Assembly (NCBI GenBank): GCA_021815445.1
Contig: JAKAGM010000002.1
Location: 31,373 to 95,372, forward strand
Direction: 5' to 3'
Length of the DNA: 64,000 bases
Source: a bacterium
GTDB lineage: Bacteria > Patescibacteriota > Patescibacteriia > UBA10025
Shown: piece by piece, positions 1-64,000 of the stretch
Layout of the letters: the number at the start of each line of letters is the position of its first letter
How positions within the stretch are numbered: position 1 is the stretch's first letter
Notes under the pieces: model-generated
Told to the model about the DNA's origin: nothing
What the model saw: the letters and a program-made list of their open reading frames with translations, nothing else
The model's database searches: none
Translations under genes and position numbers: made by a program

Positions 1-911
1 AGATGCCAGTATATCGACATCCAACAGTTCAAAAGCGGCCAGGCGCCGCCGCCCTCTTGTGACGACCCCTCGCTGTCAAAATAATCAAACTCAAACCGAT
101 GCACGCCGCCGTCTACCACGAGTTTTTTTTCCATCATGGATACCGTGTTCGCCATGCGCTCATCGCCGGGTTCATAGATGGTAAAAGGCCAGACGAGCCC
201 AAGGAGGGAAGCGTCGATATTGGGGTCTGATACCTTTCCCTTATTTCTCAAGAAATATCCCCGCTCCTTGTCATATGCCGCGTCGATGACGCCCATCATC
301 TGCATCGCGGTTTCTTTCCAGAAGTGGTTGGGGAAAAAGTCATTCGCATAAAAAAGGCCGCATGCGCATGATGCGAGCGAGTATGTGAAGTTATTCTCAA
401 AACGGGGTGATGTCTTTCTGTGGGATTCTTCCCAGATGTCAGAACTCGCTATCGAAAAAAACGTTTTGTTCCAAATCTTCGCTATTCCGTTCGCAAGCCT
501 GTGGATGAGCTCCCGAAACGGCTCTACACTGTGTTTCGTTATGCTGAAATGTTCGTGGATAGCCCAGAGCAGCGCACCCGTCTGGTCCGCCATGAATATT
601 TTTCCCATGGTGGCTATCCGCCCGTTTGTCGAATAATTAGAATACAGCAATTCATCCTCGACGAAGTCCTCAGGGCGCTCGCTGACCCACCGGAAAAACG
701 GCTCCTGAATTTCAAGCCCGATGTGTTCACCGGCGACACACGCGAAAGAAGCGTCCCTGATCCACACATAACGGTAGTCCGAGGCATGTTTCGGCACGTA
801 GGGTTTGTCGGTATTCGCGGCTACGATTGCCCCGTTGCTCAAAACACTGTCGCGGATGACAGCCTGGGAAATATCGAGTATGGCCTGTATATTTTTCGGG
901 GTGTTAGTCAT
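1..911 (-). CDS. Glycoside hydrolase family 15 (glucoamylase/trehalase-like), N-terminal part; gene runs past the left edge
   Basis: Manual minus-strand translation from the ATG at 909-911 is open to position 1. GH15-like motifs YRYVWIRDASF and GAWPLLNCWMSIYW are present. The plus-strand ORF 420..1250 is its Arg-rich antisense. The start overlaps the ruvC stop by 8 nt. Confidence 0.55.
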   Translation of the reverse strand, partial: MTNTPKNIQAILDISQAVIRDSVLSNGAIVAANTDKPYVPKHASDYRYVWIRDASFACVAGEHIGLEIQEPFFRWVSERPEDFVEDELLYSNYSTNGRIATMGKIFMADQTGALLWAIHEHFSITKHSVEPFRELIHRLANGIAKIWNKTFFSIASSDIWEESHRKTSPRFENNFTYSLASCACGLFYANDFFPNHFWKETAMQMMGVIDAAYDKERGYFLRNKGKVSDPNIDASLLGLVWPFTIYEPGDERMANTVSMMEKKLVVDGGVHRFEFDYFDSEGSSQEGGGAWPLLNCWMSIYWH

Positions 912-1407
912 AATGTTTTTTTCTTCCTTCCATATACACCCAGCATATTGCCGCGGCGAGCGCATCGGAAGCGTCATCAGGGCGCGGAAGTTCGCGAAGT
1001 TTCAGGATCCGGCGCACCATCTGCTGCACCTGGCGCTTATCCGCTTTTCCATAGCCAGTCACGGTTTGCTTCACCTGGAGCGGAGAATACTCAGCTATTC
1101 GCGCCCGTGATTTTACGAGGGCAAGCAGCGCCACGCCGCGGGCTTGGCCCACGGCGAATGCGGTCTTGGCATTTTTCGCGAAAAAGAGCTGTTCGACCAC
1201 TACGACATCGGGGTTATATTTGCGTACCAACGCGCGTATGGCTGTATTAATCATGTACAGGCGCTGCGGCAGGCGGATCGTTTTTTTTGTTACTATCGCA
1301 CCGCATTCCTTATACGTAAGCGTTTTGTCGGCATAGGATATGACACCGAAGCCCGTGGTTGCGAGTCCGGGGTCGATTCCCAGGATAATGACCGGGGATT
1401 TAGACAT
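904..1407 (-). CDS. ruvC: Crossover junction endodeoxyribonuclease RuvC
   Basis: The N-terminus VIILGIDPGLATTGFGVI is the RuvC signature. About 167 aa from the internal ATG at 1407. It starts 2 nt after the yebC stop. Confidence 0.8.
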   Translation of the reverse strand: MSKSPVIILGIDPGLATTGFGVISYADKTLTYKECGAIVTKKTIRLPQRLYMINTAIRALVRKYNPDVVVVEQLFFAKNAKTAFAVGQARGVALLALVKSRARIAEYSPLQVKQTVTGYGKADKRQVQQMVRRILKLRELPRPDDASDALAAAICWVYMEGRKKHYD

Positions 1408-2125
1408 GCGCGTTGGTAAAAACGGCGTCCACGTCGTCGTGCTCCTCAAGCTCCTCAATCATAGTGAGCGTTTGTTGTTTCTGCGCTTCATTGAGTTCCA
1501 GGAGCGTTGTAGGCACCAATTCAATATCTGACGAGGCCAAGGGAATGTTCTGTCGACCGATGGCCTGTTTCAACTTTTCCATATCATGCGGCGGCACGAC
1601 GACAGTGATGCCTTCCTCCTGTTCATGTATATCCTCGGCTCCCGCATCTATCAGCGTGAGCTCAAGCGCGCTCTTGTCGACTGCTCCGAGGTTCTCCCGT
1701 GAAATGCGCACCACGCCTTTTTGAGCGAATTGCCACGCGACACTTCCGGCATTTCCTATATTGCCCCCGTGCACGCTCAAAATCCGCCGAATGTCTGACA
1801 CGGTCCGATTCTTGTTATCAGTCAGCGTCTGGATAATGAACGCCGCCCCGCCCGGGCCATATCCTTCATAGGTGACTTCATCGATCGTTCCCTCATTCGA
1901 TTCCCCGGTACCGCGCTTGATGGCCCGCTCTATATTCTCATTCGGCATGTTGGCTTCCCGCGCTTTCTCGATGGTGAGGCGGAGTTTGAAATTATCATCA
2001 GGATTTCCGCCACTTCGAGCGGCGACAGCAATCGCTTTTGCCAGCTTAGAAAAAACTCCGCTCCGTTTAACGTCCTTTACGCCTTTTTGCCTTTTGATTT
2101 GTGACCACTTGGAGTGTCCTGACAT
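1400..2125 (-). CDS. yebC: YebC/PmpR family DNA-binding transcriptional regulator
   Basis: MSGHSKWSQIKRQKG...GGNPDDNFKLRLTIEKAREANMP is the typical YebC N-terminus. The yebC-ruvC gene order is conserved. Confidence 0.85.
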   Translation of the reverse strand: MSGHSKWSQIKRQKGVKDVKRSGVFSKLAKAIAVAARSGGNPDDNFKLRLTIEKAREANMPNENIERAIKRGTGESNEGTIDEVTYEGYGPGGAAFIIQTLTDNKNRTVSDIRRILSVHGGNIGNAGSVAWQFAQKGVVRISRENLGAVDKSALELTLIDAGAEDIHEQEEGITVVVPPHDMEKLKQAIGRQNIPLASSDIELVPTTLLELNEAQKQQTLTMIEELEEHDDVDAVFTNAHV

Positions 2126-2226
2126 AGTGTGAATGTGCAGGTATTTTTCGAAATAAGGGGAAAAATTGTATGTATATTATAGCAGAAAATAGGGTTTTTG
2201 TAAATTTGAAAAAGTATATGTCATCA

Positions 2227-2287
2227 TGCTGAACTCGATTCAGCATCCCGGTTATATAACCACGGGACCCTGAATCAAGTTCAGGGT
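2227..2287. promoter_or_regulatory. Symmetric operator-like region: two CTGAA-N5-TTCAG palindromes flanking a perfect 12-bp palindrome GGTTATATAACC
   Basis: tgctgaactcgattcagca at 2227-2245, ggttatataacc at 2250-2261 and accctgaatcaagttcagggt at 2267-2287. It lies in the divergent region upstream of yebC-ruvC. Confidence 0.4.
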
Positions 2288-2328
2288 GGGTGTAATAAAC
2301 AATTGCGCTCGGCTTTGTTATAAAACCA

Positions 2329-2353
2329 GAGCGCACCCTTTCGAGGGTGCGCG
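2329..2353. repeat. GC-rich palindromic hairpin GAGCGCACCCT-ttcg-AGGGTGCGCG, a member of the dispersed hairpin family
   Basis: Inverted repeat read directly. Related copies are at 32783, 3341 and 29937. Confidence 0.5.
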
Positions 2354-2595
2354 TGCATGTTTGATACCCGATCGCGGCCGCAGACCTGCCCGCCGCGTGG
2401 CTCCGGCAGGCGGGGAGCCGCGCTCGGAGGGGGAATCCACGCTTGACATTTTTTCATCTCCGGAGCATGATACCTTCTTCGTTCATTCACATTCTCGAGG
2501 GCAGTCGAGAGCGTGGCAAATCGCAGTTTCAGAATTCACCAAACGTAAACCATAGCCGATGGCGTCGACGGTCTAGGCGATTGGAGGGTACGTGT

Positions 2596-3234
2596 ATGTG
2601 TGAACTTTGTTCAGATGTTGCGAAACGAGGATTCAACAATCTGGTAATGCGCGCCGAGCTTTTTCGTTACGTGGAAGACTACGAGGTGTATCAGGGAACG
2701 CCAATGTTGTGCGCTACTATTGATCTTCTTTTCGCGGCAGATTCCCCTCTCCTCACGCGCGGCAAAGAGTACTGGCTGATTCATTTCGTTGATAATCTTG
2801 ATCAACGACATGTTGACGACCCCCGCATGCGACGTAATCCAGAGCTCTCCTTTGGGCTGAAAAAAATGGGACTTTGGGTTGCCGGACACAACCCAGGCCC
2901 ACAGCAAGAGCTCATGGACAATCTCCACCTCGTGGTTGAAGAGTGGAAGATAAAATGCCAACTATGGGTTGCCAGTAATGCGTGCGTGATCACTTGCGGA
3001 AACATTGGCGCAAAAAGCGGAGCCATCCGCTTGATGGATCCGTCCCATCTGGTATTCATGCAGTACTACAGCTCTCTCCGGTCACTTATCGGCCAGGCAT
3101 TGTGTACTGCCTTAGTCTCTGAGGAGAAAAGGGTACTTGTAGAAGCTCTTAACAAGCTCGAGGGCTTCATCAAGGTGTGCCTGAAGAGTTGGGATAAGGC
3201 CCAAGAGATGCTTGGAGTCCTCACTGCCAGTTAG
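2596..3234 (+). CDS. Hypothetical protein, about 212 aa
   Basis: ATG at 2596 (MCELCSDVAKRG...) sits 7 nt after a GGAGGG site. The 2443..3234 ORF runs through a GC-rich repeat, so the shorter start is preferred. No family recognised. Confidence 0.45.
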   Translation: MCELCSDVAKRGFNNLVMRAELFRYVEDYEVYQGTPMLCATIDLLFAADSPLLTRGKEYWLIHFVDNLDQRHVDDPRMRRNPELSFGLKKMGLWVAGHNPGPQQELMDNLHLVVEEWKIKCQLWVASNACVITCGNIGAKSGAIRLMDPSHLVFMQYYSSLRSLIGQALCTALVSEEKRVLVEALNKLEGFIKVCLKSWDKAQEMLGVLTAS

Positions 3235-3286
3235 TTCATCCACTCCCGCCGCTGCCCCGGTGGTTGATCATCAGATGAGCAAACCT

Positions 3287-3320
3287 CGCCCAAACCAAGC
3301 TTTGGGCGGGGAGTTTTTTA
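3287..3320 (+). terminator. Intrinsic terminator after the hypothetical gene
   Basis: Hairpin cgcccaaaccaagctttgggcg followed by gggagtttttta. Confidence 0.5.
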
Positions 3321-3340
3321 TTCTCAAGGACAAGGTTAAC

Positions 3341-3370
3341 CCGAGCGCAGGCAGAGACGCCTGCGCTCGG
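3341..3370. repeat. Palindromic repeat CCGAGCGCAGGC-agagac-GCCTGCGCTCGG, 12-bp perfect stem
   Basis: Perfect inverted repeat. It is the prototype of the family whose other copies are at 24660, 28755, 29937 and 40477. Confidence 0.6.
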
Positions 3371-3453
3371 GATAGTCTTTTTCGATCGCGGGCACGGCGG
3401 CCCGGGCGCGGATTCCTTTGTAAATATCCATATTTTTTGGTACAATAACCGCA

Positions 3454-4527
3454 ATGAACATCCTTGATGACATGAAAAAAATTATACGGCTGGACCGGCA
3501 GAATATGCGCGGGTCTATTGACGCACTCCCTGACCAGATACGGCATGCATGGGCGGAGAGCAGGAAGATAAAATTTCCTGCCCGCTATGCTCAGGCAAAA
3601 AAAGTTGTCGTCGCAGGCATGGGCGGCTCCATCATCGGCGCTCATCTTTTAGAATCAGTTTTTGCCGATGAGTTCAAAGTTCCGTTTGTACGGCTCGGCG
3701 ACTATCGTTTACCAGCTTGGGTGGGTCGCGATACGCTGGTGATTCTCTCCAGCTATTCGGGCACTACAGAGGAGGTTCTCGCGATGGGCAAAGATGCGCT
3801 CGCACGCGGGTGCATGGTGGCGGGTCTATCCGCGGGCGGGACTCTTGCGCGGATGATGAAGGCCCGTCGGTTGCTGTGGTATCACATTGCTCCGACATTC
3901 AACCCTTCTAACCAACCCAGAATGGCTACCGGCTACATGGTTTTTGGGCTGCTTGGTTTATTGTCGCGGCTCCGATTCGTGCACCTCGGCAGCCGGGATG
4001 TAGAGCATATAGTTGCCACATTGCAAGCAAAGCACCACCATCTCGGAATCAAAAAACCGGTACGTAATAACATCGCAAAAACGATTGCCGCGAGACTTGT
4101 CGGCAAATATATCCTCTTTGTTTCTGCGGAACACTTAATCGGCAACGGGCATATCGCCGCAAACCAAATTAATGAGAATGCAAAACAGTTTGCCGCGTAC
4201 TTTTCCCTGCCGGAACTCAATCATCATCTCCTGGAAGCGCTCCGGTTTCCGCGTGAAAATCGGCGCCTGCTCACTGCCGTCTGCTTCCAATCACAGCGTT
4301 ATCACCCGCGGAACCAGCGCCGAGTAAATGCCACTGTCCGCATCCTCCAGCAACAGGGTATCCGCGCGATCATGGTCCCTGTGCGGGGGAAATCCAAACT
4401 TGATGAGGCATTACAAACTGTCCAGCTCGGTGCGTATTCCGGTTACTATCTTGCCATCCTGAACAGGCTAAACCCGGCGCCTATTACCTGGGTCGATGCG
4501 TTTAAGCGCATCATGGCCAGGGCGTAA
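3454..4527 (+). CDS. Bifunctional phosphoglucose/phosphomannose isomerase (SIS domain, archaeal-type PGI/PMI)
   Basis: VVVAGMGGSIIGAHLL and SSYSGTTEE motifs. The ~350-aa length fits the PGI/PMI family. Confidence 0.65.
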   Translation: MNILDDMKKIIRLDRQNMRGSIDALPDQIRHAWAESRKIKFPARYAQAKKVVVAGMGGSIIGAHLLESVFADEFKVPFVRLGDYRLPAWVGRDTLVILSSYSGTTEEVLAMGKDALARGCMVAGLSAGGTLARMMKARRLLWYHIAPTFNPSNQPRMATGYMVFGLLGLLSRLRFVHLGSRDVEHIVATLQAKHHHLGIKKPVRNNIAKTIAARLVGKYILFVSAEHLIGNGHIAANQINENAKQFAAYFSLPELNHHLLEALRFPRENRRLLTAVCFQSQRYHPRNQRRVNATVRILQQQGIRAIMVPVRGKSKLDEALQTVQLGAYSGYYLAILNRLNPAPITWVDAFKRIMARA

Positions 4528-4570
4528 GCGTTTCCATGCGCGCTTTGATGTAAGGGCTGATCTTTCCCGT

Positions 4571-6187
4571 ATGACAACGTCTCACGCCACCCTGTCATGG
4601 TTTCAGACTCACCGCCGTGTTATCGCGGCGCTTTGTCTATTTGCCTTCGCATTTGTATTTTTCCTGTGGCTACAGGATGACCCGACATTTGCGGACCCCG
4701 ACTCGTTTTATCACGCCAAAATGGCCCTGCTCATCCGCGATCAGGGAATCGTCAAAGATTTTCCCTGGCTCCAGGCCACCGTCCTCGCGAAATCTTACAC
4801 TGATCAGCACCTTTTATACCATATTGCCCTGATCCCGTTTGTAACTTTTTTCCAGCCCATTGTCGGGATTAAAATAGCTACTGTTTTGCTTGCCGCCGCC
4901 GTTGTTGAAATGGTGTATCTGCTGCTCTCTGCATTACGAGTCCGGTTTGCCGTGCTGTATGCGTTTATATTGCTTGCAATCGGTCCGTTTATCTTCCGCA
5001 TGAGCTTGGCGAAAGCCCCGAGTGTGTCCATGCTTTTTCTGCTCAGCGGAATATTGCTGATGTTCAAACGCAGACGGTGGTGGCTCTTTATTCTTTCGTT
5101 CCTCTACGTCTGGGCGTACGGCGGCTTTACCCTGTTGCTCGTCGCGGCGGCGATATGGAGCGGAATAGGGTTTTTTGAACAATTCATGCAATCTCCCGCC
5201 CGGATTGGGCGACGTCCCCTGGGTCTCATGATGCACTCGTTCGTGCGCAATGAACATGTCCGTACGGTTTTTTCCGTCTTTTCCGGGATTATCCTGGGCG
5301 TAGTCATCAATCCATATTTTCCGCACAACCTGTTTTTTTACTGGAGCCAACTTGTGCAGATTGGCATTATTAACTACCACTCGGTCATCGGCGTGGGAAA
5401 CGAATGGTATCCTTACCCGTTCATGGACCTGATCTCCAGCACGATATTTCTCACCGTCATCGTGATAATCGCGCTCGTGCTTTTTTCCGTCTTTCTCAGG
5501 TCGCAGCGCCGGCGCTCGTGGATGTTCTTTATCATGGCGGCGTTCTTTTTTCTCCTGACGTTAAAATCAAAACGGTATGTCGAATATTACGTGCCGTTTG
5601 GAATGCTTTTTGGCGCTACGGCTCTGGACACTTCACTCGGACGCATCGATTTCCGGCACTTTTTACGCGATGTCATGGGATGGTATTTTAAACATAAAGT
5701 ATTTGCCATGATTCTTATCGTTTATTTCCTCGTGACCCTTCCAGCCATTGCGGTGCGCGACACTGTCAGTATTAAAGGAGATCTTCGCGGAGGATCTTCT
5801 GTCACGAAATTTGCAGCGGCGAGCAGCTGGCTCGAGAACAATACCCCCGAGCATGCCGTCGTTTTTCATTCAAGCTGGGACGAATTTCCGCTGCTTTTTT
5901 ACCATAATACGCACAATTACTATATTGTCGGCCTCGACCCGACGTTTATGTATACGTACAACAAAGACCTCTATCAAAAAAATGTCGATATTACGACAGG
6001 CGTCGGTGTCCCCAAGATTCAGCAGGTACTCCAAAAAGATTTCAAGGCAAATTATGTTTTTATCGAAAAACACCACGGAGGCATGCACTCGCTGATCAGC
6101 GCCCTCCCCGACGCGAAACTTGTCTATGAGGATAGTGAAGCGTGGATCTATTATTTGCCGCCCGTGCAGAATGATTCCTCTTCCTAA
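4571..6187 (+). CDS. Polytopic membrane protein, GT-C-fold glycosyltransferase-like (G1)
   Basis: More than 10 predicted TM helices. The first extracytoplasmic loop has FADPDSFYHAKMA, a DxD-YH motif that resembles the acidic EL1 motif of GT-C enzymes. There is no WWDYG, so it is not an STT3/AglB. Start chosen at MTTSHATLSW to avoid overlapping the PGI/PMI gene. Confidence 0.4.
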   Translation: MTTSHATLSWFQTHRRVIAALCLFAFAFVFFLWLQDDPTFADPDSFYHAKMALLIRDQGIVKDFPWLQATVLAKSYTDQHLLYHIALIPFVTFFQPIVGIKIATVLLAAAVVEMVYLLLSALRVRFAVLYAFILLAIGPFIFRMSLAKAPSVSMLFLLSGILLMFKRRRWWLFILSFLYVWAYGGFTLLLVAAAIWSGIGFFEQFMQSPARIGRRPLGLMMHSFVRNEHVRTVFSVFSGIILGVVINPYFPHNLFFYWSQLVQIGIINYHSVIGVGNEWYPYPFMDLISSTIFLTVIVIIALVLFSVFLRSQRRRSWMFFIMAAFFFLLTLKSKRYVEYYVPFGMLFGATALDTSLGRIDFRHFLRDVMGWYFKHKVFAMILIVYFLVTLPAIAVRDTVSIKGDLRGGSSVTKFAAASSWLENNTPEHAVVFHSSWDEFPLLFYHNTHNYYIVGLDPTFMYTYNKDLYQKNVDITTGVGVPKIQQVLQKDFKANYVFIEKHHGGMHSLISALPDAKLVYEDSEAWIYYLPPVQNDSSS

Positions 6188-7397
6188 ATATTACCTTGCC
6201 GCAGGACTAGTCATGGCCGCTCTCGCAATAGTTTGGGGCGGTTTCGTCATGGCTCAACCAATCTACGATATCGGTGCAAAGTCTACACCTTTGGTACGCG
6301 ACCAACAGGAGACAATCAGTGTCTATTTTAATCGCGCCGAGTTCATCCCTCGTCATGAGTTTCCCTATTCCCATGTTCTGGAAGAATACCCTGTGCTTGG
6401 CGTGCTTTATATCAGTCTCCCTCGTCTGTTTACCCAGGATCCCGGCGGGTCCATGCAGATATTTTCATTCATGAGCCTGCTGGTCCTGTGCGCGCTGGTC
6501 GCAGTGACTTCCGCACTCCTGAGATTTTTTAAGCGATCTCCGTGGTATCTAACACTTTTTCTCCTGCCTGCAACGCTGTATTTTGCTTTTAACCGTTTTG
6601 ATATTCTCATTGCGCTTATTGTCCAGATAAGTCTGTACATGCTGGTTCGGCGACGGTATGCCTGGGCAATTTTCCTCCTTGCCATAAGTTTTTTTGTGAA
6701 ATGGTACGGCATTCTTTTCGTGCCCGTATATTTGGTATACATGAAAAATACTGTTGCCCCGGAGGTATGGCGAAAGTCATTTCGAAGGATGCTGCGGATC
6801 ATAGGGATAACACTGGTGGTTCCCACAGTCGTCTTATTCATCTTTGCGGGAGTTAACAGCATTCTTCCCTACGCGTTTCACGCCTCACGCGGTATCGAGT
6901 ATGGCAATGTTTTAGTTCCTTTTCTCGAGAGAATGTATCGTGTCCTTCCGCCTTCTCTCGTCCGTTTCCTGATGAAAGCGATTCCGCAGCTTCTTTTTGC
7001 CGGTCAGATTATTCTCCCGCTTGTTATGGCATTAAATCCTAGCGGTTTTATACAAAGAATCAAATCGCACCGCGATGTAGTGCGGTGGATGGTTATTATT
7101 GTCCTTCTTTTCCTCCTTTTCGGGAAATTTTATTCGCCGCAATTTATCCTTTGGTTATTGCCCCTCCTTATTCTTCTCGTACGGCGGTTTTCTGACATCT
7201 TGTTGTTTATTACACTTGACCTCATACACTACCTGTCGTTTCCGCTCATCTATATTCAGTCAGGGTATAATTCCGACGCTTACGCGTTAATGGCGTTTAT
7301 TCGCACGCTCGTATACTGCATCGTGCTGTTCAAAGCACTCCCCGCTACCCGCGCATGGTTTCCCGCAACATCATTTGTAGATACCCAAGAAGGATGA
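6171..7397 (+). CDS. Polytopic membrane protein, putative GT-C/DUF2029-like glycosyltransferase (G2)
   Basis: About 11 hydrophobic segments and no soluble domain. Start uncertain; MIPLPK overlaps the end of G1. Confidence 0.35.
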   Translation: MIPLPKYYLAAGLVMAALAIVWGGFVMAQPIYDIGAKSTPLVRDQQETISVYFNRAEFIPRHEFPYSHVLEEYPVLGVLYISLPRLFTQDPGGSMQIFSFMSLLVLCALVAVTSALLRFFKRSPWYLTLFLLPATLYFAFNRFDILIALIVQISLYMLVRRRYAWAIFLLAISFFVKWYGILFVPVYLVYMKNTVAPEVWRKSFRRMLRIIGITLVVPTVVLFIFAGVNSILPYAFHASRGIEYGNVLVPFLERMYRVLPPSLVRFLMKAIPQLLFAGQIILPLVMALNPSGFIQRIKSHRDVVRWMVIIVLLFLLFGKFYSPQFILWLLPLLILLVRRFSDILLFITLDLIHYLSFPLIYIQSGYNSDAYALMAFIRTLVYCIVLFKALPATRAWFPATSFVDTQEG

Positions 7398-8143
7398 GAC
7401 ACGGAAAAAAAATTATCGCCGTACTGCCCGCGTACAATGCCGAAAAAACGCTGCGCCAGACGCTTCGTGACATTCCTCGCGACGTGGTCGACGATATTAT
7501 ACTCGTTGATGACGCGAGCGCCGACGGTACGGCTTCCCTGTCCCGCTCACTCGGGCTCACGACTATAGTGCATCCGCGCAATCTCGGCTATGGGGGAAAC
7601 CAAAAAACTTGCTACACGGCGGCACTTCATGCCGGGGCGGATGTCGTCATCATGATCCACCCTGACCACCAGTACGATCCGACGCTTGTGCCTGCGATGG
7701 TCGAACCTCTGGCGGCAGGGGAAGCCGACGCAGTTTTCGGTTCGCGGATGCTTGTACCCGGCGGGGCGCTTTCCGGCGGCATGCCACAGTGGAAGTACAT
7801 TGCGAACGCCTTTTTAACCCGGGCGGCCAATGTGTGCATAGGAACGCATCTGAGCGAATACCACTCGGGCTTTCGCGCGTATTCGCGCGCAGTTTTAGAG
7901 CGCGTCCCGTATTCGCTGAATTCGAATAATTTTGTTTTTGATACTGAGATTATCGCCCAGCTCGCTGTATACAACTTTCGTATAAAAGAGATACCTATCC
8001 CCACCAAATATTTTAAAGACGCGTCTACAGTGGGTTTTTGGAAAGGGGTGCAGTACGGTCTCAATATTTTCGGCGTCCTTATGCGCTATCAGCTTCACCG
8101 GCTGGGTATCATCCGGACAAAGCAATTCAGTAAAACCGGTTAA
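7394..8143 (+). CDS. GT2 family polyprenyl-phosphate sugar synthase (Dpm1/ArnC/GtrB-like)
   Basis: IIAVLPAYNAEKTL...ILVDDASADGT and the DxD region VIMIHPDHQYDP, over ~250 aa. Typical of dolichyl/undecaprenyl-phosphate mannosyl- or glucosyltransferases. Confidence 0.7.
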   Translation: MRHGKKIIAVLPAYNAEKTLRQTLRDIPRDVVDDIILVDDASADGTASLSRSLGLTTIVHPRNLGYGGNQKTCYTAALHAGADVVIMIHPDHQYDPTLVPAMVEPLAAGEADAVFGSRMLVPGGALSGGMPQWKYIANAFLTRAANVCIGTHLSEYHSGFRAYSRAVLERVPYSLNSNNFVFDTEIIAQLAVYNFRIKEIPIPTKYFKDASTVGFWKGVQYGLNIFGVLMRYQLHRLGIIRTKQFSKTG

Positions 8144-8210
8144 TTCCGGCAGTCTATCTTTAATTATCTATTTCCATTATTATTCTTGATATAAGTATTT
8201 TTACATTTGT

Positions 8211-9869
8211 ATGGATGCCAATCTCGAACCATATTCCCTGACCTTAAAGTCACTTTGGAAATCTATCGGCAGAGGTGAATGGATATTTATCTCATGCATT
8301 ATATTAATTTCCGTAGCTGTTACGACTTTTCCCTATCTCTATGGGGCCGTGACAGCTCCATCTGGCATGACATACACAGGGATCCATAATCTCACGCCCG
8401 GAGACACGAATGCCTACCTCTCACTCATTGCGTCCGTCAAAGAGGGGACAAATACGTTTGTTAACCTCTTTACCAGCGAGCACCAGTCCGTCGTCGACGT
8501 GAACCCGTTATGGTGGAGTGTCGGAATGTTCGCCAAAATATTTCATCTTTCACCGCTTGCCAGTTTCCACGCAACACGAATCATCCTGATAGGCGTATTA
8601 GTTGTCGTGGCGTATCTTTTTCTCACCCTATGCTTCTCGTCGCGCGCTCGGCGCAAAGTAGCGCTCGTGGTGATTTGCTTTGCATCGGGGGTAGGTTTAT
8701 TCGTGGGTCCATTTGTCTACAACGAAGCTCACCGGATTAATTACCCGGTTGATGCATGGGTGCCTGAAAGCATCCCTTTTTTAATCATGTACAATTCACC
8801 GCACTTCATAGCGTCCCTAATACTGATAGTCATCTGTATCGCACTTATGTACATGGCATTTGTCACGGAAAAGTTCGTCTATTGCATCGCTGCCGGCGTA
8901 GCAGGATTTCTCCTCACCTGGTTCCACCCTTTCGATACGCCCACGGTAGTATGCGTGGTCGGAGTATTTTTGCTTTATCTGATGGTCAAAAGGAAAAAAG
9001 TTTACCGAAGATGGCTCTTGCAGTATTCTCTATATATTCTTCTGATAGCGCCCGCCGCGCTGTATCTTTTTTTCCTTATATATAAAGATCCCGTCATGGC
9101 ATTGTGGCAACAGCAAAATATCCTCCTTTCACCTTCAATCTGGATGTACCTTTCGGCGTTCGCGCTTCTTCTCCCGTTCGTTGTGTATGCGCTCATTCGC
9201 AATGACCTCAAAAGATCCGGAATCACGCGACTTCTGATAGTATGGATCGCCGTCTCAGCTATTCTCTTATACGTTCCGGTGAATTTCCAGCGGAGGATGG
9301 TCGAAGGATTATTCATCCCGGTCGCCATTTTGGCTGCAGATGGAATCGTGACGCTCTGGGAACGGTTAAAGATTTCGGCTGTACAGCATGGGTTACAATC
9401 ACTGCTCCTTTTCGGACTGGTGGTATTCTTGCCGTTGACGAATTTACAGATAATTGGTCAGGATGTAAGCCAATATGCGACAATGAAGGATTTTCCATTT
9501 TATCTTACGTCAGGCGAGATGGACACTCTCTCTTGGATAAAGAACGCTACTGATACCCAGTCAATTTTTCTCTCGAGCAGGTATTTCGGTAATTTTATTC
9601 CCGCGTACGCGATCCGCCGGGTATATATAGGGCATGGGCCGCAGACAATAGATCTCGAGCGTAAGATTCCTGAGGTTTACAATTTCTACACAGGAGCATG
9701 GGACGATGCCGCCCGCGAGCGTTTCTTAAAGGAAAAAGGCATTGCCTACGTGGTCATCGGACCCCGTGAAGAAGCATACGGAAGCACTGATCTCGCGAAT
9801 AAACCATTTTTGAAACTTGTACATTCGACATCGGATACTCGTGTGTATGCGGTTATCGCTCATCGCTAG
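8211..9869 (+). CDS. Polytopic membrane protein, GT-C-like (G3), tandem paralog of G4
   Basis: More than 10 TM helices. An N-terminal loop carries GDTNAYLSL...NLFTSEHQS. The C-terminus IPAYAIRRVYIGHGPQT is paralogous to 9903..11456. Confidence 0.4.
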   Translation: MDANLEPYSLTLKSLWKSIGRGEWIFISCIILISVAVTTFPYLYGAVTAPSGMTYTGIHNLTPGDTNAYLSLIASVKEGTNTFVNLFTSEHQSVVDVNPLWWSVGMFAKIFHLSPLASFHATRIILIGVLVVVAYLFLTLCFSSRARRKVALVVICFASGVGLFVGPFVYNEAHRINYPVDAWVPESIPFLIMYNSPHFIASLILIVICIALMYMAFVTEKFVYCIAAGVAGFLLTWFHPFDTPTVVCVVGVFLLYLMVKRKKVYRRWLLQYSLYILLIAPAALYLFFLIYKDPVMALWQQQNILLSPSIWMYLSAFALLLPFVVYALIRNDLKRSGITRLLIVWIAVSAILLYVPVNFQRRMVEGLFIPVAILAADGIVTLWERLKISAVQHGLQSLLLFGLVVFLPLTNLQIIGQDVSQYATMKDFPFYLTSGEMDTLSWIKNATDTQSIFLSSRYFGNFIPAYAIRRVYIGHGPQTIDLERKIPEVYNFYTGAWDDAARERFLKEKGIAYVVIGPREEAYGSTDLANKPFLKLVHSTSDTRVYAVIAHR

Positions 9870-9902
9870 CCGTATGCGTCTCCGTATCCATGGCATGGTG
9901 CT

Positions 9903-11456
9903 ATGATTTTTTCTCCGGCGGACAAAAAGTTTTTGACAGTTGTTACTGCAATTATTGTCATTATTGCGGCGATACCTTTTATCTACGCAGTGATGTCGAC
10001 ACCCAACGGCATGGCCTATAGCGGGAGGCATGCGCAAAACAGCGGAGATTACGCGGTGTATTTCTCCCAGATGGAGCAGGCTCGGCAGGGGCATATGCTA
10101 TTTTTAAATTTGTTTACCAGCGAGAGCCATGCGCGTACCATCTTTGATCCCGTCTGGCTCGTACTTGGTTGGATATCGCGGGTTACCGGATTATCTATTC
10201 CTCTCACCTTTCATGTAGCCCGGCTCATAGCAATCCCGCTATTTATATCGGTCGCCGCGCGCTTTGTGTGGACTATGCTTGATGATGCCCGTGAGCGGCG
10301 AGTCGCATTGCTCATGATCAGTTTCGGGGGCGGTATCACCGGCTATGCGAAGACGACCGATGCTTCAGCGTTTCATGCCATGCAGTTTTCCCCCCATGTG
10401 GTGCTCTCCCTCACTTTTTTGCTGGCAATATTTCTACTTATGTATCGCAGCTTTCATCTGCACATTATCCGATATGCGGTATACGCGGGATTCCTCGGGC
10501 TTGTATTATTTTTTTTCCACCCGTATCACATTTCGACAACCTATGGAATACTCGGTGCATACGCCATGGTAATGATCTTCCTTCGGAGATCACCAGCGTG
10601 GAGTATCATCAGCTCCTTCGCTGTCTATGTCGCCCTCTCAGTTCCGGCTGTCCTGTATTATTGGTTGTTCTTTAAACTTTCTCCTATCGGCAGCGGATGG
10701 TTGGCACAAAGCGATTCACTTATGCACGCAAGACCCCCGTGGGAAATTCTTTGGTCATTTGCCCCATTAGTTCTACTTGCGTTGATCGGGTACAAAGTCC
10801 TTTTAAACGAGCGACGTGAACAGGCGATATTCATGGTAACCTGGATCGTCATCGCTCTTACACTGATGTGGACTCCATGGTTTTTTCGCATGCGCACGAT
10901 TGGTGGAATGACCATTCCTCTGAGTATAGCGTCTGCGGCGGGTATCGTGTGGCTTCTGCGAATTGTGGCGCTCAGGAAGTCCGCTATGGCGTGGTCCATG
11001 GTGTTGATTATCGCCATTATCGGTACCACTATGCCCGTGCACGGTATGACGTTTATTCACAACATAGCTGTTTACGCTCAGCAGGTCGATTATGCGTATA
11101 TCTCCGATGAACTTGTCGATGTGATACGGGTATACAGACAGCAGGCGACTGATACCGACGTACTTCTCGCTTCTCCGTATACGAGCAATATTATTCCGGC
11201 ATTAACGGGTCGAAAAGTGTATATAGGCCACGGCATTCAAACCCTTTCTTCACATCAAAAAGTGAAGGACATTAACGCATTTTTCTCCCGGGCGGCGAAT
11301 GATGATCCTACATATACAGAACTTCGTTCATTGGGGATTACTTTTCTTCTGATTACCCCAAAGGAGCAGGAACTCGGGATGCTGCCACTCGATAATGCGC
11401 CGTTTCTGCAGATAGCTGCGCGAGAAGGGCCTTATTCTCTTTATCGTGTGCGCTGA
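9903..11456 (+). CDS. Polytopic membrane protein, GT-C-like (G4), tandem paralog of G3
   Basis: Shares SGDYAVYFS...NLFTSESHA and IPALTGRKVYIGHGIQT with G3. Confidence 0.4.
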   Translation: MIFSPADKKFLTVVTAIIVIIAAIPFIYAVMSTPNGMAYSGRHAQNSGDYAVYFSQMEQARQGHMLFLNLFTSESHARTIFDPVWLVLGWISRVTGLSIPLTFHVARLIAIPLFISVAARFVWTMLDDARERRVALLMISFGGGITGYAKTTDASAFHAMQFSPHVVLSLTFLLAIFLLMYRSFHLHIIRYAVYAGFLGLVLFFFHPYHISTTYGILGAYAMVMIFLRRSPAWSIISSFAVYVALSVPAVLYYWLFFKLSPIGSGWLAQSDSLMHARPPWEILWSFAPLVLLALIGYKVLLNERREQAIFMVTWIVIALTLMWTPWFFRMRTIGGMTIPLSIASAAGIVWLLRIVALRKSAMAWSMVLIIAIIGTTMPVHGMTFIHNIAVYAQQVDYAYISDELVDVIRVYRQQATDTDVLLASPYTSNIIPALTGRKVYIGHGIQTLSSHQKVKDINAFFSRAANDDPTYTELRSLGITFLLITPKEQELGMLPLDNAPFLQIAAREGPYSLYRVR

Positions 11457-11691
11457 TTGCCAGCGGACGGTTACGAAACTGTCAGCACCCCTCATTTTTT
11501 ATTGCTTCGTTCCGTAAGAAGTCAAATGCTCCCATTATTATGTACTGCGGGCTTCTTGTCCACCTTGTGTCACCCCGGTGAACCCATATCTCAAACCACC
11601 GGGAATGTTTTTTGCGAACATATCCCCTGTGCGCAGCTATAGTTACTACTCCCATGATATATGGTGCATGCCCGTGGAGTCCTCTTCCGGA

Positions 11692-13632
11692 TTAAAAGAG
11701 TCTCGCAGCATCCCCTGCCGGTTTTTCTTTATCGATATGCATGCTTGCCGAGCGTAATCCGTCGAGTGTCATGTAGCCCGTGACGTCAACAAGCTGGATG
11801 TCGGCATGTTCAATATTCGCTCCCGCGGGCTTCGCAAACCAGTAGTTCATCTGCACATTCTGTCCTGGCATCCACGTTGATGCCGGGTACAACCCGTAGG
11901 CGAGCGGATAGAGCTTGTTATTCACGACGTTCCCATGGTCATCAGTAAGCCTGATAAGCATCTGGTAATTTTTTTGTATCTGTCCCGTGGCTTGCATCAC
12001 CAGAGTAATGCCGAGCTCATCACTTCCCTGGGGCAGAGATTGCCAGCCAAGGAGTTTCGCGTTCGGCCCGAGCTCTTGAGGTGCTCCCTGCAGGTCGGTG
12101 GGTGGAACGCTTATTATGCGCACGAGCGGATTCACCTCTGTCGTTCGGCGGGTATAAAGAACTACTGTATCAAATATCTGGGTCGGCACGAATCCCCGGT
12201 CCAAAAGCTCACGGATATGCTCCGGTCCGGATGTTTTAGCTCGAGCATATGGCGCTATGGAGAACGATTGGAGGTGATAGATGAGAAAATCGTTGTAATC
12301 AACCAGTACTGTGTCTGCATCCTGAGGGATAGTATACGGGGCCAGAGAATATTGCCGTGTTCCTTCGAATGCATAGTGGAGCGAATACACCTTGTCCCGT
12401 CCGGAAAGGTCAGTAAGGGGCGCAAAACTCGCGACCACCGATGCATCAGACGGTACAGCCGCAATCGCCTGTGCCAGCGCATGCTGGTTTTGGTCACGCG
12501 TGGTGGATGTTGAAATCAGCGGAAGGAGGGGTCCGAACGTGAGGGCGCCATAGATGGTCGCTGTCGTCATGAGTATGAGACTGAGATTGAGCATATGCGG
12601 CACTTGTCTGAATATTTTCGGCGGCTTTTCCTTCAATTTCTGCAGACCCATGATGGTGGCCATGAATATAAAGGGTATAAGGAGGGCGCTGTAATGAGTT
12701 TTTAGCACGAGCTCTGTAAAGCCGGTAAGGAAAAGCTGCAAGAAAATCAGAAGCGATGGAATCAATAGACGGGGCCTTAACAACGGCAGACCAACAAAAG
12801 GCAGGAGCAATGCAATAGCCATGACAATCGTGTTAAATGACATGAGTTTGTTGAATAGCGAAGGGATGCTGGAGAGCAAAGAAACTAAAGATGAATGTGC
12901 GCTTGCCTGCAGTGTCGGGTAGTATGCAAAATATTTGTACGCGCCGTCAGGGTTCATGTGAGAAATGAACGCAAGCGACCCGGCAAACCATGCAGTGCCG
13001 AGAAGCAAAGGAATTATCACCCACTTCTTTGTTCGACGATCGCACAGGGCGAGCACGCCGAACATGAATACCACGAGTGCGACGTCTTCGCGTACAAGAA
13101 AGCTTATTATGAGAAAGATGAGGAATGGGGTGAACTTGTTTTCGAGATACATCGCGACTGCCCAGGCGAGAAATAGTATCCCGAACGGCAGAATATGAAA
13201 TTCAAATGCGTTGGTATTTTGAACAAACGGGTTTGCTAAATATAACAACGCAATGCCAGCAGCGATCCCTGGCCCGAGCTTTGATTTGGCAATCCGGTAT
13301 ATCGGCCACGCAGCGAGCGCGATGCCGACAGTTTGCATCAGGAGAAGCGTGAAGGGCGTTTTGCTTATCATATAGAGCGGGAGCAGAAGAATGATCAACG
13401 GTTCAAAATGGTCTCCGAGGTAGCTCTGCGGATGTATAGTCATGCCGAAGAGATCACCGTGTGAGGAATGCCAGAACACCTGATTATAAATCGCCAGGTC
13501 AATAGCATTGTACTTATGGAGCGTAAGTTTCACAAAACCCAGGAAAGCGAATACCGCTATGTAGACAACCATGCCTCCTACGACAAATAGCGCACCTCTC
13601 CGTTCCATTATTTTTCTCAGCCAATATGCCAT
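11692..13632 (-). CDS. DUF2079-like large integral membrane protein, putative GT-C
   Basis: AIDLAIYNQVFWHSSHGDLF...HFEPLI resembles the DUF2079 N-terminal motif. 646 aa, polytopic. Confidence 0.4.
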   Translation of the reverse strand: MAYWLRKIMERRGALFVVGGMVVYIAVFAFLGFVKLTLHKYNAIDLAIYNQVFWHSSHGDLFGMTIHPQSYLGDHFEPLIILLLPLYMISKTPFTLLLMQTVGIALAAWPIYRIAKSKLGPGIAAGIALLYLANPFVQNTNAFEFHILPFGILFLAWAVAMYLENKFTPFLIFLIISFLVREDVALVVFMFGVLALCDRRTKKWVIIPLLLGTAWFAGSLAFISHMNPDGAYKYFAYYPTLQASAHSSLVSLLSSIPSLFNKLMSFNTIVMAIALLLPFVGLPLLRPRLLIPSLLIFLQLFLTGFTELVLKTHYSALLIPFIFMATIMGLQKLKEKPPKIFRQVPHMLNLSLILMTTATIYGALTFGPLLPLISTSTTRDQNQHALAQAIAAVPSDASVVASFAPLTDLSGRDKVYSLHYAFEGTRQYSLAPYTIPQDADTVLVDYNDFLIYHLQSFSIAPYARAKTSGPEHIRELLDRGFVPTQIFDTVVLYTRRTTEVNPLVRIISVPPTDLQGAPQELGPNAKLLGWQSLPQGSDELGITLVMQATGQIQKNYQMLIRLTDDHGNVVNNKLYPLAYGLYPASTWMPGQNVQMNYWFAKPAGANIEHADIQLVDVTGYMTLDGLRSASMHIDKEKPAGDAARLF

Positions 13633-13725
13633 GGCATTATTGTACAGAAAAAGCGCGCTAAAACAAACACCCTCTCCGTTGCCGGAGAGAGTGCCGTATA
13701 ACGTTGAAATCTAGGTGAAAAGTCA

Positions 13726-14085
13726 CTAGTTGGTGACGTTTGAGGTAGTCTGTACGACGAAGATGACGATTGCCCAAGCGAGCAGGACGACGATGAGGCC
13801 GATGACTGCCGCTGAAATAATCTTTTTCGCACTGGCTACTTTTTCTTCGTTTCCGCCGGCTGTCATCCACTGGAATCCACCGATGAGAATCATAATGACC
13901 GCAACGAGGCCGAGAAGGCCGAGCGCCCATTGGATAATCTTAATGACTGTGCTTTGGAGACCTGCAGTTCCGAGGCCAAACGTTGAACCAAAGTCCTCAT
14001 TGATGAGGGCGGTAGCTCCTGCGCTTAATGGCAGCAAAAAAATGCCGAGCGCGAGAGAAGCTGATAATATTTTTTTCATTTTCAT
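13726..14085 (-). CDS. TrbC/VirB2-like pilin-like protein P1
   Basis: Signal peptide followed by two TM helices around the motif ILIGGFQWMTAGGNEEKV. The start ATG-AAA-ATG lies after GGAGGTG. The tail VVQTTSNVTN is Ser/Thr-rich. Confidence 0.55.
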   Translation of the reverse strand: MKMKKILSASLALGIFLLPLSAGATALINEDFGSTFGLGTAGLQSTVIKIIQWALGLLGLVAVIMILIGGFQWMTAGGNEEKVASAKKIISAAVIGLIVVLLAWAIVIFVVQTTSNVTN

Positions 14086-14133
14086 AATCTCACCTCCTTC
14101 CATCGAGTGAGTATAAGTAACCTCACTGAGTGT

Positions 14134-14162
14134 ATATAAGCATTTTTCAATCTAAATGTCAA
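14134..14162 (-). promoter_or_regulatory. Sigma70-like promoter driving P1 (TTGACA-N17-TTATAT on the minus strand)
   Basis: Minus-strand sequence cttgacatttagattgaaaaatgcttatatacact, about 50 nt upstream of the P1 start. Confidence 0.45.
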
Positions 14163-14211
14163 GTTTTCTGTGTAAATAAAGGGGTTTTTCAGTAAAACAG
14201 GGATCGAAAAA

Positions 14212-14559
14212 CTATGTACTGACCGAGTTCAGCGAGTCGAAAATAAACTTAAGTACAGTATAGCTCAAAGTGATTGCAACGACACCGATTGTCGCCCACA
14301 GGAGAGTGTCCCGGCCTTTCTTGACGAGGGTCGGATTGCCGCCCGACATCAAGAGTTCGAATCCCCCGAGGATAAACATAAAGAGGGCAAAAATGTCTAC
14401 CGCGCCAAGCACGAGACGCAGCGACCGCACGACAACGGTGATGAGATCCGCATTATTAAAATCTTTGCCCAGGGGATTCGGCAGTGTCACATCGGCTTGA
14501 GCGATAAGCGGGAAGAGGCAGAGTACCAGGAGAGAAAAGGCGAGTAAATGACGTTTCAT
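14212..14559 (-). CDS. TrbC/VirB2-like pilin-like protein P2
   Basis: Signal peptide and FILGGFELLMSGGNPTLVKKG core, paralogous to P1. Confidence 0.55.
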   Translation of the reverse strand: MKRHLLAFSLLVLCLFPLIAQADVTLPNPLGKDFNNADLITVVVRSLRLVLGAVDIFALFMFILGGFELLMSGGNPTLVKKGRDTLLWATIGVVAITLSYTVLKFIFDSLNSVST

Positions 14560-14608
14560 AGTTGCGGGGTAAAAGGATTATTTCGAAAGAAAAATATTTT
14601 TCTTGATA

Positions 14609-15529
14609 TTAAGGCTGGCACTGGGTAATTGAGGCGCACGAAGTTTGATCGCGGAGGTAATGGTCGCTTGCTACCGTACTGCATCCGCGAACCGGCTCAG
14701 GCGGGACACAATCATGCTTTGTCGTATCGTAAGGGACACAGCATCCCTGATCGAGATTCTGACACTGCTCATATTGCGAACACTCTGTCGCCTGGATCCA
14801 TGCCGTGGAGCAATCACTGCCGATACAATACGTTTTATCTGTCATGTACTTATCACATCCCGTTTTTGACTCGGCGTCAAGGCACCCCTGGAGAGTGACG
14901 CAGCAACCCGTACCCGGTGTAGTTACGGGAGTGATCTGGCTCCCTGTGCCTCCTCCCCACCACGGTTTTGCGCTGTTGGTCCCGGGAAAAACATTTGAAC
15001 TCCCGGTGAGAATAAAGACGACAAAGTTTGCCCACATCCAGGCGAGGATGAGAATAATAATCACTCCCAGCACGACGCCAAGGATCATGCGCTTGCCTTG
15101 CTGTATTTTTTCCGGGTTGCCTCCCGACGTGATGAGGTTAAATCCTCCCCAGATGAAAAATAGCATCGCGACTATTGGGAGGGCTATGAGCGCCGAGGAG
15201 GACATATTCACGAATGTCTGGACGAAGTCGTCGGGTTGGCACGGGCGCACTTCCCTGCAGTACTTGTCGTATTTCTTGCATGTTTTACTGTCAGACGGAC
15301 AGTCTGATAAAAGCTGTTTTGAAGTCGAATCAATGACGTAGACAGGGGTCTGGTCGCAAAAAGGAAGGAAATAAAGCCGCGGGGGAGTTAATTCTTCTAT
15401 GGGCTGTTTCGAAACCTCTTTACATGTTGGATTAATTGCCGTGCTCGCCGCAAGCGACGGGTGCGCAAACACAAGTGATCCGGCAATCACCGCCATGAGC
15501 AGAAAAAATGTTACTGATCGCAGGCGCAT
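14609..15529 (-). CDS. TrbC/VirB2-like pilin-like protein P3 with N- and C-terminal Cys-rich extensions
   Basis: Core FFIWGGFNLITSGGNPEKIQQGKRMI is paralogous to P1 and P2. The C-terminal ~110 aa contain about 16 Cys (GTGCCVTLQGCL...CCVPYD...) and a Ser/Thr/Gly-rich linker. Confidence 0.5.
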   Translation of the reverse strand: MRLRSVTFFLLMAVIAGSLVFAHPSLAASTAINPTCKEVSKQPIEELTPPRLYFLPFCDQTPVYVIDSTSKQLLSDCPSDSKTCKKYDKYCREVRPCQPDDFVQTFVNMSSSALIALPIVAMLFFIWGGFNLITSGGNPEKIQQGKRMILGVVLGVIIILILAWMWANFVVFILTGSSNVFPGTNSAKPWWGGGTGSQITPVTTPGTGCCVTLQGCLDAESKTGCDKYMTDKTYCIGSDCSTAWIQATECSQYEQCQNLDQGCCVPYDTTKHDCVPPEPVRGCSTVASDHYLRDQTSCASITQCQP

Positions 15530-15533
15530 AATT

Positions 15534-16907
15534 TTAATAACTTTGTTCTATCTCCTTGGACGCGAAGGTAATCGCGTCAGGAAGTGTCTGCGTCCCTGTC
15601 GTCACTGCGCGCACCATATTAGCAAAAGCTGTTTCTGCCGCGCCGGGATCCCTGCCATGGTACCAGCTTTTTGCATTGACAGCCTCCTGAGCAAAAGTGG
15701 AAATCAGCGGATCAGCGTCCTGGATATCCACATTGACCAGCGAGGTCAGCGCCGCCGTCTTTCCCGACGTCACGAGGTATTTAACCACGACATCGGGACG
15801 GGAAAGGTATTGGATAAAGTCCCAGGCTTCATTCGCATGCGTCGATCGTTTCGCCACTGATTGCACCCAGTAATTTGCATAATAAACGGGTCGCGCGGGA
15901 TCAACTTGGGGCATCGGGCCCACAGACCAATTGAGCTTCGACGCCTGGTTTTTTATGATATCCCTTTGGTATTCGTACCCGAAGAAAAATGCGGTTTTAC
16001 CCGCAATAAATGCTTCGAGAGCATCAGGCATCTGGCTATCCCATGAATGCACCTGTTTCGTAGGGAGCGCGAAATCGGTGTAGAACCTCAGCGCTTCCAG
16101 GCCTGGCTGTGAGGTAGCATTGTCTGCCGCACTGTTGGCGAATGCCATTTTGCCTTTGGCATCCACCATTGTCGCCCCATTTTGCATCATCAGCGCTGAA
16201 ACAATATCAAAAACGCGCGGAATATTGTTACCAGTGCCAAGCGCCGCGCCTGACTGGACTATTTTTCCCGTCGAATCCAGGATGGTCAGCTTGGGCACGA
16301 TATCGATGAATTCGTTCCATGTGCTCGGCGGCTGGGTAATCAATGCGTAGTTCAAAAGGTCTTTGTTATAAAATAACGTGAGTGTATCCATGCTCTGCGG
16401 CAGTCCCCATATCTTGCTTTGGAGGATGACATCTTGGGGGACTACGCTGACAAAACGATTGCGGACCTCATTCAAAGTAATCGACGGGGCGGCCTTGTAG
16501 GAAATTGTCAGCTCTTGTTTGATGCCAAGCGGCCGAGAAATCTGGTACCAGGCCATTCGGGTCGATGCGGGCATCGGCGTGAGGAATTCATTTGCCTGGA
16601 ATTTTCCTATCCATGAATTCGGCAGCGCAAAAATATCAGGTCCGGCTCCCCGCGCCCACGCCTGGATGAGTGAATTTTCATATTCCTCCATTCTAAATTT
16701 TTTATAGGTAATGGTGACGTACGGATGCAATTGTTTATACGCGCTGATAACTCCCGCATATGACGATTCGTCGTCAAAGACTCCCCACCATTCCAAGCTT
16801 ACTGCCGGGGGCGCCTGCGTTTTATTTCCGCCTATCATGAACAGAACGACGGCAATGATCGCCACGACTACCGCTCCCCCGATAATAATTAACGTTCCGC
16901 GCTTCAT
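15534..16907 (-). CDS. Extracellular solute-binding protein (SBP family 1, sugar-type) with N-terminal TM anchor; no cognate permease nearby
   Basis: LEWWGVFDDESSYAGVISAYKQLHPYVTITYKK...GAGPDIFALPNSW is the typical SBP_bac_1 N-terminus. No permease or ATPase genes are adjacent. Confidence 0.6.
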   Translation of the reverse strand: MKRGTLIIIGGAVVVAIIAVVLFMIGGNKTQAPPAVSLEWWGVFDDESSYAGVISAYKQLHPYVTITYKKFRMEEYENSLIQAWARGAGPDIFALPNSWIGKFQANEFLTPMPASTRMAWYQISRPLGIKQELTISYKAAPSITLNEVRNRFVSVVPQDVILQSKIWGLPQSMDTLTLFYNKDLLNYALITQPPSTWNEFIDIVPKLTILDSTGKIVQSGAALGTGNNIPRVFDIVSALMMQNGATMVDAKGKMAFANSAADNATSQPGLEALRFYTDFALPTKQVHSWDSQMPDALEAFIAGKTAFFFGYEYQRDIIKNQASKLNWSVGPMPQVDPARPVYYANYWVQSVAKRSTHANEAWDFIQYLSRPDVVVKYLVTSGKTAALTSLVNVDIQDADPLISTFAQEAVNAKSWYHGRDPGAAETAFANMVRAVTTGTQTLPDAITFASKEIEQSY

Positions 16908-17788
16908 AGACTCTGAGTAAGCTTCTTAAGATATTTGCGAAGATCAGTCCCGAGTTCCTGGCGCCTCAACGCAAATTCAATGTTAGCCTTCAGGTACTCA
17001 AGCTTATTTCCCGTGTCGTAGTAACGCGCGTTTTTTATCTCGACAGCGTTCACCGGCTCCTGCGCGATGAGCATATTTATGGCGTCCACGAGCCAGATCT
17101 CGCCGTCCCGTCCGGGCCTCGTCTGTGCCAGGCATGAAAAAATAGACGGAGTGAAGATATACCCGCCGTGCGCGGCGAGATTGGACGGTGCGTCCTCTGG
17201 TTTGGGCTTTTCAACGATTTTATTCAGGCGCCAGATATTTTTTTTCACATGTTCTCCGTCTGCAATGCCGTATTTTGAAAGTTCCCGGCGGTTCTTTATC
17301 GTAATGGCGCTGACGACGGATCCGCCTATTTCCTCGTACACTTCCATCATCTGCTGGAGTCGCGGAGGTTCGGAGGCAATAAACTCATCCCCCCAGAGCA
17401 CTGCAAAGGGCTCGTCGCCCACGACATGCCGGGCGCAAAGAACCGGCGTCCCATTGCCATAGGGGCCTTTTTGGCGGACATAAATAAAATTTGCCATTTC
17501 AGCAATTTTTCGGACTTCCTCGAGCTCTTTCATTTTCCCCGCCTTTTCGAGACGTTTTTCAAGTTCAAAAGGATAGTCGAAATGGTCCTCGATAGATTTC
17601 TTTTGCCATCCCGTCACGATGATAATGTCCTCGATGCCCGAGCGCACCGCTTCCTCAACGACATACTGTATGATGGGCTTGTCGACAATCGGCAACATCT
17701 CTTTCGGTTGGGCTTTTGTCGCAGGCAAAAAACGCGTGCCATAACCAGCCGCGGGGATGACTACTTTTCGAATTTTCTTTTTCCCCAT
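16904..17788 (-). CDS. galU: UTP--glucose-1-phosphate uridylyltransferase
   Basis: KVVIPAAGYGTRFLPATKAQPKEMLPIVDKPIIQY is the GalU signature. Confidence 0.85.
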   Translation of the reverse strand: MGKKKIRKVVIPAAGYGTRFLPATKAQPKEMLPIVDKPIIQYVVEEAVRSGIEDIIIVTGWQKKSIEDHFDYPFELEKRLEKAGKMKELEEVRKIAEMANFIYVRQKGPYGNGTPVLCARHVVGDEPFAVLWGDEFIASEPPRLQQMMEVYEEIGGSVVSAITIKNRRELSKYGIADGEHVKKNIWRLNKIVEKPKPEDAPSNLAAHGGYIFTPSIFSCLAQTRPGRDGEIWLVDAINMLIAQEPVNAVEIKNARYYDTGNKLEYLKANIEFALRRQELGTDLRKYLKKLTQSL

Positions 17789-17989
17789 ATATGTTGGTAT
17801 AAAGGTATGTGCACTCTAACACAAAATAGGGGAAAAGTAAAGGAAAATCCGTCTTTTACCTAGCCGTCTTGACGCATAGAATGTAACTATTGTACATTAG
17901 TACATCAGGTTAACTGAGGGGGAATGACCTTTGACAACTAACTGTAGAGTTTGTAGCAAACCGACCACCAACAGGAACGGAGGTACACA

Positions 17990-19297
17990 ATGTCTGCGGC
18001 AGTGAGCACCCCGCTAGACAGGCATCACCCAAAGGGATTTTGGTTCATCTTTTGGGGGGAACTGGCTGAACGCGCCAGCTTCTATGGCATGGCGTCAATT
18101 CTCGTGCTGTACATGACCGAAACTCTCAAATTCTCAGACGCGAACGCGGCAACCGTCAACCATCTTTTCCGTGCGGCTGCCTACATCCTCCCGCTTCTCG
18201 GGGGGTATGTCGCCGACCGGTGGTTAGGAAAATTCCGCACGATTGTCATCTTCGCCGCTCCCTACATCTTGGGGCACATCATCCTGGGGCAATTTTCGAC
18301 AGAGTCGGGTTTGATCCTGGGACTGATCCTCTTAGCCGGCGGCTCCGGCGCGATCAAACCGAACCTCAGTCCTTTGATGGGACAGATGTATGAACAACAG
18401 GGCAAGCAGCATCTCATGAGCCAAGCGTTTGCATGGTTTTACACAGCTATCAACATCGGTGCCGCCCTGACCATGCTTACGTTGCCGAATATTCGGAGTC
18501 ACTATGGGTATTCGGCTGCATTTATGGCGCCGACTGTTCTCATGGTCATCTCTCTGGCCATCTTCTATGCGGGCAAGAAGTACTATCCGAGGGAAACCGT
18601 CGGCATCGTAAGGGTAAAAACGCCTGCGCAACGCGAGGAACAGCGCGCTGTTCTGCGTCGGTTGGCTGGAGTGTTCCTTCTCATCGTCTTCTTTTGGTCA
18701 ATCTTTGACCAGTCATCCAGTACCTGGATACTCTTCGCCAAGAATTACCTGAACTTGGATACAATCTTTGGCAAGATCGATCCTGACGCGGTCCAGGGAC
18801 TCAATCCCATCCTCATCGTTGTCATGTCGCCCCTTTTTGCCATGTACTGGGCGAGGAAGGACCGCAAACTCGGGTATAAATACCCATCGACAAAGAAAAT
18901 GCAGATCGGCTACTGGTTAGTGGTCCTCTGCATGGGCGTGATGGCTGTCGCCGGCTACATCTCCACAGGCTACGATACCGCCGGCAAGCTTGTCAGCATC
19001 AACAAGATCACCGTCCTTTGGGAGGTCGGCGCCTATCTGCTGATTACCATGGCTGAGTTATGTCTTTCAATCGTGGGCCTGGAGTTCGCCTACACGCAGG
19101 CGCCGCAGCACATGAAGTCGTTCCTGACAGGTTGTTTCTTGTTTACCGTATTCCTCGGTAACTCACTGGCAGCCTGGCTCTCGCGCATCTACACGGAAAT
19201 GCATCCCGGCAATTATTTTCTCTTGATGACGGTGATGATGACGGTGGTGGCGATCGTGTTCATTTTTGTCAGTCGCCGTTTTGAACGTACGGCATGA
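17990..19297 (+). CDS. POT/PTR2 family di/tripeptide:proton symporter
   Basis: FWGELAERASFYGM (ExxERFxYYG motif) and GGYVADRWLGKF. Confidence 0.7.
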   Translation: MSAAVSTPLDRHHPKGFWFIFWGELAERASFYGMASILVLYMTETLKFSDANAATVNHLFRAAAYILPLLGGYVADRWLGKFRTIVIFAAPYILGHIILGQFSTESGLILGLILLAGGSGAIKPNLSPLMGQMYEQQGKQHLMSQAFAWFYTAINIGAALTMLTLPNIRSHYGYSAAFMAPTVLMVISLAIFYAGKKYYPRETVGIVRVKTPAQREEQRAVLRRLAGVFLLIVFFWSIFDQSSSTWILFAKNYLNLDTIFGKIDPDAVQGLNPILIVVMSPLFAMYWARKDRKLGYKYPSTKKMQIGYWLVVLCMGVMAVAGYISTGYDTAGKLVSINKITVLWEVGAYLLITMAELCLSIVGLEFAYTQAPQHMKSFLTGCFLFTVFLGNSLAAWLSRIYTEMHPGNYFLLMTVMMTVVAIVFIFVSRRFERTA

Positions 19298-19332
19298 TTA
19301 CGGAGGCGGGGGGTTCTCTTCGAAAAGACTAT

Positions 19333-19360
19333 GGGCGGCTGTTTACAGTCGCTCTTTTTT
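19333..19360 (+). terminator. Intrinsic terminator, likely bidirectional, between the convergent POT and csaA genes
   Basis: gggcggctgtttacagtcgctctttttt: a 7-bp stem followed by a T-run. Confidence 0.5.
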
Positions 19361-19393
19361 GTTTCTTAAAAATATTCTTTCTCACGTTATGTT

Positions 19394-19729
19394 CTAGGCC
19401 AGTTTCATCCCGTTCGGCACCGGCTTGTCAGGGCGTGCAAGGACCACGTCACCATTTTCTAACACAAAACCAGTCGTTAAAACTTCTGAGATGAAACCGG
19501 CAATATTCTTAGGAGGAAAGTTTGTCACGCAGATTACCTGTGTTCCGATAAGTTTCTCAAGCGGGTAGAGCGTAGTAATTTGCGCGCTAGACTGTTTCAC
19601 ACCGATTTCGCCAAGGTCAATCCATAGTTTATATGCCGGTTTTCGCGCTTCGGGAAAAAACTCGGCACGAACGATTGTTCCCGCACGTATACCTACTTTT
19701 TCGAATTCTTCCCAGGTGATAGTTGGCAT
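19394..19729 (-). CDS. csaA: tRNA-binding protein CsaA (EMAP/Myf domain)
   Basis: [29 protein letters not shown]...[15 protein letters not shown] closely matches CsaA. Confidence 0.75.
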
Positions 19730-19781
19730 AGAGGTTGTAATATACCGTTTATAAGTTGATTAGGCGCCTGCGTCGATCAGC

Positions 19782-20618
19782 TTAGAATACGAGTAAAATA
19801 ATCCCCCCAGCTAGAACAGCAAATAGGAGTATTTTGACGAGAGTATTTTTTTCCTTAAAGTAGGCTTTGCCGGAGAGAACGGACCAGAACACCGCAGAAG
19901 AGCGTTTTGCCGCTATGATAACTGAAGCGGGAGCCAAACCGTAGGCAAAGCTTTCAATAACCGCATCAATACCTTGTGTTGATGTTTGGGCCATGTAAAT
20001 GCGCTTCTTTAAAAAAACAAACGGATTTTCTTTTGCGAAAATATACGCACCAATCGAGAAAACTATAGACAACATTCCACAAGTTATCAGCTGTTCTGCC
20101 ACTACGGAATTAAAATGGCTAATGTTGTATTTATATAGCGAGGTGGTTATTGCCGCATTTACTGTGCAAAAAATGGTATATCCTATCCCCCTTTTGTTTA
20201 TAGAGTGGCTGGTAAAAATGAAAAGCAGAGAAAAAATGATTACCCCGATGCCAATAAGCTGGGTCAAATGCAGTTTGTACCCCAAGGTAATATCAATAAT
20301 CAGTACCAAAACTATCGTGCCGGTGCGTATAAAACCGTAGGTGCTGCGATCAGATCGCACCACCGCCATCATTGAAGTATGCAATTGCAGGATTTCTAAA
20401 ACAGCTCTGACTAAAAAAGTTGGCAACGACTGAACTGAAAAGACGAAGCTATTTTCCTTCACTATGGCGATTACCAAAAAGAATAGTGAAGCTCCTAGCA
20501 CGCTCAAAAAACCCATAGTGAAAACACTCTCCTCTTGCATTGCAACCTTCCACTTTCCAATTGAGGAAGAAATTTCCTCAAAAAGCGTGGCTAACGAAGT
20601 GAGAAAAACGCCTAGCAT
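19782..20618 (-). CDS. Hypothetical polytopic membrane protein (about 9-10 TM, possibly DMT/EamA-like)
   Basis: Hydrophobic throughout. It lies between csaA and a csaA 5' remnant. Confidence 0.4.
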   Translation of the reverse strand: MLGVFLTSLATLFEEISSSIGKWKVAMQEESVFTMGFLSVLGASLFFLVIAIVKENSFVFSVQSLPTFLVRAVLEILQLHTSMMAVVRSDRSTYGFIRTGTIVLVLIIDITLGYKLHLTQLIGIGVIIFSLLFIFTSHSINKRGIGYTIFCTVNAAITTSLYKYNISHFNSVVAEQLITCGMLSIVFSIGAYIFAKENPFVFLKKRIYMAQTSTQGIDAVIESFAYGLAPASVIIAAKRSSAVFWSVLSGKAYFKEKNTLVKILLFAVLAGGIILLVF

Positions 20619-20622
20619 AGTT

Positions 20623-20723
20623 TACTCGGTTTCCGCGCCTTAGGAAAAAGTTCGGCGCGAACGATTGTTCCCGCGCGTATGCCGGATTTTTCAAATTTAT
20701 CCCGGGTGATTGTTGAAATATTC
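20623..20723 (-). pseudogene. Remnant of a second csaA 5' end (first ~30 codons only)
   Basis: About 80% nucleotide identity to 19640-19735. It would encode [28 protein letters not shown] and then stops. Confidence 0.5.
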
Positions 20724-20784
20724 ATGTGGTTATAAATTTTTGGTAAATATACTGCAATAGTGAGTTGATATTGTGGTGTTTGGC

Positions 20785-21549
20785 TTAGCGATCCGGTAGT
20801 TTATCCCAAAGCAACATAAAAAAGTACTGAAACATTTGTGCCATTAAACCATCCTCTATTAACGCTATTTTGACAGCTTGGTCTTTGGAAGCAAGCGCAA
20901 CGACATTCCCGAAAAGCAGTATTCCTGCATCGATAGTAAAGTTCTTTTCTAAAAAGCGAAACTGACGAAAATTGCCGATCTTTTCTCCAAATCTTTTCTT
21001 TTCCACTATTCTCCGGTCAGTAATGGCATATGAGGTTGTAGCTTGCTTAAGGCGGCGAAGCGTAAGTCGACGATATAACTCCTCCTCGCCCACAAGGGAT
21101 AGTAACATGTCGATGGAGCCGAACCAGTACATGTTTGTTTTGGTTTCAATGATCTTGTCGATCATCAAACGCACTCCCGCGATGCCTTCGTAGTAATGCA
21201 CTTGTGTGGTAGCATTTTTTTTCTTCATCATCGCCATTAACTGGGGGATAAGACTGGCGATTACTTTCTCCTGCTGAGAAAGTTTTTCACTTTCATCAGC
21301 AAGGTATTCTCGGAAAGCCTGTTGTGGCTGTTCTGCAACGATGTATTTTCTTTTGCCCTTGATTTTATAACCGAGGACGCCTTTTTCCTTTAATTTTTCC
21401 AGATAGAAATACACCGTGGCGCGTTTAATACCAGTAATCCTAGCCAGGCTTGCGGGAGTATTTGATTCTTTTTCTAGACAACTGAGATATATCGCTGATT
21501 CTTTGTCGTCAAAACCGAGTTTTTTCAATAGGTTTTCCATAAGTGCCAT
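20785..21549 (-). CDS. TrmB family transcriptional regulator
   Basis: N-terminal wHTH: LLKKLGFDDKESAIYLSCLEKESNTPASLARITGIKRATVYFYLEKLKEKGVL. Confidence 0.65.
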   Translation of the reverse strand: MALMENLLKKLGFDDKESAIYLSCLEKESNTPASLARITGIKRATVYFYLEKLKEKGVLGYKIKGKRKYIVAEQPQQAFREYLADESEKLSQQEKVIASLIPQLMAMMKKKNATTQVHYYEGIAGVRLMIDKIIETKTNMYWFGSIDMLLSLVGEEELYRRLTLRRLKQATTSYAITDRRIVEKKRFGEKIGNFRQFRFLEKNFTIDAGILLFGNVVALASKDQAVKIALIEDGLMAQMFQYFFMLLWDKLPDR

Positions 21550-21758
21550 TTTTATTCCAAAAAGTGACGATAGTCATTGACATCATCACTGTAGCAGAAT
21601 CGTCAATAAATGCAAGTATGCATCGACCTCTAGTTCTTTTTTTGTACTGTATTGTCAGTGATTCGTTGACGATAATCGTATGTTGGATGAACATATATAA
21701 ATACTAAATAAACCGTATATTCAAAACCGTTCTTTTCACTCGAAGAGGAGCTCACAAA

Positions 21759-22178
21759 ATGGAAAAAGTGAATCTGCAAGGTACACCCCGGCCACATTAT
21801 CTGCAAGAGGCAGAGATCGATGAAGGGGGGCACCATCTCGTGGGGGTAGTGCTTTTCCCAAGTGAAGACCCCAGTGTCGGTGATCGTCGGGATCACGTCA
21901 ACGTCAGTCATCACCTCTTTGCCGCTTGGAACGCCGCGCATTTTCTTGCCAGAAATTTGGTAGGGAGTGCAAGACTCTGGGCGAGGGAAGTGTCAGCCAA
22001 ACTTCACGAAGTCACACTGCCGGATGTGCCGATCAGGATTGAAGCCGATTTGACCATCGACCGAGAACGCGGTCCACGGAGATGGGGTCACTACCAAGTC
22101 AGCTTCTGGGACGAAAGTGGGCAGAAGCTGCTTGCAGAGCTCAACGTGCGATTCGTCGGAGAAATCATTCAACAGTGA
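21759..22178 (+). CDS. Hypothetical protein
   Basis: GAGGAG ribosome-binding site upstream and coding-like composition. No family recognised. Confidence 0.35.
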   Translation: MEKVNLQGTPRPHYLQEAEIDEGGHHLVGVVLFPSEDPSVGDRRDHVNVSHHLFAAWNAAHFLARNLVGSARLWAREVSAKLHEVTLPDVPIRIEADLTIDRERGPRRWGHYQVSFWDESGQKLLAELNVRFVGEIIQQ

Positions 22179-22217
22179 TTTTCCCGAGATTTCTTTCCGA
22201 ACTCCCAGCATCCTTTC

Positions 22218-22616
22218 TCAGGGGGCTGGGTTTTTCTTTATTTTTTGTATAAAATCCAACGCCAGCGAGTTTATGCAGTACCGTTTGCCCGTTGGTTTAG
22301 GACCGTCGTCGAAAACATGGCCAAGGTGCGCACCGCAGTTGGAACACACCACCTCAAGGCGTTGCACGCCGAGTGAGTTGTCTGCCTCTGTTTTTACATT
22401 TGCCTTTACCGCAGGATCCCAGAATGACGGCCAACCCGTGCCTGAATCGAACTTTGTGTCGGATTTGAAAAGTTCCTGTCCGCAGTTGACGCACACGTAC
22501 ATGCCCTTCGCTTTGTTATGAAGCCACTTTCCGGAGCCGGGAGGTTCTGTCCCTTTGAGAAAGCAAACGTTGTACTGTTCCGGAGTGAGATGAGTTTGAT
22601 TTTTATCTTGCGGCAT
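22218..22616 (-). CDS. msrB: Peptide-methionine (R)-S-oxide reductase
   Basis: CVNCGQELFKSDTKFDSGTGWPSF...CSNCGAHLGHVFDDGP is the SelR/MsrB signature with a Zn-binding CxxC pair. Confidence 0.85.
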   Translation of the reverse strand: MPQDKNQTHLTPEQYNVCFLKGTEPPGSGKWLHNKAKGMYVCVNCGQELFKSDTKFDSGTGWPSFWDPAVKANVKTEADNSLGVQRLEVVCSNCGAHLGHVFDDGPKPTGKRYCINSLALDFIQKIKKNPAP

Positions 22617-22619
22617 ACA

Positions 22620-23102
22620 TCATGAATGAAATAGTTTAATGCACTCTTTGCGCATGAAGCCTTTCACAAGAAACGGCCGGGGGGTTCCTTTTGAGACAAT
22701 ATACGAGCAGGGGACGTTAATTGTGCGCCATGACCAACTCTTGTTCCCGTGAGTTTGTTGGTATGTTTTCATATCCTGCATTGTTGAGCCGTATACAATG
22801 CCTTTCACCTTCGACCATACTGCCGCCGAGGCGCACATAGGACACGGTTCAGCGGTAGAATATAAGATGCAATCGCCAAGATACCGCCTTTTCAGTTTTT
22901 TTGACGCTTGCTGGAGGACGAGTACCTCCGCGTGCTGGGTTGAATCATGGCGAATCCGCACCCTGTTGCCTGCTACAGCGATTATCTTCCCGCTTTTCAC
23001 TAATACCGCCCCGACGGCGTAATCGTTCTTATCGTATGCGGAACGTGCGGCGGCTATAGCTTTCTGCATGAACTTTTCTTTGGGTGTATACATAAGGTTC
23101 AT
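22620..23102 (-). CDS. Nucleoside deaminase (CDA/TadA-like zinc deaminase)
   Basis: HAEVLVL...PCPMCASA zinc-binding motifs. Confidence 0.7.
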   Translation of the reverse strand: MNLMYTPKEKFMQKAIAAARSAYDKNDYAVGAVLVKSGKIIAVAGNRVRIRHDSTQHAEVLVLQQASKKLKRRYLGDCILYSTAEPCPMCASAAVWSKVKGIVYGSTMQDMKTYQQTHGNKSWSWRTINVPCSYIVSKGTPRPFLVKGFMRKECIKLFHS

Positions 23103-23180
23103 GGGCCTAGTATACCTGATTTTTCTCTATTCAAAAATGACGGCATTTAACCGGCATACTCGGGGGGTATTTGTTACGTC

Positions 23181-23202
23181 GCGCGGGCAGAGCCGCCCGC
23201 GC
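23181..23202. repeat. GC palindrome GCGCGGGC-agagcc-GCCCGCGC just after the stop of the hydrolase gene
   Basis: Perfect 8-bp inverted repeat. Related to cgcgggcacggcggcccgggcgcg at 3380. Confidence 0.45.
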
Positions 23203-23213
23203 CGTGAGTTTGA

Positions 23214-24452
23214 TTATTTTTTCTCGGTCTCCCGCTTCGCCATATCTTTCAACACTTTCCCGACTCGACCCGTATAATCACGCGGTCGCTGGTAAATTTC
23301 ATCGTGTTTCATTGGCAGGATTTCTGTCCGGACATTAGGATTATCTCGTAGAGCCTCTTTTGCCTTACTCATCTGTTCTTTGGGAAAAAGCCCATCCTCA
23401 CTTCCGTAGACGATATACATATTTGTATCTGCGTCTATGTCCTTTAGGGTTTGCAGCATGCCCCCCTTTGCGATGGTAAGAGCTTCCCAGAGCACCAGGC
23501 GCAGCCCTTCTCTATACCTTCCTCGTGCAGTGTTTGCGCCGGAGTCTTGTATAATATCCTTTGTTACAGCACGGTACATGTCCGTCTCTTGTTGAGTCGC
23601 ATCCTGCAAGCTAAATTCGCCTTGTCCGCCAGCTTCTTCCCAGGCTTGTTGCAACGACTTCCCAAATGTCTCTTGGTAATCCCTTTCCATCTCAGCCATT
23701 TCTTGGTCGGTAAGAGGCTTGCGCCGCTTTGTAGCAATTTTACTCCCCAACGTTTCAGGAAAATACCGTCTTGCCAGTTGAAAGACATTTTCTTCATTAA
23801 CGCCGCCGGGATGTAGAAGGACCAGGTCTTTGACTTTCTCAGGATGCGCTTTGGCCATCTCTGCCGCAATAATTGAGCCCATTGAAGACGAAACAACGCT
23901 AAGCTCCTCTGTTGTAAGGTTGTTTCCCGACTGCGCTTCGTTAGCGCGGATAGCATCAACGGCGCGACTCAGCGATTCAGCAAACGGGGCGAACGAGCGT
24001 TCCTTCCGTGAAAACTTCATCCACTCCTTCGGCGCGGAATCCGACTTGCCCGTTGACGGCTGGGACATGACGATGACACGTTTTTTTTCTCGGAGCGCCA
24101 GCAGTTTCGCAAACGCATCCGGACTGCGTAATGATGAACCGTAGCCGGGGATATGCACGACTGTATGTTCATTGTTTTTGACCGCTTCAGCCTTTTCCTG
24201 GTCAGTTCGTACATCCAATACAACATATTCGATTTTCATATGCTGATTCTCGAATTCTGGGGTGGAGATCTCTACAAACTGCGGGCTCGCAAACTGCTTG
24301 TCCAGCTCAACTAATTTCCCCTGCTCTTCGGGTGAGAGCTCGCCGTACTCCATGGCAGGTTTCCCTCGCTGCGGTTTCTGTTCCGGGGTATCTTGCCGAG
24401 CCGGTGCATCGGGCGCTGTGAATTGGGCTTGTTCTGGAGATAGTTGTTCCAT
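23214..24452 (-). CDS. Alpha/beta hydrolase fold protein with a disordered N-terminal region
   Basis: Nucleophile-elbow-like SSSMGS and an HPGG segment. N-terminal ~60 aa are low-complexity. Confidence 0.45.
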   Translation of the reverse strand: MEQLSPEQAQFTAPDAPARQDTPEQKPQRGKPAMEYGELSPEEQGKLVELDKQFASPQFVEISTPEFENQHMKIEYVVLDVRTDQEKAEAVKNNEHTVVHIPGYGSSLRSPDAFAKLLALREKKRVIVMSQPSTGKSDSAPKEWMKFSRKERSFAPFAESLSRAVDAIRANEAQSGNNLTTEELSVVSSSMGSIIAAEMAKAHPEKVKDLVLLHPGGVNEENVFQLARRYFPETLGSKIATKRRKPLTDQEMAEMERDYQETFGKSLQQAWEEAGGQGEFSLQDATQQETDMYRAVTKDIIQDSGANTARGRYREGLRLVLWEALTIAKGGMLQTLKDIDADTNMYIVYGSEDGLFPKEQMSKAKEALRDNPNVRTEILPMKHDEIYQRPRDYTGRVGKVLKDMAKRETEKK

Positions 24453-24540
24453 AATTTCCTGGATGATAATAACGTACTACGTTACTCAATTGTAGCGTGT
24501 TTGTCAATTGTTGTCGCGCGGTTGGAATGTTTACGCGGGC

Positions 24541-24684
24541 CGAATTTTAGTACACGCACCCAGACCCGCCCGCCGCACGGCTACGCTGCACGAAGCGTTT
24601 CGCGTAGTGAAGCTTCGACAGGCGGGGCCGGGTGCGCCTCGAGGTGAGTTTACCTCATCGCGCAGGCAGGGACGCCTGCGCTTG
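24541..24684. repeat. GC-rich intergenic repeat island: composite of a cagacc-gcccgccgc module and a GCGCAGGC-agggac-GCCTGCGC hairpin
   Basis: cacccagacccgcccgccgcacggct...caggcggggcc parallels 2385-2425 (gcagacctgcccgccgcgtggct...caggcgggga). The hairpin at 24660-24681 matches the 3341 prototype. Confidence 0.5.
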
Positions 24685-24687
24685 CGG

Positions 24688-25347
24688 TTACTTTACCGGA
24701 TATCGTATGACTGTCTTCAGTTTACTCGGCGCAACTCTCCGCGGGTCACCCAGGTAGATTTCGTGGTGGTGTCCGGCGATTTTGTACCCTTTTTCCTTGA
24801 TAAAGGCCTTGAGTTTCTCGATATTGGGTCTTTCTTTATCATACGGGCCGATGTGCATTATCTGTGCTGATAGTCCCTCGGTAAAAGTCTTTAAGACGAT
24901 ATTTCTAAGTTTCGAGCTGGGTTTTTCATGTCCGCCAGAGGCGGATCCGCCTTTGGCGGATTTTTTTGCCGCACGTTCTTTTATCAATTTGATGGCGTCG
25001 GTGATGTGTTTCTGTGTAATGTGGTTCGGTTGAGCGATCATGAGGCGCCAGAGCCACTCCCCAGGTTTCTTCTGATCAAACGGTTTATTTCCCTTCATCC
25101 ACCACAAGCCGTCAAGCGGGGGTATGGTGTACTCGGGACCTTTTTTTGCAAACTTCAAGGTAAATTTTACCGTGTACGCAATACTATAGAGCGCCTGGAT
25201 CGCCTGTTTAAAATCGGGATTTTTTCCGGGGTTACCTCCTTTGCCGTCTACCATGAGGTAGTTCATTTTTGGAACCTTCACCAGTACCGGCGTGGTGGGC
25301 GGGAGGTAGAGCTGTTTAAAGTCCTTTTTGTAGTCGATTTTTTTCAT
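24688..25347 (-). CDS. GyrI-like small-molecule-binding domain protein
   Basis: Typical GyrI-like architecture (MKKIDYKKDFKQLY..., ...IYLGDPRRV) with a C-terminal HHHEIY motif. Confidence 0.55.
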   Translation of the reverse strand: MKKIDYKKDFKQLYLPPTTPVLVKVPKMNYLMVDGKGGNPGKNPDFKQAIQALYSIAYTVKFTLKFAKKGPEYTIPPLDGLWWMKGNKPFDQKKPGEWLWRLMIAQPNHITQKHITDAIKLIKERAAKKSAKGGSASGGHEKPSSKLRNIVLKTFTEGLSAQIMHIGPYDKERPNIEKLKAFIKEKGYKIAGHHHEIYLGDPRRVAPSKLKTVIRYPVK

Positions 25348-25359
25348 TAAAGCGGGGAG

Positions 25360-26421
25360 TTATCTTGTTGTAAGCGGTTTTACCTTATAGAGCATTAGGT
25401 ATGTTCCATTAGCGAGTTTTACCACCGAGGGATCTGCCGTCACATCTCCTTGGTCACGATCTACAAATCGTTTGCCCGCAGAGGTAAAAGTAAGGCCGTC
25501 GGTTGACGTGGCAATGTCGATACCCGCCGTGTAGAGATACCATGTGCCGTTTTCATACCATACATCCGGCACGGCGCCGCCCTGGAATGCCGTCCCACGC
25601 TCGGTGAACGTCAATCCGTCCGTTGATGTCGCGACGATGACCTTATTGCCATTAATGTCGCCGACGTAAAGATACCAGGTATCTCCCACTTTTACCGCAT
25701 CCGGATCAAAAATGCCTTGCCGTTCAAACCGGACGCCGCTTTCCTGAGTAAAGTTAACGCCGTCGTTCGAGATGGCCGAATAAATCTTGTTGGTCGGTTC
25801 GGATCCGCTCGCTGACGCATTCAAGCGCACTTCATTGATATCATAATAGAAAAGGCGTATGCGTCCGTCATCCAAAAGCAACGGCGCCGGGTCTGCTGTT
25901 GCCTTATCGCCGAGCCCCGTAATAGTGAGGGTTGCCGGTGCTGTCCAGGTCTTTCCCTGATCGGCGGATTTTATCATTCCCAGCTGTTCTTTCACGCCAT
26001 CCGTTGATACATCCACGAAGTAGACAAAGATAGCCCCGTCTTTGACTACTGCCCCGGGCACTGAGGCATGGGAGGCCAGTATTTTTCCTGACGGTGTCCA
26101 GTTGAGCAGGTCGGTACTTGTCGCGAATGTGATCTTGTCATTATACGGGCCTTGATTCATCGTGGACCAATTATACTGGCTGGGGTCTGCTTCTTTTACA
26201 GTTACGGTATTGGCATTTGTTTTTTGCCCGCCGCAGGGCGCTGTCGGCTGTACCGCGGACGGATTACCGTGTTTTACCCACCGGCCGTTTTCACATAACC
26301 ACGTGTCTTCATTGCCGCCGATGACAAATCGGAGCACAAACCAGGCGCCTGCCCCCAGCACTATGACTATTATTATTGCAGTCAACGCTTTTTTCATAAT
26401 ATTCCTATAAATATTTAACAA
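25360..26421 (-). CDS. Secreted BNR/Asp-box repeat beta-propeller protein (glycosidase-like)
   Basis: N-terminal TM or signal peptide. Repeated S-x-D-G-x-T-F/W Asp-boxes (STDLLNW, SADQGKTW, SNDGVNF, STDGLTF x2) and WYLY motifs. Confidence 0.55.
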   Translation of the reverse strand: MLNIYRNIMKKALTAIIIVIVLGAGAWFVLRFVIGGNEDTWLCENGRWVKHGNPSAVQPTAPCGGQKTNANTVTVKEADPSQYNWSTMNQGPYNDKITFATSTDLLNWTPSGKILASHASVPGAVVKDGAIFVYFVDVSTDGVKEQLGMIKSADQGKTWTAPATLTITGLGDKATADPAPLLLDDGRIRLFYYDINEVRLNASASGSEPTNKIYSAISNDGVNFTQESGVRFERQGIFDPDAVKVGDTWYLYVGDINGNKVIVATSTDGLTFTERGTAFQGGAVPDVWYENGTWYLYTAGIDIATSTDGLTFTSAGKRFVDRDQGDVTADPSVVKLANGTYLMLYKVKPLTTR

Positions 26422-26746
26422 ACATATTATGCTTATCTACCAGGATATTTTTCGGCGTTATGGGCCGGTCGGTAATTTCAAAGCCCATAATAATAACCTC
26501 CTCACCTGTTTTAATCAGGCGGGCGGAGGCGCCGTTCATGCAGATTATGCCGGAATTTTTTTCTCCGCCGATGACATATGTTTCAAGCCGGGCGCCGGTG
26601 GTGTTGCTGACGACTAAGACCTTTTCTCCCGGCCAAAAGGAGGCTTTATCGATTAAGTCCTGATCAATGGTTATACTGCCGATATATTCCAGATTGGCCT
26701 CGGTTACCGTTGCCTTGTGGATTTTTGAACGCAGAACGGAACGCAT
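26405..26746 (-). CDS. panD: Aspartate 1-decarboxylase
   Basis: MRSVLRSKIHKATVTEANLEYIGSITID is the PanD N-terminus, including the pyruvoyl-forming Gly-Ser site. Confidence 0.85.
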   Translation of the reverse strand: MRSVLRSKIHKATVTEANLEYIGSITIDQDLIDKASFWPGEKVLVVSNTTGARLETYVIGGEKNSGIICMNGASARLIKTGEEVIIMGFEITDRPITPKNILVDKHNMFVKYL

Positions 26747-26830
26747 AGGGGTATGGTTATTGTATCACCGTATACGATTTTTTATAAATGCCAGTTCTTG
26801 CTTCGCGTTGAAAATAGATTGCGCGGCCCT

Positions 26831-26859
26831 TGACACGTTGACGCTTTTGTACTATTATT
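26831..26859 (+). promoter_or_regulatory. Near-consensus sigma70 promoter TTGACA-N17-TATTAT
   Basis: ttgacacgttgacgcttttgtactattat, upstream of the small membrane ORF and fabF. Confidence 0.45.
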
Positions 26860-26916
26860 CCCGATTAACTGGCGGGAAAACAAAATGTCACCGCACACTC
26901 ACAGGAGGGGTTTACG

Positions 26917-27111
26917 ATGTCTCAAAAGCGTTCTCGCAACCGTCATGAACAGCCAAAGCCGGCGCCGAAGCCGATGTGGAAAGTCACGCTGACGATGGCG
27001 ATTGTCGCCCTCGTTGTGGTTCTCATCATCCGTTATGCGATTCGGGAGCGCACAGCAGAGGCGCGCGGGACCCAGGGTTCCGTTGCCGCCGCGTCGGAAG
27101 CGTTCGTCTGA
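26917..27111 (+). CDS. Small membrane protein (64 aa, one TM)
   Basis: GGAGGGG site 7 nt upstream. KVTLTMAIVALVVVLII is a TM helix. Confidence 0.4.
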   Translation: MSQKRSRNRHEQPKPAPKPMWKVTLTMAIVALVVVLIIRYAIRERTAEARGTQGSVAAASEAFV

Positions 27112-27337
27112 TCTACGGCTCGCGCCGAGATCATCATGCCCCGAGATCATCTCAACGGGCTCTTTTTTATCAAAAGATCACGGGTGATATATCGCCCAGC
27201 GCAGCTTGTGCTTAATAAAAATGCTTTTTTTGCAATATATCTGCTTGACAATTCACATTGACGCATGTTAACACACACTAATGACTGTATAACAGAACTA
27301 GACGTAAACGATGTTCATTGATAAGGAGAAGTCAGAG

Positions 27338-28621
27338 ATGTCGAAAAGACGAGTCGTTATTACCGGCTTGGGTGCGGTCACCCCACTCGGGAACAATGTT
27401 CAGGAATTGTGGGCCAACTTGCTGCAGGGCAAAAACGGCGTCGGCCCGATTACCCGTTTCGACGCCGGCGCCTTTACCACCCGAATCGCCGCCGAGGTCA
27501 AAGACTTTGACCCGATGCCGTGGCTGGACGCCAAGGAAGCCTCGCGGATGGATCGCTGCACGCAGTTTGGCATCGTGGCAGCGGAACAAGCACTCCAGGA
27601 CGCTGGGGTGAAGCCAAGGGTTCAACCTGGAGAGCAAGGCAATGCTGACGCTGAGGTCATACTAGACCGCGCTCGCGTCGGGGTCATTATCGGCTCGGGT
27701 ATTGGCGGGCTGGAAACGACTGCAGCCAACTGCCAAACTCTGTTCACGCGCGGACCTCACAATGTCAGTCCGCTCATGATTCCCCGGATGATCCCGAACA
27801 TCACCTCGGGCATCGTTGCCATACGGTACGGCTTCCGCGGGCCCAACTACTGTACCGTGTCTGCCTGCGCATCGGCGAACCATAGTATAATCGGCGCAGT
27901 CCACTCCATCGTGCTGAGTGAAGCGGACATGGTCATCACTGGAGGAACGGAAGCGGCCATCATCCCCCTGGGCGTGGCCGGATTCGCCAAAATGCGGGCG
28001 CTTTCAAGGCGAAACGATGAGCCGGCACGCGCTTCTCGGCCCTTTGACCGCGAACGGGATGGATTCATTATGGGTGAAGGGGCGGGCATCCTCGTCCTGG
28101 AAGAACTGGAGCATGCCCTGGCCCGGAAAGCGAACATTTACGCCGAGGTGCTGGGAGTAGGCATGTCCGCCGATGCCTATGACCTTACCGCGCCCGACCC
28201 CGATGGAGTCGGCGCCTGGCTCGCGATGATTCGGGCACTCAACAGCGGCGATATCTCTTTGGAGGAAGTGGACTACATCAACGCCCACGGCACTTCCACC
28301 TCGCTCAACGATCCGATCGAAACCAGGGCCATCAAACGACTCTTCGGTGCGCGGGCCCACGATATTCCTGTGTCCTCCACCAAGTCGATGATCGGGCATT
28401 TGCTCGGCGCCGCCGGAGGGGTCGAACTCATTGCCACCGCTCTGTCAGTGGCTCAAGGCATGATTCATCCGACGCGGAACTATGAGTTCCCGGACGATGA
28501 CTGCGACCTGGACTATGTGCCTGAGGGGGCCAGGCAGCATCCGATCCGCGTCGCCCTGTCAAACGCCTTTGGCTTCGGCGGGCACAATGCCACCATCGCC
28601 GTCGGTGCATACCGACAGTAA
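27338..28621 (+). CDS. fabF: Beta-ketoacyl-ACP synthase II
   Basis: RRVVITGLGAVTPLG, active-site Cys in TVSACASANHS, NAHGTST and GHLLGAAG. AAGGAG ribosome-binding site. Confidence 0.85.
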   Translation: MSKRRVVITGLGAVTPLGNNVQELWANLLQGKNGVGPITRFDAGAFTTRIAAEVKDFDPMPWLDAKEASRMDRCTQFGIVAAEQALQDAGVKPRVQPGEQGNADAEVILDRARVGVIIGSGIGGLETTAANCQTLFTRGPHNVSPLMIPRMIPNITSGIVAIRYGFRGPNYCTVSACASANHSIIGAVHSIVLSEADMVITGGTEAAIIPLGVAGFAKMRALSRRNDEPARASRPFDRERDGFIMGEGAGILVLEELEHALARKANIYAEVLGVGMSADAYDLTAPDPDGVGAWLAMIRALNSGDISLEEVDYINAHGTSTSLNDPIETRAIKRLFGARAHDIPVSSTKSMIGHLLGAAGGVELIATALSVAQGMIHPTRNYEFPDDDCDLDYVPEGARQHPIRVALSNAFGFGGHNATIAVGAYRQ

Positions 28622-28754
28622 CTCAACCCTTGTACATTCGTTTCTGCACCTCAGCGCTTATCTGCTGGGGTTTTTCTTTATGATATGTGCACCTTAACCT
28701 TCGATTAACTCAAGATCATCGAGAAAAGGTGTGCTCGGAGGTTTAATGCAGGTC

Positions 28755-28776
28755 GCGCAGGCATTGGAGCCTGCGC
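28755..28776. repeat. Palindromic repeat GCGCAGGC-attggag-CCTGCGC
   Basis: Member of the hairpin family. Confidence 0.5.
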
Positions 28777-28787
28777 TAGGGGGTTGT

Positions 28788-29423
28788 CTACATTGCCTCG
28801 ATCGCAGGGATAATATCGGACGGAGTATTTACTTTGATCTGTTGTCTAAAATTCGGAATACTTGTTGAATCATACCCCCATCCATATCCAACAAGCAGCA
28901 CTTTTTCTATTCCGGCTTTTTCCGCGTCGATAAAGTCGTTTGGCCTGTCTCCGACCATGACTATTTCATCTTTGCGCAGCTTTTCACTCTCAATAAGTTC
29001 AAGTAATTTTGCCGGTTTGCTCATGGGGCCGATATCACCGCCGATTATTTTTTTGAAGTGGGCAGAGAGTCCGAAGCCATTCAGCTTGTTTTGCACATCG
29101 CTATGTGGGCTCGAGGAGATCACGTATAGCGCATATTTTTTTGACAGCGTGATAATGACCTCCCGAACCCCAGTATAAAGCGGCGGTTGGAAAGTTCTAA
29201 TAAGACTATTGTACAGCACGTCTGCCTTATCTATATCCTCTTTGCTAAATTGCAGATTCCTCAGCATTTTGCGGGAATTAAGCCCGTATATTTTCTTAAA
29301 CTCACTAAAGTCCTCGGGGCATTCTTTACCCAGTTGTTTGCATATTTCACGGTATACCCTATGGACGATCGGGAAGGAGTCCACGATAACCCCGTCGTAG
29401 TCAAAGAAGATGGCTTTAATCAT
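28788..29423 (-). CDS. HAD-IA family hydrolase
   Basis: MIKAIFFDYDGVIVDS (DxD nucleophile motif) and the ~210-aa length. Confidence 0.7.
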   Translation of the reverse strand: MIKAIFFDYDGVIVDSFPIVHRVYREICKQLGKECPEDFSEFKKIYGLNSRKMLRNLQFSKEDIDKADVLYNSLIRTFQPPLYTGVREVIITLSKKYALYVISSSPHSDVQNKLNGFGLSAHFKKIIGGDIGPMSKPAKLLELIESEKLRKDEIVMVGDRPNDFIDAEKAGIEKVLLVGYGWGYDSTSIPNFRQQIKVNTPSDIIPAIEAM

Positions 29424-29433
29424 GTTTATCGAG

Positions 29434-29853
29434 TTAATATATTCTTACCCCGTACTTTTTCACCAGAGTCCGTTTTTTTGATGTTTTGATCTCCGTATTA
29501 CTCATTAACTGCCGCAACAACGGTTTGGGCAGGACGGCTTTACCCGCCGCGCACATTTTTTTCTGCCAGATGAGCCGTTTAATGTGACCCAAATTGTGTT
29601 TTGACCAGAGACTATTTTGCCGGCGAGGGGAGAAGCGGATGATATGTTTTGTATCGCCCAGACTTTTTAAGATTCCATCTACCCAGCCATAACAAAGAGC
29701 TTCGTCAAGTGCTTCCTGGTAAGTCATCGTAGGCTTGTTAGCATGCTTTTTATAAAACAGCAACCAGGCGGAGTCCTGTTGACTATGGTTCTTTGCCAGC
29801 CACTTCCGGAAGAGTTGAGCGTTTTTAAAGTAAAAGATTTTGCCGACTTGCAT
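29434..29853 (-). CDS. YdeI/OmpD-associated family protein
   Basis: FRKWLAKNH...LLFYKK...ALCYGWVDG pattern. Confidence 0.5.
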   Translation of the reverse strand: MQVGKIFYFKNAQLFRKWLAKNHSQQDSAWLLFYKKHANKPTMTYQEALDEALCYGWVDGILKSLGDTKHIIRFSPRRQNSLWSKHNLGHIKRLIWQKKMCAAGKAVLPKPLLRQLMSNTEIKTSKKRTLVKKYGVRIY

Positions 29854-29936
29854 AGACTTGTAGCAGTTCTAAAGATTATCGCGCGAGTGGCCGCTTCGCC
29901 GGAGGCTCACAGCCTCGCCGAGGCTAGGCGGGCAGG

Positions 29937-29959
29937 CGAGCGCAGAGACCTGCGCTCGG
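29937..29959. repeat. Palindromic repeat CGAGCGCAG-agac-CTGCGCTCGG
   Basis: Shortened version of the 3341 repeat. Preceded by GC-rich gccgaggctaggcgggcaggcg. Confidence 0.5.
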
Positions 29960-30012
29960 AAGTTAAAAAAAAGACTCAAAAGATTTAATTTGATTTACTC
30001 AATTCTTATCCG

Positions 30013-32631
30013 CTAGAAATATCCGGCCGCGATTGTAACGCCACTTTGGTAGCCGGTGGAGTAGGCGTTGAATTCTTTCAGTACCTGTTTTCCTTTTTGG
30101 TCGAATATTCTCACTGTCGGGTTACTGTTGCCGCCGACTCCCGTAATAATCTCATCCTTGCCGTCGCCATTCACATCAACCATTGTTACAGAGATGCCGC
30201 CCCTGAATGAAGGACTGAAGGCCATAAATCCATTATTCAGCAGCCCAAGTTTGTTATTACTCCCTACACCGAATATTCGGACATGAGGGCCGCCGGCGCT
30301 GACAATACCGGTCATAATCTCATCCTTCCCGTCGCCATTAATGTCTCCAACAGTTGAATTTATCCCGCCACGGAATTTGGCGTCATACGCCATGATGCTG
30401 CCGCCCACTGGCACGTATTTATTATTTTGTAAACCGAACACCCTTATCTGCGGGCCGCCCTTACTGGTCGGGCTGGTCACAATCTCATTTTTTCCATCTC
30501 CATGAATATCGCCTACGGAAACTGCGATGCCGCCCCGGAAATTCTTATCATAGGCCAAAAAGTCAGAAATCACGCGCACCATTTTGCCGCTTTTTAGTCC
30601 GAATATTCTGATATTCGGCCCGGCACCGCCCATAGGAGCGGTGATAATTTCCGCCCGCCCGTCTCCATTAACATCGGCTGCGGTTATATTCACGCCACCC
30701 TTATATGTCTTATCGTAAGCAAAATAATCCAGCTTTTTACCCGTTCCATCGGGGCTGAATATTTTAATTGTTGAATCTCCGCCCTCGCGCATGCTGGTAA
30801 TAATTTCGGCTCTGCCGTCGCCGTTGATATCGCCAACGGCCACATTAACCCCGCCGCGAAACTTCGCGTCATACGCGTTGAAACTTTTGAGTAATTTTCC
30901 AGCTGTGGTCAATACTCGCACCTCCGGCCCGCCGCCGGCCTTAGTACCCGTGACAATAAAGGGAGTACCGGCTTTCTGGCCCAAAATTTTTGGGATATAC
31001 GTATCAGCTACAACTTTATAGGCATTTATCACCCCGCCATCAACGTCCCGCCAAAGCCGTGTAATGATTTCATCGGGCGGTATGGTGGGATATTTTTGGA
31101 TAAGCAAGGAAATGATGCCGCTGATGATGGGTGCGGCAAAAGAAGTGCCGTCACCCTGATCATAAAAGCCGCCGAGGGTGCTATAAGCCGGAACGGCTGT
31201 GGTAACAATATCTACACCCGGGGCATAGGCATCGACGCATTTACTGCCAAAATTAGACCAAGCGGTTAAATAATTATTAGCATCGACGGCGCCAACCCCG
31301 ACCACCAAAAAATTGCTGCCCTCATTACATACCGGCGATTGCGGTATGATGTTTAAATCCTGCCCGATGCCGCCCTCCACGTCTCCGTTGCCGGCAGCGG
31401 CGACAATAATAGCTCCTTTATCATAGGCATATTTGATGGCCGAATTGAACTCTGTTGTATAACCCGTTGTTGCCCAAGTGCTCAGGCTCATATTAATGAT
31501 TTTTGCGCCGTTATCTGCAGCATAGCGTATGGCCTTTACAATGGCCGACGTCGAACAGCCGGATTGTGAATCACAAACAATGAGGGGCATCAGTCTGACA
31601 CCTGAGTTAATCCCGGCAATGCCAACCTGGTTATTGCTCACGGCGCCGATAATTCCTGCCACCATGGTCCCGTGTGTGCCGCGGGTCGTCATTTCGCCGT
31701 TATTGGTAAGGTAATTCCAGCCGTAGATATCGTCGATATAACCATTTTTATCATCATCGACGCTGTTTCCGATTTTCTCCTTGGCATTAATCCAAATATT
31801 ATTCCGCAAATCCGGATGATTGATATATACACCGTCATCAATAATGGCCACTATCGGGCCGGACTTTTGGGACACAAGCCCCCAGGCATCATTAATCTTT
31901 ACCTGCTGTATATACGTTTGCAGGTAAGAGTAAGGATCATTGGTTATCCCCGGTAAAATTTCAAGACTTGGTCCGGTCGCAGTAACCTCAGCGCTGTCGT
32001 CTGCGAACTTCAGCTTCATGGTAACGGGGCCGGTGGAGGCGCCGACCGGTACGGGAACATCAATTTCGCCGCTTGTCCATACGCTGGCCGTACTGGCAGA
32101 CACTCCGTTAAAAAATACATAGAGATAATACGTTGAATTCGCCGCACCTCCCAAGGCATCCTGAAAGTATCTGCCGGAGATTTTAACAGTATCTCCAACA
32201 TGCGCTTGCGCGATATTCAAAGAGGTTATGGCGGGCTGTACATGATAATATGGCCCGTCGTAGGACGTAGTATCTGTTTTAACATGGATCTGGCCTCCGA
32301 CCATTATCGAGCCAGGATCGCTGGTAACCGTAGTGACAATCGTGGTATCTGACCATGAAGTGACTTCAGTAGAACCATAGGTAGTGCAAAGTCCTGAATA
32401 GGACAAGTCATTATTAAGATAATTGAAACAAACCTGGTCGCCGCTATTATCATATGCGCCGAAACCGCTGCCGGTAATTGTCAGCTCAGTTTCTCCCGGT
32501 GTGATGGCAGAAGGCGAAATGCTGGTAATAGTAGCGGCTTTTACCTGTTTTGGGAGAATAGACAACGCAACTCCTACTACAGCGACGGCTGCAATAAACC
32601 CGAATCTGCCAAAACCTTTATTATTTATCAT
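30013..32631 (-). CDS. S8 subtilisin-like serine protease with N-terminal Ig-like domains and C-terminal FG-GAP repeats
   Basis: Catalytic triad in VAIIDDGV / HGTMVAG / GTSFAAP. About seven FRGG-x-VGDINGDG-x-EI repeats (FG-GAP). Signal or TM segment at the N-terminus. ATG start chosen at MINNKGFGRF. Confidence 0.7.
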   Translation of the reverse strand: MINNKGFGRFGFIAAVAVVGVALSILPKQVKAATITSISPSAITPGETELTITGSGFGAYDNSGDQVCFNYLNNDLSYSGLCTTYGSTEVTSWSDTTIVTTVTSDPGSIMVGGQIHVKTDTTSYDGPYYHVQPAITSLNIAQAHVGDTVKISGRYFQDALGGAANSTYYLYVFFNGVSASTASVWTSGEIDVPVPVGASTGPVTMKLKFADDSAEVTATGPSLEILPGITNDPYSYLQTYIQQVKINDAWGLVSQKSGPIVAIIDDGVYINHPDLRNNIWINAKEKIGNSVDDDKNGYIDDIYGWNYLTNNGEMTTRGTHGTMVAGIIGAVSNNQVGIAGINSGVRLMPLIVCDSQSGCSTSAIVKAIRYAADNGAKIINMSLSTWATTGYTTEFNSAIKYAYDKGAIIVAAAGNGDVEGGIGQDLNIIPQSPVCNEGSNFLVVGVGAVDANNYLTAWSNFGSKCVDAYAPGVDIVTTAVPAYSTLGGFYDQGDGTSFAAPIISGIISLLIQKYPTIPPDEIITRLWRDVDGGVINAYKVVADTYIPKILGQKAGTPFIVTGTKAGGGPEVRVLTTAGKLLKSFNAYDAKFRGGVNVAVGDINGDGRAEIITSMREGGDSTIKIFSPDGTGKKLDYFAYDKTYKGGVNITAADVNGDGRAEIITAPMGGAGPNIRIFGLKSGKMVRVISDFLAYDKNFRGGIAVSVGDIHGDGKNEIVTSPTSKGGPQIRVFGLQNNKYVPVGGSIMAYDAKFRGGINSTVGDINGDGKDEIMTGIVSAGGPHVRIFGVGSNNKLGLLNNGFMAFSPSFRGGISVTMVDVNGDGKDEIITGVGGNSNPTVRIFDQKGKQVLKEFNAYSTGYQSGVTIAAGYF

Positions 32632-32782
32632 GTATTTGTAATAATTAGTAGCTACTCTCAATGAAATTATACACCCGCAAAACTAATATACAACATATGC
32701 ATTCATCAATTCTGTGGGTTAATAAATACCAAAAAACAGACCGAACACACGTTTCCCAGCGTACAATTGGTTTATTGATGAC

Positions 32783-32810
32783 GAGCGCACCCTAGAGAGG
32801 ATGCGCTCGG
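32783..32810. repeat. Palindromic repeat CGAGCGCA-ccctagagagga-TGCGCTCGG
   Basis: Same terminal arms as the 3341 and 29937 copies. Confidence 0.5.
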
Positions 32811-32832
32811 TTGGCTGTGATATTTCGAATTA

Positions 32833-33306
32833 TTAAATCGGATTTCCCGCATTATCCCGTCCGTGTACCCAGTCGTACCGCTCCACGAAACGGAGGTAAA
32901 AACCGAAAGGATCTAGCATCCTGAAGTCTAATTTGTCAAAACGGATTTTCAGCGGCCCAATAATGGAATCCGGGTACAGACGGAAAATTTTTTCATAAAG
33001 CGCCTTGATGTCATCATGCGGCAAAATTATTTCCACCCCATATCCGCGCGGAGTATCCTTGGGAAAGCGCTTGAAATATGACTGCTCATAAATATGTTCA
33101 TTACCGCAATAAAAGTTAATAATACTGTCGCCGTTTTTCATGACCATGTAGCCCTTTTTCCCTTCGGGCTTTTTCTCCCACACGACATGGAACCCCAAGT
33201 CCCCGTAAAACTTCTTGACCAGCTCAAAATCGGGGACATGCAGTTCAAGTAAAATGTCAGAGGTTAATTTAGGCATGGCGGTATTCATAATATTATGTTT
33301 TTTCAT
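32833..33306 (-). CDS. VOC (glyoxalase/bleomycin-resistance) family protein
   Basis: LHVPDFELVKKFYGDLGF is a VOC beta-alpha-beta-beta-beta module. Confidence 0.5.
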   Translation of the reverse strand: MKKHNIMNTAMPKLTSDILLELHVPDFELVKKFYGDLGFHVVWEKKPEGKKGYMVMKNGDSIINFYCGNEHIYEQSYFKRFPKDTPRGYGVEIILPHDDIKALYEKIFRLYPDSIIGPLKIRFDKLDFRMLDPFGFYLRFVERYDWVHGRDNAGNPI

Positions 33307-33410
33307 ATTTTTTTATTTTAAAATTCCGTAATTAAAGTGAACCCTGCTATCAAATTTTACCGCAATTGATGCGGTAAGCATGAATTAGTCGTTAGATATA
33401 TCCAGTTTAC

Positions 33411-34622
33411 TCATGAAGTTTCTCGGGCGCCTAATTGGACGGCATCGCCGCGCCGTTCTACGCCGGTTCTCTCGATATAGTTCACTGCTTTATCGGAAAA
33501 CGCAGTCGGATAGGAATCTGCTTGGTATTCCAACTTTAATCTTGCTCTGTCGCTCGTCTCATCAAGCTCAAAGATGCCGTAGTACACGTTGTTTTCCTTT
33601 GTTGTGATTTTCAACCTGTGATTGGGATAATCTACTTCGAATGTACCGCTGATGTCCCCGGAAAACTTGTCGCCGCCCGATTCATCCTCTGCGGAAAGCA
33701 CTATATTCCCCGTGTAGTACGGCGTGCTTGCTTCGATAAAAGTGATAATGTCAATCGGCGGCCGGAGTTCCCACTTCGTGGTGAGAAGCCATGTGCCGGT
33801 TATTTTTCCTTCGTTGCCCGAATGAAGCAGAGGAGTATTCGTTAGGTAGGGCTGATAGGCGTTGAAAGCGGGGATTACTTGGCCGTCTTGCGTCGGTTCC
33901 AAATAATGTTTCTTCCACCAAGCGACCACTTTTTCCTTATCGCTGGTTTTCAAGTAATCGTACGGCGAAACTGAAGTGCCGTTACCCTTATCAATCCCGT
34001 CATCGCGCAACGAGTCTACTAAGGTAAATTCGCCGCTCGATATCGTCGGCTGGAAACTTTTGCCCGTGCCGATAGTATCTCCGATTTTGACAACTTCGCC
34101 GACTTTCACCACAGGTTGATCAATCTCCATATGGATACCGGAGAGGTTATGGCCATAGTCTACGCTGATATGGTATTCATCGCCTGACAGCGCGACGCTA
34201 GTGATAGTCCCGTCCCCCCAACTTCTAGCCGGTGTACCTTTTTTCAGTTCAATCCAGACGTGGTCCAGTCCTTCGATGTGGCCTCCTGCCGCCAATCCGT
34301 AGCCGACCATATACGTGTTGGTGCCCCCGAAGACCTCATCTTCAGTGTAAGGGAATGCCAGTCTCGTCGGCGAGCCGCAGTCGGGCACCGTCCACACGAT
34401 GTTGTCGAACATCGGATCTGGTCGGGCTTGGGTGCCGCAAGGTAATGTCCCACTGTTTGCATTCTTGGCAGTTTGCACATCAGCCTGTGCGCTATTTTGT
34501 ACGTTTTCTTGGGAGTTATCTCGGGGCTTATTCAACTTACTTTTTATATTTCCGTAGCTAGCTATGCCGGCTATGCCGAGGAGTGCAATGATGGCTATAG
34601 GAATGAGTACTTTTTTAGACAT
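33411..34622 (-). CDS. Secreted hypothetical protein (N-terminal TM/signal), possibly a degenerate M23/LytM-like domain
   Basis: Signal anchor. A GHIEGLDH...GHNLSGIHME region is weakly M23-like. Confidence 0.3.
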   Translation of the reverse strand: MSKKVLIPIAIIALLGIAGIASYGNIKSKLNKPRDNSQENVQNSAQADVQTAKNANSGTLPCGTQARPDPMFDNIVWTVPDCGSPTRLAFPYTEDEVFGGTNTYMVGYGLAAGGHIEGLDHVWIELKKGTPARSWGDGTITSVALSGDEYHISVDYGHNLSGIHMEIDQPVVKVGEVVKIGDTIGTGKSFQPTISSGEFTLVDSLRDDGIDKGNGTSVSPYDYLKTSDKEKVVAWWKKHYLEPTQDGQVIPAFNAYQPYLTNTPLLHSGNEGKITGTWLLTTKWELRPPIDIITFIEASTPYYTGNIVLSAEDESGGDKFSGDISGTFEVDYPNHRLKITTKENNVYYGIFELDETSDRARLKLEYQADSYPTAFSDKAVNYIERTGVERRGDAVQLGARETS

Positions 34623-34735
34623 AGATTTTTGTTAGCTTTTCGGCGTGAAATTTTTGATTGAGGCAGGAGAGTTGGGTTATGAGTTTTTTGAACGTCATCT
34701 TATTGCCCTTACTCGTTATTAACAAGATCAGAAAT

Positions 34736-35704
34736 TTAATTTTCCACTTGCGTAGTAATTAATAACCCGATGAGCCGATGCACCTCAATAAAAGATTCTT
34801 TGATCACTTTTTTATCAGTTATCGGTGTGCCACCTTCATGGACAATACCGTTTCTCCATCTAATTATATTGTTGATTTTTTTGTAGTCTACTTTTTTAAA
34901 CTTCTCCAGGGACCTGATAAATAAATTGACTTTATAGTAGACGCCCGCTTTAAGTATATTACTCTTATCTCTTTGTTCGAGCATATAATTTTGAGAAGTA
35001 TATTTTAAAATGTATTTGCTGATCGCAATCTCTAGCGCCGTAATTATTTCGATAATTGCTAATCGGTAATTGTGTTTAATTAAATACTCAATTGAATTAT
35101 TTAATATAATAATTTCTGAAAGTAACCTTTGATTCGATATTATGGACTTAATAACATATTGAAATCGCTGTGCGTCAATTTCTTCAATATCTTTGTAGGA
35201 TGAGCTAAACAGCGCAATGATTGAGCGATAGTCTTTAATTTTTTCCCATTTCCCATCTTTTTTTATTTCTACTTGCCATAAATTAATGTAACTAGAATAA
35301 TCTCTCGAGTCTTCATTTATTTCATGTAAGTTTAAAATATGGCCAATATTTCTGAAATGAAGTATTAAAAGATTTATTATTTTTAGAGTTCTGCGATAGA
35401 TTTTTCTCGTATCTTTGTATAGATTGTGTTTAGACTCTAGGTCATAGTAAACAATTAAGTAATCTACTTTTATGATAAATCGTTCATCTTCAGACTTAAC
35501 AGGGCCAAGGCGCTCCATGTTTAATTTGACTTTACAGTTTATTTTTCTTTCTAATTGAAAAGTAAACTGAGTTTGGAAAGTTGATAGTTCTGTACTTTTT
35601 ACTGGAATGGCAATATTTACTGGGTACTTAAACTTAAAGTGATATCTCATAGTACAAATTGAATCTTTACTACTTGTTTTTTTAATACTATTATCACTAC
35701 CCAC
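34736..35704 (-). CDS. AT-rich hypothetical protein with C-terminal Rx4H (HEPN-like) motif; candidate Abi/defense protein
   Basis: Gene GC is far below the flanking DNA. The C-terminal NIIRWRNGIVHEGG carries R-x4-H in a predicted helical region. About 320 aa, similar in size to Abi_2/AbiD-like proteins. Confidence 0.35.
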   Translation of the reverse strand: MGSDNSIKKTSSKDSICTMRYHFKFKYPVNIAIPVKSTELSTFQTQFTFQLERKINCKVKLNMERLGPVKSEDERFIIKVDYLIVYYDLESKHNLYKDTRKIYRRTLKIINLLILHFRNIGHILNLHEINEDSRDYSSYINLWQVEIKKDGKWEKIKDYRSIIALFSSSYKDIEEIDAQRFQYVIKSIISNQRLLSEIIILNNSIEYLIKHNYRLAIIEIITALEIAISKYILKYTSQNYMLEQRDKSNILKAGVYYKVNLFIRSLEKFKKVDYKKINNIIRWRNGIVHEGGTPITDKKVIKESFIEVHRLIGLLITTQVEN

Positions 35705-35777
35705 AGCCCCACTGACGGCACGAGGTAGGCGAGGTCAAACCAGCCGACTTGGTTTTATTGAGGGTTCAGTGACATTC

Positions 35778-36194
35778 CTATGTTTCATGCAGCTCGTAAG
35801 ATGTTTTTATCCACTGCAAGAGCTTAGCATCGACATCCTTTTTGCTCTTCAGGTCAAAGTAGTAGAGGTAGCGATTAGGGGACATGCGGATCATTTTATA
35901 TAGTTTCTTGGTTTTAATTTTACCATCAGTGCGGAAATCAATCCGGATTCTGTCCCGGAGCGCCCATACTCCGCCAAACGTGTATGTGCTGACCAGATGG
36001 ATACAGCAGGGCAGGGATTCTATTTTCACCGGTCCGATTTTTTTCGTGATTTCCTGCTTCAGGTGTCCAAACAGTCCCTTGGCGTATTCCTTATTCTTGA
36101 AATGGTTTGCGAGCGGGTAGCTGACGCAGGAGTGCGCCTGGTTTTTCTTCTCAAATTGCCGTTTGCACTTCGGGCAAGTCCAAAGTTTTTGCAT
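35778..36194 (-). CDS. Hypothetical protein with N-terminal zinc-finger-like CPKCx10HSC
   Basis: MQKLWTCPKCKRQFEKKNQAHSC. Adjacent to the AT-rich gene. Confidence 0.35.
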   Translation of the reverse strand: MQKLWTCPKCKRQFEKKNQAHSCVSYPLANHFKNKEYAKGLFGHLKQEITKKIGPVKIESLPCCIHLVSTYTFGGVWALRDRIRIDFRTDGKIKTKKLYKMIRMSPNRYLYYFDLKSKKDVDAKLLQWIKTSYELHET

Positions 36195-36246
36195 AAGTTA
36201 TCAATACATTGTCAGCTCCCGTTCAGCCGGGGGAGCTGGCGACCAA

Positions 36247-36651
36247 TTATGTCGTTGGATTAGAATTTTGAATCGCGGACTTTGGCTTGAATAATACCGG
36301 CCCCACAGCCACGCCGATAAATATCAGATAGGTGCCCAAATGGCCGAAGACTTTGCCGGCTGTCTGATTGGGGATGGCAATTATCAATAAGATGACTGCT
36401 ACCATTACTGCCCAGATTATTCCATAAGTTAAGGATTGTTTGATTGAAGCAGAATGAAGTCGGCGGGAAAACCACAATGAGCAGGCGGCCAATAGCATTG
36501 CGATAACCACCCCGACCCAGAGGAATTTCGCCGGGGGATACTCCGTGTCCTCAGTGCCGGTAACTAGCGACATGATAAAGATTAAAACCATCGTGATGAT
36601 GAAGAGCAGGAAGCCGAAGCCGAAGATTTTGAGATATGAAGTTTTTGGCAT
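36247..36651 (-). CDS. Small membrane protein (4 TM)
   Basis: Four hydrophobic helices. Confidence 0.4.
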   Translation of the reverse strand: MPKTSYLKIFGFGFLLFIITMVLIFIMSLVTGTEDTEYPPAKFLWVGVVIAMLLAACSLWFSRRLHSASIKQSLTYGIIWAVMVAVILLIIAIPNQTAGKVFGHLGTYLIFIGVAVGPVLFKPKSAIQNSNPTT

Positions 36652-36665
36652 AGCGGTTATAAAAG

Positions 36666-37379
36666 TTAATTTCTTTCTAAATATTTCTCAATGAACTCTT
36701 TTTCTTTTTTGATATTATTAGGATGAATGCCGCTTTCGCAGATGATGGGCGCGTCTATGTTTTTAATAGCCGCGACGATCTCTTTTTGATGCATTTCAAA
36801 AAGTGGCACATGAGGTTTTTCGGTCCCGAGTCCGCTTACATGGTAATGGGTGAGTTTATTGCCAAGCGCCGCATAGAATTGGTCGGCGAGTTTCATTGTC
36901 GGGTCGTTAGTTTTGATATGGTTCACGTCGAGGACGAAACGGAATGAAGGATCACTATCAATGAGTTTTTTCACGTCTTCCGGCGTCTTGCCGTATGGTT
37001 TGGTGTTGTCCATGTTTTCGAATGCTACAGGGAAGGACAGGTTGCCGAAGACCGTGATATCCTCTACGTCGCAGGGATGGATCACGACGGCATCAAGCGG
37101 CCTCAAAGCATTGATTTTACCGATTATTGCAAAGATCTTTTTTACCGCTTCATTATTTTTGTATTTCATTACCGGAGCGTGAAGGCTCATGTACGCGAAA
37201 CCGTCTAAGTCCTTTGCGGTAAGCGCATCCAGCCATCCCCACTCAATGCACTCTTTTCTGACAACGCCTAGCTCAACGGCAAGACAGCCGGCCTGCTTAA
37301 TGACTTTAAGCGCTTCTCTAGTATCAAGATACTGTGCAAATGTGCCGGTGGAAAACCCGACTGAAAAACCGAGGAGCAT
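36666..37379 (-). CDS. Sugar phosphate isomerase/epimerase (xylose-isomerase-like TIM barrel)
   Basis: The ~235-aa length and a VLDVNH...E...H pattern are typical of AP-endonuclease-2/xylose-isomerase-like TIM barrels. Confidence 0.45.
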   Translation of the reverse strand: MLLGFSVGFSTGTFAQYLDTREALKVIKQAGCLAVELGVVRKECIEWGWLDALTAKDLDGFAYMSLHAPVMKYKNNEAVKKIFAIIGKINALRPLDAVVIHPCDVEDITVFGNLSFPVAFENMDNTKPYGKTPEDVKKLIDSDPSFRFVLDVNHIKTNDPTMKLADQFYAALGNKLTHYHVSGLGTEKPHVPLFEMHQKEIVAAIKNIDAPIICESGIHPNNIKKEKEFIEKYLERN

Positions 37380-37394
37380 GTTGAATGACGATAA

Positions 37395-38219
37395 TTATTT
37401 CGCCGAAACCGTGATCGGGGTCGACTTCGCTTCTATGCCGTTAACGAAGACCTTCACAAAATAATTCCCCGCTGTTGACGGCAAGGCGAAACAACAGGTG
37501 CCATTGGTGCCGGTTTGCAGGTTCGAAGGCGCGCTCTGCGGCTCAATCTCCCGTCCGGTACTGTCGGTTATTGAGAATGTTGATGCATCTCCTGCCTTAA
37601 AGGTTCCGGTAACGCTCAGGCCGAATTGGTCGCCGACCCGAAAGCTAGTGGTAGTCTCATAGGTATTAGTCGGACTGAAGGCAGTGCCTGCCGGGATACG
37701 CTGGAATTCCACCTTAGAGACCTGGCCGACGGAATTAGTGTTAGCTCCAACGCCGGCATTTACGGTCCCGTTAGTGTTTCCACCGGCCGCGGAGTTGGCG
37801 TTTGTTTTTGGTATGACAGTCAGTGTAATATTTCCGCAATCACGATCTGCGCAAATAAGATGGTAGGTGCCGCCCTGGTCATTATCCTGGATAATGGTGC
37901 CAAAAACGCCGTTAGTCGAAGCTGCAGCCGGCACTTCCCGGAACTTGAAATTTACCGGCTGGTCATCGCTCGTCAGGCGGATCTCTATCGTGTCGCCGGC
38001 ATGAAAGGTCATGGTTTTATAGTTCAGCTGGCCGTTTACCAGCTTGAGGTTAAAGACCTTATTGGAGCCGGTCAACGTATAGGGCGCCTCCGTCACGACT
38101 GCATTAATGTTTTTTGCAGTGTTGGCCGTAGTGGTCGCGGTTTTCTTAGTACAACCGGAGAGTATCAGCGCTGCCATAGCTAAAAGAACACAACTGCCGA
38201 GAATGAACTTTTTGTTCAT
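37395..38219 (-). CDS. Lipoprotein, hypothetical
   Basis: LILSGC lipobox. The C-terminal NGTCCFALPSTAGNYFVKVFVNG motif is shared with the next gene. Confidence 0.45.
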   Translation of the reverse strand: MNKKFILGSCVLLAMAALILSGCTKKTATTTANTAKNINAVVTEAPYTLTGSNKVFNLKLVNGQLNYKTMTFHAGDTIEIRLTSDDQPVNFKFREVPAAASTNGVFGTIIQDNDQGGTYHLICADRDCGNITLTVIPKTNANSAAGGNTNGTVNAGVGANTNSVGQVSKVEFQRIPAGTAFSPTNTYETTTSFRVGDQFGLSVTGTFKAGDASTFSITDSTGREIEPQSAPSNLQTGTNGTCCFALPSTAGNYFVKVFVNGIEAKSTPITVSAK

Positions 38220-38268
38220 ATGGATGGTGCTAGTTAATGAGTTAATTAACTAAAAATAGCGAAATTAA

Positions 38269-39294
38269 TCATTCAGAAATCAGTTCGAGCGTTTTTACCA
38301 GGTTATTGCCATAGTAAAAAAGGTATTGGTATCTGCCTTTGCCGGGAGGAGAAAAACAGCAGAGGCCGTTGGAGCCGCGTTTGGCATCCAGCTTTTGCTC
38401 GCCGCCGAAGATTTTACCAGCGGCATAATCGTAGACTTTTAAGGTGAGTGAGCCCTCGGATGGGAATGCGTTTGTCGTGGTAATGCTATACGCCAAGTCC
38501 TCGCTGCTGTCATCTAATCTCGAAATGCCGTAGGAGGCTGTCTGAGGCGGATCGTTTTTCTTGTGCGTGCCAAGCTCAATTGAGGCAAAATTATCGCTGT
38601 ATATGCGATCGTTCACTTTTTCGCCGCTGGCGCTGAAGCCTGCGTTAGCGCTGGTTCGGTTAGTGTTCGTGCCGGATCCGGCGATCTGCAGCGAATCAAG
38701 CAAATGGGTTACGATGCTTTTGTATTGCGTGACCCTGCTCGTAGGAACCGTCACTTCCATGAGCGCCCAGCTGGTCCTATTGTCTCCGGCGAAAAATATC
38801 AGGTAGCGGGAAAAAACGGTATATTGGTTGGCACCGGAAGTGACGTGTATTTCAGTCCGGGCGTCAGACTGATTTACACTTTCATTTGTCATGTCGGCGT
38901 TCGGGTTTTTATCAGCCCTGGCTTTGTCGTCAGCAACTATTTCAGCCATGCTCATTTTACTATCTACTACTCCTTTCTCGGATACTGACAGCACAACCGA
39001 ATCCGGGTTTGTAGAAAAATACATGATGCTATACCCATGGCGCTGTTCCTCAGGAATTGATTTTTGGACTTCTTCTGGAGTAACACTCGTCCATTCTTTC
39101 ACCATGTCAAAAACGTATAGTGAGTTGCTGGAATTGGTTTCATAAATGACATTCGGCGCCGAAACGTTAGCGTTGGACGCCGGCTGGTTTGTAACGTTGG
39201 CATTTGTGTTCGACCGCGTACCGAGCCAGTAGGCGCCGCCGGCTATGGCAAGCACGGCGAGTATGATGATTGTGATGACCACAGGTTTCTTCAT
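38269..39294 (-). CDS. Secreted/membrane-anchored hypothetical protein, paralogous C-terminal domain
   Basis: N-terminal TM helix. The C-terminal NGLCCFSPPGKGRYQYLFYYGNN parallels the lipoprotein. Confidence 0.4.
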   Translation of the reverse strand: MKKPVVITIIILAVLAIAGGAYWLGTRSNTNANVTNQPASNANVSAPNVIYETNSSNSLYVFDMVKEWTSVTPEEVQKSIPEEQRHGYSIMYFSTNPDSVVLSVSEKGVVDSKMSMAEIVADDKARADKNPNADMTNESVNQSDARTEIHVTSGANQYTVFSRYLIFFAGDNRTSWALMEVTVPTSRVTQYKSIVTHLLDSLQIAGSGTNTNRTSANAGFSASGEKVNDRIYSDNFASIELGTHKKNDPPQTASYGISRLDDSSEDLAYSITTTNAFPSEGSLTLKVYDYAAGKIFGGEQKLDAKRGSNGLCCFSPPGKGRYQYLFYYGNNLVKTLELISE

Positions 39295-39323
39295 ATGTGG
39301 TGTATTTGGTTAATCAATTTGCA

Positions 39324-39890
39324 CTATATTATTTTTCTATAAATTTGAACTAATCCGGCCATATTTTTCTTTGTCTCCTGTTTGCATGCCGGAAGAGTGA
39401 GAAGCGCGTACTTCTGGTTCATTTTTTCAATACAGTACTCTACCGATTTCTCCCAGGAAATGCCTCTGGATCCCAAGGCATGGAGAAAAATGAAACAGCC
39501 TTCGATTGTTAAGAATTTGTACCCCTCGGCATTTCTCATGATTTCAGATACCCGCGAGTGGGGCTTGGCACGGTCATGGTGTGTCCTGATGGCGTCGACG
39601 ATAATTATACGTTCGTTGTCAGCGACCTTCCATTTTCGCAAGTATCTGTCTGCAAGCGCGGCACTTAAGCGCGGATGATTTTCCATCTCGTAACTATGCC
39701 GCTTCGTGTGAAATACGACGTGAGCCAGATAGAGCGCGGCGACAACGAGGTGTCCGTTAGCATGATATTGTCGCGCGAGCTTTTTTCCCATGACGGCGGC
39801 AAGTTCGGTCAGTCCCCAAGCCGGAGCGCCATTTTTCTGAGTTTGGCGCTGCATGAGGGCGCGGGATTTAGAGATAATGTTACTTTTCAT
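39324..39890 (-). CDS. HD domain phosphohydrolase
   Basis: H...HD...H...D pattern (YHANGHLVVAAL...DAIRTHHD). Confidence 0.5.
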   Translation of the reverse strand: MKSNIISKSRALMQRQTQKNGAPAWGLTELAAVMGKKLARQYHANGHLVVAALYLAHVVFHTKRHSYEMENHPRLSAALADRYLRKWKVADNERIIIVDAIRTHHDRAKPHSRVSEIMRNAEGYKFLTIEGCFIFLHALGSRGISWEKSVEYCIEKMNQKYALLTLPACKQETKKNMAGLVQIYRKII

Positions 39891-40080
39891 TCTTTGTCTT
39901 TTTTTTCAATAATTTCCACGCCCCCTTAGGCACCAAACTGCGCCAGTTGCCGTCAGGCCATTCTTTATCCAAAATACTACCCGATACCCCTTCTAACGGT
40001 TCGACAAAGTCAACTGTCCATCCGTTTTCTTCGTATTTTTTTACTTTAAAATAATGATGGTAATCTTTCGCCGCAAGCAC
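39880..40080 (-). other. 66-codon ORF in the +1 frame relative to the nadM-like gene. It may be a C-terminal continuation disrupted at the C5G7 homopolymer.
   Basis: Reading through cccccggggggg (40089-40100) with a 1-nt shift gives ...DFIPPGAVIVLAAKDYHHYFKVKKYEENGW... Confidence 0.3.
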
Positions 40081-40429
40081 GATAACAGCCCCCGGGGGGG
40101 ATAAAGTCCTTCCAGTTTACTGTTTCATAATAAGCGAAGTGCGGCGCAATATGTACGCGACTCATATCGACACCGTGCTGCTGCAGGGAATTCCAGACCA
40201 TTTCATACCGCTCAAAGTATGTGTACGGATTATTTTTAGGATCTCGCGCTCGTTTCACACTTTGTTGCAAGTCAGCTTCAAGCTTCTCAAAATCCTGCGG
40301 AAGCTGTCTCAGCGGGTTGGCAATACCAATCCACAGCTCATCGTATTTTTCGAGTATTTTGAGAAACGTATTGAAATGCCCGTTATGCAAAGGCTGAAAC
40401 CTTCCGTGGTTGTATCCGATAGTTTTCAT
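40046..40429 (-). CDS. Nicotinamide-nucleotide adenylyltransferase-like (archaeal NadM-type cytidylyltransferase), possibly frameshifted at the 3' end
   Basis: The start MKTIGYNHGRFQPLHNGH carries the (H/T)xGH motif as in NadM (GRFQPFHKGH). The ORF ends immediately after the G/C homopolymer. Confidence 0.5.
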   Translation of the reverse strand: MKTIGYNHGRFQPLHNGHFNTFLKILEKYDELWIGIANPLRQLPQDFEKLEADLQQSVKRARDPKNNPYTYFERYEMVWNSLQQHGVDMSRVHIAPHFAYYETVNWKDFIPPGGCYRACGERLPSLF

Positions 40430-40476
40430 ATCAATGAGACTGGTTAATGACAGTTTGATTCCTACTTTCTTTGTCT

Positions 40477-40498
40477 CGCGCAGGCTCAGAGGCCTGCG
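40477..40498. repeat. Palindromic repeat CGCGCAGGC-tcagag-GCCTGCG
   Basis: Family member, between the GIY-YIG and nadM-like genes. Confidence 0.5.
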
Positions 40499-40551
40499 TT
40501 CTTTATATCTTTTACTTGTCATTGCGATCCCGCATAGCGGGAGAAGCAATC

Positions 40552-40863
40552 TCATACTGTGTCATCATCATACCACCCATCGCTTAGGTCTTTCCAATCT
40601 GGATTGATGCTATTTACCAAATCAATCTTCTTTTTTCGCGATCCGGCTTTTATTTGTTTTTCTCTGTAAATTGCATCATCGATATATTCGAATTCCTCAT
40701 AGTAAACAAGTTTCGTGAGATTGTACCTTTTTGTAAAGCCTTCGATTTCTTTCTTTTTATGCTGCAGGACACGTACCTCAAGTCCACCCGTTACCCCAGT
40801 ATAGAGTGTTGTATTTCCTTTATTGGTCATGATGTAGACGCAGTAGCTCTGTTCTTCACGCAT
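40552..40863 (-). CDS. GIY-YIG nuclease family protein (small, ~100 aa)
   Basis: YCVYIMTNKGNTTLYTGVTGGLEVRVLQHK is a GIY-YIG module. A CCCCCGCCTTTCGCGAAAGGCGGGGG hairpin lies upstream. Confidence 0.7.
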   Translation of the reverse strand: MREEQSYCVYIMTNKGNTTLYTGVTGGLEVRVLQHKKKEIEGFTKRYNLTKLVYYEEFEYIDDAIYREKQIKAGSRKKKIDLVNSINPDWKDLSDGWYDDDTV

Positions 40864-40980
40864 AACAAAGTAAGAGATTGCTTCGTCGCCCCCCGCCTTT
40901 CGCGAAAGGCGGGGGTGCTCCTCGCAATGACACGAATAATGAACGAACTATAAAAGCTCCTGTACCCTGCTCACCACCCG

Positions 40981-41283
40981 TTATCCCATTTTAAGTTTTT
41001 TCTGATCATCCTCGACTATTTTCATCAGCACTTTCTCGATATCCAGGCCGCGAAGGTCGGCGAGACGGATGGTTTGCAGTAAAATATCACCAATGGCATT
41101 TTCAACTTCGGCATCGCTATACCTGTCCTTTCGGGCCTTTTGGTCAACATACTGACTTGCCAGCTCGCCGACTTCTTCAACGAGGTGAGTAAATGCTAGT
41201 TGTTCGTCATAGGTGACGTTTCTTTTTTTATCCCATGCCTCAAACAAGTCGACGACGTTCTTTTGGAGTTCTCGCACTTCCAT
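40981..41283 (-). CDS. MazG-like nucleotide pyrophosphohydrolase
   Basis: MEVRELQKNVVDLFEAW...HLVEEVGELA is the MazG EExxE core. Confidence 0.6.
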   Translation of the reverse strand: MEVRELQKNVVDLFEAWDKKRNVTYDEQLAFTHLVEEVGELASQYVDQKARKDRYSDAEVENAIGDILLQTIRLADLRGLDIEKVLMKIVEDDQKKLKMG

Positions 41284-41298
41284 AGAAAAAAAAGTTTG

Positions 41299-41490
41299 TT
41301 AATAAATAGTTTGCACCCTTCCCACCTCGCCTGTCTCAAGCCGCACTTTAATGCCATGCGGATGGGTGGGGGAGCTCGTTAAAATATCTTGAACAACACC
41401 CTCGGTCAAAGTACCAGTACGCTGGTCCTGTTTTTGGACTATCGCTACGCGCAGACCCGGGTAAATGTTTTTTCGGAGTTGGCCGTCCAT
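41299..41490 (-). CDS. ywbE: YwbE family protein (DUF2196)
   Basis: IYPGLRVAIVQKQDQRTGTLTEGVVQDILTSSPTHPHGIKVRLETGEVGRV closely matches the YwbE family. Confidence 0.7.
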   Translation of the reverse strand: MDGQLRKNIYPGLRVAIVQKQDQRTGTLTEGVVQDILTSSPTHPHGIKVRLETGEVGRVQTIY

Positions 41491-41524
41491 GTATGAATCC
41501 TACGCTTTTAACGGGGGAAAATCA

Positions 41525-41562
41525 ATAAAAAAGGCGCCCCCCTCTCGGCCCAGAAGGGGACG
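41525..41562 (-). terminator. Hairpin plus T6 on the minus strand, 35 nt upstream of the ywbE start. Possible attenuator or the terminator of a small transcript.
   Basis: Minus strand reads gtccccttctgggccgagaggggggcgcctttttt. Confidence 0.4.
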
Positions 41563-41821
41563 TTTCCGCACTGTAAAAATTGGTGGACGTGGCATACTGA
41601 GGGCTCGCCGTGTTCCTTCGTCACGGGTAGAGTGCGGACCTACTCCGCAGAAGTATAACTTTTACCCTCTTGTGTTCGGCGATGTCCACCGACGACAGCC
41701 TCCTTTTCGCGGTCCTCCAGAAGGTTAAGAGTGAAAGAGCGCCGCCTCCGTTAAACTTATGAGGCATAGGAAGTATAAAGGAAATACAGATAAAAATAAA
41801 ATAGTGGAAAAATGCAGAAAA

Positions 41822-41856
41822 CAAAAAAATCCCCGCACCAACTTGGTGAGGGGGCG
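41822..41856 (-). terminator. Intrinsic terminator of the bifunctional-nuclease gene
   Basis: Minus strand reads cgccccctcaccaagttggtgcggggattttttt, about 15 nt after the stop. Confidence 0.6.
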
Positions 41857-41871
41857 TTCTTTCCTGGAGCA

Positions 41872-42372
41872 TCAGCCCGGCACTTGGCCGAAGTCTTCCG
41901 GCCTCATGCCTTTTAGAAGATTCTTGAGCGTCTCGCCGTCAATCTGGTGGGGCTTGGGATCGTCCGGCGTTATTTCCTGGAAAAGCTCAGGATTGGCGAA
42001 TATCTCGACCTTGGCCTTGAGCGCCAATGCCACGGCGTCAGAAGGTCGCGCATCGATCAGAACGGTTTCCCCGCCGGTCGCGATATGGATCTTGGCAAAG
42101 TATGTATGTTCCTTGAGCTCTGTGATTTCAACCCGGGTGATCATTCCTCCCAGTCTGAGGATCATTTGGTGCAGTAGCTCGTGGGTCAGCGGACGCTGGG
42201 AGCGCGCTCCCGAAAGCTCAATGGCAATTGCCCAGGCCTCATATTGCCCGATCCAGATCGGCAACAGAGGTGTATCCTGATTGTCTTGGGCAAGTATCAA
42301 GACCGGAGACCGGGATTCGACATCAAGCGCCATCCCTTTAACTTTTACTTTAACCATGTGCCACCCTCCCAT
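41872..42372 (-). CDS. Bifunctional nuclease family protein (DUF151/BFN)
   Basis: SPVLILAQDNQDTPLLPIWIGQYEAWAIAIEL...DARPSDAVALALK is the BFN signature. Confidence 0.65.
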   Translation of the reverse strand: MGGWHMVKVKVKGMALDVESRSPVLILAQDNQDTPLLPIWIGQYEAWAIAIELSGARSQRPLTHELLHQMILRLGGMITRVEITELKEHTYFAKIHIATGGETVLIDARPSDAVALALKAKVEIFANPELFQEITPDDPKPHQIDGETLKNLLKGMRPEDFGQVPG

Positions 42373-42507
42373 TTATCCTAAGTCTAACGGTTGATTCATC
42401 TTATTTTCCGCAAAGCAAAGAACGAAGCTCTATCCTAGAATAGCCCGAATGCTTTGTCAATGGGACTTTTCTTGACACTGAAGGCGGAATTCAGAATCCC
42501 GCATACC

Positions 42508-42536
42508 TAAAAAACGGGCGGATTCTGAATCCGCCC
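42508..42536 (-). terminator. Intrinsic terminator of msrA
   Basis: Minus strand reads GGGCGGATTCAGAATCCGCCC followed by GTTTTTT. A degenerate copy lies just upstream. Confidence 0.65.
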
Positions 42537-42580
42537 TCATCTCGCGTCCGGCGGACTTAAAATGACGAAAAGATGCGCAA

Positions 42581-43126
42581 TTATTCCTCTTTCAAGTATT
42601 CTAAAAACTTTTTTCTCAACTTGGCCACTTTTGGATCAATCACAATCCGGCAATATGGCTTATCAGGATTGTTGGCGTAGTAGTCGCGGTGGTAGTCTTC
42701 GGCAGGATAGAACTTTTCAAACGGGACGATCTGCGTCACGATGGGCGCACCAAAAGTATTCTCGGCATCGAGGCGGTCAATAGTTTCCTCCGCCGCTTTT
42801 TGCTGTTCAGCATTATGGAAGAAAATGGCCGACCGGTACTGATCGCCGACATCGTTGCCCTGGCGGTTCATCGTCGTAGGGTCGTGCGTGGCGAAAAAGA
42901 CATCAAGCAGGCGTTCATACGGGATGATCGTCGGATCGTATTCGAGCCGGATGACTTCAGCGTGACCGGTGTGACCGCTTGACACCTGTTCGTATGACGG
43001 ATTATCTATCATACCGCCGGAGTATCCCGATGTTACATTCGTAACGCCTTTTAAACGCGTAAAGACAGCTTCTGAGCACCAGAAACAGCCAGAACCAAAT
43101 GTGGCTATTTTAGTTGACAGGGTCAT
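42581..43126 (-). CDS. msrA: Peptide-methionine (S)-S-oxide reductase
   Basis: ATFGSGCFWCSEAVF is the MsrA active-site motif. Confidence 0.85.
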   Translation of the reverse strand: MTLSTKIATFGSGCFWCSEAVFTRLKGVTNVTSGYSGGMIDNPSYEQVSSGHTGHAEVIRLEYDPTIIPYERLLDVFFATHDPTTMNRQGNDVGDQYRSAIFFHNAEQQKAAEETIDRLDAENTFGAPIVTQIVPFEKFYPAEDYHRDYYANNPDKPYCRIVIDPKVAKLRKKFLEYLKEE

Positions 43127-43196
43127 TTTCTGAGTGATTTGCTCGCGCGTTTTTTAAAGCTTCATTAAATCTCCAACTTGGGGTATTCGTTGTCAC

Positions 43197-43511
43197 TCAG
43201 TGGGTGGCCGCGATGATGCTGAGGGCGGCGACAGTGAAAATGGTCAGCCAGCAGACAGTGTACATCACGAAAAGAACGGCATCCTTTTTTTGTCCTTCAA
43301 GGTACATATAGACCGGCCTGCCAAAGATGAGGAGTCCGACGATGGCGGCAGAGAGGACAAAAAGCATCAGGATTGTCGCCGGTCCAAAAAAGTTGTTCAT
43401 TTTTCCAAAAATACTCTCGGCATTGAACATCAGCGATGCAACGAGCATGCTGTATACCGCAACGCCGAGTGCGTGGAGAAGACTATGTAAGGCGAGCTTC
43501 GATGGTTTCAT
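43197..43511 (-). CDS. Small membrane protein (3 TM)
   Basis: Three hydrophobic helices. Confidence 0.4.
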   Translation of the reverse strand: MKPSKLALHSLLHALGVAVYSMLVASLMFNAESIFGKMNNFFGPATILMLFVLSAAIVGLLIFGRPVYMYLEGQKKDAVLFVMYTVCWLTIFTVAALSIIAATH

Positions 43512-43554
43512 GGGGGTAGTAGTGAGTTGTTAGTATCTAGTACCGAGCGAACAA

Positions 43555-43944
43555 TTACTGCATATCATTCTCCACGTACTCTTTCAACGGGCCGAGATAG
43601 TAATCGCGCCATCCGTCATCAATATCTTTCAGTTCATCTTTGGGTACTCCCGTGTGGTGTAGTACCAGTTGAGTCCCGGCTTTCTCTTTATTGAGAGTGA
43701 ATGTCACTATTGACGGTTTCGCCCATTCACCGCTCATCCATTCTTGCACCAGTCGCTTGTTTTTCACCACCTCAACATTTTCCCCCCAAATATCGCCTCC
43801 CCACAATGAGAACTTGGAGCCAACTTTTGCACTCATCTTCGCCGGCCCGCCGCCCCACGCCTCAATGTCTTTAGGAACAGTCAATGCCTGCCATACTTTT
43901 TCGATTCGGGCCTTGATATGGTAGCTTTGGTGGATCGGTTTCAT
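43555..43944 (-). CDS. SRPBCC / AHSA1-like domain protein
   Basis: YHIKARIEKVWQALTVPKDIEAWGG...SKFSLWGG is the Aha1/SRPBCC pattern. Start chosen at MKPIHQ. Confidence 0.55.
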   Translation of the reverse strand: MKPIHQSYHIKARIEKVWQALTVPKDIEAWGGGPAKMSAKVGSKFSLWGGDIWGENVEVVKNKRLVQEWMSGEWAKPSIVTFTLNKEKAGTQLVLHHTGVPKDELKDIDDGWRDYYLGPLKEYVENDMQ

Positions 43945-44189
43945 ATAAACTAATGACAGTATATCACCATTATTTTTTGCGTACAGGATGCCCATGTATT
44001 GACACACCCTTCCCGTGCTGACGTAATGTATGATGCTGAAAATCGCAGGACGGGCCCGCTTCGCCGGTGCGAAGCGGGGCGAGATACAAGCATCACCTAT
44101 GAGTCAAGCCTCACTCGGTTTTCAGCTAGGTTGAGATTTCTTAACTTCTTCTCGCTATGCTCGGTGTCGATCGAAATGACAATGTTGGG

Positions 44190-45392
44190 TTATGCCGGCA
44201 CTGGCTTTTTTCTGTAGCTCAGGAAAATCACCAAGGCGACAACCGCCATTGCGCTGCCAAGCCAAAAAGCAAGACTTGGAGACGTGTGCCAGAGGACGCC
44301 CGCTGTCAGTGAAGCGACGAAAGCGCCGAGGCCGACGATAGTCTGTTGGAGACCAAAGGCCGTGCCGGAAATTTCAGACCCGACCATCGAAGCGATATAC
44401 GATTTGCTCACGCCGTCAGTGAGCGCCATATAGAACCCGTAGACGGGAAAGATGAACCACAGCCAGAACGACTGGTGGGTGATTGCCAGCGCGGCGTAGA
44501 CGACTGCGAAAAGCCCGAAACCGATTGCCAAAATCTTTTTAGGGCCGATTTTATCGCTCCACGCGCCGGCCGGGTACGAAAGGGCCGAGTAGGTGATGTT
44601 AAAGAGGACATACGCAGCCACAGCCGCGATAGTGGTCAGGCCAAGATTCTTTGCACGCAGGATCAGGAAGGCGTCAGAGCTATTACCGATTGCAAAAACG
44701 CCGCTGACAACCATGAACACTTTGAGGTAGGGGTCGAAATGTTTTACATCACTTAGGTGAATTTCGCGGTGGAGCTTGCTCGCCGCAGGACGGGCTTCCT
44801 TGACCAAAAGGATCAGCACGACAACGCCTACAGCGGCGGGGATAGCGGCAATGTAGAAAATGGTTGAGTAGCTGTCCTTAAAAACCGCGAGCAAGAGTAA
44901 GGCAAGAAGCGGGCCGATAACGGCGCCGGCGCTGTCCAGCGTTCGGGTCAAACCAAAAGCCCTGCCGCGTATCTCGGGCGTGACACTTTCAACAATGAGC
45001 GCATCCCTTGCCGCGACTCGAGAACCTTTACCGAATCTGTCCAAAAAGCGCGCGAACAATACCAGAGGCCATGTGGTGGCCAGCCCCATGATCACTTTCG
45101 AAATCGTTGAAACCGAGTAGCCGACGACAACCAGCGGTTTGCGCCTGCGGATCTTGTCCGACAGCCAGCCGGAAAAAACTTTTACGATGCTCGAGGTTGA
45201 TTCCGCGAGCCCCTCGATGAGTCCCACAATAGCCACCGGCGCGCCAAGTACACTCGTCAAAAAAATCGGGATGATGGGGTAGATGGTTTCGGATGCAATA
45301 TCATTAAAAAAGCTGACAAATCCCATTGCCCAGACGTTTTTAGGCAGGCGAGGTTTATCCTGCATATTCACTTGTTGCGGGGAATCAGGCAC
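44190..45392 (-). CDS. MFS transporter
   Basis: Twelve TM helices. The loop motifs GFVSFFNDIASE and DKIRRRKPL are MFS-like. Confidence 0.65.
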   Translation of the reverse strand: MPDSPQQVNMQDKPRLPKNVWAMGFVSFFNDIASETIYPIIPIFLTSVLGAPVAIVGLIEGLAESTSSIVKVFSGWLSDKIRRRKPLVVVGYSVSTISKVIMGLATTWPLVLFARFLDRFGKGSRVAARDALIVESVTPEIRGRAFGLTRTLDSAGAVIGPLLALLLLAVFKDSYSTIFYIAAIPAAVGVVVLILLVKEARPAASKLHREIHLSDVKHFDPYLKVFMVVSGVFAIGNSSDAFLILRAKNLGLTTIAAVAAYVLFNITYSALSYPAGAWSDKIGPKKILAIGFGLFAVVYAALAITHQSFWLWFIFPVYGFYMALTDGVSKSYIASMVGSEISGTAFGLQQTIVGLGAFVASLTAGVLWHTSPSLAFWLGSAMAVVALVIFLSYRKKPVPA

Positions 45393-45527
45393 GGTCGCTA
45401 TGACATTAAACGGGTATTGACTCTATCGCATTGATACACCGCCAGTGTAGCATTTTTTTACTTCTTTCAAAACCAAAAACGCCCCATCATCTTGACGGAG
45501 CGTTTTTGAATAGTTACTTGTGGGTAC

Positions 45528-45848
45528 TTAGGACTTTTGGAACTCGCCTAAGTGTTTTCCTAACTCAAAAGCCATTTTCTTTATTGCAGTCATGATGTCT
45601 TCTCTCTGCTCGAAATCAGGTTCACTCTTAACTAACCTCTCTAGCGCGGTTAACTTCGCTTCATAGTCAACCTTATTCTCATCTGTTAGTGACATTGCCG
45701 CAAGCGCAGTATCCAGTTCCCGCGCAAGCTCGTTGAGATCGGAATTCAACTCATTCCAGTTTTTTGTTTCCGCGTCATGCATGCAGTGGCTGATTTCCGC
45801 TTCGACGCGGTTTGCGCCGGGGCTAAATTCGTCTTCTGGGGTTGGCAT
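45528..45848 (-). CDS. Hypothetical acidic helical protein
   Basis: ORF with coding-like composition. No family recognised. Confidence 0.35.
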   Translation of the reverse strand: MPTPEDEFSPGANRVEAEISHCMHDAETKNWNELNSDLNELARELDTALAAMSLTDENKVDYEAKLTALERLVKSEPDFEQREDIMTAIKKMAFELGKHLGEFQKS

Positions 45849-45922
45849 AGTATATCTTTACCGGTTAGTTAATGAAATTTTACTCTTAAAAAACAATAAG
45901 ATATTATGGAATCCTATCACAT

Positions 45923-46435
45923 TTATCTTATACTGTCAAGGTTCGGTTGCCTATTGGCAGTTCCAATAATACCCTGCGCCCACGCTGCTGCCCTTTCCAG
46001 TTCCCCCTGTTTCAGCGGGCCTTCTTTTCCAAGGACGAAAAATGTTTCAGCGGCTACGATTATCGCGCCTTTGCTTTTTAAAATAGAAGCGAGCCGTTTG
46101 GAAGCGTAACCAAAAAATTTTACGATAAAGCGTATAAAGCCCTGCTTGTTGTCCATCGGCATACCTGTATCAAAGGCTGCAGCGCGAACATTGCCCAACG
46201 CATGGGCGGGAATGGCATTTAAAAATTGTTGCATTGCCTGCGATGGGCGCCCGCCGTGGGTAGGGGAACCGACGATTAACACATCAGCTGATCGCAGATC
46301 AGCCGCTGAAGTTTCACTAACACGGAGTATCTTTACCTCGCCGACCAGACCCTTGGCAACCGCCTGCGCGACTTTCCCCGTGTTGCCATAGAGGGAGTCG
46401 TAGATGATGAGAGTTTTCATGGTTGTATTTCTCAT
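45923..46435 (-). CDS. Flavodoxin family protein
   Basis: MKTLIIYDSLYGNTGKVAQ is the flavodoxin FMN-binding N-terminus. Confidence 0.65.
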   Translation of the reverse strand: MRNTTMKTLIIYDSLYGNTGKVAQAVAKGLVGEVKILRVSETSAADLRSADVLIVGSPTHGGRPSQAMQQFLNAIPAHALGNVRAAAFDTGMPMDNKQGFIRFIVKFFGYASKRLASILKSKGAIIVAAETFFVLGKEGPLKQGELERAAAWAQGIIGTANRQPNLDSIR

Positions 46436-46484
46436 TCACTATATTCTAATTTAAACACAGAGTATTTGTATTCCTTGAGGCAGC

Positions 46485-47687
46485 TTATCTGCCCAGTATC
46501 GCATCGAGCATCTTCGTACGGGTGATAATGGCGGCGGGTATTAATCCTGACAGCACCGACACCCACATGATCGCTTCGCTGCGGGCTATATAGTCGGCTT
46601 TATCCAAAACTAACACAGCATCGGCTATCGGCAAAACGAAAGGGTGCGCCTGGAAATATGGCGTGAGCACCAGGAGAAATATTGCCGTGCCGAGTATCAC
46701 TCCAAGTACCGAGTATACCGCAGATAAAATCACATAGCTTGTGATAATGATATACGGCTTGATGCCGATAGCCCGCAAAATGCCGATCTGCTTTTTTTTG
46801 TTGATAATATCGACATAGATCACGATAAAAATGGTTACTCCCGCGATCAATATGCCGACGGTCGACATCAGGATATTGATGCTTAAGAAACTTTCGCTGA
46901 TTGATTTCATCAGACCGGCGGCCTCTTGCCATGAGTAGACATTTGCTTCAATGCCGATGGCATGTATTTTGCTGATGATATCTTGTTCTTTTTGACCGGC
47001 GCTGATTTTGACTACAATTGTTGTGGCCTGAGTATCTGCGCCCGGCATCAATTGACCCAGAGCTTTTTCGGTAATAAACGCGCGTTTATCCGTTTCAGAA
47101 AATTTTGTCTCAAAAATTCCCTTGATGGTAAAATCCTTTGATACCCCGTCGATTGCCAATGTTACTTTTTCTCCTATCTTGGCTCCCTTGAAAGAAGACG
47201 CGCCACCCCCGTCATCTGATCCACCCGTAATCTGCCGGCCGATGATAATCGCATCTTCGTCGTTTACATTCAAATAAGAGCCCTCAATTATTTTCTGTCC
47301 GACGTTAGTTACCTTGCTTTCGTCCGCCGGATTGATTGCTAAAATTTGCCAGTTGCCTTTTAAGTTTTTGTATTTGAGCTCTGCTGGAACGAGCATTTCG
47401 GCGCTTGCCGCCTCTACTCCATTCACACTTTTTAGCGTGTCCAGAACTTTATTTTTATCCTTAATAAAATCATCGCCATCCTTCGGCGTTAGGTAGATGT
47501 TGCCTGTGAGCGTATTGATGATTTGCTTATTACTGCCGTCTATGATGCCGTTAAAAAGGGATGAAATAAAAATTAGATTAATGAAAGCAACCGCCATCAA
47601 CGAAGTCGTCAGAAAAAAGGTCCACTTCCTGCCGCGGCGGATGTATTGCCATGCTAAATAAAAGGGGAGACGAAGTTCACTTTTCAT
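46485..47687 (-). CDS. ABC transporter permease, FtsX-like (MacB/LolE type)
   Basis: One N-terminal TM, a large periplasmic domain, then 3 C-terminal TM helices. The 4-nt overlap with the ATPase gene suggests an operon. Confidence 0.65.
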   Translation of the reverse strand: MKSELRLPFYLAWQYIRRGRKWTFFLTTSLMAVAFINLIFISSLFNGIIDGSNKQIINTLTGNIYLTPKDGDDFIKDKNKVLDTLKSVNGVEAASAEMLVPAELKYKNLKGNWQILAINPADESKVTNVGQKIIEGSYLNVNDEDAIIIGRQITGGSDDGGGASSFKGAKIGEKVTLAIDGVSKDFTIKGIFETKFSETDKRAFITEKALGQLMPGADTQATTIVVKISAGQKEQDIISKIHAIGIEANVYSWQEAAGLMKSISESFLSINILMSTVGILIAGVTIFIVIYVDIINKKKQIGILRAIGIKPYIIITSYVILSAVYSVLGVILGTAIFLLVLTPYFQAHPFVLPIADAVLVLDKADYIARSEAIMWVSVLSGLIPAAIITRTKMLDAILGR

Positions 47688-48367
47688 ACCAGTTTCCCGT
47701 CAGAAAGTTTGATATGGCGAGTGGCATATTCGAGTTCCTCGGGTTCATGGGTGATCATGGCAATGGTGATATGCTCCTGCTCGTTCAAGGACTTAAAAAT
47801 ACGAAGCACGTCTTTGGAAGCGATTGTATCAAGGTTTGCTGTCGGTTCATCAGCGAAAAGAATCCGGGGGGCATTGATTAACGCCCGGGCGATAGCCACT
47901 TTTTGCTGCTCTCCGCCCGAGAGCTGGGTCGGCAGGCGGCGCGCTTTATCACGCAAGCCAACTTTGGCTAAAAGTGTAAGCGCCTTATCTCTCGCATCCT
48001 TTGATGTGCCGATCATCATCGCCGGGAGCATGACATTTTCCAGAGCCGACAGCTCGGCGACCAATGCGTATTCCTGGAAGATGTATCCCAGCTGGCGCAA
48101 GCGCATATCCATGCGCTTTTTTTCCGACAGACGGGTCACTTCCCGGCCGTTGATATATATCTCCCCGGTGTCAGGGGAATCCAGAAGCCCGAGCTGGTGG
48201 AGAAGCGTCGATTTGCCGGAACCGTTCCTCCCGGTAATCATGATAAATTCTCCCTGTGCGATCCGTAAAGATACATTCTTCAACGCCACAGTCTTTGCGT
48301 CACCTGAACGGTAGGACTTAGTAATGTTCTCAGTCGCAATGTGGAGATTGTTTGTATCCTGGTACAT
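47684..48367 (-). CDS. ABC transporter ATP-binding protein (MacB/LolD type)
   Basis: Walker A GRNGSGKST, signature LSGGEQQ and Walker B ILFADEPT. Confidence 0.8.
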   Translation of the reverse strand: MYQDTNNLHIATENITKSYRSGDAKTVALKNVSLRIAQGEFIMITGRNGSGKSTLLHQLGLLDSPDTGEIYINGREVTRLSEKKRMDMRLRQLGYIFQEYALVAELSALENVMLPAMMIGTSKDARDKALTLLAKVGLRDKARRLPTQLSGGEQQKVAIARALINAPRILFADEPTANLDTIASKDVLRIFKSLNEQEHITIAMITHEPEELEYATRHIKLSDGKLV

Positions 48368-49578
48368 TAGTCCAAATGTTTCAGAGTATCCATTAGTATT
48401 TCCAGCCCCTCGTCCAGCAGTTCTCGGGAAATAGTAAGCGGTGGCATAATTTGCAGGTTGTTTTCGCTGCCGACAACAATGTGCAATCCCTTCGCAAATG
48501 CCGCATCGACTACTCGTTTTGCAGTTTCAGAGTCTTTAAGTTCTACTCCGATTTCCATGCCTTTTCCGTGCAGATTAACGACTGAGCTGCCGACAAATTG
48601 TTGTAATTTCTCAATAATATGCTGCCCCTTTGATTGCGCCATTTCCCACGTTTTTTCCCGCTGGTGGATTTCGAGCGTTTTAAGCGCCGCGGCGCATGCG
48701 ACAGGGGTCCACCCAAAGGTAGTGATAAGAAAAATGTCCTGCAGTATAGACTGGAACATATCAGAGTTTCCGACCACAGTTCCGATGGCTGATGCTCCGT
48801 TGGAAATGGCTTTTGCCATCACGATCATGTCGGGTACTACGCCCTCGTGTTCAATAGCGAAAAGCTTTCCTGTCCGCGAAAAGCCGGTGCCGACTTCATC
48901 GACGGTAAGGAGCGTGCCATACTTTTTTGTCAGCTCACGCATCGACTTGAGAAAACCCGGGTACGCGACCAGCGTCGTTCCCCAGCCCGTGATGATGCCG
49001 GGTTCTGCCACCACTGCTGCGACATCCCGATGGCTAAGCGTTTCTTCTAAAGTTGCGAGGAACTGTTTCATCGCGTCCTCTCCCAAGTTCTCCGAGGGAA
49101 AGTCTAATTGCACGAACTCAGGAACCAGCGGCGCAATTTTTGCTACCGACTCTGAAGAATACCCAAGCGCCAGTGAAGCAAAAAGCTGGCCGTGGTAGCT
49201 GTTCTTGAAACCGACTATTTTTTTCCGGCCGGTGGCGGCGCGTGCGATCTTTATCGATTCCTCGATAGCTTCGGTGCCGCCGGTCGCTTTGACGCAGGCG
49301 TCAAGCCCTTGGGGGAGCGCCGCTGTGAGCTTCGCCGCGTATTCTTCCTGGACAGGATCAGTGCCCCAGAGGAGTCCCTGAACATTTTTCTTGGTTTGAG
49401 CAATAACTGCCTCGTTTACCTCCGGGTGGTTCCATCCTAAGTTGGTCACATTCCACGCGGACGTGAAGTCTATGTATCTTTTCCCGTCCCTGTCCCAAAT
49501 CAGCGAACCTTCCGCTTTTGAAATCCGAAAAAAGTTGTATTTCTTCATGTTCCGGTAGACGATGCTGTTTTCGATCAT
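48367..49578 (-). CDS. Class III PLP-dependent aminotransferase
   Basis: LTVDEVGTGFSRTGKLFAIEHEGVVPDMIVMAKAISNG is the class-III fold with the PLP-binding Lys region. Confidence 0.7.
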   Translation of the reverse strand: MIENSIVYRNMKKYNFFRISKAEGSLIWDRDGKRYIDFTSAWNVTNLGWNHPEVNEAVIAQTKKNVQGLLWGTDPVQEEYAAKLTAALPQGLDACVKATGGTEAIEESIKIARAATGRKKIVGFKNSYHGQLFASLALGYSSESVAKIAPLVPEFVQLDFPSENLGEDAMKQFLATLEETLSHRDVAAVVAEPGIITGWGTTLVAYPGFLKSMRELTKKYGTLLTVDEVGTGFSRTGKLFAIEHEGVVPDMIVMAKAISNGASAIGTVVGNSDMFQSILQDIFLITTFGWTPVACAAALKTLEIHQREKTWEMAQSKGQHIIEKLQQFVGSSVVNLHGKGMEIGVELKDSETAKRVVDAAFAKGLHIVVGSENNLQIMPPLTISRELLDEGLEILMDTLKHLD

Positions 49579-49655
49579 AAGGGTGTATTAATGTGTGGGC
49601 GAAAGTCTTATTAATCAGCGGAACCTATCAATATTGTGCGCGGGTTTACGAGATA

Positions 49656-51074
49656 CTACTGACTAAGCGCGAATGAAGGGTTGCTGGAATGTTGCCAGTC
49701 AACACTTACCGGGCTGCCGCCGAGATCTTTCCGATCCGGTCCGACCGAGTACACCAATTTTTGGTCCGCGGAATATGCCAGTGGCTGCCCGTTGTACGGG
49801 TCTTTGGGCACGGCATCAAGGTATTTTGGAACTATATCAGACCAACTTGCCGGGAGACGGCCATTCTCGGCTGTAAATGCTCGGGAGCCAAGCGTGGCCT
49901 CAGTGGCAGAAATTGCTACAGATTCGTTACAGCGTTTGGTGGACAGACCGCCTAATGACACTTCACCGAGAGAGGCCAGGATTTTACCGATTGCATTAGG
50001 CTTGAATATCCAGGTTGCATTCGGGTATTGCACCGGGAAAGTCCGCGGCGGATTCACGTCCACAATCGTGCAATCGGCTTCCGAGTTGCGCACGCCATCG
50101 GTCATCTGTTCAACCTTATACCGCCATGTTTGGTTTGGATGATAGTAGAATTTTGACAATCCCGAGTAGTCGAGAAAATTGCCCAAACGCGAGTTTCGCT
50201 GGATGGTGCGTCCGTTACTATCGACGCTGATGCTGTATGATCCGAGCAACGGTCCAAGGAGAGAATTTTTTTGCAAGAAATTTTTATACGCGACATACTC
50301 CATTTTCATTGCATTCGCCTGGCCATCTCGGGAATCACGGTAGTCCTCCAGCTTTTGTGCTGTCTCTTTTGCCTGTGCTGTCGTTATGGCAGTATTGAGC
50401 GCGATATGCCGCAAGCCCGTTAAACCGGTTTGTTTAATGCTGCTTGCGACAAGGTAGGTGATCAGGGCTCCTTGGCCATTTTCCATCGTGTGGCCGAATC
50501 GAACCACATCCTTTGCCTCATCCAAGCCGCCCTGGATATCGCCATTTCGCGCCCGTGATTCGGCCTCGAGCGCTGCCACTTGCGCTACTTGGCGGTATGA
50601 GGAATACACCGGAAATATTTCTGTGTCCAAGTCTATGGTAGTCGGTGACGCAAAAACCTGGTCTTGATAGCGGAATTTGCCCGCGGCCTGCCTGAAGAGA
50701 GTGATATCCGCGGCATGATCCGTGATTACTGTTGCCGCGTACGCTTCGTTTCCTGGATAATCATTTACCGCCGCCACTAACCTAGGGTCCGGTTCTGAGG
50801 GGAATGAATGCGCATTCTCAATCCGCTGCATTTCCACAAATGCGTTGTCCGTATCAGCGACAACTACGTTCGGCAAAAACAATAACGAGTCGTCCGGCCG
50901 CGGTTCATCATGAGTAAAAATTACAGCGAATAAGAAAAAGGCCGCCAGTAAAACGATGGGAATGGCTACAATGAGGAGGGAAATCGGGATAATGCGATGG
51001 GAATGGTTCATACGAGCGGTAGTTAATGCGGAGGAGGAAGTTCCACCAGTCAGCGGAGTTTTATCGTCCCGCAT
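49656..51074 (-). CDS. Membrane-anchored extracellular hypothetical protein
   Basis: N-terminal TM helix (IIPISLLIVAIPIVLLAAFFLF) and a large soluble domain. No family recognised. Confidence 0.4.
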   Translation of the reverse strand: MRDDKTPLTGGTSSSALTTARMNHSHRIIPISLLIVAIPIVLLAAFFLFAVIFTHDEPRPDDSLLFLPNVVVADTDNAFVEMQRIENAHSFPSEPDPRLVAAVNDYPGNEAYAATVITDHAADITLFRQAAGKFRYQDQVFASPTTIDLDTEIFPVYSSYRQVAQVAALEAESRARNGDIQGGLDEAKDVVRFGHTMENGQGALITYLVASSIKQTGLTGLRHIALNTAITTAQAKETAQKLEDYRDSRDGQANAMKMEYVAYKNFLQKNSLLGPLLGSYSISVDSNGRTIQRNSRLGNFLDYSGLSKFYYHPNQTWRYKVEQMTDGVRNSEADCTIVDVNPPRTFPVQYPNATWIFKPNAIGKILASLGEVSLGGLSTKRCNESVAISATEATLGSRAFTAENGRLPASWSDIVPKYLDAVPKDPYNGQPLAYSADQKLVYSVGPDRKDLGGSPVSVDWQHSSNPSFALSQ

Positions 51075-51357
51075 TCACGAAACTTTACATGACTCTTTGT
51101 TGTCGTAGGACGGCCTCCTCTTGGAAGATACTACTACCCTAGCAAGAAAAACCAAGAAAGTGAAGAAACGCCGATGAGCTTTTCCCTGCTGAGTTGAAGC
51201 TGAGTCGCACGTAGTACCGAGAACAAAGGCAGAAAAAAACGCTCGTATCAGGAAAGATATCGGACACTGATGTCGACCTCATCAAGATTTATGTGATAGA
51301 CTGAAAGAAGTCAAAAAATTACTGTGTAAAGAAAAAAGATGCAAAATTGCAAAGACA

Positions 51358-53415
51358 ATGAGCTTGAACGAAACTACGATCACGAAACTGGGAACTAACA
51401 AAAAGATTGCGCCGTCCGGTCTGCGAATGCGGCTGTTCATGACCAGCGGTCTGCTGTTGTTTTTAGAGTTGGCGCTTATTCGCTTTATTCCTTCGCAAAT
51501 TACCTACTTTGGGTACTACGCCAACTACATTCTACTCGCCAGTTTTGTCGGCATCGGCGTCGGAACACTGCTGGCAAGCCGGCGGTTTTCATTTCAAACA
51601 ATATTTCCCTGCCTGCTTCTAGCGGTCGTTCTGGTTTGTATGTTCTTTTCTTTCACTGTGGCACCGGGTGTAAACGGAGAAATTCGATTCACGTCGAGCA
51701 CCGAGGGATATATCCTCCCGGACTACCTCCTGGTGCCTGCCATTTTCCTCATTGTGGCGCTCACATTTGCCTCGGTAGGCCAGTATCTCGGCAGGTTGCT
51801 GGATCTCGGCAAACCGCTTGTCGTGTATACATGGGATATTCTGGGAAGCCTGGCGGGTATCGCAATCTTCACGCTTTTCTCCTACCTCCAAACGCCTCCG
51901 TGGATGTGGTTCATTGTCGTAGTGTGCCTGGCAACGGCCATGCCATGGCCCGCTCGACGGATTTTCCGGGTCTTCGCTGTAATCTTTTTTATCATGGTTG
52001 TTGCCCTATCCGTGCAGGCGGGAAAAAGTCAGCGCTGGTCCCCATACCAAAAGGTGACCACAACGCCAGTATACGAAAATTCCGTACCCCGCACTCTAAG
52101 CGGCTATCGTTTATCTGTCAATAACATCGGCCATCAGGAAATTATCCGTGATTTTTCTTCCCTACACTGGTTCTACGCCTATCCCTACAGGGCACCCAGT
52201 AATGCGACGTTCAATCGGGCCCTTATCATTGGCGCCGGTACCGGTAATGATGTTGCTGTGGCGCTTGCGCACGGCGTCAAGCATGTGGATGCGGTGGAAA
52301 TTGACCCGGTATTATTCGACATCGGTAAAAAGATTCACCCCAACAAGCCGTATGACGATCCTCGGGTGACGGTATATGTCGATGACGGCCGGGCGTTTCT
52401 GCAAAAAACGAAATCTACCTATGACTTGATTATTTACGCTCTCCCTGATTCACTGGTTTTGGCGGCTAGCCATGGCAACCTGCGATTGGAGAGTTATCTG
52501 TTCACGTTGGAATCCTTCGCTGCGGCAAAAAAGCATCTGGCGCCGGACGGGTTATTCGCACTGTACAATTTCTACCGCCAGCCCTGGCTGGTAGAAAAAA
52601 TTACCGGCATGGTCGACAGCACCTTTGGCAAGCCGTCGTATCTCTTTTATGGCAGAGATAACATAGACGGAATCGTGATGAACGGCGGACGGATTGATTC
52701 ACTGGTTCCGGAAGCCGAGCCGTCCCGCACGGTGCAAAACCCGCCGCCTCCAGCCACTGACACCTGGCCTTTCCTCTATCTTCGAAATCCCTCGGTGCCA
52801 CTGTACTATATCGAAATGCTAGCCATCATCGCGCTTATCATCAGCGGTCTCGTATTCTCAGCGCTCCGCGGAACTGCACAACGCAAACTGGAGCCGACAT
52901 ACTTCTTTCTTGGCGCCGCATTCCTCCTGTTGGAAACCAAAAGTATCACGCAGTTTGCCCTGTTGTTCGGTTCGACCTGGATGGTCAATGCGCTGGTGTT
53001 TTTTGCCATTCTTTTATTAGTGCTGGCTGCGATTCGTTTGGTTGACCGTCTGCGCATCGGCTCTCTCACACCCTGGTATATTGCACTCGGTCTTTCATTG
53101 GTTATTCAGTTTTTGGTTCCGCTGTCGATTGTGCTGCCGCTTTCGCCGGCTCTGCGCTATGTCCTCGGCGCACTATTGACACTTTTCCCGGTCTTTCTCG
53201 GCAATGTGATCTTTGCCCGGACGTTTCGGGATTCAACGCACAACGCGACAAACTTCGCATTCAACCTTCTCGGGGCGGCTGCCGGAGGCATTTTGGAATA
53301 CTCAGCGATGCTAATCGGATATCAGTATCTGGTCCTTGTTGTGATGGCGATGTACGCGCTCGCATTTATCATGCCATATGTAGGCCGTCGCCAGAAAGTT
53401 TTGACAAGCGCCTAA
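51358..53415 (+). CDS. Fused polytopic membrane domain / spermidine-synthase-like (PABS) protein
   Basis: Central ALIIGAGTGNDV...VEIDPVLFDIGKK...VYVDDGRAFL is the PABS/SpeE fold. TM bundles lie at both the N- and C-terminal ends. Confidence 0.6.
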   Translation: MSLNETTITKLGTNKKIAPSGLRMRLFMTSGLLLFLELALIRFIPSQITYFGYYANYILLASFVGIGVGTLLASRRFSFQTIFPCLLLAVVLVCMFFSFTVAPGVNGEIRFTSSTEGYILPDYLLVPAIFLIVALTFASVGQYLGRLLDLGKPLVVYTWDILGSLAGIAIFTLFSYLQTPPWMWFIVVVCLATAMPWPARRIFRVFAVIFFIMVVALSVQAGKSQRWSPYQKVTTTPVYENSVPRTLSGYRLSVNNIGHQEIIRDFSSLHWFYAYPYRAPSNATFNRALIIGAGTGNDVAVALAHGVKHVDAVEIDPVLFDIGKKIHPNKPYDDPRVTVYVDDGRAFLQKTKSTYDLIIYALPDSLVLAASHGNLRLESYLFTLESFAAAKKHLAPDGLFALYNFYRQPWLVEKITGMVDSTFGKPSYLFYGRDNIDGIVMNGGRIDSLVPEAEPSRTVQNPPPPATDTWPFLYLRNPSVPLYYIEMLAIIALIISGLVFSALRGTAQRKLEPTYFFLGAAFLLLETKSITQFALLFGSTWMVNALVFFAILLLVLAAIRLVDRLRIGSLTPWYIALGLSLVIQFLVPLSIVLPLSPALRYVLGALLTLFPVFLGNVIFARTFRDSTHNATNFAFNLLGAAAGGILEYSAMLIGYQYLVLVVMAMYALAFIMPYVGRRQKVLTSA

Positions 53416-53583
53416 CATGGGATGCAATATTCACAAAAAGCCAGCTCAGCGGCGGTGAGTGGCGGGCGATTTATGAGTTCCGGAGCGGAGGAGGTGACGC
53501 CACAAATCGGTGGGGCAGGGATTTGTTACGGAACAAGCCCCAAACGGAGGAGAGAGGATTCGTCACGGGGGGAACCTGCAAAA

Positions 53584-53670
53584 CGGAAGGGGTGAGATTC
53601 GAACTCACGAAGCCCGTGAAGGCTTATCGGTTTTCGAGACCGACCCGTTCGACCACTCCGGCACCCTTCC
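53584..53670 (-). tRNA. tRNA-Ser (anticodon CGA), type II with long variable arm; CCA not encoded
   Basis: Minus strand GGAAGGGTGCCGGAGTGGTCGAACGGGTCGGTCTCGAAAACCGATAAGCCTTCACGGGCTTCGTGAGTTCGAATCTCACCCCTTCCG. Acceptor, D, anticodon (TCGGT/ACCGA stem, loop CTCGAAA) and T arms fold by hand. Confidence 0.8.
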
Positions 53671-53680
53671 ACTTTGAAGG

Positions 53681-53944
53681 CTACTTTTGTATATCAAGTA
53701 GCAAGTCGCGGATCTGCTGCTTAAGGAATCTTTTACCTTCAGTCGTTTTTAAATATTTTTCACGCCGTTCTGCGTCCGATTTTCTTGAGTAAACTTCATA
53801 ATGCACCAACCTAAGCGGGTGCCGATACTGAGTTGATTTTACTTTCCCATTTTTATGTTGCTCAAGCATACCTTCTAGATTTGTAGTGAAACCAGTATAC
53901 AACTGTTTGTTGGAAAGTAATAATATGTAAACGTAGTTGTTCAT
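53681..53944 (-). CDS. GIY-YIG nuclease family protein (small, 87 aa)
   Basis: YVYILLLSNKQLYTGFTTNLEGMLEQHKNG is the GIY-YIG core. It lies between a tRNA-Ser and a duplicated tRNA 5' half. Confidence 0.75.
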   Translation of the reverse strand: MNNYVYILLLSNKQLYTGFTTNLEGMLEQHKNGKVKSTQYRHPLRLVHYEVYSRKSDAERREKYLKTTEGKRFLKQQIRDLLLDIQK

Positions 53945-54005
53945 ATAATTCAGGTAGCGGTTTTCGCCCTGTCATTCGACAGGGCGCCCCGAGTTTATCT
54001 CGGGG

Positions 54006-54041
54006 CGAGACCGACCCGTTCGACCACTCCGGCACCCTTCC
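54006..54041 (-). pseudogene. Duplicated 5' half of tRNA-Ser(CGA): 36 nt, acceptor through anticodon loop position 35
   Basis: Identical to nt 1-36 of the complete tRNA. It is followed by two hairpins (CCCCGAG-ataaa-CTCGGGG and CGCCCTGTC-gaat-GACAGGGCG) and not by a 3' half. Confidence 0.7.
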
Positions 54042-54176
54042 ATTCAGGGCTCCAGTGTATATAAAAAATTGGATTTAGGCAATGCTTACAACACGATCAG
54101 ATTTCATTGTATAAGGAGGTCCCGAGATCCTTCACTGCATTCAGGACATGGTTCGGGATGACAGACTCAAGTTGAA

Positions 54177-55430
54177 TCAGAACAATGACGACTGGCCCAC
54201 CGGTTTTGCCCGCTCCGCATCCGAAAAGACTTTAATGATACCGTACGTACCATCGTACCCAGGCGTTATCTGAAGCTTACCCGCTCTTACGCGCATGACA
54301 CCCTCGGCAACCATTGGCTGTGTTATTGCCCGCAGCTCTTTTTCTGGGATATTCAGAAGAATGTTAAATTCACTCTTTCCAACGTTCACGAGCCTGTCGT
54401 ATTCCGCGGCGACTGATTTGGAAAGCTTGCCCACGCCCAGCGCTTCGCCGATGATTTCAGCAAGCGGGACCAGACTTTTAAATGGCGGACGGTTGCCTGG
54501 ATTAAATCCTTGGGGACGTTGTGTTAGCGTTTCCACACGGTTCATGACGCCGACGGTCACTTTCTTCCCGCAGACGGGGCAGATGCCCTTGTGCTGTTTA
54601 GTATCCCGGGGAGACCAACGCGTTTTGCAGTTCCGATGCCCGTCCCAGTGGTACATGCCTTCCTCCGGAAAGAACTCTATGGTAAACGCAATTCTGTTCT
54701 CCGCAGATTTCTGGCGGATGGAGTCAGCTATGACCTGATATGAGCGTTCCTTCAGTTCAAACACCGTCGCTTCACGGCCGATATTGGGAGCCGAGTGAGC
54801 ATCGGAGAAAGACACGATTGATTTCGAATCAAGCTCAGCTATTCTCCAGTTCATCGGCGGGTCAGATGAAAGGCCTGTTTCTATTGCATAGATTGACGGT
54901 GCCAACTCGTCAAAACATTCCTGCAGCGAGTCAAATCCCGACATGGAGCCGAATAAACCGAACCACGGTGTCCACACGTGGGCCGGGATGACCAGACAAT
55001 CTGGCGAGGCGTCAAGGACAATTTTTGCCAGCTCTTTTGCATCAAGGCCGATGATTGGCCTGCCGTCTGACTTCAAGTTGCCGATCCAGCCGAGCTGAGC
55101 GTTTATTTTTTCCGCAACGGCAAACGACGGAGCGTACAGCAGGATGTGGACCCGTCTTCCCTTTCCATTTTTTGAGTAAATGCAACTCACTTCCGCCGAA
55201 AGCAAAAAGCGAATCGGTGACCCCGACCCCTTTTGTTTGTACAAGCCGGGCTCAGCTTCTTCGAGCTCTTCTTTCAACTCCGTGAACCATTCTGGGTGCG
55301 TAAAATCCCCGGTACCGATGACATCAATGCCTTTTTTTATCCCCCACGTCTCAAGATTCTTGATGGTCATCTCTTTAGATACGGCACGGGCGAAACGTGA
55401 ATGAATTTCAAGATCGCAAATTATCCGCAT
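54177..55430 (-). CDS. PHP-domain endonuclease Q-like protein (TIGR00375 family)
   Basis: The N-terminal MRIICDLEIHSRFARAVS (PHP His motif), an internal zinc-finger CPVCGKK and the ~417-aa length match EndoQ architecture. Confidence 0.5.
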   Translation of the reverse strand: MRIICDLEIHSRFARAVSKEMTIKNLETWGIKKGIDVIGTGDFTHPEWFTELKEELEEAEPGLYKQKGSGSPIRFLLSAEVSCIYSKNGKGRRVHILLYAPSFAVAEKINAQLGWIGNLKSDGRPIIGLDAKELAKIVLDASPDCLVIPAHVWTPWFGLFGSMSGFDSLQECFDELAPSIYAIETGLSSDPPMNWRIAELDSKSIVSFSDAHSAPNIGREATVFELKERSYQVIADSIRQKSAENRIAFTIEFFPEEGMYHWDGHRNCKTRWSPRDTKQHKGICPVCGKKVTVGVMNRVETLTQRPQGFNPGNRPPFKSLVPLAEIIGEALGVGKLSKSVAAEYDRLVNVGKSEFNILLNIPEKELRAITQPMVAEGVMRVRAGKLQITPGYDGTYGIIKVFSDAERAKPVGQSSLF

Positions 55431-55538
55431 ACGAAATTCGCCTGTAGTATAGCATTACCCAAGATCCATGTCGCTGTTTTTTTGTAGAGAGAAAAAAGCG
55501 TACTCGGGGGAGTACGCGTAGAATTCCATGTTCATGTT

Positions 55539-56543
55539 TCAAGAAAGGGCGAGCGTGAGAGCCTCACGGAGCTTCACTGGGCAGTGCGTGAGCCAGTGGG
55601 GCGATTTTAGTTGACTACCCGGGCGCTCACCCTCACTGAGCGAGATGTTCTGGGGGATGAGGTCACTGAAAACGGCGGCAAAGTTTCCGGATTCTCCCAG
55701 AGTCGGAGCGACGGGCTCAGCCCCAATGGAACGATAACGGTCGAGCACATTCTCCGGTACTGCTCCGGTGTTGACGATCACTACATCGGGCAACCTTCCC
55801 AAGTATGGTGGCAGCATTGAAACATGATTGCCCGCATTCCAGCCGTCGGTAAGGCCGGGCTGCGTCATCATATTGCACAACATAATGACTTTTGCCCGAC
55901 TGTCTCGAACGGCATCCTTGATTCCCTTCGGAAGCAATGCCGAGATAATTCCCGTGTGGAGTGATCCCGGGGCAATGATGATAACATCGGCGCTCCGTAT
56001 TGCCTCGATAGCAGGCGGGTACGCCCCGGCATCATTTGACAGACGCATCTGGGCGATGGGTATGCGGGGAACACGTTGAATGATGTTCCATTCACCCGTG
56101 ACGACACTGCCGTCGGTCAATTCAGCGACAACGTTGACGTTAGCCTCCGTCGCAGGCAATACCTTTCCGAGACAGCCTAGATCGCGCGCGACTGTTTCGA
56201 ATGCAGCTCCTATCCCCCCCAAGGAAAGAATGTGATCTGCGATGAGCAGATTTCCTACGGATATCCCCGCTTCGTTTCCATCTCTGAACCGGACCGCGAA
56301 GGCAGATGCTTCCGTAGTGTTCGGCGCTAAAGCCTGAATACAGTTGCGTCCATCGCCGACTTGCGGTATTCCATGAAGTTCTCGCAGATCGCCACTATGT
56401 CCCCCAGTGTCGGTAACCGAGACGATGGCCGTAAGTGATTGAGCATATCCTCGGACTGCTCCGAGAATGCTTGCTTGTCCGGTACCCGCGCCGATAACTG
56501 CCACTTTCTGGTCCTGTAATGCGGTGAAAGGGACTTCAGTCAT
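55539..56543 (-). CDS. yvcK: YvcK/UPF0052 family protein (gluconeogenesis factor; UDP-sugar binding)
   Basis: VAVIGAGTGQASILGAVRG...VSVTDTGGHSGDLR parallels YvcK (VIGGGTG...VADDGGSSGRLR). Confidence 0.6.
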   Translation of the reverse strand: MTEVPFTALQDQKVAVIGAGTGQASILGAVRGYAQSLTAIVSVTDTGGHSGDLRELHGIPQVGDGRNCIQALAPNTTEASAFAVRFRDGNEAGISVGNLLIADHILSLGGIGAAFETVARDLGCLGKVLPATEANVNVVAELTDGSVVTGEWNIIQRVPRIPIAQMRLSNDAGAYPPAIEAIRSADVIIIAPGSLHTGIISALLPKGIKDAVRDSRAKVIMLCNMMTQPGLTDGWNAGNHVSMLPPYLGRLPDVVIVNTGAVPENVLDRYRSIGAEPVAPTLGESGNFAAVFSDLIPQNISLSEGERPGSQLKSPHWLTHCPVKLREALTLALS

Positions 56544-56698
56544 TAACCACCTCCCTGGTGTATGTCCTTGTTGCTTTAAGTTGCTTTCAAGAGTTAACGA
56601 ACTTTTTTCTCGCGTGTGAAGTATTTTTCTTCACGCTCAATCAATAAATGGCGAGAGCATTTTCTCCCCGCTTTTTGACTGATCATGAGCACCGTCGA

Positions 56699-57967
56699 TT
56701 AAATTTCAGTGCGCAGTTTTTTTGTCTTGGAAAATACCTTTTTGAAGTATTCTTGTTGGACTTCGGTAAATTCCTGATCCCGTCTCCGCATAACCCGCGA
56801 GGTAACTTCTGTGGCCTTGTCAAACATATATTCTTCTGTGCCATCCAGCGTATTATGCCATGAGAAGGGCGGCAGGTATTTTGGCTGGAAGCCGGGACCG
56901 AAAACGTTGCTTATTGGGCCTATATTCGTGCCTCCCGCGAACATACTATTAATACCGGATTTTACATGATCCCCCATAAGAAGTCCAATGAAAAGCTGGC
57001 CCGTGTCAACCGGCGCTCCCGAGAGATGGACTCGAATAGGCGAATACGTATTTTTCAAATCACTGGTTGTCGTTCCTGCGCCGAGATTGCACCAACTCCC
57101 GATGTAGCTGTGTCCGACAAATCCGTAGTGCTGCTTGTTCGTGAATGGCAGGATAATTGAGTCCTCGACCTCGCCGCCGATTTTGCACGTATGTCCAATA
57201 GTGGTTCCACCATACAATGTCGCACCAGCCTTAATGACGGTGTTGTGACCGATATAGATGGGCCCCTTTATCACGCTGTTTGCCATTATCCGGGCGCCAT
57301 GCTCAATAATAATGGGGCCTTCGGTCGCGTCCAAAACGACTCCGGATTCGGCAACGCTTTCCGGCGCGAGAAAAATATTTTTAGGGTTCACCTGGACTGT
57401 AGTGGCATAGACCATACCCTCCTGTTTCCCAAGTGGAAAGGCGCGGGCGTTCTCCTGAAGCGCTCCGCCGTTATCGAGCATGAGCTCCCAGATGTACGAG
57501 TACAGTTTTATCGAAATCTCTTCATTGGGGATGGATCCGCGAATCTCCTTCAAGTAGCCATAAATATTCCCCTTGCGGTTTTCCGTTAATATCACTCGTG
57601 CAGCAACTATGGTATCGTGAGCAACATACATAACGCCGTTTCCGGCGAGCTTAATAATCTGAGCCAAACGATCCGGGTGTGCGACGCGAGCATTCACAAA
57701 GAGATACTCTCCGGCTTCAAGATTATTTGTCGTTATATCATCTCCCAGATCAGCCACAGGTGCAAGCTCATCGCGGCAACTCAGTGATGTCAGCAAGTCG
57801 GGAAACGCGAGAGCAAAGCGGTGATAACGTGGCATGGTTCCTTGCATCAGCTCCCATACAGGGTGAAAGTAATGCAACGGTTCAAATGAAGCTACGGTCT
57901 CATCCTCAAAAATACACAATCGAGTCGGCTCGATTTGAAATTTCTTTTTTTTCGAAAAAAACCCCAT
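56699..57967 (-). CDS. Left-handed beta-helix (hexapeptide repeat) protein, GlmU C-terminal-like, with a non-canonical N-terminal domain
   Basis: C-terminal hexapeptide repeats (IGHNTVIKAGATLYGGTTIGHTCKIGGEV...). The N-terminus lacks the GxGTRM nucleotidyltransferase motif. Lies between glmS and yvcK. Confidence 0.45.
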   Translation of the reverse strand: MGFFSKKKKFQIEPTRLCIFEDETVASFEPLHYFHPVWELMQGTMPRYHRFALAFPDLLTSLSCRDELAPVADLGDDITTNNLEAGEYLFVNARVAHPDRLAQIIKLAGNGVMYVAHDTIVAARVILTENRKGNIYGYLKEIRGSIPNEEISIKLYSYIWELMLDNGGALQENARAFPLGKQEGMVYATTVQVNPKNIFLAPESVAESGVVLDATEGPIIIEHGARIMANSVIKGPIYIGHNTVIKAGATLYGGTTIGHTCKIGGEVEDSIILPFTNKQHYGFVGHSYIGSWCNLGAGTTTSDLKNTYSPIRVHLSGAPVDTGQLFIGLLMGDHVKSGINSMFAGGTNIGPISNVFGPGFQPKYLPPFSWHNTLDGTEEYMFDKATEVTSRVMRRRDQEFTEVQQEYFKKVFSKTKKLRTEI

Positions 57968-57972
57968 AGTAA

Positions 57973-59820
57973 TTATTCTACGGTAACGCTTTTAGCGAGA
58001 TTTCTCGGCTGATCAACATCACACCCGCGCTCGACTGCGACGTAGTATGCGAGGAGCTGAAGCGGAATCGTGGTGACAAGCGGAGAAAGTTCGATAGGCA
58101 CTTGCGGTACGCGAAGCACGTGGTTGGCTTTCTTTTCTATCGTTTTGTCATTATCATTCGCGACGGCAATTATGTCCCCCCCGCGGGCAAGGATCTCTTC
58201 CATATTGGATAAAATTTTCGGATATAGAGGATCATGGTCGAGCGCAATAATGACCGAGGGCATCCGCTTATCTATCAGCGCGATAGGGCCGTGTTTCATC
58301 TCTGCTGCCGGGTATCCTTCTGCGTGGATGTAGGATATTTCTTTCAGTTTTAACGCTCCCTCCAAGGCGACAGGGAAGTTTATGCCCCTTCCTAAAAAGA
58401 GGAAATGATCGCGGGATGCGTGCTTTTTTGCGATTTCGCGGATTTTCTGCTCCTTTTCCGGCTGGAGTATCTCTTGGATTCTCTCAGGAATATTCTTTAA
58501 CGCTTCGAGGATTACCTTTCCTTTTTCGACGGACATGGCGCGGCTGCGTGCGAGGAGGATACTGATAAGAGTCAAGATGGTAATTTGAGCCGTGAACGCC
58601 TTTGTAGAGGCGACGCCGATTTCGGGTCCCGCATGGAGGTAGACGCCGGCGGCGGTTTCTCTGGCTATCGTGCTACCTACGACATTGCAGATTCCCAACA
58701 CTGTCGCTCCCTGACGTTTTGCTTCTCTCAGTGCCGCGAGGGTATCAGCAGTCTCCCCGGACTGGCTAATAACGAGAACGACAGTGCCTTTCTCAATAAT
58801 GGGTGACCGATACCTGAATTCGGACGCGTATTCCACCTCAGCGGGGATACGGGCGAGCTCCTCTATGAGATACTCGCCGACTAGCCCGGCGTGCCATGAT
58901 GTTCCGCATGCCGTAATAATAATACGTTTTGCATGTTGGAGCTGTTCAAGATGAGATGCCAGACCGTTCAGGTGTGAAACTCCATTTTCCAGGTCAATCC
59001 GGCCGCGCATCGTATCCCTGAGGGCGCTCGGCTGTTCGTCAATTTCTTTTTTCATGTAGTGGTCGTATCCGCCCTTTTCAATTTTTTTCGCATCCCAGTC
59101 GATATGCGTCGCCTTGCGAATAATGGGAATATTTTTCAGCGAAATAATCTTATATCCCTTGGGGGTCAGATGCACCATTTCCCCGTCTTCGATATGAATG
59201 ATTTCCTTAGTGTGGGCGATAAACGCCGACGGGTCTGAAGCGATATAGTATTCTTCCTTGCCCACGCCGAGCACGAGAGGACTTTGGAAGCGCGCTGCGA
59301 CAATCTCTTCGGGGTGTGATGCGCTGATAGCCACGATAGCGTACGCGCCGACCAGGTCGTTGAGCGCTGTGCGGACGGCCTCGACAAAGTCGCCGTTGGC
59401 GTATTCCTCGATCAGATGGGCGATAACCTCGGTGTCTGTTTCGCTCGAAAACATGTGCCCTTTTTTCTCGAGCATGGTTTTGAGCGTCCTGTAATTTTCT
59501 ATTATGCCGTTGTGCGCTACGGCAAGCTGGATATTTTTGTTCCACGGGCAACCGGTGTGCGGGTGGGCATTGAGCTCTGTCACTCCGCCGTGGGTTGCCC
59601 AACGGGTATGGCCTATCCCGATGGCTCCCTTCCATGCGCCATGCGCAGTCGCCCGCTCGAGATCATTAATTTTCCCGACAACTTTCTTTATTTCCAATGT
59701 CGTTCCGTCTGTCATTGCCAGGCCCGCAGAATCATACCCGCGGTATTCGAGCCTGTGCAGACCTTCGATGACTACGTCTCGAACGTTTTTATTGCCGACA
59801 TATCCGATGATGCCGCACAT
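57973..59820 (-). CDS. glmS: Glutamine--fructose-6-phosphate aminotransferase
   Basis: MCGIIGYVG N-terminal nucleophile and two SIS domains, 615 aa, ending ...VTVE. Confidence 0.9.
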   Translation of the reverse strand: MCGIIGYVGNKNVRDVVIEGLHRLEYRGYDSAGLAMTDGTTLEIKKVVGKINDLERATAHGAWKGAIGIGHTRWATHGGVTELNAHPHTGCPWNKNIQLAVAHNGIIENYRTLKTMLEKKGHMFSSETDTEVIAHLIEEYANGDFVEAVRTALNDLVGAYAIVAISASHPEEIVAARFQSPLVLGVGKEEYYIASDPSAFIAHTKEIIHIEDGEMVHLTPKGYKIISLKNIPIIRKATHIDWDAKKIEKGGYDHYMKKEIDEQPSALRDTMRGRIDLENGVSHLNGLASHLEQLQHAKRIIITACGTSWHAGLVGEYLIEELARIPAEVEYASEFRYRSPIIEKGTVVLVISQSGETADTLAALREAKRQGATVLGICNVVGSTIARETAAGVYLHAGPEIGVASTKAFTAQITILTLISILLARSRAMSVEKGKVILEALKNIPERIQEILQPEKEQKIREIAKKHASRDHFLFLGRGINFPVALEGALKLKEISYIHAEGYPAAEMKHGPIALIDKRMPSVIIALDHDPLYPKILSNMEEILARGGDIIAVANDNDKTIEKKANHVLRVPQVPIELSPLVTTIPLQLLAYYVAVERGCDVDQPRNLAKSVTVE

Positions 59821-59859
59821 AGGTAAGGGAGATAAAAGATGAAAAAGAAGAATGGAAAA

Positions 59860-61047
59860 TTACTGGATAAGTCCGTGCTTTTTGCCGATGCGGGTAAAGG
59901 CCTCGATTGCCTTATTAACATGCTCATCCGTGTGCGCTGCTGACAGCTGTACGCGTATACGCGCAGTTCCCTGCGGGACCACGGGATACCAAAATCCGAT
60001 AACAAAGACACCCTCATTAAGGAGATCGGCGGCAATCGCCGCGGCGACAGTAGCTTCGCCGAGCATGATGGGCACTATAGGATGGTTGTTGCCGCGGATG
60101 GTAAAGCCCGCTGACGTCATCGCCGAACGGAATTTCTCCGTGTTGTGCATCAGCTGTTCACGCGCTTGTTTAAGCGTGTCGGCGTGGTCGACAATATATT
60201 GCGTTGTGGCCACGACTACGGGAGCAAGGGAGTTAGAAAAAAGGTACGGCCGGGACCGCTGCCGCAAAAAGTCGACGATCTCCTGCCGCGCTGCAGTAAA
60301 CCCGCCTGATGCCCCGCCAAAGGCCTTGCCAAATGTCGATGTAACAATATCAATGCGATCCATGGTCCCTGTCGCTTCGCCGCTGCCCCTGCCATTCGGA
60401 CCCAGGATGCCTGTGGCATGCGAATCATCCACCATAACGACAGCATCATAGCGGTCTGCGAGGTCGCAGATATCTTTCAGTTTCGCCATTTCTCCATCCA
60501 TGCTAAAGACTCCGTCAGTCACGATAAGCTTGATGCGTTTAGATTGAGCCGCCTTCAGCTGGTTCTCGAGATCATCCATGTCGTGATGTTTATAGCGATA
60601 CCTCTCGGCCTTGCAAAGCCTGACACCGTCAATAATGCTTGCATGGTTAAGCTCGTCGGAAATTATTGCATCATCGCCGGCGAGCAAAGTTTCAAAGAGC
60701 CCCGCATTTGCGTCAAAGCAGGATGAATAGAGGATTGCATCATCCATTCCTACGTACTGCGCGAGAGTTCGCTCGAGTTTCCGATGCTGTTCCTGCGTGC
60801 CGGAGATGAAACGGACCGATGAGAGGCCGTAACCGTAGCGATCAAGCGCTTTTTTTGCGGCAGAGATGACATCGGGATTATTCGCGAGCCCGAGGTAATT
60901 ATTTGCGCTAAAGTTAAGCACGCGTTTGCCGTTAACGGTAATCTCGGCGCCTTGGGGAGATTGCAGCTCGCGTTCTGTTTTCCAGAGCCCTTGTGATCGG
61001 ATGTCGTCCTCGGTTTTTTTAAGTATGCGTTGTAAAGAATCGTACAT
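59860..61047 (-). CDS. kbl: Glycine C-acetyltransferase (2-amino-3-ketobutyrate CoA ligase)
   Basis: AOS-family PLP enzyme ([10 protein letters not shown]..., ...[12 protein letters not shown]). Adjacent to tdh. Confidence 0.75.
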
Positions 61048-61054
61048 AGGGGGA

Positions 61055-62200
61055 TTAAAACTTCAAAATAGTCTTAGGGTGGGCGAGCATGTGCTCCTCA
61101 AATGTCTGCGTCGTCGCTTCTGAAAAAGGGAGCATGGTGCCTTTTCCTCCCTGCAAAAGCTCATTCCATAATTTGTCCTGAATGCCGTTCGACGCGTCTT
61201 CGAGGAGGCGCTGGGTTATTTCCCACGTTCCAAATATCCTGCGGCCAATGATTGAATGCAGGGTAATTCCGCGCACGATAAGCTTATCAAACATTTTGAT
61301 TGATATGTCGCCCGTTTTTATCCCGAAGAGTACGACATCCCCGCCCCGTCTCACTGTTTGGATGGCCGTATTAACACTCGTATGGTAGCCGGCCATTTCC
61401 AGCGCGACATCCACTCCCACGCCCTCGGTCAGGTCGTGAATTTTCCGGACAAGTTCAGCATCATATCCCGGCTCCGGGTCTCGTGCGGTTACCGCGGTGA
61501 CATCAGCGCCGAATGACTTTGCGAGCGCCAGTTTATTCTCGTTTGGGTCTGCGGCGATAATGTACGATGCGCCCGTAGCTCGGGCAACCATGGTGGCCAT
61601 CAGGCCGATTGGTCCGCATCCAAAGACTGCTATGCGTTTACCCTTGAGATCCACGCGAGTGGCAGCATGAACAGCATTACCAAAGGGCTCCTGCATACAG
61701 GCTATCTCAGGTCGTATTTTATGTGTATCCGTATGCCACAATATTTTTGCAGGGATTTTGATGTATTCAGCAAAACATCCGTCAATGCCGATTCCCAGAA
61801 TGATTTCATCGGTACATACATGCCGTTCACCGCGCACGCACTGGTAGCATTTGCCGCAGGTGATATGGGACTCAGCGCTAACCAGGTCACCTTTTTTGAA
61901 CCCATACTTTTCTTTGACCGCAGAGCCAGCCTCAACAATTTGACCGAACAATTCGTGGCCGACAATGCGAAGAAACTTATTCTCTCTTTTTAACGATTTA
62001 AAAATCTGGTCTTGAAACGCCGTCCGGAACCATATGCCCCTGTCCGACCCGCACACGCCGACAAAGATAAGCTTTACGACAACCCACTCGGCGTCTTGCT
62101 TGAGGTTCGTTTCATCTATATGCGGGTCATCCACTGAAATCTTTTTAAGACCCTTAGTTTTTTCCCATGATTCCCGACTGTCGAGGATGAATGCTTTCAT
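61055..62200 (-). CDS. tdh: L-threonine 3-dehydrogenase (Zn-dependent MDR)
   Basis: [15 protein letters not shown] and the NAD-binding site GCGPIGL. The tdh-kbl pairing is conserved. Confidence 0.7.
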
Positions 62201-62958
62201 GTTGTAGGTGCGATGTTAGGTAATGTTGAATATACATGTTCAAAAATGACTCTTTGAGTTTCAGCAATCGTCGCGTCAGCCATCAGGATTCCGTGCAGTT
62301 TCTTGTGTTCGTCGAATGAAATGATAGCCATCTTATGTTCATAGATGATAATGTAGGCAGGACTGCTTTCGGTTTTGGTCAGCCACTTCCGTTCATCCAT
62401 GCCCCAGAGCTTACCTCCAGATCCTAAGGCGATCACCTTGACTCGGATTTTTTTAGCGATGCGTTTTTTCGCAAAATTCGGAAAGTCAGTGTACAAATGC
62501 TCCCGGACGTCTGCGGCTGAGTACGCGTAGTACTCTTTTGTTTTCGCCGAGGACATCGTGTCAATCACATCCTGGAGGATGGCTTTGATGCCTGTCGCAC
62601 CCTCGTAGTACTTGACCACAGGTTTTGACGGGGATGTCGGAATCAGGGAGCGGAGATTGGGCAAGATACTCTCCAGCTCTCGCCGAGACCTCTCAAGAAT
62701 CGATACGTTTTGCTCGATAATTTCCTTCAGCCGTTCAGGGTTCTCCGCGACAAAGTACTGGTGCGTGTTCTTATGATAATAGCTGACCAGGCCTTTTTTG
62801 AGAAGCGATTTTAAAGTGTCGTACGTCGTTCCACGGTTGACGCCAGTAGTCAAAGCCAAGGTTCGCACAGACGACTGACCCGCCTCAAGAAGTTTGAGGT
62901 AGATTTGGGTCTCCTTTTGGTTCAATCCGATACGTTGGAGGATTGATTCGGCCGGCAT
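62197..62958 (-). CDS. TrmB family transcriptional regulator
   Basis: QRIGLNQKETQIYLKLLEAGQSSVRTLALTTGVNRGTTYDTLKSLLKKGLV wHTH. Overlaps the tdh start by 4 nt. Confidence 0.65.
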   Translation of the reverse strand: MPAESILQRIGLNQKETQIYLKLLEAGQSSVRTLALTTGVNRGTTYDTLKSLLKKGLVSYYHKNTHQYFVAENPERLKEIIEQNVSILERSRRELESILPNLRSLIPTSPSKPVVKYYEGATGIKAILQDVIDTMSSAKTKEYYAYSAADVREHLYTDFPNFAKKRIAKKIRVKVIALGSGGKLWGMDERKWLTKTESSPAYIIIYEHKMAIISFDEHKKLHGILMADATIAETQRVIFEHVYSTLPNIAPTT

Positions 62959-63153
62959 AAGGTATGTAAAACAGTATAGTTTTTAGCAGAATACCTGTCA
63001 ATACTTTTACAACCATTTTTACCATTTTTTTCTTATTTGGCTAAAATGAGCCAAAAAGAAGGATAAGGTTTGTCATTTTCTGCTCTACACTATGGATGTA
63101 TGACTGGGAGCAATTTTTGACCCGGGACGGAAAAATGAGTACACTATGCGCAT

Positions 63154-64000
63154 ATGGCAAAAAAAACAGTTATTGTGTTAACAGGCGGGGGCCTGGCGCC
63201 TGCGCTCAATCCTACATTATATGGGGTCATCACGGCCGCACGTAAGCAGGGGTACCGCGTTCTCGGGGGTGTTGCAGGATGGCTTAGTCTACTCGAGGAC
63301 GGACGTCGGATAGACCTGTCGAATGTTGACGTAGAATCAATTAGAAACATGGGCGGCACCTTTTTACGGTCCTCCCGCACCAATCCCTTTAAGGTAGCTG
63401 GCGGAGTAGATGCCATTAAAGCAACGCTAAACAGAGAGGGCATTGATGCAATAATTGCCATCGGAGGGAATGATACGCTGGGTGCCGCACGAGAACTCGC
63501 GCGAAAAGAAGGCATCCCGGCTGTCGGTATTCCCAAGACTATTGATAACGACCTTTCCGGAACCTACTGGTGTCCGGGATTCCCGTCAGCCGCTCATTAT
63601 ATCAGCTCATTCGTCAGGGAAATCCGCGAAGACGCCGCCTACGCGCTCCAGCGCATTTATGTCATCGAAGCACTCGGCATGCATAGCGGGTGGCTCGCGG
63701 CGAGCGGCAGCTATGGCGGCGCTGATGTCATCATTCCTCCCGAGAAGACCGTGTCATTACAGTCGGTGCTCAAGATAACACAACGTCGTTATCGGGATAA
63801 TGACAACTTCGCCGCCGTTGTTGTGGCGCAGGAAGCTCAGTTCGATGAACCCCTCGGCGTGAGTTATGACGACCAGCACGACCAGTACAGTACCAAGCGG
63901 CAGCAATATATAGCGTTAAGCCTGCGTGCCGTCATTGCTGAAAAACTCGGTATCACCACGCGCATGCTGTATCCCGGCAACTATTTTGAAACGGGCGCGC
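63154..64000 (+). CDS. pfk: 6-phosphofructokinase (PFK-A family), N-terminal part; gene continues past the right edge
   Basis: Manual translation from the ATG at 63154 is open to the window end: MAKKTVIVLTGGGLAPALN...AIGGNDTLGAA...GIPKTIDNDL, the PFK substrate-binding signature. Confidence 0.7.
   Translation, partial: MAKKTVIVLTGGGLAPALNPTLYGVITAARKQGYRVLGGVAGWLSLLEDGRRIDLSNVDVESIRNMGGTFLRSSRTNPFKVAGGVDAIKATLNREGIDAIIAIGGNDTLGAARELARKEGIPAVGIPKTIDNDLSGTYWCPGFPSAAHYISSFVREIREDAAYALQRIYVIEALGMHSGWLAASGSYGGADVIIPPEKTVSLQSVLKITQRRYRDNDNFAAVVVAQEAQFDEPLGVSYDDQHDQYSTKRQQYIALSLRAVIAEKLGITTRMLYPGNYFETGA

Follow-up and report, generated by a model that had tools for sequence, protein, structure and literature searches.

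The best described relatives of the repeats reported here are the REP/BIME elements of Enterobacteria, such as the Y and Z REPs of E. coli with RayT (TnpA-REP). These are extragenic palindromes of 20–40 nt that often follow directly after stop codons, come in several unit types differing at few stem positions, are arranged as mosaics of units in alternating orientation and carry a short asymmetric end motif adjoining the hairpin; the elements described below show all of these features. In E. coli REPs occur about once per 8–9 kb. Patescibacteria (CPR) have genomes of about 1 Mb, which are among the most streamlined known and are thought to be poor in repetitive or selfish DNA. In the REPIN–RAYT systems of Pseudomonas and Neisseria, the palindromes form inverted doublets that persist vertically at fixed positions over long times (Bertels and Rainey, bioRxiv 10.1101/2021.07.10.451892).

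We analyzed a stretch of 64,000 nucleotides, called the window throughout, whose host is a Parcubacteria-like MAG (GCA_027341205.1) and, being Parcubacteria-like, probably has a small genome. The initial annotation had named eight intergenic hairpins with common arms, and we found all eight of them in the window, with two more copies shortly past its right end. This family, here called M1, shares the core GCGCA(GGC/CCC)-loop-(GCC/GGG)TGCGC. On the plus strand, hairpins of the GGC type were observed at 3340–3371 (CCCGAGCGCAGGC-AGAGAC-GCCTGCGCTCGGG, a perfect 13-bp stem with the tail TCGG), at 24660–24681 (GCGCAGGC-AGGGAC-GCCTGCGC), at 28755–28776 (GCGCAGGC-ATTGGA-GCCTGCGC, tail TAGG) and, in a degenerate form with one G-T pair, at 40478–40499 (GCGCAGGC-TCAGAG-GCCTGCGT). 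The same strand carries a GGGC variant at 23181–23202 (GCGCGGGC-AGAGCC-GCCCGCGC), a short form at 29937–29958 (CGAGCGCAG-AGAC-CTGCGCTCG) and a CCC-type hairpin at 32782–32809 (CGAGCGCA and TGCGCTCG separated by 12 nt, which can also be read as CGAGCGCACCCT-AGAG-AGGATGCGCTCG, tail TCGG). A further CCC-type hairpin, GCGCACCCT-TTCG-AGGGTGCGC at 2331–2352, belongs to the minus-strand unit 2326–2354, which is probably inverted relative to the other copies since its T-C-T-G-G tail is found on the minus strand. Nine of the 10 copies of this genome point the same way and the units are mostly single. They are 22–32 nt long, with stems of 7–13 bp and loops of 4–12 nt, and can be summarized by a consensus of about 30 nt: 5'-(A/C) GCGCA (GG/CC) C - A(G/C)AG(A/C)N - G (CC/GG) TGCGC - T(C/T)GG-3'. 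The unit is asymmetric, having a purine-rich loop (AGAGAC, AGGGAC or AGAGCC) and the 3' tail T-Y-G-G.

M1 is a genuine repeat family of short GC-rich intergenic hairpins. Searching the window for GCGCAGGC-N6-GCCTGCGC with at most two mismatches gave 5 matches, while 0.01 were expected from shuffled sequences. When the copies were used to train a covariance model, they scored 21.6–42.3 bits (E-values 7e-8 to 7e-3), and the model detected no additional copy in the 105 kb searched. At two adjacent pairs the stem changes from GC to CG in 3–4 of the 10 copies, and in 8–9 of 29 copies when other contigs are included. This exchange of GG:CC for CC:GG is compensatory and the hairpin is thereby kept. 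Among the same 29 copies, which come from about 18 contigs, the T on the 3' side of the stem was present in 28 regardless of whether it could pair, the GG of the tail was present in 21–24, and the loops were purine-rich. The palindromic arms and the clustering of ten copies within about 80 kb next to an rRNA operon might also be expected if M1 were bound as double-stranded DNA by a nucleoid protein or by a regulator acting as a dimer, i.e. if it were a palindromic operator or a parS-like site. We consider such a site very improbable, because the compensatory changes keep the pairing and not the sequence of the half-sites, the spacer varies from 4 to 12 nt and most copies lie at the 3' ends of genes and not at promoters. 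Isolated half-sites argue against it as well: outside the hairpins, lone 8-mers were found 4–5 times where 2.6–2.9 were expected, which is no enrichment. CGATCGCGG by itself is not enriched in the window. A reading as DUS/USS was set aside, as the single motif is not over-represented outside hairpins.

Next, we considered the position of each copy relative to the genes. The copies had been described as following stop codons or separating genes that converge or diverge, and this holds: all 10 of 10 are intergenic, as are the M1 copies at other Patescibacteria loci. The stop of a plus-strand gene precedes the hairpin at 3340–3371 by 105 nt, with a canonical terminator (3287–3316) in between. Downstream of minus-strand genes we observed the copies at 23181–23202 (11 nt past the stop of gene 23214–24452), 24660–24681 (6 nt past the stop of gene 24688–25347), 28755–28776 (11 nt past the stop of a HAD gene, with a convergent FabF gene nearby that has its own terminator at 28648–28671) and 32782–32809 (23 nt past the stop of gene 32833–33288). 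The copy at 29937–29958 follows the stop of the subtilase gene by 54 nt, and the DUF8412 gene lies 83 nt downstream of it. Finally, the copy at 40478–40499 is situated 52 nt past a GIY-YIG stop, and 48 nt separate it from the next gene once the start of the latter is corrected. This copy falls within a long ORF as called; from the Pfam domain and a start reading MKTIGY... we place the true start of this gene at about 40429, so that the copy is intergenic. Altogether, the roughly 91 kb analyzed of a contig of 359 kb hold 10 copies, giving a local density of 1 per 9 kb, which is about equal to that of REPs in E. coli; in the relatives it is about 1 per 9–12 kb.

Like intrinsic terminators, M1 forms a strong GC hairpin soon after stop codons, and GC-rich hairpins in intergenic DNA could also represent MITEs, or ordinary intrinsic terminators that are unrelated and alike by chance. 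The copy at 40478 was indeed flagged as terminator-like; it is the sole flagged copy, and the flag refers to the plus strand, opposite to the strand of its genes. In contrast to terminators, M1 has no U-run (T-run in the DNA) on the gene's strand and shares arms, loop and tail across copies and genomes, whereas the other terminators of the window have unique stems; next to M1, genes have hairpin-plus-T-run terminators of the canonical kind as well (at 3287 and 28648). The excess of matches over the shuffles speaks against chance likeness. A MITE would measure 50–500 bp, while the M1 units are far shorter and lack an internal segment bounded by terminal inverted repeats, and no direct repeats were seen in the printed flanks, which we inspected by eye. 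Among Rfam families only tRNA-Ser reached its gathering score, and nothing credible was found at E ≤ 1 around the elements. M1 is thus no MITE, no canonical terminator and no member of Rfam, and the chance that MITEs or coincidental terminators account for the family appears negligible. The initial annotation had called the repeats REP/MITE-like; the REP half of this name is supported by the extragenic palindromes with common arms, compensatory stems, mosaics and placement, while the MITE half is not supported.

The placement raises another possibility, namely that M1 is a sequence-specific signal for RNA 3' ends (a factor-dependent terminator, a processing site or a stabilizer). A host protein common to the Patescibacteria would read its conserved loop and tail, and the signal would be selected but not mobile. 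Six of the eight window copies lie 6–54 nt past the stop of a minus-strand gene, loop and tail are conserved among distant contigs, and two copies are positionally conserved, being far more similar in sequence than the non-coding DNA around them. In addition, the loops of paired units are complementary to each other (CTCTGT/AGAGAC, CGCTGT/ACAGCG, TAGAGA/TCTCTA), although this is automatic if the partners of a doublet are inverted copies of one unit. The orientation relative to transcription, however, varies: the purine loop is sense to the upstream gene at copy 3345 and at locus L120 but antisense in five window copies. Two copies lie between divergent genes (2331 and window coordinate 69661), and loop nesting and variable mosaics would not be expected of a simple signal. 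On balance, we regard a selected RNA signal of this kind as possible but rather doubtful.

The nesting and the mosaics involve two further modules. M2 is a palindromic module, CGATCGCGGGC...GCCCGCTCTCGG, present in four copies that each adjoin an M1. Two M1+M2 mosaics are contained in the window (2326–2427 and 3340–3411) and two more lie right outside. Their M2 parts, both on the plus strand, are found at 2369–2427 (CGATCGCGGC...GCCGCGCTCGG, with M3 in its loop) and at 3383–3411 (CGATCGCGGGC-ACGGCG-GCCCGGGCGCGG). M3 corresponds to the second module that had been noticed in the GC-rich islands; the module is real, but in the window it has only two copies, both on the plus strand and each lodged in another palindrome's loop. 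The copy at 2381–2415 (CAGACCTGCCCGCCGCGTGGCT-CCGG-CAGGCGGGG) is nested in M2. The other, at 24561–24627 (CAGACCCGCCCGCCGCACGGCT...CAGGCGGGG), has a 36-nt insert in its own loop and is itself held in the loop of an M1-like outer hairpin at 24555–24636 (plus strand, CGCACCC/GGGTGCG). As the M3 loop carries a further hairpin, this element shows three levels of nesting. A small linker hairpin, GAGGTG-AGTT-TACCTC at 24641–24656 (not assigned to a strand), separates it from the M1 copy at 24660. In GC-rich loci, searches with relaxed M2 and M3 motifs yielded only noise. M2, the nesting, the asymmetry of M1 given by its loop and T-Y-G-G tail, and the presence of the units in other Patescibacteria had all escaped the initial annotation.

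In other Patescibacteria contigs we found near-identical M1, M2 and M3 units, often as inverted doublets; near-identical M3 occurs in metagenome locus L142. A metagenome scan with the M1 motif including the loop returned 28 loci, and a scan of genome contigs with MGCGCAGGC-N6-GCCTGCGCT at least 119 loci from many phyla, the genome studied here not being among those listed. Inverted M1 doublets were observed in L131, L142, L160, L140, L048, L150 and L155. In Patescibacteria-like contigs such doublets read CCGA-GCGCACCC-CTCTGT-GGGTGCGC, a spacer of about 16 nt and GAGCGCAGGC-AGAGAC-GCCTGCGC-TCGG, the arrangement of a REPIN or BIME. With the first five of these contigs, which are related to ours, M1 resembles the REPIN–RAYT systems in its inverted hairpin doublets with a short spacer. 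M1 differs from them in that the doublet partners are systematically unlike, one stem being of the CCC type and the other of the GGC type, so that the long hairpin of a REPIN would contain two mismatches per arm; moreover, no cognate RAYT was identified for M1.

Vertical persistence at fixed positions is a further likeness to REPINs. Relatives were located by searches for homologues of the HhH-GPD and DUF8412 genes, and two M1 copies are kept at the same positions in them. One of them, upstream of the 23S promoter, matches its counterpart at 29 of 30 positions (our count from the sequences as printed), although the genes of that relative share only 73–80% DNA identity. The site upstream of DUF8412, that of the copy at 29937, is occupied in a 75% relative, and L131 has an M1 doublet there. 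Such positional conservation is compatible in equal measure with long-lived REPs and with selection for a function in the host. There was no direct sign of recent M1 movement, all assemblies of the species being about 100% identical. The FabF gene has its best matches, at 59% identity, in other phyla.

Compared with the enterobacterial REPs, the main differences concern the host, a Patescibacteria genome instead of a proteobacterium, the mostly single and co-oriented units, the lack of a RAYT in the available sequence, and the end motif. The latter is C-R-A-G in M1 (the tail T-(C/T)-G-G reads C-C-R-A-G on the other strand) and not GTAG (GT[AG]G), with which it has only the stem-adjacent A in common. 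Taken together, our findings favor, with a probability of roughly 60%, the interpretation that M1, M2 and M3 make up a REP/BIME-like family of repetitive extragenic palindromes in a CPR bacterium of the Parcubacteria group. In such a system the M1 hairpin would fold as single-stranded DNA or RNA, and new copies would arise rarely through a trans-acting enzyme recognizing the folded hairpin together with the CRAG/T-Y-G-G end, for which the HUH/Y1 transposases (RAYT) that act on REPs as single-stranded DNA may serve as a model. Copies would persist only between genes. By analogy with E. coli REPs, the strong hairpins located 6–54 nt past stop codons probably serve the upstream mRNA as stabilizers or as barriers at its 3' end.

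We therefore looked for an enzyme that might mobilize the repeats. A tblastn search with E. coli RayT as sole query, which is a weak test, found no RAYT/Y1 transposase in 81.5 kb of the contig and the 119 genome-scan loci, and none in a further 247 kb, of which 9.3 kb extend the contig to 91 kb. No Y1_Tnp domain occurs in the Pfam annotations obtained for genes of the region outside about 12–17 kb and 44–52 kb. Small GIY-YIG nucleases, three of which lie in about 30 kb with one 52 nt from an M1, were dropped as candidates since they do not co-occur with M1 at other loci. Two orphan ORFs of 212 aa were considered as an analogue of a transposase, both being flanked by M1+M2 on each side, and were likewise rejected. 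They are mutually unrelated, match no Pfam or NCBIfam family and have nothing significant in the PDB; for the one in the window, about six distant homologues were found among 1.84 billion representatives, and its single-sequence AlphaFold model was unusable (pLDDT 37).

The literature search returned no paper linking REP, REPIN or RAYT to CPR, and nothing relevant for the accession numbers and the motif. It is conceivable, although we hold this tentatively and think it somewhat improbable, that M1–M3 constitute a mosaic system of the REP/BIME kind that is undescribed in the literature searched and shared across Patescibacteria. Its units would either be mobilized by some enzyme that is not a classical RAYT, or they would be maintained because a protein particular to CPR bacteria reads them in RNA or DNA as a sequence-specific signal. 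Recognition would then involve the conserved loop, the T-Y-G-G tail, the complementary loops of the doublets and the loop nesting. A conserved multi-unit family of extragenic palindromes at about 1 per 10 kb would represent either a long-lived genomic passenger that has survived extreme streamlining or a signal for regulation or termination common to a group in which the signals of transcription have hardly been studied.

Two likenesses to other sequences were noted in addition. The 5' GTCGCGC of some M1 copies resembles CRISPR type I-C repeats; this was set aside, as there are no arrays and no common 3' handle. Soil-bacterial contigs (Acidobacteriota, Chloroflexota, Armatimonadota, Kiritimatiellae) contain palindromes whose arms, GCGCAGGC/GCCTGCGC, are identical to those of M1, with the same purine-rich loops (AGGGAC, GGAA and GGAG) and several copies per locus or genome. 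In contrast to M1 with its T-Y-G-G, these palindromes have the tail TAC, which reads as the GTAG typical of REPs on the opposite strand, and their hosts are GC-rich. They link M1 to classical REPs and support the REP/BIME-like reading. Since arms and loop are the same and the end motif is different, this likeness to GTAG-type REPs of unrelated soil phyla would offer a route to studying the diversification of REP families and of the motifs by which they are recognized.

The eight GC-rich hairpins named in the initial annotation were all present, at most 2 bases from the positions it gave (starts at 2331, 3345, 23181, 24660, 28755, 29937, 32782 and 40478). We observed two more copies of this main unit, M1, just right of the window, at 69661 and 70682 of its coordinates extended past its end. 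That the copies form a repeat family with shared arms is supported by the strict M1 pattern, which gave 5 matches compared to 0.01 expected from shuffling, and by a covariance model, trained on nine of the copies, which recovered 10 of 10 copies at 21.6–42.3 bits. With this model no other copy was found in 105 kb, nor in 9.3 kb more of the contig. The proposed intergenic location holds for all ten copies, which occupy 10 of the 56 intergenic gaps of at least 30 nt. Copy 40478 seemingly lies within an ORF and was counted as intergenic because the cytidylyltransferase domain of that ORF begins at residue 51 and a typical start is present at about 40429.

The M1 core consists of GCGCA, one of GGC, CCC, GGGC or CCTT, a loop, the complement and TGCGC. 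In 3–4 of the ten local copies we observed a compensatory exchange of GG:CC to CC:GG at two adjacent pairs, and the stem covariation score of these ten copies was 0.296 compared to 0.18 in shuffles, higher than in every slid register. In a wider set of 29 distinct copies (about 18 contigs) the two exchanged pairs are GC in 19–20 and CG in 8–9, a proportion that is biased because 17 of the 29 were found via patterns fixing the GGC arms. The unit is asymmetric, with a purine-rich loop on the best-scoring strand; AGAGAC, AGGGAC, AGAGCC and ACAGAG together make up 18 of the 29 loops. Directly 3' of the stem a T was found in 28 of 29 copies, whether pairable or not, followed by (C/T)GG and then more G or T. 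The purine-loop strand is the plus strand in nine of the ten local copies, the exception being copy 2331 with a T-C-T-G-G tail on the minus strand; these orientation calls depend in part on a model made from plus-strand copies, and loop and tail co-occur across other genomes independently of that model.

Next to these units two further palindromic types were found. M2 (CGATCGCGGGC - loop - GCCCGCTCTCGG) is present in four copies, at 2369–2427 and 3383–3411 on the plus strand and twice right of the window on the minus strand, each 11–18 nt away from an M1. The second module described in the initial annotation (here M3, CAGACCNGCCCGCCGC..GGCT..CAGGCGGGG) is real and has two copies, one within the loop of the M2 at 2369–2427 and one within the loop of an M1-like hairpin (CGCACCC/GGGTGCG, 24555–24636), where it holds another 36-nt hairpin in its own loop. 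The 235-nt gap at 24453–24687 thereby contains three consecutive hairpins, one of them triply nested, and has a folding z-score of −3.9 to −5.3.

Six of the eight M1 copies in the window lie 3' of the stop codons of minus-strand genes, at distances of 6, 11, 11, 23, 52 and 54 nt. Copy 3345 (3340–3371) is located 3' of a plus-strand gene, copies 28755 and 70682 between convergent genes, and copies 2331 and 69661 between divergent genes or promoters. Relative to the upstream gene, this placement makes the purine-loop strand antisense five times and sense once; it is also sense at a Peribacteria locus (L120). The minus strand carries the majority of genes and the plus-strand GC skew is mostly negative, so that the minus strand is probably the leading strand. 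In this small sample M1 orientation tracks the chromosome strand better than transcription.

The initial annotation had likened the units to MITEs as well as to REPs. We reject the MITE reading because of their small size and the lack of terminal repeats bounding an internal segment; direct repeats flanking the units were not seen by eye. They are not canonical terminators either: M1-adjacent genes have their own hairpin-plus-T-run terminators (3287–3316 and 28648–28671), and at every M1 the preceding gene's strand lacks a T-run. Known RNA families were discarded after no Rfam match was obtained for the units even at E ≤ 1, and an uptake-sequence-like motif after isolated half-sites showed no enrichment.

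By exact protein matches the window maps to positions 29670–93669 of the 359-kb contig DAIENG010000002.1 (MAG GCA_027341205.1). The contig sequence read, including the flanking loci, amounts to about 91 kb. G+C is about 49%, and the proteins are singletons in clusters at 90% identity. The lineage was named from a homologue search with two proteins: the HhH-GPD glycosylase has relatives 85–79% identical and a 63% match annotated 'Patescibacteria group bacterium', and the DUF8412 protein has a 75% match annotated 'Parcubacteria group bacterium'. This Parcubacteria-like genome contains a full-length FabF (KAS II) gene (27311–28621) whose best homologues, in Firmicutes, Planctomycetota, Armatimonadota and other phyla, share only about 59% identity with it, suggesting horizontal acquisition. 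We also found a 94-nt direct repeat (19637–19730 and 20627–20720, 80% identical), one copy of which forms the start of a tRNA-binding-domain gene (19394–19729) while the other sits shortly before the adjacent EamA-like gene.

Among the matches listed in a genome scan, many contigs of Acidobacteriota, Chloroflexota, Armatimonadota and Kiritimatiellae share the M1 arms and purine-rich loops. Their tail is TAC (GTAG on the other strand), with several copies per locus or genome, and they look like classical GTAG-type REPs. At least seven Patescibacteria matches carry loops and tails as in M1, such as GCGCAGGC-AGAGCC-GCCTGCGC-TCGG in Parcubacteria GW2011_GWA2_48_9 and the loop AGGGAC on a Peribacteria contig. 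A metagenome scan with the loop included in the pattern gave 28 loci. Of these, 11 lie on GC-rich contigs and carry a TAC tail, and 9 lie on contigs of 42–54% G+C and carry TCGG or TTGG. Inverted doublets are the usual form of M1 in this lower-GC group and at the Patescibacteria loci; in them a CCC-type unit is followed after a 0–18 nt spacer by a GGC-type unit in opposite orientation, with tails outward and mutually complementary loops. Near-identical M2 and M3 lie beside doublets in two of the compared loci (L160 and L142).

The units thus combine the features of REP/BIME elements. They are short extragenic palindromes whose stems vary in a compensatory way and whose asymmetric end motif is conserved; several unit types assemble into mosaics and inverted doublets, distant genomes carry near-identical sequences, and other phyla have a close counterpart with a GTAG tail. 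They differ in that M1 has no GTAG head. Because of this combination we consider M1, M2 and M3 a REP/BIME-like family, with a probability of about 0.6. Such units would be copied rarely, by an enzyme recognising the unit by its single-stranded fold and its end motif, and may secondarily act as mRNA 3' hairpins. Counting against the reading, as does the missing GTAG head, the REP-associated Y1 transposase, RAYT, was not found in the sequence searched. A literature search gave no paper linking REP, REPIN or RAYT with CPR/Patescibacteria, and for the motif only an unrelated Neisseria REP.

The assemblies of the host species are about 100% identical to each other, and therefore no polymorphism is visible. 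We compared the sites with relatives, of which L130 has gene DNA 73–80% identical to the host genome. At the position of copy 69661, between a NUDIX operon and the consensus TTGACA-N17-TATAAT promoter of the 23S gene, it carries CGCGCGCCC-AGAGCC-GGGTGCGC-TCGGGGT, identical to the host copy at 29 of 30 positions (counted by hand; the BLAST alignment covered just the adjacent 23S leader). At this site the host has an added orphan 212-aa gene flanked by M2 and M1. In L131, a 75% relative, an inverted M1 doublet lies directly upstream of the DUF8412 gene, the place of copy 29937, with a different upstream neighbour gene; the cluster at 24453–24687 is lacking, since no intergenic gap is present downstream of the GyrI-like gene. 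Another locus (L129) holds a degenerate M1 12 nt 3' of a stop codon. We saw no sign of recent movement, and the strong conservation at fixed positions would fit a host signal, selected as RNA or DNA, equally well. We regard this alternative as less likely than the REP-like reading, and the two are not mutually exclusive.

Regarding the orphan genes, two unrelated 212-aa ORFs (2596–3234 and 69886–70524, the latter L004:2435–3073 in the right flank) each have M1 and M2 on both sides. Among 1.84 billion representatives the former has distant homologues in only about 6, and the latter is missing at the same position in L130.

Three small GIY-YIG genes were found within about 30 kb of the host genome. 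At 53583–54042 (minus) the first 37 nt of tRNA-Ser(CGA), to the anticodon loop, are exactly duplicated 371 nt upstream, and between the copies lie an 87-aa GIY-YIG ORF (53681–53944) and two GC hairpins (53965–54007). The arrangement resembles the insertion into the tRNA gene of a minimal GIY-YIG cassette that brought its own 5'-half copy. The hairpin at 53965–53986 (CGCCCTGTC-ATTC-GACAGGGCG) resembles CCCCGTC-ATTC-GACGGGG, nested in the M2 loop of an unrelated metagenome contig (L160 1334–1351), and the two may represent a fourth shared palindromic unit. Right of the window (65625–69211, minus; L004 3748–7334) a 23S-5S unit without upstream 16S has a 23S gene of 3405 nt compared to the 2925-nt model and contains an 86-aa GIY-YIG ORF (L004:5696–5956). 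In L005 and L127, further assemblies of the species, different flanks are joined within 23S, which points to either chimeric assemblies or a second rRNA copy. The third gene (40552–40863, minus, 103 aa) has orthologs in L131 (77%) and L130 (53%). Near GIY-YIG and NUDIX genes L131 also carries an HTH gene and, next after it, a weak reverse-transcriptase (RVT_1) gene (3985–6415, GCA_043809205.1), a pair that may represent a retron- or DGR-like unit.

Follow-up and report, generated by a model that had tools for sequence, protein, structure and literature searches.

What might a locus do in which sugar-activation genes, a putative polyprenyl-phosphate-sugar synthase and several large membrane proteins face an array of pilin-like genes? 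Patescibacteria are ultrasmall episymbionts that contact their host cells through surface structures, and the chemistry of their envelope is poorly known. We analysed a window of 64,000 nucleotides from one such bacterium, uncultured and Kerfeldbacteria-like (contig JAKAGM010000002.1), in which all twelve ORFs that a first-pass annotation had claimed for two convergent clusters are present, with the coordinates and strands listed below. The plus-strand cluster PGI/PMI-G1-G2-GT2-G3-G4 (3454-11456) converges on the minus-strand cluster GalU-SBP-P3-P2-P1-DUF2079 (17788-11692):

3454-4527, plus: PGI/PMI, bifunctional phosphoglucose/phosphomannose isomerase-like SIS protein, 357 aa (Pfam bact-PGI_C, 103 bits)
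4571-6187, plus (databases call the start at 4571; an ORF start at 4496 is possible): G1, STT3/AglB-like GT-C glycosyltransferase, 538 aa
6171-7397, plus (possible ORF start at 6120): G2, GT87/DUF2029-like GT-C membrane protein by homology, 408 aa
7355-8143, plus: GT2 family glycosyltransferase, polyprenyl-phosphate-hexose synthase-like, 262 aa (PF00535, 77 bits)
8211-9869, plus: G3, GT-C glycosyltransferase with an AglB-type C-terminal domain but without the WWD motif, 552 aa
9903-11456, plus: G4, G3 paralog by BLASTP, 517 aa
11692-13632, minus: DUF2079 polytopic membrane protein with a C-terminal extracytoplasmic domain, 646 aa (PF09852)
13666-13695, minus: terminator-like hairpin between P1 and DUF2079, 13-bp stem with 7 GC pairs and a T-rich tail (a consensus match only)
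13726-14103, minus: P1, VirB2-like T4SS_pilin protein, 125 aa as ORF, ending in QTTSNVTN (PF18895, 51.4 bits)
14212-14559, minus: P2, VirB2-like pilin paralog, 115 aa, ending in DSLNSVST (BLASTP to P1, E 1.8e-13)
14609-15529, minus: P3, pilin core between two Cys-rich ecto-domains, 306 aa (PF18895, 33.2 bits, residues 109-169)
15534-16907, minus: SBP, membrane-anchored family-1 solute-binding protein, 457 aa (SBP_bac_1, 102 bits)
16904-17788, minus: GalU, UTP-glucose-1-phosphate uridylyltransferase, 294 aa (TIGR01099, 346.4 bits, cut-off 326.8)

Conservation of the locus

The region had been labelled an island. We regard it instead as a core locus that was not horizontally acquired, because the GC content is flat (0.46-0.52 over 2-20 kb) and the locus occupies the identical position beside RuvC-YebC in distant relatives. 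The order PGI-G1-[G2]-[GT2]-G3 facing DUF2079-pilins-P3-SBP-GalU recurs in L001 and throughout a set of 80 species-level genomes whose G1 identities range from 37 to 61%. The loci of this set were taken from the best matches to G1, and possibly all belong to a single class (Kerfeld-, Falkow-, Buchanan- and Kuenenbacteria). The synteny check proposed with the first-pass annotation revealed a strongly conserved neighbourhood in these relatives and, together with the GT-C assignment described below, speaks against polytopic transporters or unrelated families in a neighbourhood that relatives do not share. In 48 of 71 related loci, G1 is immediately preceded by the PGI/PMI gene; in all 19 loci with enough flanking sequence, a pilin gene comes after the DUF2079 gene; and in 21 loci the SBP gene is kept between P3 and GalU.

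Within this framework, accessory GT-C genes have been gained and lost, and the number and type of GT-C genes differ among relatives. G3 is present in 1-3 copies per locus, and the G4 label applies to only 2 of the 80 loci, extra copies elsewhere scoring better as G3. Minimal loci retain only PGI-G1 facing pilins-SBP-GalU, having lost G2, G3 and DUF2079, and G1 then directly abuts the pilin array. Could the shared gene order nevertheless be coincidental, with pilins serving a Patescibacteria T4SS encoded elsewhere and an unrelated glycosyltransferase cluster inherited alongside them within one class? A study that makes no mention of glycosyltransferases in this context has described arrays of 2-11 VirB2-like pilin genes across Patescibacteria, often near virB4 (Microb Genom 2025, PMC12102498). 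The derivation of all 80 loci from best G1 matches would suit such an explanation, as would the upstream RuvC-YebC, also conserved and surely unrelated in function. Yet the adjacency outlasts not only the gain and loss of GT-C genes but also the inversion and expansion of the pilin array beside a duplicated G1 (L023, L059, L066 and L074) and the variation of the flanks beyond GalU. Moreover, GalU and SBP sit co-oriented on the pilin side with overlapping or abutting reading frames, which splits sugar activation over both clusters, and T4SS machinery is absent from the window. We therefore consider coincidental synteny quite improbable.

GT-C glycosyltransferases and sugar supply

None of G1-G4, each with about 10-13 hydrophobic segments, matched a Pfam family in the profile search. 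They had been regarded as unassignable, which holds for Pfam families, but G1 can now be placed near AglB/STT3/PglB, and G3 and G4 as divergent relatives of G1. Like G3, G1 has a polytopic GT-C membrane domain. In G1 this is followed at the C-terminus by an AglB/PglB-type domain of mixed alpha/beta structure, and the top 13 Foldseek matches of G1 are all catalytic subunits of oligosaccharyltransferases (OSTs; E 1.7e-9 to 5e-8). The archaeo_STT3 model (TIGR04154) was matched by 17 of 36 G1 orthologs (best E 1.7e-13), and a G1 sub-profile matched AfAglB-L (E 1.7e-4). G1 itself falls outside formal GT66 membership, with 30 bits against TIGR04154 (cut-off 450); neither G1 nor any of the 36 orthologs matched Pfam STT3 (PF02516), and the N-terminal G1 sub-profile found no match in the PDB.

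Across 41 G1 orthologs, DPDSFYH, VGxEW, RYVEY and (S/D)WD(E/D)F are invariant. Within the first of these motifs, located in the first extracytoplasmic loop, the acidic residues D44 (invariant) and D42 (nearly so) lie just past TM1 in the model. In the profile alignment, the invariant R335 is aligned to R426 of AfAglB-L (R375 of PglB), which we take to be the Arg contacting the donor phosphate. WLxxNTP of G1 is aligned to WMRENTP of AglB, preceding the AglB WWDYG motif (presumably residues 550-554); this motif binds the +2 Ser/Thr of the sequon. The corresponding residues of the G1 orthologs, which follow WLxxNTPxxxxV, are SDWDEF, SSWDEF or NDWDDF: one W and the D never vary, the first W has no counterpart, and YG is replaced by (E/D)F. 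Judged by sequence position, D78-x-H80 and V275-G-x-E278-W are candidates for the metal-binding DxD/DxH motif and the EL5 Glu (TIxE/SVSE), respectively. The N-oligosaccharyltransferases AglB/STT3/PglB are the nearest relatives of G1; the relationship is distant and was previously unrecognised.

G3 is homologous to G1 (hhalign probability 96%) and shares 28% identity with G4 over ~515 aa (BLASTP, E ~1e-67). An invariant D65 within TPGD is located just past TM1 in the G3 model, and G3 reads SRYFGN at the WWD site; the WWD motif is absent from G4 as well. G2 itself does not match PF09594, a domain carried by 4 of its 10 detectable homologs, and is linked to the G1 family by hhalign (probability 72%, E 3.4e-5). 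The DUF2079 protein matches PF09852 over residues 41-445 (184 bits, cut-off 28.2) and aligns with G3 over 382 columns (hhalign probability 61%, E 8e-5). Of the proposed five or six GT-C-like proteins we count five, with the fold shown for G1 and G3 and homology supporting G4, G2 and DUF2079. We read G1-G4 as GT-C glycosyltransferases, of which G3 and G4 are paralogs homologous to G1, and G2 is probably GT87-like.

On the supply side, GalU is genuine as claimed, its TIGR01099 match exceeding the equivalog cut-off, and PGI/PMI reaches 238 bits with the NCBIfam PGI/PMI models, under their equivalog cut-offs; judged by sequence, GalU is assigned at the equivalog level and PGI/PMI at the family level only. 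No phosphoglucomutase gene was found in the locus. The SBP is weakly MalE-like, with an N-terminal TM anchor and no Cys, and it is indeed an orphan, with no ABC permease or ATPase within 3-20 kb. The GT2 protein resembles a polyprenyl-phosphate sugar synthase, as had been proposed: besides PF00535, its best NCBIfam matches, all below cut-off, are AglJ (83 bits, cut-off 325), PpgS (75, cut-off 370) and a DolP-hexose transferase (59, cut-off 375). A putative role in donor formation is supported by the relatives P0042 and P0048, which carry a domain of this GT2 type at the N-terminus of a G3-like protein. For OST-type enzymes, a monosaccharide phosphate would be an uncommon donor. The donor of G1 may be something other than the GT2 product, because a PAP2 phosphatase takes the place of GT2 in some minimal loci.

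The same enzymes might also build or decorate a lipoglycan, a wall polysaccharide or a teichoic-acid-like polymer, in parallel with mycobacterial PimE/AftA/Emb and Gram-positive CsbB/YfhO, with the pilins being mere neighbours of envelope function. Five different GT-C proteins suit stepwise polymer assembly better than modification of a single protein, as does their variation among relatives; the relatives of G2 are GT87/PimE-like, DUF2079 weakly matches a "cell surface glycopolymer formation" family, and G3 and G4 lack the WWD acceptor-peptide motif. A glycopolymer is more difficult to reconcile with G1, which in both structure and sequence has protein N-glycosyltransferases in particular as its best relatives, and with the minimal loci, where G1 stays against the pilins despite the loss of the other enzymes. 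Nor does the locus contain a priming phosphoglycosyltransferase, polymerase or ligase gene.

The pilin array and its C-terminal tails

VirB2-like pilin arrays are essential in the one Patescibacteria species tested. P1-P3 had been described as three small secreted pilin-like proteins with Ser/Thr-rich tails. All three are of the T4SS_pilin type, each having three hydrophobic segments, the first a signal peptide and the other two TM segments; P1 and P3 exceed the PF18895 gathering cut-off of 26.6 bits, and P2, slightly under it with 24.2 bits, belongs to the family by homology to P1. P3, however, is not small, and the tails exist but comprise merely ~8 residues. The 20 Cys of P3 are distributed on both sides of the pilin core (6 N-terminal and 14 C-terminal), and the proteins that hold its position in related loci are about 150-666 aa long. 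Related loci contain 1-10 pilin copies. The suggestion that the locus assembles a pilus is unsupported, as no VirB4, VirB6 or other T4SS or assembly gene is found within the window.

The sole sequon of P1, N122-V-T, is located at its C-terminus. P1 orthologs adjoining DUF2079 retain LLAWAIVIFVAxTTxNVTx at their ends, and the two pilins nearest the glycosyltransferase genes in related loci end in TTxNVTx, on the extracytoplasmic side; P2 and P3 lack the TTxNVT motif. At the two GT-proximal positions, 14 of 25 and 11 of 24 pilins have an NxS/T among their 14 C-terminal residues, as against 1 of 19 and 1 of 13 pilins at the distal ones. Altogether, 45 of 133 tails carry a sequon, compared with 29.9 +/- 4.0 in shuffles, an enrichment in which the samples are not independent because the sequences are related. 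The Asn is not strictly conserved, with Asp and Lys variants, and V-T is more constant than N. The tail sequon lies ~4-6 residues past the hydrophobic helix, closer than the eukaryotic OST tolerates. The conserved adjacency and the TTxNVT tail suggest, indirectly, that the pilins could be the acceptors. A T-rich/NVT ecto-tail conserved on the GT-adjacent pilins and absent from the distal ones is not what an envelope glycopolymer would call for, and we find that alternative rather unlikely.

Proposed mechanism and comparison with known systems

For the preferred reading, a conserved core locus of ABY1/Kerfeldbacteria-type Patescibacteria encoding an outer-face lipid-linked-sugar glycosylation system genomically coupled to a VirB2-like pilin array, we see about an even chance. 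PGI/PMI and GalU would provide hexose phosphates and UDP-glucose, and GT2, judged by its family and the GT2::G3 fusions, would attach a hexose to polyprenyl phosphate on the cytoplasmic side of the membrane. A putative flippase would expose the lipid-linked sugar outside, where the five GT-C enzymes would pass it to acceptors. Given its kinship with the oligosaccharyltransferases AglB/STT3/PglB, its nearest relatives, G1 is the best candidate for attaching sugar to protein. G2, G3, G4 and DUF2079 might then add or extend sugars, on the model of Haloferax AglD/AglS or of ALG mannosyltransferases. The glycosylation would thus take place outside the membrane and act probably on the pilin-like proteins encoded opposite, most likely at the extracytoplasmic TTxNVT tail of P1-type pilins and possibly on the P3 ecto-domains, through a presumed N- or O-linkage. 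A more specific version, which we consider unlikely, is that G1 represents the founder of a family of minimal AglB-like OSTs, large, unannotated and spread throughout the Patescibacteria, N-glycosylating the C-terminal N-V-T of VirB2-type pilins, with the glycan extended by G2, G3, G4 and DUF2079 from polyprenyl-phosphate sugars.

The locus is a concrete candidate for how surface proteins or the envelope of Patescibacteria become glycosylated, and it allows several families of large "hypothetical" membrane proteins to be assigned, among them the G1 family of thousands of members (about 3,400 clusters at 50% identity), a distant relative of AglB/STT3. A genomic coupling of a putative glycosylation system to conjugation-type pilins is, to our knowledge, unreported, and dedicated glycosylation of VirB2-like pilins would, if true, likewise be the first. 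If the pilins are glycosylated, this would bear on host recognition, on surface variation in the phylum and on the spread of STT3-type enzymes in bacteria. Our literature search found no paper connecting OST homologs with Patescibacteria, so AglB-like bacterial protein N-glycosylation, if true, would occur in a phylum for which we found none reported.

G1 resembles AglB/STT3/PglB (GT66) in its GT-C transmembrane fold with an AglB-type C-terminal globular domain, an architecture shared by G3 and G4, in the first-loop motif D-P-x-x-(F/Y)-Y-(H/R), in the invariant Arg and in a W-D-containing motif at the site of the OST WWDYG. It differs in its size (538 aa versus about 700-870), in lacking a Pfam STT3 match and in having (S/D)WD(E/D)F in place of WWDYG, a motif lost in G3 and G4. 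The donor implied by GT2 would be a polyprenyl-monophosphate hexose instead of a pyrophosphate-linked oligosaccharide, and the host is a Patescibacterium. In three-component systems of a GT2 synthase, a flippase and a GT-C enzyme (GtrA/B/C, ArnC/ArnT, CsbB/GtcA/YfhO, Ppm1/PMT and Haloferax AglD/AglR/AglS), we find the same association of a DPM1/GtrB/AglJ-like GT2 with GT-C proteins, here also fused in relatives and accompanied by sugar-nucleotide supply genes. Unlike them, the present locus contains no GtrA- or Wzx-type flippase gene, has five GT-C proteins of at least three subfamilies instead of one, and is coupled to VirB2-like pilins, a feature of none of these systems.

The first-pass annotation had cited pilin O-oligosaccharyltransferases as its precedent. 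PilO/PglL, however, belong to the Wzy_C/O-antigen-ligase family with a fold different from GT-C; AglB/PglB, the protein O-mannosyltransferases and TfpW, the GT-C arabinosyltransferase of Pseudomonas group IV pilins, are better precedents. PilO/PglL and TfpW share with our locus a membrane glycosyltransferase encoded beside pilin genes and a lipid-linked donor outside the membrane, but, compared by description, they act on type IV (PilA-type) pilins, whereas the pilins here are of the VirB2/TrbC type. Finally, like the previously described Patescibacteria arrays (PMC12102498), P1-P3 are tandem divergent PF18895 paralogs; unlike those, the present array lies away from virB4 and T4SS genes, inside a putative glycosylation locus, and its lead members carry the TTxNVT tail.

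Gene content of the two clusters

All twelve named open reading frames of the two convergent clusters are present at the positions that the first-pass annotation had assigned to them, and family searches confirmed its more straightforward assignments (PGI/PMI, GT2, DUF2079, SBP and galU). GalU is a true UDP-glucose pyrophosphorylase.

Family matches of the annotated proteins
PGI/PMI-type SIS protein, plus strand: bact-PGI_C, 103 bits
GT2 glycosyltransferase, plus strand: PF00535, 77 bits
DUF2079 protein, minus strand: DUF2079 domain, 184 bits
SBP, family-1 solute-binding protein, minus strand: 102 bits
GalU nucleotidyltransferase, minus strand: TIGR01099 equivalog cut-off passed, 346 versus 327 bits
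Pilins P1 and P3, minus strand: Pfam T4SS_pilin cut-off passed
Pilin P2, minus strand: slightly under the T4SS_pilin cut-off, clear P1 homolog

The pilins required some correction. P3, which had been taken for a small protein, has 306 residues, its pilin core being flanked by two ecto-domains that hold 20 cysteines, and the Ser/Thr-rich tails attributed to the pilins exist with a length of only about 8 residues. The four plus-strand polytopic proteins, G1 to G4, contain 11–13 hydrophobic segments each; none of them matched Pfam, and the sole NCBIfam match among them was a weak one of G1 to archaeo_STT3. The GC content is flat over the region and the chromosomal position is conserved, which rules out a horizontally acquired island. 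Promoter-like sites were about equally frequent in the scan and in shuffled sequences (26 versus 21.3 ± 4.7), and terminator-like sites were about 2.4 SD above the shuffles (30 versus 17.6 ± 5.1), the most prominent hairpins being at 13666-13695 and 3284-3371, with individual sites representing consensus matches only.

Several further features of the window were recorded:

2443-3234, plus strand: 263-aa open reading frame with a TTG start between YebC and PGI, without Pfam or NCBIfam match or TM segment; strong terminator-like hairpins lie 3' of it (3284-3311 and 3340-3371), and no gene occupies this position in three related loci (L001-L003), where YebC is directly followed by PGI or a 567-aa gene
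30013-32661, minus strand: secreted subtilase of 882 aa, carrying TIG and FG-GAP repeats by Pfam annotation, without a record under exact sequence look-up
33-36 kb: low-GC stretch (0.39) after the subtilase, encoding an M23-peptidase-like protein and containing an open reading frame of 322 aa without annotation
51358-53415, plus strand: unusually long (685 aa) spermine/spermidine-synthase-domain protein, its exact sequence found on 10 public contigs
53584-53670, minus strand: single 87-nt tRNA, the only Rfam match in the 64 kb, its length being suggestive of a long variable arm; the gene of a GIY-YIG endonuclease adjoins it

G1 and the other GT-C-like proteins

AlphaFold2 models built on family alignments reached a pLDDT of 93.2 for G1 and 93.5 for G3. 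A Foldseek search with G1 returned catalytic subunits of oligosaccharyltransferases (STT3A/B, yeast Stt3, PglB and AglB) as the top thirteen hits, with E-values from 1.7e-9 to 5e-8 and TM-scores of about 0.6; PMTs ranked far below them. The fold led us to reject transporters as the identity of the polytopic proteins. The NCBIfam archaeal STT3 model matched 17 of 36 G1 orthologs, with a best E-value of 1.7e-13, although the match falls far short of the curated cut-off. A profile of G1 residues 255-475 matched AfAglB-L in the PDB (E 1.7e-4), placing the invariant Arg335 on Arg426 of AglB and the segment WLxxNTP on its WMRENTP. Directly after this segment, where oligosaccharyltransferases have WWDYG, G1 orthologs carry an invariable (S/D)-W-D-(E/D)-F. 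The first outer loop of G1 contains an invariant DPDSFYH similar to the DPxxYYR of STT3/AglB; AglB residues 49-66 are visible in the profile alignment, and the DP of the AglB motif is D47-P48. The profile of residues 255-475 was the only G1 sub-profile to reach AglB, the N-terminal one (residues 12-215) having no PDB match, and the full-length profiles of G3 (A1) and G1 (A2) returned only noise, such as nanobodies and centaurin, against PDB sequences, as did the single G1 sequence. Sequence motifs and the model together point to the AglB/STT3/PglB family as the closest relatives of G1, with the aligned positions as candidate catalytic residues, even though G1 lies formally outside the family by its lack of a Pfam STT3 match.

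The other polytopic proteins are connected to G1 at various distances. Homology between G1 and G3 extends over about 390 columns (hhalign probability 96%, E 3.6e-9); G3 keeps an RR..E element and has SRYFGN at the WWDYG position. G4 is a paralog of G3 (28% identical), GT87/DUF2029 is carried by four of ten homologs of G2, which has no match itself, and the DUF2079 and G3 profiles are weakly similar (E 8e-5). The earlier count of five or six GT-C-like proteins was thus correct, judging from the G1 and G3 models, the homology among the G proteins and the similarities of G2 and DUF2079. G1 defines a large unannotated family: 3,420 representative clusters match at E ≤ 1e-3, of which 1,426 do so at E ≤ 1e-30, and no fewer than 565 species-level genomes contain it. 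A 2025 paper described VirB2-like pilin arrays in Patescibacteria, with no mention of glycosyltransferases alongside them (PMC12102498). Our literature search on OST/STT3/AglB/PglB in CPR, GT-C enzymes in Patescibacteria and DUF2079, incomplete in coverage and thus compatible with the existence of such work, returned nothing relevant.

Conservation of the gene order

The G1 profile was used to fetch 80 species-level genomes with 37–61% identity, in which order and orientation are the same wherever the contig allows. Within ±10 kb, PGI was found in 56 of them, G3 in 47, GT2 in 44, DUF2079 in 35, pilins in 34, SBP in 21 and GalU in 12, with 1 to 10 pilin copies per locus. A pilin gene follows DUF2079 in all 19 cases having at least 1.5 kb of sequence past DUF2079. 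The neighbourhood, whose lack of conservation would have counted against the first-pass proposal, is clearly conserved. One relative with 42% identity in G3 has YebC/RuvC and PGI-G1-G2-G3 facing DUF2079, two pilins, a large pilin, an SBP-like gene and GalU. Another with 31% identity has RuvC-YebC, a 567-aa gene corresponding to G1 by position alone, and a GT2::G3 fusion facing DUF2079. Several species have a minimal form without G2, GT2, G3 and DUF2079, in which PGI, in some cases a PAP2_3 phosphatase, and G1 converge directly on pilins, P2, in some cases P3, SBP and GalU. From the minimal loci and the order in the 80 genomes, the constant core is PGI-G1 facing pilins-SBP-GalU, with the remaining GT-C genes inserted variably where the two clusters converge. 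Neutral synteny is an unlikely explanation of this arrangement, because the adjacency survives rearrangements and the sugar-activation genes are split over both clusters, GalU lying with the pilins and PGI with the glycosyltransferases.

In other relatives, a duplicated G1 lies beside an inverted, expanded pilin array. Four such loci (L023, L059, L066 and L074, at about 8–17 kb in each) have two tandem G1 paralogs followed by the array, in which 4–8 plus-strand pilin genes are inserted between minus-strand pilins. PMT_2-like and PIG-U-like genes occupy the same convergence point elsewhere (L052:11605-12390 and L052:13339-14628). The convergence point appears to be a hotspot for GT-C gene swapping, because different GT-C families take the same slot in other relatives.

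Sugar donors, pilin tails and possible function

Among named proteins, GT2 best matches AglJ, PpgS and dolichyl-phosphate hexose transferase; each of these is a polyprenyl-phosphate sugar synthase, and each match scores under its cut-off. In more distant relatives, a GT2 domain of the same kind is fused N-terminally to a G3-like protein: P0042 has GT2 at residues 5-225 (E 4e-13) and a G3-like part at 242-789 (31% identity, E 1e-89), and P0048 is a similar fusion. The strongest evidence for G3 using the product of GT2 comes from this fusion. The locus contains neither a flippase nor a phosphoglucomutase. Lipid-linked sugar flippases (ArnE/F) are found among the DMT proteins, and an EamA/DMT protein nearby is therefore a possible candidate for the missing flippase. 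Sugar-related genes outside the two clusters are as follows:

19782-20618, minus strand: weak EamA/DMT-family membrane protein (E 1e-4), 2-4 kb past GalU
20785-21549, minus strand: TrmB-type sugar-specific regulator, 2-4 kb past GalU; a TrmB gene is also close to the related locus L002, and the GC content at 20-22 kb of the window is low (0.417)
54177-62958, minus strand: second sugar-related run with GlmS-like amidotransferase/SIS, nucleotidyltransferase with a hexapeptide domain, aminotransferase, zinc alcohol dehydrogenase, CofD-like protein and a further TrmB regulator; a role in amino-sugar supply is possible

The PAP2_3-family membrane phosphatase of minimal-locus relatives is encoded either between PGI and G1 or amid the GT-C genes (L017:8968-9945, L031:5155-6060, L052:12387-13352) and is absent from the window. 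It could mean recycling of polyprenyl pyrophosphate, in which case the STT3-like G1 would use a donor linked through pyrophosphate.

A possible acceptor site was found at the pilin C-terminus. Pilins of ranks 1 and 2, counted from the DUF2079/glycosyltransferase side of the array, share a strikingly conserved end, ...LLAWAIVIFVA-x-T-T-x-N-V-T-x, in the set of 80 loci, and P1 ends in ...VVQTTSNVTN, which contains its sole N-x-S/T sequon. Among rank-1 pilins 14 of 25, and among rank-2 pilins 11 of 24, have a sequon in their 14 C-terminal residues, compared with only 1 of 19 at rank 3 and 1 of 13 at rank 4. Among 133 short pilins, 45 carry a tail sequon versus 29.9 ± 4.0 in composition-preserving shuffles (maximum 44 in 2,000), and 36 carry NxT versus 20.3 ± 3.6, all these tail counts coming from related sequences that are not independent. 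The predicted topology (signal peptide, TM1, Lys-rich loop, TM2) places the tail outside the membrane, with the motif only a few residues past the hydrophobic helix. Some orthologs have Asp or Lys in place of the tail Asn and keep V-T. Alternatively, the conserved end might serve as a processing signal; in Gram-negative systems, VirB2/TrbC pilins undergo trimming and cyclisation.

It is highly probable that the locus encodes a glycosylation system that depends on lipid-linked sugars and GT-C enzymes and works outside the membrane. The full model, in which the adjacent VirB2-like pilins would be the acceptors and G1 the enzyme that modifies them, is the reading we prefer, inferred with about even confidence; N-linkage specifically is unlikely in our view. 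The main rival of the model, the assembly of an envelope glycopolymer, is favoured by the number and variability of the GT-C enzymes and by AftA and ArnT matching G3 equally well; we consider it rather doubtful. The first-pass annotation had proposed a dedicated system that assembles and glycosylates a pilus-like appendage or envelope glycoconjugate. Its observation of the locus stands, and its interpretation, which the results support in part, becomes more specific in the pilin-directed model; assembly of a pilus has no support, because the window holds no T4SS assembly genes. Glycosylation by polyprenyl-phosphate sugars and GT-C enzymes is known from other systems; what is new is the phylum and the genomic context, with enzymes of the STT3 superfamily.

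Follow-up and report, generated by a model that had tools for sequence, protein, structure and literature searches.

G3 (8211..9869) and G4 (9903..11456) are neighbouring genes in the window, the 64,000-nucleotide stretch of patescibacterial DNA that was analysed (coordinates are on the + strand unless noted otherwise). Their products, of 552 and 517 amino acids respectively, are probably GT-C class A glycosyltransferases that act on a lipid-linked sugar. This assignment draws on the observed paralogy, fold, topology, residue conservation and gene neighbourhood of the two proteins. Both are members of a large family that is unstudied and lacks a Pfam or NCBIfam model. Run against representatives of 50%-identity clusters, a profile of this family picks out 11,055 proteins, and no paper on it was found in the literature on GT-C enzymes and oligosaccharyltransferases of Patescibacteria (CPR), on DUF2079 and DUF6541, or on new GT-C families.

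The two open reading frames lie where they were originally called, on the + strand and separated by 33 nt, and the same gene calls are present in the NCBI MAG record that holds the sequence. G3 and G4 are 28% identical over 514 columns (BLASTP E-value: 7e-68), which is far beyond chance. The original prediction that they are paralogs is upheld: the similarity is full-length, and each protein carries both the GD...Y...NLFTSE and the YIGHGxQT motif on which that prediction was based. A bootstrap tree gives 0.5% support to a sister grouping of G3 and G4 and so rules out a recent in-place duplication; G4 is an old paralog of G3 and belongs to a small separate clade of orthologs that are 38-74% identical to it. 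A promoter and terminator scan inside the operon gave no excess over shuffled sequence, and no Rfam or tRNA hit lay close to either gene.

Neither G3 nor G4 has a match in Pfam, NCBIfam or the PDB sequences, and the same searches with 41 relatives returned no meaningful family. The sole signals were a borderline DUF6541 match (relative P0046) and nanobody noise with the profile; none of these databases gave a sequence-level link to a characterised GT family. Comparison of the family with DUF2079 and with the neighbouring protein G2 using hhalign showed no relationship. Some family members are fused to YfhO-like GT-C domains. G3 and G4 each have 11 hydrophobic TM helices, so that their description as polytopic is correct. 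This number lies within the 7-13 helices of the GT-C class A core, the core can be superposed on solved GT-C enzymes, and acidic residues (D65 and E90) are found in the outer loop after TM1. The fold and these outer residues, together with the lack of a Pfam, NCBIfam or PDB sequence match, bear out the earlier suggestion of an unnamed GT-C-like family. Pfam and CAZy curators can take the fold, topology, candidate active site and conserved gene island described here as a ready-made definition of a very large family without a studied member.

The N-terminus of both proteins is cytoplasmic, and the motif loop and C-terminal domain are extracytoplasmic, as judged from the 11 TM helices, the positive-inside rule (Lys and Arg are concentrated in the predicted cytoplasmic loops) and N-terminal fusions. 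In three relatives (P0042, P0148 and P0157), a GT2 domain is fused immediately before TM1. GT2 domains require cytoplasmic nucleotide sugars. The motif loop is thus placed outside the cell, as originally proposed, and does not face the cytoplasm. The first extracytoplasmic loop of G3 (residues 47-114; 8349..8552) includes GDTNAYLSLIASVKEGTNTFVNLFTSE (8400..8480), a motif of the GD...Y...NLFTSE type. The first loop helix (DSSP helix 65-77) begins with D65 (codon 8403..8405), and E90 (8478..8480) is within NLFTSE. The invariant D44 of G1, a distant STT3/AglB-like paralog, likewise opens the first EL1 helix. The corresponding GD...Y...NLFTSE motif of G4, taken from its translation, is GDYAVYFSQMEQARQGHMLFLNLFTSE (10044..10124). 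Within the G4 clade, D49 (10047..10049) is invariant and E74 (10122..10124) is kept in seven of eight members; the clade alignment shows strong purifying selection on the motif residues, the same ones as in G3.

Conservation was counted over 224 full-length relatives. In the first outer loop, the acidic residues are conserved, which was the check originally suggested: D65 is present in 223/223 and E90 in 93%. Position 123 is Arg or Lys in 97%, position 479 is Thr or Ser in 100% (R123 and T479 in G3), and H475 is retained in 96%. Conservation on this scale indicates that the motifs are features of the family and not a chance likeness within the G3/G4 pair. The second outer loop of G3 has the motif PVDAWVPE (8745..8768), in which 91% of relatives keep D181 and 95% have Glu or Asp at the position of E186. 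G4 has a 17-residue deletion in this loop relative to G3, and its shortened motif, TTDAS (10353..10367), keeps only D153, which is aligned with E186 and is invariant in the G4 clade. The difference between the second loops suggests that G3 and G4 have different acceptors or linkages. A short basic outer loop of G3, FQRRMVEG (9285..9308; R361, R362 and G366), is a candidate phosphate-binding site; R362 (R, K or H) is kept in 98% and G366 in 96% of relatives. This loop aligns with KSRRYVEYY of G1, and the G4 equivalent of FQRRM is FFRMR (10881..10895), invariant in the G4 clade. The loop was also compared with the TIXE/SVSE-type Glu of STT3 EL5; its own E365 is kept in only 53% of the relatives. 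D65, E90, R123, D181, E186, R362 and H475 are putative active-site-type residues; D65, E90, D181/E186, R123, R361/R362 and H475 are suitable targets for mutation.

The outer C-terminal domain is approximately 135 residues long and folds like the core (CC) domain of STT3/AglB. In G3, this alpha/beta domain comprises residues 415-552 (9453..9866). The segment at the WWDYG position is SSRYFGNFIPAY (9573..9608), followed by VYIGHGPQT (9621..9647). The G4 counterparts, SPYTSNIIPAL and VYIGHGIQT, together occupy 11172..11243, with VYIGHGIQT at 11217..11243. WWDYG itself is replaced by SRYFG in G3 and by SPYTS in G4, and the G(N)(F/W)I part alone is retained. This degeneration of the WWDYG position within a domain of the STT3 type is relevant to how enzymes resembling oligosaccharyltransferases come to use different acceptors.

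G3 and G4 are part of a gene island that recurs across different Patescibacteria (approximately 22 of 29 loci), with the order PGI, G1, GT87-like, Dpm1-like GT2, G3, sometimes G4, and then DUF2079, beyond which are three pilin-like genes, SBP and GalU. In the window, the STT3/AglB-like GT-C protein G1 is encoded at 4571..6187. G2 (6171..7397), a 408-residue membrane protein, has a weak PIG-M match (0.12) and a phmmer link (2.6e-7) to a gene of another locus (L003) annotated MptA_B_family, and is probably a GT87/MptA_B-like GT-C. The gene directly upstream of G3 (7394..8143) encodes a GT2 protein (PF00535, 2e-21) resembling polyprenyl-phosphate-sugar synthases. Its NCBIfam matches (AglJ, PpgS and Dol-P-hexose transferase) are all under the curated cut-offs, its best PDB matches are the Pyrococcus Dol-P-Man synthase 5mlz and ArnC, and its domain is of the type fused to P0042, P0148 and P0157. 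Only 14 of the 29 loci have a GT2 gene within 10 kb, so the family is not linked to a monophosphate donor everywhere. The gene for the DUF2079 membrane protein (11692..13632, - strand; PF09852, 6.9e-54) is convergent with G4 and is found downstream in 23 of the 26 loci having downstream sequence. The same islands also carry GT87/MptA_B and PMT_2 genes. GalU and PGI are housekeeping enzymes whose presence may only mirror conserved gene order.

Among characterised enzymes, STT3/AglB/PglB (GT66; PDB 3waj, 6s7t, 5ogl and 3vu0) share the C-terminal core (CC) domain fold with G3 and G4. One or both could be true oligosaccharyltransferases of this type, transferring a preassembled glycan en bloc from polyprenyl-diphosphate to protein in N- or O-linkage, with the pilin-like proteins encoded nearby as one conceivable target. 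This is unlikely. G3 and G4 differ from these enzymes in that they lack the WWD of WWDYG, have 11 TM helices rather than 13, and match neither the STT3 models (PF02516; Pfam and NCBIfam) nor any PDB sequence at full length. Their genomic partner is a synthase of monophosphate sugars instead of a pathway for lipid-linked oligosaccharides. A related reading, also unlikely, is that G1, G3 and G4 form a Patescibacteria-wide offshoot of the STT3/AglB lineage that glycosylates surface proteins from polyprenyl-phosphate sugars. Such an offshoot would have kept the oligosaccharyltransferase core and C-terminal domain and dropped sequon recognition (WWDYG), and its targets might include the always-adjacent T4SS-pilin-like proteins; if true, it would be an undescribed bacterial protein-glycosylation system in ultrasmall episymbiotic bacteria. 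A further comparison is with ArnT/PMT_2/RgtA-D-like enzymes (GT83 and GT39; PDB 5f15 and 9e61), of which ArnT does not have the STT3-type C-terminal motif arrangement of G3 and G4. The PF13231 and PF02366 models of current Pfam match none of G3, G4, the 41 relatives and an ortholog named in UniRef, whose name they therefore do not reproduce.

AftA (galactan 5-O-arabinofuranosyltransferase, GT85; PDB 8if8) is similar in fold alone (10% identity), and G3 and G4 have no AftA_N or AftA_C Pfam match and no PDB sequence match to it. AftA is from an actinobacterium, whereas G3 and G4 are from a patescibacterium in which an arabinose-donor pathway was not identified. One or both proteins might instead be non-catalytic GT-C-fold subunits, like PIG-U/GAB1 of the GPI transamidase, with G4, for example, as a pseudo-enzyme partner. 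We consider this very unlikely. Polytopic proteins without a sequence-family assignment could also be transporters or flippases and not enzymes, but the fold evidence disfavours this highly improbable reading, which was rejected.

By analogy to characterised GT-C enzymes, from which we infer catalysis, donor class and acceptor, the most likely function of G3 and G4 is to glycosylate a glycan or protein of the cell surface with sugar from a polyprenyl-phosphate donor. Pointers to this donor class are the adjoining Dpm1/ArnC-like GT2, the GT2 and YfhO-like fusions, and the GalU, GT87/MptA_B and PMT_2 genes. The pathway would run as follows. A cytoplasmic Dpm1/GtrB-like GT2 would transfer a hexose from a nucleotide sugar to polyprenyl phosphate, and the lipid-linked sugar would then be flipped across the membrane. 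The conserved Arg residues of G3 and G4 would hold its phosphate. At the outer face, the EL1 Asp, either alone or together with a metal bound by the acidic residues, would activate a hydroxyl group of the acceptor. The GT-C enzymes of the island (G1, G2, G3, G4 and DUF2079) probably build a surface glycopolymer or glycoconjugate step by step, and this would be the acceptor. No new mechanism is demonstrated by this analysis. Patescibacteria, whose genomes are tiny, rely on contact with host cells, and to our knowledge little is known about their surface-glycan synthesis.

The GT-C definition and the three-component paradigm used here are those of PMC11127046. Such extracytoplasmic systems include GtrA/GtrB/Gtr*, CsbB/GtcA/YfhO and GT136 (PMC11127046, PMC5836110). 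The G3/G4 island likewise has a Dpm1/GtrB-like GT2 adjoining (7394..8143) or fused to (P0042, P0148 and P0157) an outer-acting GT-C, and some relatives are YfhO-fused. It differs in having four to seven GT-C genes instead of one, which suggests stepwise assembly, as of mycobacterial lipomannan/arabinan, rather than a single decoration. It also differs in that no dedicated lipid-sugar flippase gene is recognised nearby: annotated Pfam families within 10 kb include none of the GtrA, SMR or MATE type. A 212-residue protein encoded upstream was ruled out as a flippase because it is soluble. The only flippase candidate is a weak EamA-like protein encoded 8 kb away.

G3 (8211..9869, + strand) and G4 (9903..11456, + strand, 33 nt from G3) are membrane protein ORFs of 552 and 517 aa, respectively, and the same two genes are called in the NCBI MAG GCA_027341205.1 (contig DAIENG010000002.1). 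They are full-length paralogs (BLASTP: 28% identity over 514 columns, E-value: 7e-68). Each carries both a first outer loop motif and a C-terminal motif (GDTNAYLSLIASVKEGTNTFVNLFTSE and VYIGHGPQT in G3, GDYAVYFSQMEQARQGHMLFLNLFTSE and VYIGHGIQT in G4), which bears out the original prediction of clear paralogs. Neither protein matches a Pfam-A or NCBIfam model at E ≤ 1, or a PDB chain by sequence. A profile of 41 relatives retrieved no membrane enzyme from the PDB sequences, and a Pfam search of these relatives gave no convincing match, with one of the 41 lying exactly at the threshold for DUF6541 (over 135 residues). Source databases name the relatives 'hypothetical protein', with one UniRef exception: an ortholog 46% identical to G3 is auto-named 'Glycosyltransferase RgtA/B/C/D-like domain-containing protein'. 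A PMT_2 match for this ortholog was not reproduced with current Pfam. The family is large: searching 1.84 billion representative proteins with its profile gave 11,055 at E ≤ 1e-3 and 4,632 at E ≤ 1e-30. No paper on it was found in the literature searched.

From the 41-sequence alignment, AlphaFold2 modelled G3 with confidence (mean pLDDT 93.5, pTM 0.94). When this model was compared with the PDB using Foldseek, the first 27 places were held only by GT-C glycosyltransferases. STT3, AglB and PglB (E-values: 3e-9 to 2e-5, TM-scores: 0.45-0.60) are followed by DPY19, AftA, ArnT, AftD and EmbB, and those matches that span over 400 residues are to class A enzymes bearing an outer domain at the C-terminus. 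The figures listed in the G3 fold comparison are AglB 19.5, ALG12 19.3, STT3B 18.6, Pmt4 17.8, ArnT 17.6 and PglB 16.0. G3 and G4 almost certainly have the GT-C fold, and the suggestion of a GT-C-like family without a name holds. They form an uncharacterised sequence family within a well-known enzyme superfamily; given their gene context, neither the fold nor the likely chemistry would surprise a specialist.

Both the model and hydropathy point to 11 transmembrane helices. Lys and Arg are abundant in the short predicted cytoplasmic loops (such as SSRARRK, KRKKVYRR and RNDLKRS) and few in the short outer loops. Three relatives (P0042, P0148 and P0157) have a GT2 domain fused directly ahead of TM1. 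Because GT2 enzymes require cytoplasmic nucleotide sugars, the N-terminus is placed inside, and therefore the first loop (47-114, GD…NLFTSE) and the C-terminal domain (415-552, VYIGHGxQT) lie outside; the motif loop does not face the cytoplasm. Two other relatives, P0177 and P0200 (about 1350-1390 aa), have a YfhO-like GT-C N-terminal half fused to a G3-family C-terminal half, giving two GT-C enzymes per polypeptide.

Conservation was counted over 224 full-length family members (G3 numbering). The acidic residues of the first outer loop are conserved across relatives as proposed, D65 in 223/223 and E90 in 93%. Also conserved are R123 (R/K, 97%), D181 (91%), E186 (E/D, 95%), W345 (about 100%), R362 (R/K/H, 98%), H475 (96%) and T479 (T/S, 100%). 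In the model, D65 opens the first helix of the outer loop, which would correspond to the place of the catalytic Asp in class A GT-C enzymes.

Four genes lie upstream of G3 on the same strand, with overlaps or short gaps. These encode a PGI/PMI-like isomerase (3454..4527, +), the STT3/AglB-like GT-C protein G1 (4571..6187, +), the 408-aa polytopic protein G2 (6171..7397, +; weak PIG-M match, E-value: 0.12) and a GT2 protein (7394..8143, +). G1 is a distant, more STT3-like paralog of the G3 family (profile-profile comparison: 97.3% probability, E-value: 2.6e-11, 391 columns from TM2 to the C-terminus). G2 is linked to a gene of locus L003 annotated MptA_B_family (phmmer, 2.6e-7) and is probably a GT87-like class B GT-C protein. 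The best matches of the GT2 protein are archaeal AglJ, PpgS, Dol-P-hexose transferase, Pyrococcus Dol-P-Man synthase and ArnC, which places it in the class loading sugar onto polyprenyl phosphate. On the opposite strand downstream are a 646-aa DUF2079 membrane protein (11692..13632, -; convergent with G4), three small T4SS_pilin-like proteins (PF18895; 13726..15529, -), a solute-binding protein and GalU, the last above the curated cut-off. The DUF2079 protein weakly matches the NCBIfam 'cell surface glycopolymer formation protein' family (E-value: 8e-4), and hhalign detects no relationship between it and the G3 family.

With HMMs built here, 29 loci from different genomes were compared. The order YebC< PGI> G1> G2> [GT2>] [further GT-C] G3> [G4>] <DUF2079 <pilins <SBP <GalU is found in about 22/29, with PMT_2 and GT87/MptA_B as extra GT-C genes inserted in some islands. 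G1 is upstream in 18 loci, G2 is conserved as a neighbour of both G1 and G3, lying between them, in 17, and a GT2 gene occurs within 10 kb in 14. Of the 26 loci having downstream sequence, 23 have DUF2079 after the family gene. The pilin-like genes (three, but six in L009) always come after DUF2079, downstream of the GT-C island, and are followed by the solute-binding protein and GalU; this order is also seen in L002, L003, L005, L006, L009 and L011-L028, and is conserved across many Patescibacteria.

The C-terminal domain alone matches three solved domains. A domain-only profile, for which the best glycosyltransferase matches are 3vu0 (E-value: 0.056) and human STT3A (E-value: 0.5), places the family motif LSxxxxGNFIPAY against LSWWDYGNWILY of AglB. 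WWD is a signature of oligosaccharyltransferases; at its position G3 has SRY and G4 has SPY, the family as a whole being variable, and the subsequent G-N-(F/W)-I is retained. The domain is STT3-like with the WWD lost. Oligosaccharyltransferases (GT66) have 13 helices, whereas G3 and G4 have 11 and no STT3 model match, and so fall outside GT66. They look like distant kin of that family, and it is quite unlikely that they are true oligosaccharyltransferases. A further reading, in which an STT3-derived system would glycosylate the neighbouring pilin-like proteins, is unlikely.

G3 and G4 are probably polyprenyl-phosphate-sugar-dependent GT-C glycosyltransferases acting on the external side of the membrane, and would belong to a multi-enzyme island that assembles a surface glycopolymer or glycoconjugate. 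Such a scheme matches the synthase-flippase-GT-C logic known from bacteria (PMC11127046). No lipid-sugar flippase was recognised near G3/G4. A non-catalytic subunit sharing the GT-C fold is very unlikely, and a transporter, the alternative named in the original prediction, is highly improbable: the first transporter match in Foldseek has an E-value of 0.018, a probability of 0.21 and a TM-score of 0.09.

G4 orthologs (74%, 47%, 46%, 44%, 43%, 42% and 38% identity) lie directly downstream of a G3 ortholog in the two ortholog loci examined, as in the window (L001, L005, L006). Their clade lacks 17 residues of the second outer loop, the D181 position among them, while D49 (equivalent to D65), R107, H165, HPYHI, FFRMR and GHGxQT are invariant, as is D153, aligned with E186. 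From this pattern, G4 resembles a functional enzyme whose acceptor or donor pocket has changed, and not a copy in decay. A bootstrapped NJ tree supports the G4 clade at 100% and the G3 clade at 96.5%, with the two as sisters in 0.5% of replicates; on average, G4 nevertheless lies nearer the G3 clade than the remaining branches. Either the split is therefore old or G4 is fast-evolving. Of the proposed duplication and divergence in place, the tandem paralogy stands, and a recent in-place duplication finds no support. In L020 the tandem position of G4 is taken by another family member (11602..13314, a paralog of neither clade), and a GT87/MptA_B gene is added after G4 in L005 (9554..10858) and L006 (9548..10828). 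This variable content suggests repeated GT-C gene gain at the slot after G3.

Two strong GC-rich hairpins with T-runs (3284..3371, +) closely precede a TG-extended promoter-like site (3418..3446) and the PGI gene; this arrangement fits an operon beginning at PGI and running through G4. The scan marks as terminator-like a small hairpin with a trailing T-run (CATGGCATGGTGCTATG ATTTTTT; 9889..9905, +) that overlaps the G4 start codon; it may be due to chance, because the region has no significant excess of such sites. The only nearby lipid-sugar flippase candidate is an EamA-like (DMT superfamily) 278-aa membrane protein (19782..20618, -; weak Pfam match, 1e-4), which nothing ties to the island. 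Five loci (L013, L016, L018, L019 and L025) come from TPA MAG records titled 'uncultured Gammaproteobacteria bacterium', yet have the same island, of Patescibacteria type, together with G3 orthologs; such titles probably reflect placeholder or erroneous taxonomy. In the window, the 2-kb bins 20001..22000 and 34001..36000 have G+C contents of 0.417 and 0.393, clearly below the roughly 0.49-0.52 elsewhere.

Follow-up and report, generated by a model that had tools for sequence, protein, structure and literature searches.

A tandem VirB2-like pilin array of Patescibacteria beside genes for a sugar-type SBP, GalU and a DUF2079 protein

Much of bacterial diversity is accounted for by Patescibacteria, organisms that live attached to other microbes. 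In the one lineage tested, to our knowledge, the T4SS-type pilin arrays of these bacteria are essential; we know of no function or structure established for them, nor of any pilus seen for the Patescibacteria VirB2-like pilin family. The window analysed here, a whole stretch of 64 kb of DNA, contains three adjacent genes that a sequence-only reading took for pilin paralogs, together with no sign of T4SS machinery. What are these proteins, and what might a pilin array do when its secretion core is not at hand? The features on which the answer depends are all encoded on the minus strand:

11692..13632, minus strand: DUF2079 polytopic membrane protein (PF09852, 184 bits), directly 3′ of the array, beyond the P1 terminator
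13666..13695, minus strand: intrinsic-terminator-like hairpin after P1, a 13-bp stem followed by TGTTTT
13726..14085, minus strand: P1, a short VirB2-like pilin with no Cys and candidate major subunit; it has 119 aa when counted from the ATG at 14085, while the mechanical ORF runs to 14103
14090..14097, minus strand: Shine-Dalgarno GGAGGTGA of P1, 4 nt 5′ of the ATG, read from sequence
14134..14162, minus strand: P1 promoter-like site, TTGACA (14162-14157), 17 nt, TTATAT (14139-14134), read from sequence
14212..14559, minus strand: P2, another short pilin paralog of 115 aa, sole Cys in the signal peptide
14609..15529, minus strand: P3, long lead pilin, 306 aa (PF18895 score, Cys map and seven full-length relatives)
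14612..14908, minus strand: tandem 'GCC' modules of P3 from module dissection, aa 208-261 (8 Cys) and aa 262-306 (6 Cys)
15534..16907, minus strand: membrane-anchored family-1 (sugar-type) SBP (SBP_bac_1, 101.9 bits), stop codon 4 nt before the P3 start
16904..17788, minus strand: GalU, UTP-glucose-1-phosphate uridylyltransferase (TIGR01099, 346.4 bits; cut-off 326.8), overlapping the SBP start by 4 nt

Three pilin paralogs and their relationships

P1, P2 and P3 are three consecutive ORFs, located where the sequence-only reading had put three tandem paralogs, and that observation is confirmed. The proteins have in common an N-terminal signal peptide with an AXA-type site (ends AGA, AQA and SLA, that is, Sec type I), two long hydrophobic transmembrane helices and a loop motif between them of the general form GGFxxxxxGGN, which reads IGGFQWMTAGGN, LGGFELLMSGGN and WGGFNLITSGGN in the pilin-hairpin loops of the three proteins. 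AF2 models give a hairpin for P1 (H40-75/H80-118, pLDDT >90) and a confident hairpin for P3 (H99-134/H139-175). P2 shares 27% and P3 31% identity with P1; the paralogs diverged anciently, and all have the Sec-type signal peptide and the two-helix hairpin.

Direct HMM searches bore out the proposed kinship to T4SS_pilin and TrbC proteins on the first count and gave no significant result on the second. Against Pfam PF18895 T4SS_pilin (gathering cut-off 26.6 bits), P1 scores 51.4 bits and P3 33.2 bits, both above the cut-off, and P2 is marginal at 24.2 bits (E 3.5e-5), slightly under it. Against PF04956 TrbC, P3 reaches only E 0.13 and 13 bits (cut-off 27.9), with P1 and P2 unmatched. A pilin-core HMM derived from related loci detects all three proteins (E 9e-28 to 3e-22; P2, E 6.6e-23) and nothing further in the window. 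The relationship to genuine VirB2/TrbC proteins emerges at the profile level: when 98 Patescibacteria pilins, or 81 P1-type pilins plus P2, were compared by hhalign with eight genuine MPF_T VirB2/TrbC sequences, the probability was 85-90% (E 2e-6 to 6e-6) and the alignment was co-linear across both helices, against a probability of at most 0.7% for reversed and 30 column-shuffled controls. On these profile alignments the hairpins are homologous to VirB2/TrbC, and the designation VirB2/TrbC-like stands.

Other searches were less informative. Fold searches returned generic helical hairpins only, with no diagnostic match for a pilin monomer; a search of PDB sequences with the 98-pilin profile gave nothing significant (TraM of pKM101 at E 0.53); and NCBIfam NF045849 scored 31.9, 16.1 and 19.9 bits for P1, P2 and P3, all under its 40-bit cut-off. 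A tblastn search of 72,556 plasmids with P1 found no match, and Rfam and tRNA scans of the window found nothing relevant.

Relatives that carry a taxon name belong to Patescibacteria or its candidate phyla, the exceptions being MAGs labelled 'bacterium' or 'uncultured Gammaproteobacteria', and the closest named relative is from Kerfeldbacteria. By sequence relatedness, the host is a member of Patescibacteria, class ABY1, and Kerfeldbacteria-like. The GC content of the pilin locus (45-53%, against 49% in the window) gives no compositional sign of horizontal transfer. Arrays have been defined as 2-11 pilin genes of Patescibacteria, in tandem or one gene apart, that encode highly divergent paralogs (PMC12102498), and three tandem divergent pilin genes of Patescibacteria origin are found here. 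The locus is a chromosomal tandem VirB2-like (PF18895) pilin array of Patescibacteria (CPR).

Operon partners and subunit types

The sequence-only reading overlooked the operon partners of the array: GalU, the SBP and the DUF2079 protein. The SBP has distant MalE-type and sugar SBPs among its PDB matches, and the DUF2079 protein weakly matches a family for cell-surface glycopolymer formation, to which function it is probably tied. Comparison of loci L002-L031 and L037 reveals a conserved order: GalU, SBP, a long Cys-rich lead pilin of P3 type, a P2 type, a P1 type and DUF2079. Orthologs of all three pilin types occur in this order in at least 14 genomes. In 33 distinct loci from several classes an SBP homolog lies immediately 5′ of the first pilin, with a median gap of 4 nt, a frequency of adjacency that is biased because the loci were sampled by P3-core patterns. 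GalU homologs are found in 23 related loci and adjoin the SBP on its 5′ side wherever an SBP occurs; in 18 loci DUF2079 follows the array on its 3′ side. Neither an ABC permease nor an ABC ATPase (BPD_transp, sugar-ABC ATPase) was detected in the window ORFs scanned or in 76 upstream neighbours from 20 loci. Also alongside the array are a GT2 gene and genes for large membrane proteins, one of them weakly STT3-like.

One change of annotation concerns P1, whose true start is likely the ATG 4 nt past GGAGGTGA. The good ribosome-binding site that had been claimed for this gene is confirmed, and an (A)AGGGGGTGA equivalent precedes P1 orthologs in the other 16 loci compared. The promoter that had been called near-consensus fares less evenly. 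Its TTGACA and 17-nt spacing hold, and a TTGAC(A/T)-17/18-TATAAT-like site lies 5′ of P1 orthologs in 15 of 17 loci (12/12 matches in seven of these). The −10 hexamer departs from the description: TTATAT agrees with TATAAT at three of six positions, or four of six if TATATA with an 18-nt spacer is taken instead, and a consensus promoter scanner does not call the site. A TG stands 1 nt 5′ of the −10 hexamer.

Conservation of P1 is high. Its homologs number 671, the best 120 of which are all at least 61% identical, and where they are named it is mostly as 'pilin', 'VirB2 component (pilin)' or 'hypothetical protein'. In syntenic loci the orthologs are 63-85% identical, on a par with GalU. From its signals and conservation, P1 looks like a major, separately expressed subunit, as had been suggested, because it has its own conserved promoter, a strong ribosome-binding site, high conservation and a 3′ terminator. 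One relative (L002) has no P1-type gene. N-glycosylation of the P1 C-terminal tail was considered and rejected, an N-x-S/T sequon being present in just 35 of 81 orthologs. P2, for which no ribosome-binding site is evident on reading the sequence, has orthologs that are 51-76% identical and always sit between P3-type and P1-type genes.

P3 is built differently. A signal peptide (aa 1-27) is followed by a six-Cys N-terminal ectodomain (aa 28-98), the pilin hairpin (aa 99-176), a WWGGG/Gly-Thr linker (aa 177-207) containing WWGGGTGSQITPVTTPGT ahead of the C-terminal extension, and the two GCC modules (aa 208-306). The Cys-containing N-terminal domain and the Cys-rich extension after a linker are thus as previously described; the count of about 16 Cys in the extension needs correction, P3 having 20 Cys, of which C36-C97 in the N-terminal ectodomain account for six and C209-C304 in the extension for 14. 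The GCC module follows the pattern CC-x5-10-C-x7-8-C-x9-20-C-x5-6-C, with three disulfides predicted for each copy, and P3 orthologs contain between one and nine six-Cys copies. It matches no Pfam family, and among the sequences compared a GCC-module HMM matches P3-type lead pilins only. A single-sequence search of 1.84 billion cluster representatives with the P3 C terminus gave just six matches at E ≤ 1e-3: five are P3-like pilins, and the sixth, a 3,523-aa protein, was discarded as a spurious repeat match. MdbA/VKOR-type disulfide machinery is enriched in Patescibacteria (10.1101/335083).

P3 orthologs, at 34-47% identity, are the most divergent of the three types. In SBP-type loci, median length and Cys number are 294 aa and 16 for lead pilins but 132 aa and 0 for the rest, and in other lineages lead pilins carry PKD, fn3/Ig-like, PG_binding_1 or SLT domains. 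That P3 serves as a minor or tip subunit or as an adhesin is plausible because it is the variable, Cys-rich and predicted surface-exposed lead gene product.

Distance from a T4SS core and possible roles

The absence of a T4SS ATPase gene from the window is corroborated: in Pfam scans that covered 40 ORFs, among them every ORF of 500 aa or more, no VirB4 or VirD4 appeared, and a Patescibacteria VirB4 HMM had no match in the window. No T4SS components were found in the approximately 82 kb examined of the 359-kb contig or within 10 kb of any SBP-type locus, and an unannotated cluster at 33.4-41.3 kb contains no T4SS or type IV pilus genes. We do not regard this absence as an anomaly. Pilin genes lie near virB4 in just 1,135 of 1,948 assemblies (PMC12102498). 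In the portion of the data from that study covered here, in which gene numbers follow assembly order, VirB2 genes of the ABY1 genomes GCA_000990355.1, GCA_000991205.1 and GCA_000992085.1 are hundreds of genes away from the TrsD-VirB4-VirB3 core. Absence from the window is expected, because Patescibacteria arrays are known and in the ABY1 examples are far from virB4. The same pilin family occurs inside T4SS clusters in Saccharimonadia and Microgenomatia.

We favour, with moderate confidence, a VirB2-like array served by a distal T4SS core, with P1 structural and P3 in host contact. Sec would export all three proteins, which would sit in the single membrane as hairpins, N and C terminus alike on the outside. 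P1 would be the abundant structural subunit; the P3 hairpin would join or anchor the structure and display two disulfide-bonded ectodomains for host contact, in an adhesive or tip role, and translational coupling could keep P3 synthesis in step with the SBP. Extraction and polymerisation would fall to a TrsD-VirB4-VirB3-type core encoded at a distant site of the genome, on the pattern of the three ABY1 genomes, and the product would be a surface filament or channel extension that serves an epibiotic lifestyle, not conjugation. Several observations count against this account: T4SS genes are absent nearby, two of four Kerfeldbacteria assemblies in the excerpted table of PMC12102498 are without VirB4, the other two being scored VirB4-positive, the PF04956 result and the profile search of PDB sequences are non-significant, the folds retrieved are generic and L002 is without P1. 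The large P3 ectodomains may also be incompatible with helical packing.

Some of these same observations are what a T4SS-independent display would lead one to expect, an alternative that we judge unlikely. The hairpin would then be a two-pass membrane anchor or a small oligomer that exposes the N- and C-terminal domains, with no VirB4 and no pilus; P3 would show the Cys-rich modules, and P1 and P2 would be accessory membrane partners. T4SS genes are missing near all 33 SBP-type loci, the domains fused to other lead pilins are typical of anchored surface proteins, and VirB2-type matches are also listed for assemblies scored VirB4-negative in the table excerpt, in which half of the Kerfeldbacteria entries lack VirB4. 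VirB4-negative MAGs may, however, be incomplete; the profile homology is to VirB2 pilins that polymerise; the family occurs within T4SS clusters in Saccharimonadia and Microgenomatia and is essential there (PMC10633639); and P1, with no Cys, no ectodomain and a conserved, very strong promoter, is ill-suited to be a mere anchor. The gene neighbourhood suggests another possibility, to which we give a low probability: a module for binding or uptake and for envelope glycans, comprising the array, the co-translated orphan sugar-type SBP, GalU, DUF2079, large membrane proteins and GT2, in which a filament or conduit captures host-derived saccharides or the pilins serve as glycosylated surface fibres. 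The SBP-pilin adjacency across classes, the recurrence of GalU and DUF2079 around it, the similarity of the SBP to sugar-binding SBPs with no ABC partner seen locally, and the STT3-like, GT2 and other large membrane proteins alongside are all in keeping with such a module, and the Patescibacteria T4SS pilus has been proposed, as speculation, to be an uptake conduit (PMC12857230). Adjacency is nevertheless no proof of joint function, GalU and the SBP may be a sugar-metabolism pair that shares the operon, the locus frequency carries the sampling bias of the P3-core patterns, and the minority of P1 tails with a sequon speaks against glycosylated fibres. That the ORFs are non-functional or chance hydrophobic stretches, or type IV (PilA-type) pilins, has a negligible probability. 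Small size and hydrophobicity are all that recommends it; the retention of three types in one order and the many P1 homologs oppose chance, and PilA-type pilins were rejected on the Sec type I signal peptides, the lack of a G/FTLIE motif and of a single N-terminal helix, and a Pfam assignment to T4SS_pilin with no match to a type IV pilin family. Conservation and domain assignment already refute this reading.

The locus points to a division of labour in which the core pilin is conserved and strongly promoted and the lead pilin is hypervariable and rich in Cys; it also adds a new six-cysteine repeat module. Its conserved coupling to a sugar-type SBP and envelope-glycan genes hints at a possible target or cargo of the structure; if functional, this coupling would give a direct experimental route to how epibionts contact and exploit their hosts. 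More tentatively still, and with considerable doubt, ABY1, Paceibacteria and some Saccharibacteria may possess an undescribed module of arrays translationally coupled to a membrane-anchored, sugar-type orphan SBP. Its first pilin would be a modular display scaffold (GCC, PKD, Ig/fn3-like, PG-binding or lytic transglycosylase) and the whole a contact organelle that senses host glycans or captures hosts, for which lineages scored VirB4-negative may have no dedicated VirB4 machine.

Comparison with known systems

The closest counterparts are the Patescibacteria VirB2-like arrays (PMC12102498), including SEML1_0006-0019 of Southlakia epibionticum (PMC10633639) and the 'Sec-secreted array' of TM7x (PMC7427843). 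Here, as there, tandem small PF18895 proteins with signal peptides are encoded on the chromosome of a monoderm ultrasmall bacterium, and paralog identity is low (27-31%, against a mean within-array identity of 25% over 441 published arrays of 2-11 genes each; PMC12102498). No virB4 lies near this array, and virB4 is likewise remote in many Patescibacteria assemblies and in the ABY1 examples. The Southlakia and TM7x arrays differ in sitting inside a T4SS cluster (the Southlakia array within its cluster is essential; PMC10633639), whereas this one has a GalU-SBP-...-DUF2079 operon context, and its lead gene has a GCC six-cysteine repeat extension that sets it apart from the characterised arrays. 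The published accounts of Patescibacteria arrays consulted here make no mention of SBP linkage or of Cys-rich or domain-fused lead pilins; the SBP linkage, the P3 GCC module and the P1-type expression signals go beyond that literature.

With MPF_T VirB2/TrbC proteins (Agrobacterium VirB2, TraM of pKM101; PF04956) the pilins share a signal peptide, two hydrophobic helices, a short polar loop and a mature core of about 70 residues. The loop is about 7 residues longer here and has a GGNPEK motif, and the P3 ectodomains, of about 70 aa and about 130 aa including the linker, are not known from classical VirB2. Genuine plasmid virB2 lies between virB1 and virB3, whereas these genes lie beside GalU, SBP and DUF2079 and not beside virB1, virB3 or virB4, in a host that, unlike those of MPF_T systems, has no outer membrane. 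Mbov_0395 and MMCAP2_0565 of Mycoplasma ICEs (NF045849) are likewise two-helix pilin-like proteins of a wall-less or monoderm T4SS; NF045849 is the best NCBIfam match for P1, P2 and P3, though below its cut-off, and there is no ICE context here.

The VirB2 arrays of Bartonella and Anaplasma also consist of tandem divergent pilin paralogs, which are thought to diversify surface interactions (PMC12102498). In those diderm intracellular pathogens the paralogs are antigenic variants alike in size, whereas the three described here represent stable orthologous types that differ in architecture and expression signals.

Tandem VirB2/TrbC-like pilins

All three open reading frames of the array are encoded on the minus strand, at precisely the positions given by the sequence-only reading.

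13726-14103, minus: P1, likely start ATG 14085, giving 119 aa
14212-14559, minus: P2
14609-15529, minus: P3, the long Cys-rich lead pilin

Judged by eye from the sequence, the start of P1 is most likely the ATG at 14085, 4 nt downstream of GGAGGTGA. Each protein has an N-terminal signal peptide with an AXA-type end (AGA, AQA or SLA), followed by two long hydrophobic helices whose connecting loop carries the common motif GGFxxxxxGGN; P2 and P3 are 27% and 31% identical to P1. The proposal that they are VirB2/TrbC-like paralogs was borne out by Pfam PF18895 (T4SS_pilin, cut-off 26.6 bits), against which P1 scores 51.4, P3 33.2 and P2 24.2 bits, the last just below the cut-off. A pilin-core HMM made from related loci matches P1, P2 and P3 only within the window. 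Homologs of P1 number 671, with an identity of 61% or more throughout the best 120, and NCBI or JGI already annotate several of them as ‘pilin’ or ‘VirB2 component (pilin)’. Fold searches and plasmid and PDB sequence searches with the pilins were dead ends. The analysis establishes the three as paralogs, as members of this family and as remote homologs of VirB2.

Operon structure and gene neighbourhood

Scanning a single genome from each species gave 57 related loci. P3 itself is encoded with every residue identical on the 359-kb contig DAIENG010000002.1 (assembly GCA_027341205.1). Records named to taxon are titled Patescibacteria or one of its candidate phyla, the nearest being Kerfeldbacteria, class ABY1; the remaining records bear no more than the name ‘bacterium’ or ‘uncultured Gammaproteobacteria’, probably as placeholders or errors. 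The metagenome-assembled genomes (MAGs) with the latter label (L007, L015, L019, L023-L027, L035, L048, L055 and L056) carry typical Patescibacteria pilin-array loci.

In 19 same-clade loci the order is fixed: GalU (above cut-off for TIGR01099), a membrane-anchored, family-1 sugar-type solute-binding protein (SBP), a long P3-type pilin, P2-type, P1-type and a DUF2079 gene. In the window, the GalU and SBP genes overlap by 4 nt and the SBP stop is followed by 4 nt to the P3 start. The gene immediately upstream of the first pilin encodes an SBP homolog in 33 distinct loci, which belong to ABY1, to Paceibacteria-type lineages and, in one case, to a Saccharibacteria MAG; the median gap is 4 nt (at most 25 nt in 29 of 33). 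In such loci the first pilin tends to be long and rich in cysteine (medians of 294 aa and 16 Cys), and the other pilins (n = 116) have medians of 132 aa and 0 Cys. Because loci were sampled by P3-core patterns, these frequencies are subject to bias. Neither the window nor the 76 upstream neighbours examined in 20 loci include an ABC permease or ATPase partner of the SBP. In five Paceibacteria-type loci (L028, L030, L040, L045 and L062), gyrA immediately precedes the SBP-pilin array and genes for S1 and FtsH are close by, an arrangement that may echo the published near-origin position of T4SS genes.

Orthologs are 63-85% identical to P1, on par with GalU, 51-76% to P2 and 34-47% to P3. The promoter and good ribosome-binding site that had been read upstream of P1 are present (TTGACA-17-TTATAT, 14162-14134, minus; GGAGGTGA) and recur: TTGAC(A/T)-17/18-TATAAT-like promoters precede P1-type genes in 15 of 17 loci, seven of them perfect at 12/12, and a ribosome-binding site, (A)AGGGGGTGA or GGAGGTGA, does so in all 17. 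In the window, a terminator with a 13-bp stem follows P1, and no clear ribosome-binding site precedes P2. We regard the operon structure, the expression signals and the gradients of conservation as established. The relative L002/L011 (GCA_044868145.1, JBIOWE010000004.1) has genes of the P3 and P2 types and none of the P1 type between P2 and DUF2079, which is odd if P1 is an indispensable major subunit.

Other genes of the window drew our attention.

4496-11456, plus: large proteins, mostly without family match (563 aa, weakly STT3-like oligosaccharyltransferase; 425 aa; GT2 glycosyltransferase; paralogs of 552 and 517 aa)
27311-28621, plus: full-length beta-ketoacyl-ACP synthase, FabF/KAS II type
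30013-32661, minus: secreted subtilase (Peptidase_S8), 882 aa, with TIG and FG-GAP repeats
37395-38219 and 38269-39294, minus: adjacent 274- and 341-aa proteins with N-terminal signal/anchor sequences, no family match

The first run, presumably of membrane proteins, is kept beside the pilin operon in relatives and, with the DUF2079 gene (11692-13632, minus), resembles a cluster for surface glycans or glycosylation. The subtilase is likely a surface protease or adhesin, and the 274- and 341-aa proteins look like paralogous Cys-containing surface proteins, since they have the C-terminal motif NG(T/L)CCF..P..G.Y in common. Patescibacteria are generally said to lack fatty-acid synthesis, which makes the FabF-type gene unusual. 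Just past the right end of the window, about 4.5 kb (L071:3073-7545, DAIENG010000002.1) holds a single 82-aa gene call, unusually empty for a compact genome.

The cysteine-rich lead pilin

P3 has a Cys-rich C-terminal extension behind a WWGGG/Gly-Thr linker, as had been noticed; the count of about 16 Cys was slightly off, since the extension has 14 and the whole protein 20, the other 6 lying in an N-terminal ectodomain about 70 aa long. The C-terminus consists of two tandem modules, each starting GCC, with the pattern CC-x5-10-C-x7-8-C-x9-20-C-x5-6-C and a median length of 44 aa. Relatives yielded 82 distinct six-Cys modules, with one to nine GCC starts per protein, the longest proteins (551-666 aa) having eight or nine. 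No Pfam family matches the module; an HMM of the module matches only P3-type lead pilins among the collected sequences, and a search of the C-terminus against 1.84 billion cluster representatives returned six matches, five P3-like pilins and one spurious repeat match. The AF2 model of the modules is poor (pLDDT ~42-73). Patescibacteria are enriched in MdbA/VKOR-type disulfide machinery (10.1101/335083), making extracytoplasmic disulfides plausible.

The spurious match is to the giant protein P0010 (3,523 aa), which has 11 copies of a GYVRGDTGLCIG(S/N/A)DCRT.WP repeat; the resemblance of this repeat to the stretch CIGSDCSTAW in P3 is probably a coincidence.

Lead or long pilins of other lineages bear PKD, fn3/Ig-like, PG_binding_1 or SLT domains.

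L020:2520-3635, L045:6348-9923, L053:8189-9436, L058:7080-9662: lead or long pilins of other Patescibacteria, PF18895 hairpin fused to PG_binding_1, PKD, SLT lytic transglycosylase or fn3/Ig-like domains

The L045 product has 1,191 aa and 69 Cys.

Missing nearby type IV secretion core and proposed assembly

The reported lack of T4SS machinery was confirmed: Pfam scans of 40 ORFs, including all of at least 500 aa, found no VirB4, VirD4 or VirB6 in the window, only ordinary chromosomal genes, and an HMM for VirB4 made from loci of Patescibacteria gave zero matches there. The 10-kb contig flanks were also negative for VirB4. This is not anomalous, because published Patescibacteria VirB2 arrays, the ABY1 examples included, are often distant from virB4. 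Quinonero-Coronel et al. (PMC12102498) describe 441 VirB2 arrays containing 2-11 genes, whose members share on average 25% identity within an array; in only 1,135 of 1,948 assemblies are pilins close to virB4. In their Table S3, where gene numbers give the order within an assembly, three ABY1 genomes encode a TrsD-VirB4(-VirB3) core, and their tandem VirB2 genes, marked ‘not associated’, are hundreds of genes distant from it; of the four Kerfeldbacteria assemblies that we examined in the published table, two are scored negative for VirB4. Of our sampled loci, only five have VirB4 at a distance of 10 kb or less from the array, three labelled as, or syntenic with, Microgenomates-type phyla (Shapirobacteria, Levyibacteriota) and two Saccharibacteria. 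The absence of nearby T4SS genes is typical for the class of the window's array.

We reject spurious ORFs and type IV pilins as explanations. The reading we hold to be fairly probable is that P1, P2 and P3 would be exported by Sec and inserted as hairpins with both termini outside; P1 would be the abundant structural subunit. P3, whose production would keep pace with that of the SBP, would be a host-contact subunit that is anchored by its hairpin, rich in disulfides and fast-evolving. Polymerization would fall to a T4SS core encoded elsewhere in the genome, and the structure would serve epibiosis, not conjugation. Surface display independent of any T4SS would be an unlikely account of the same proteins. 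That the pilins and the SBP jointly form a glycan binding or uptake module strikes us as rather improbable, and is compatible with the T4SS-assembled epibiosis structure that we prefer.

The literature we searched does not mention SBP linkage, the operon order or Cys-rich and domain-fused lead pilins. Apparently undescribed are the operon (GalU-SBP-lead pilin-pilins-DUF2079), the rule that the lead pilin is Cys-rich or domain-fused, the GCC module and the conservation of the P1 promoter; the array itself belongs to a published kind, the VirB2 arrays of Patescibacteria.
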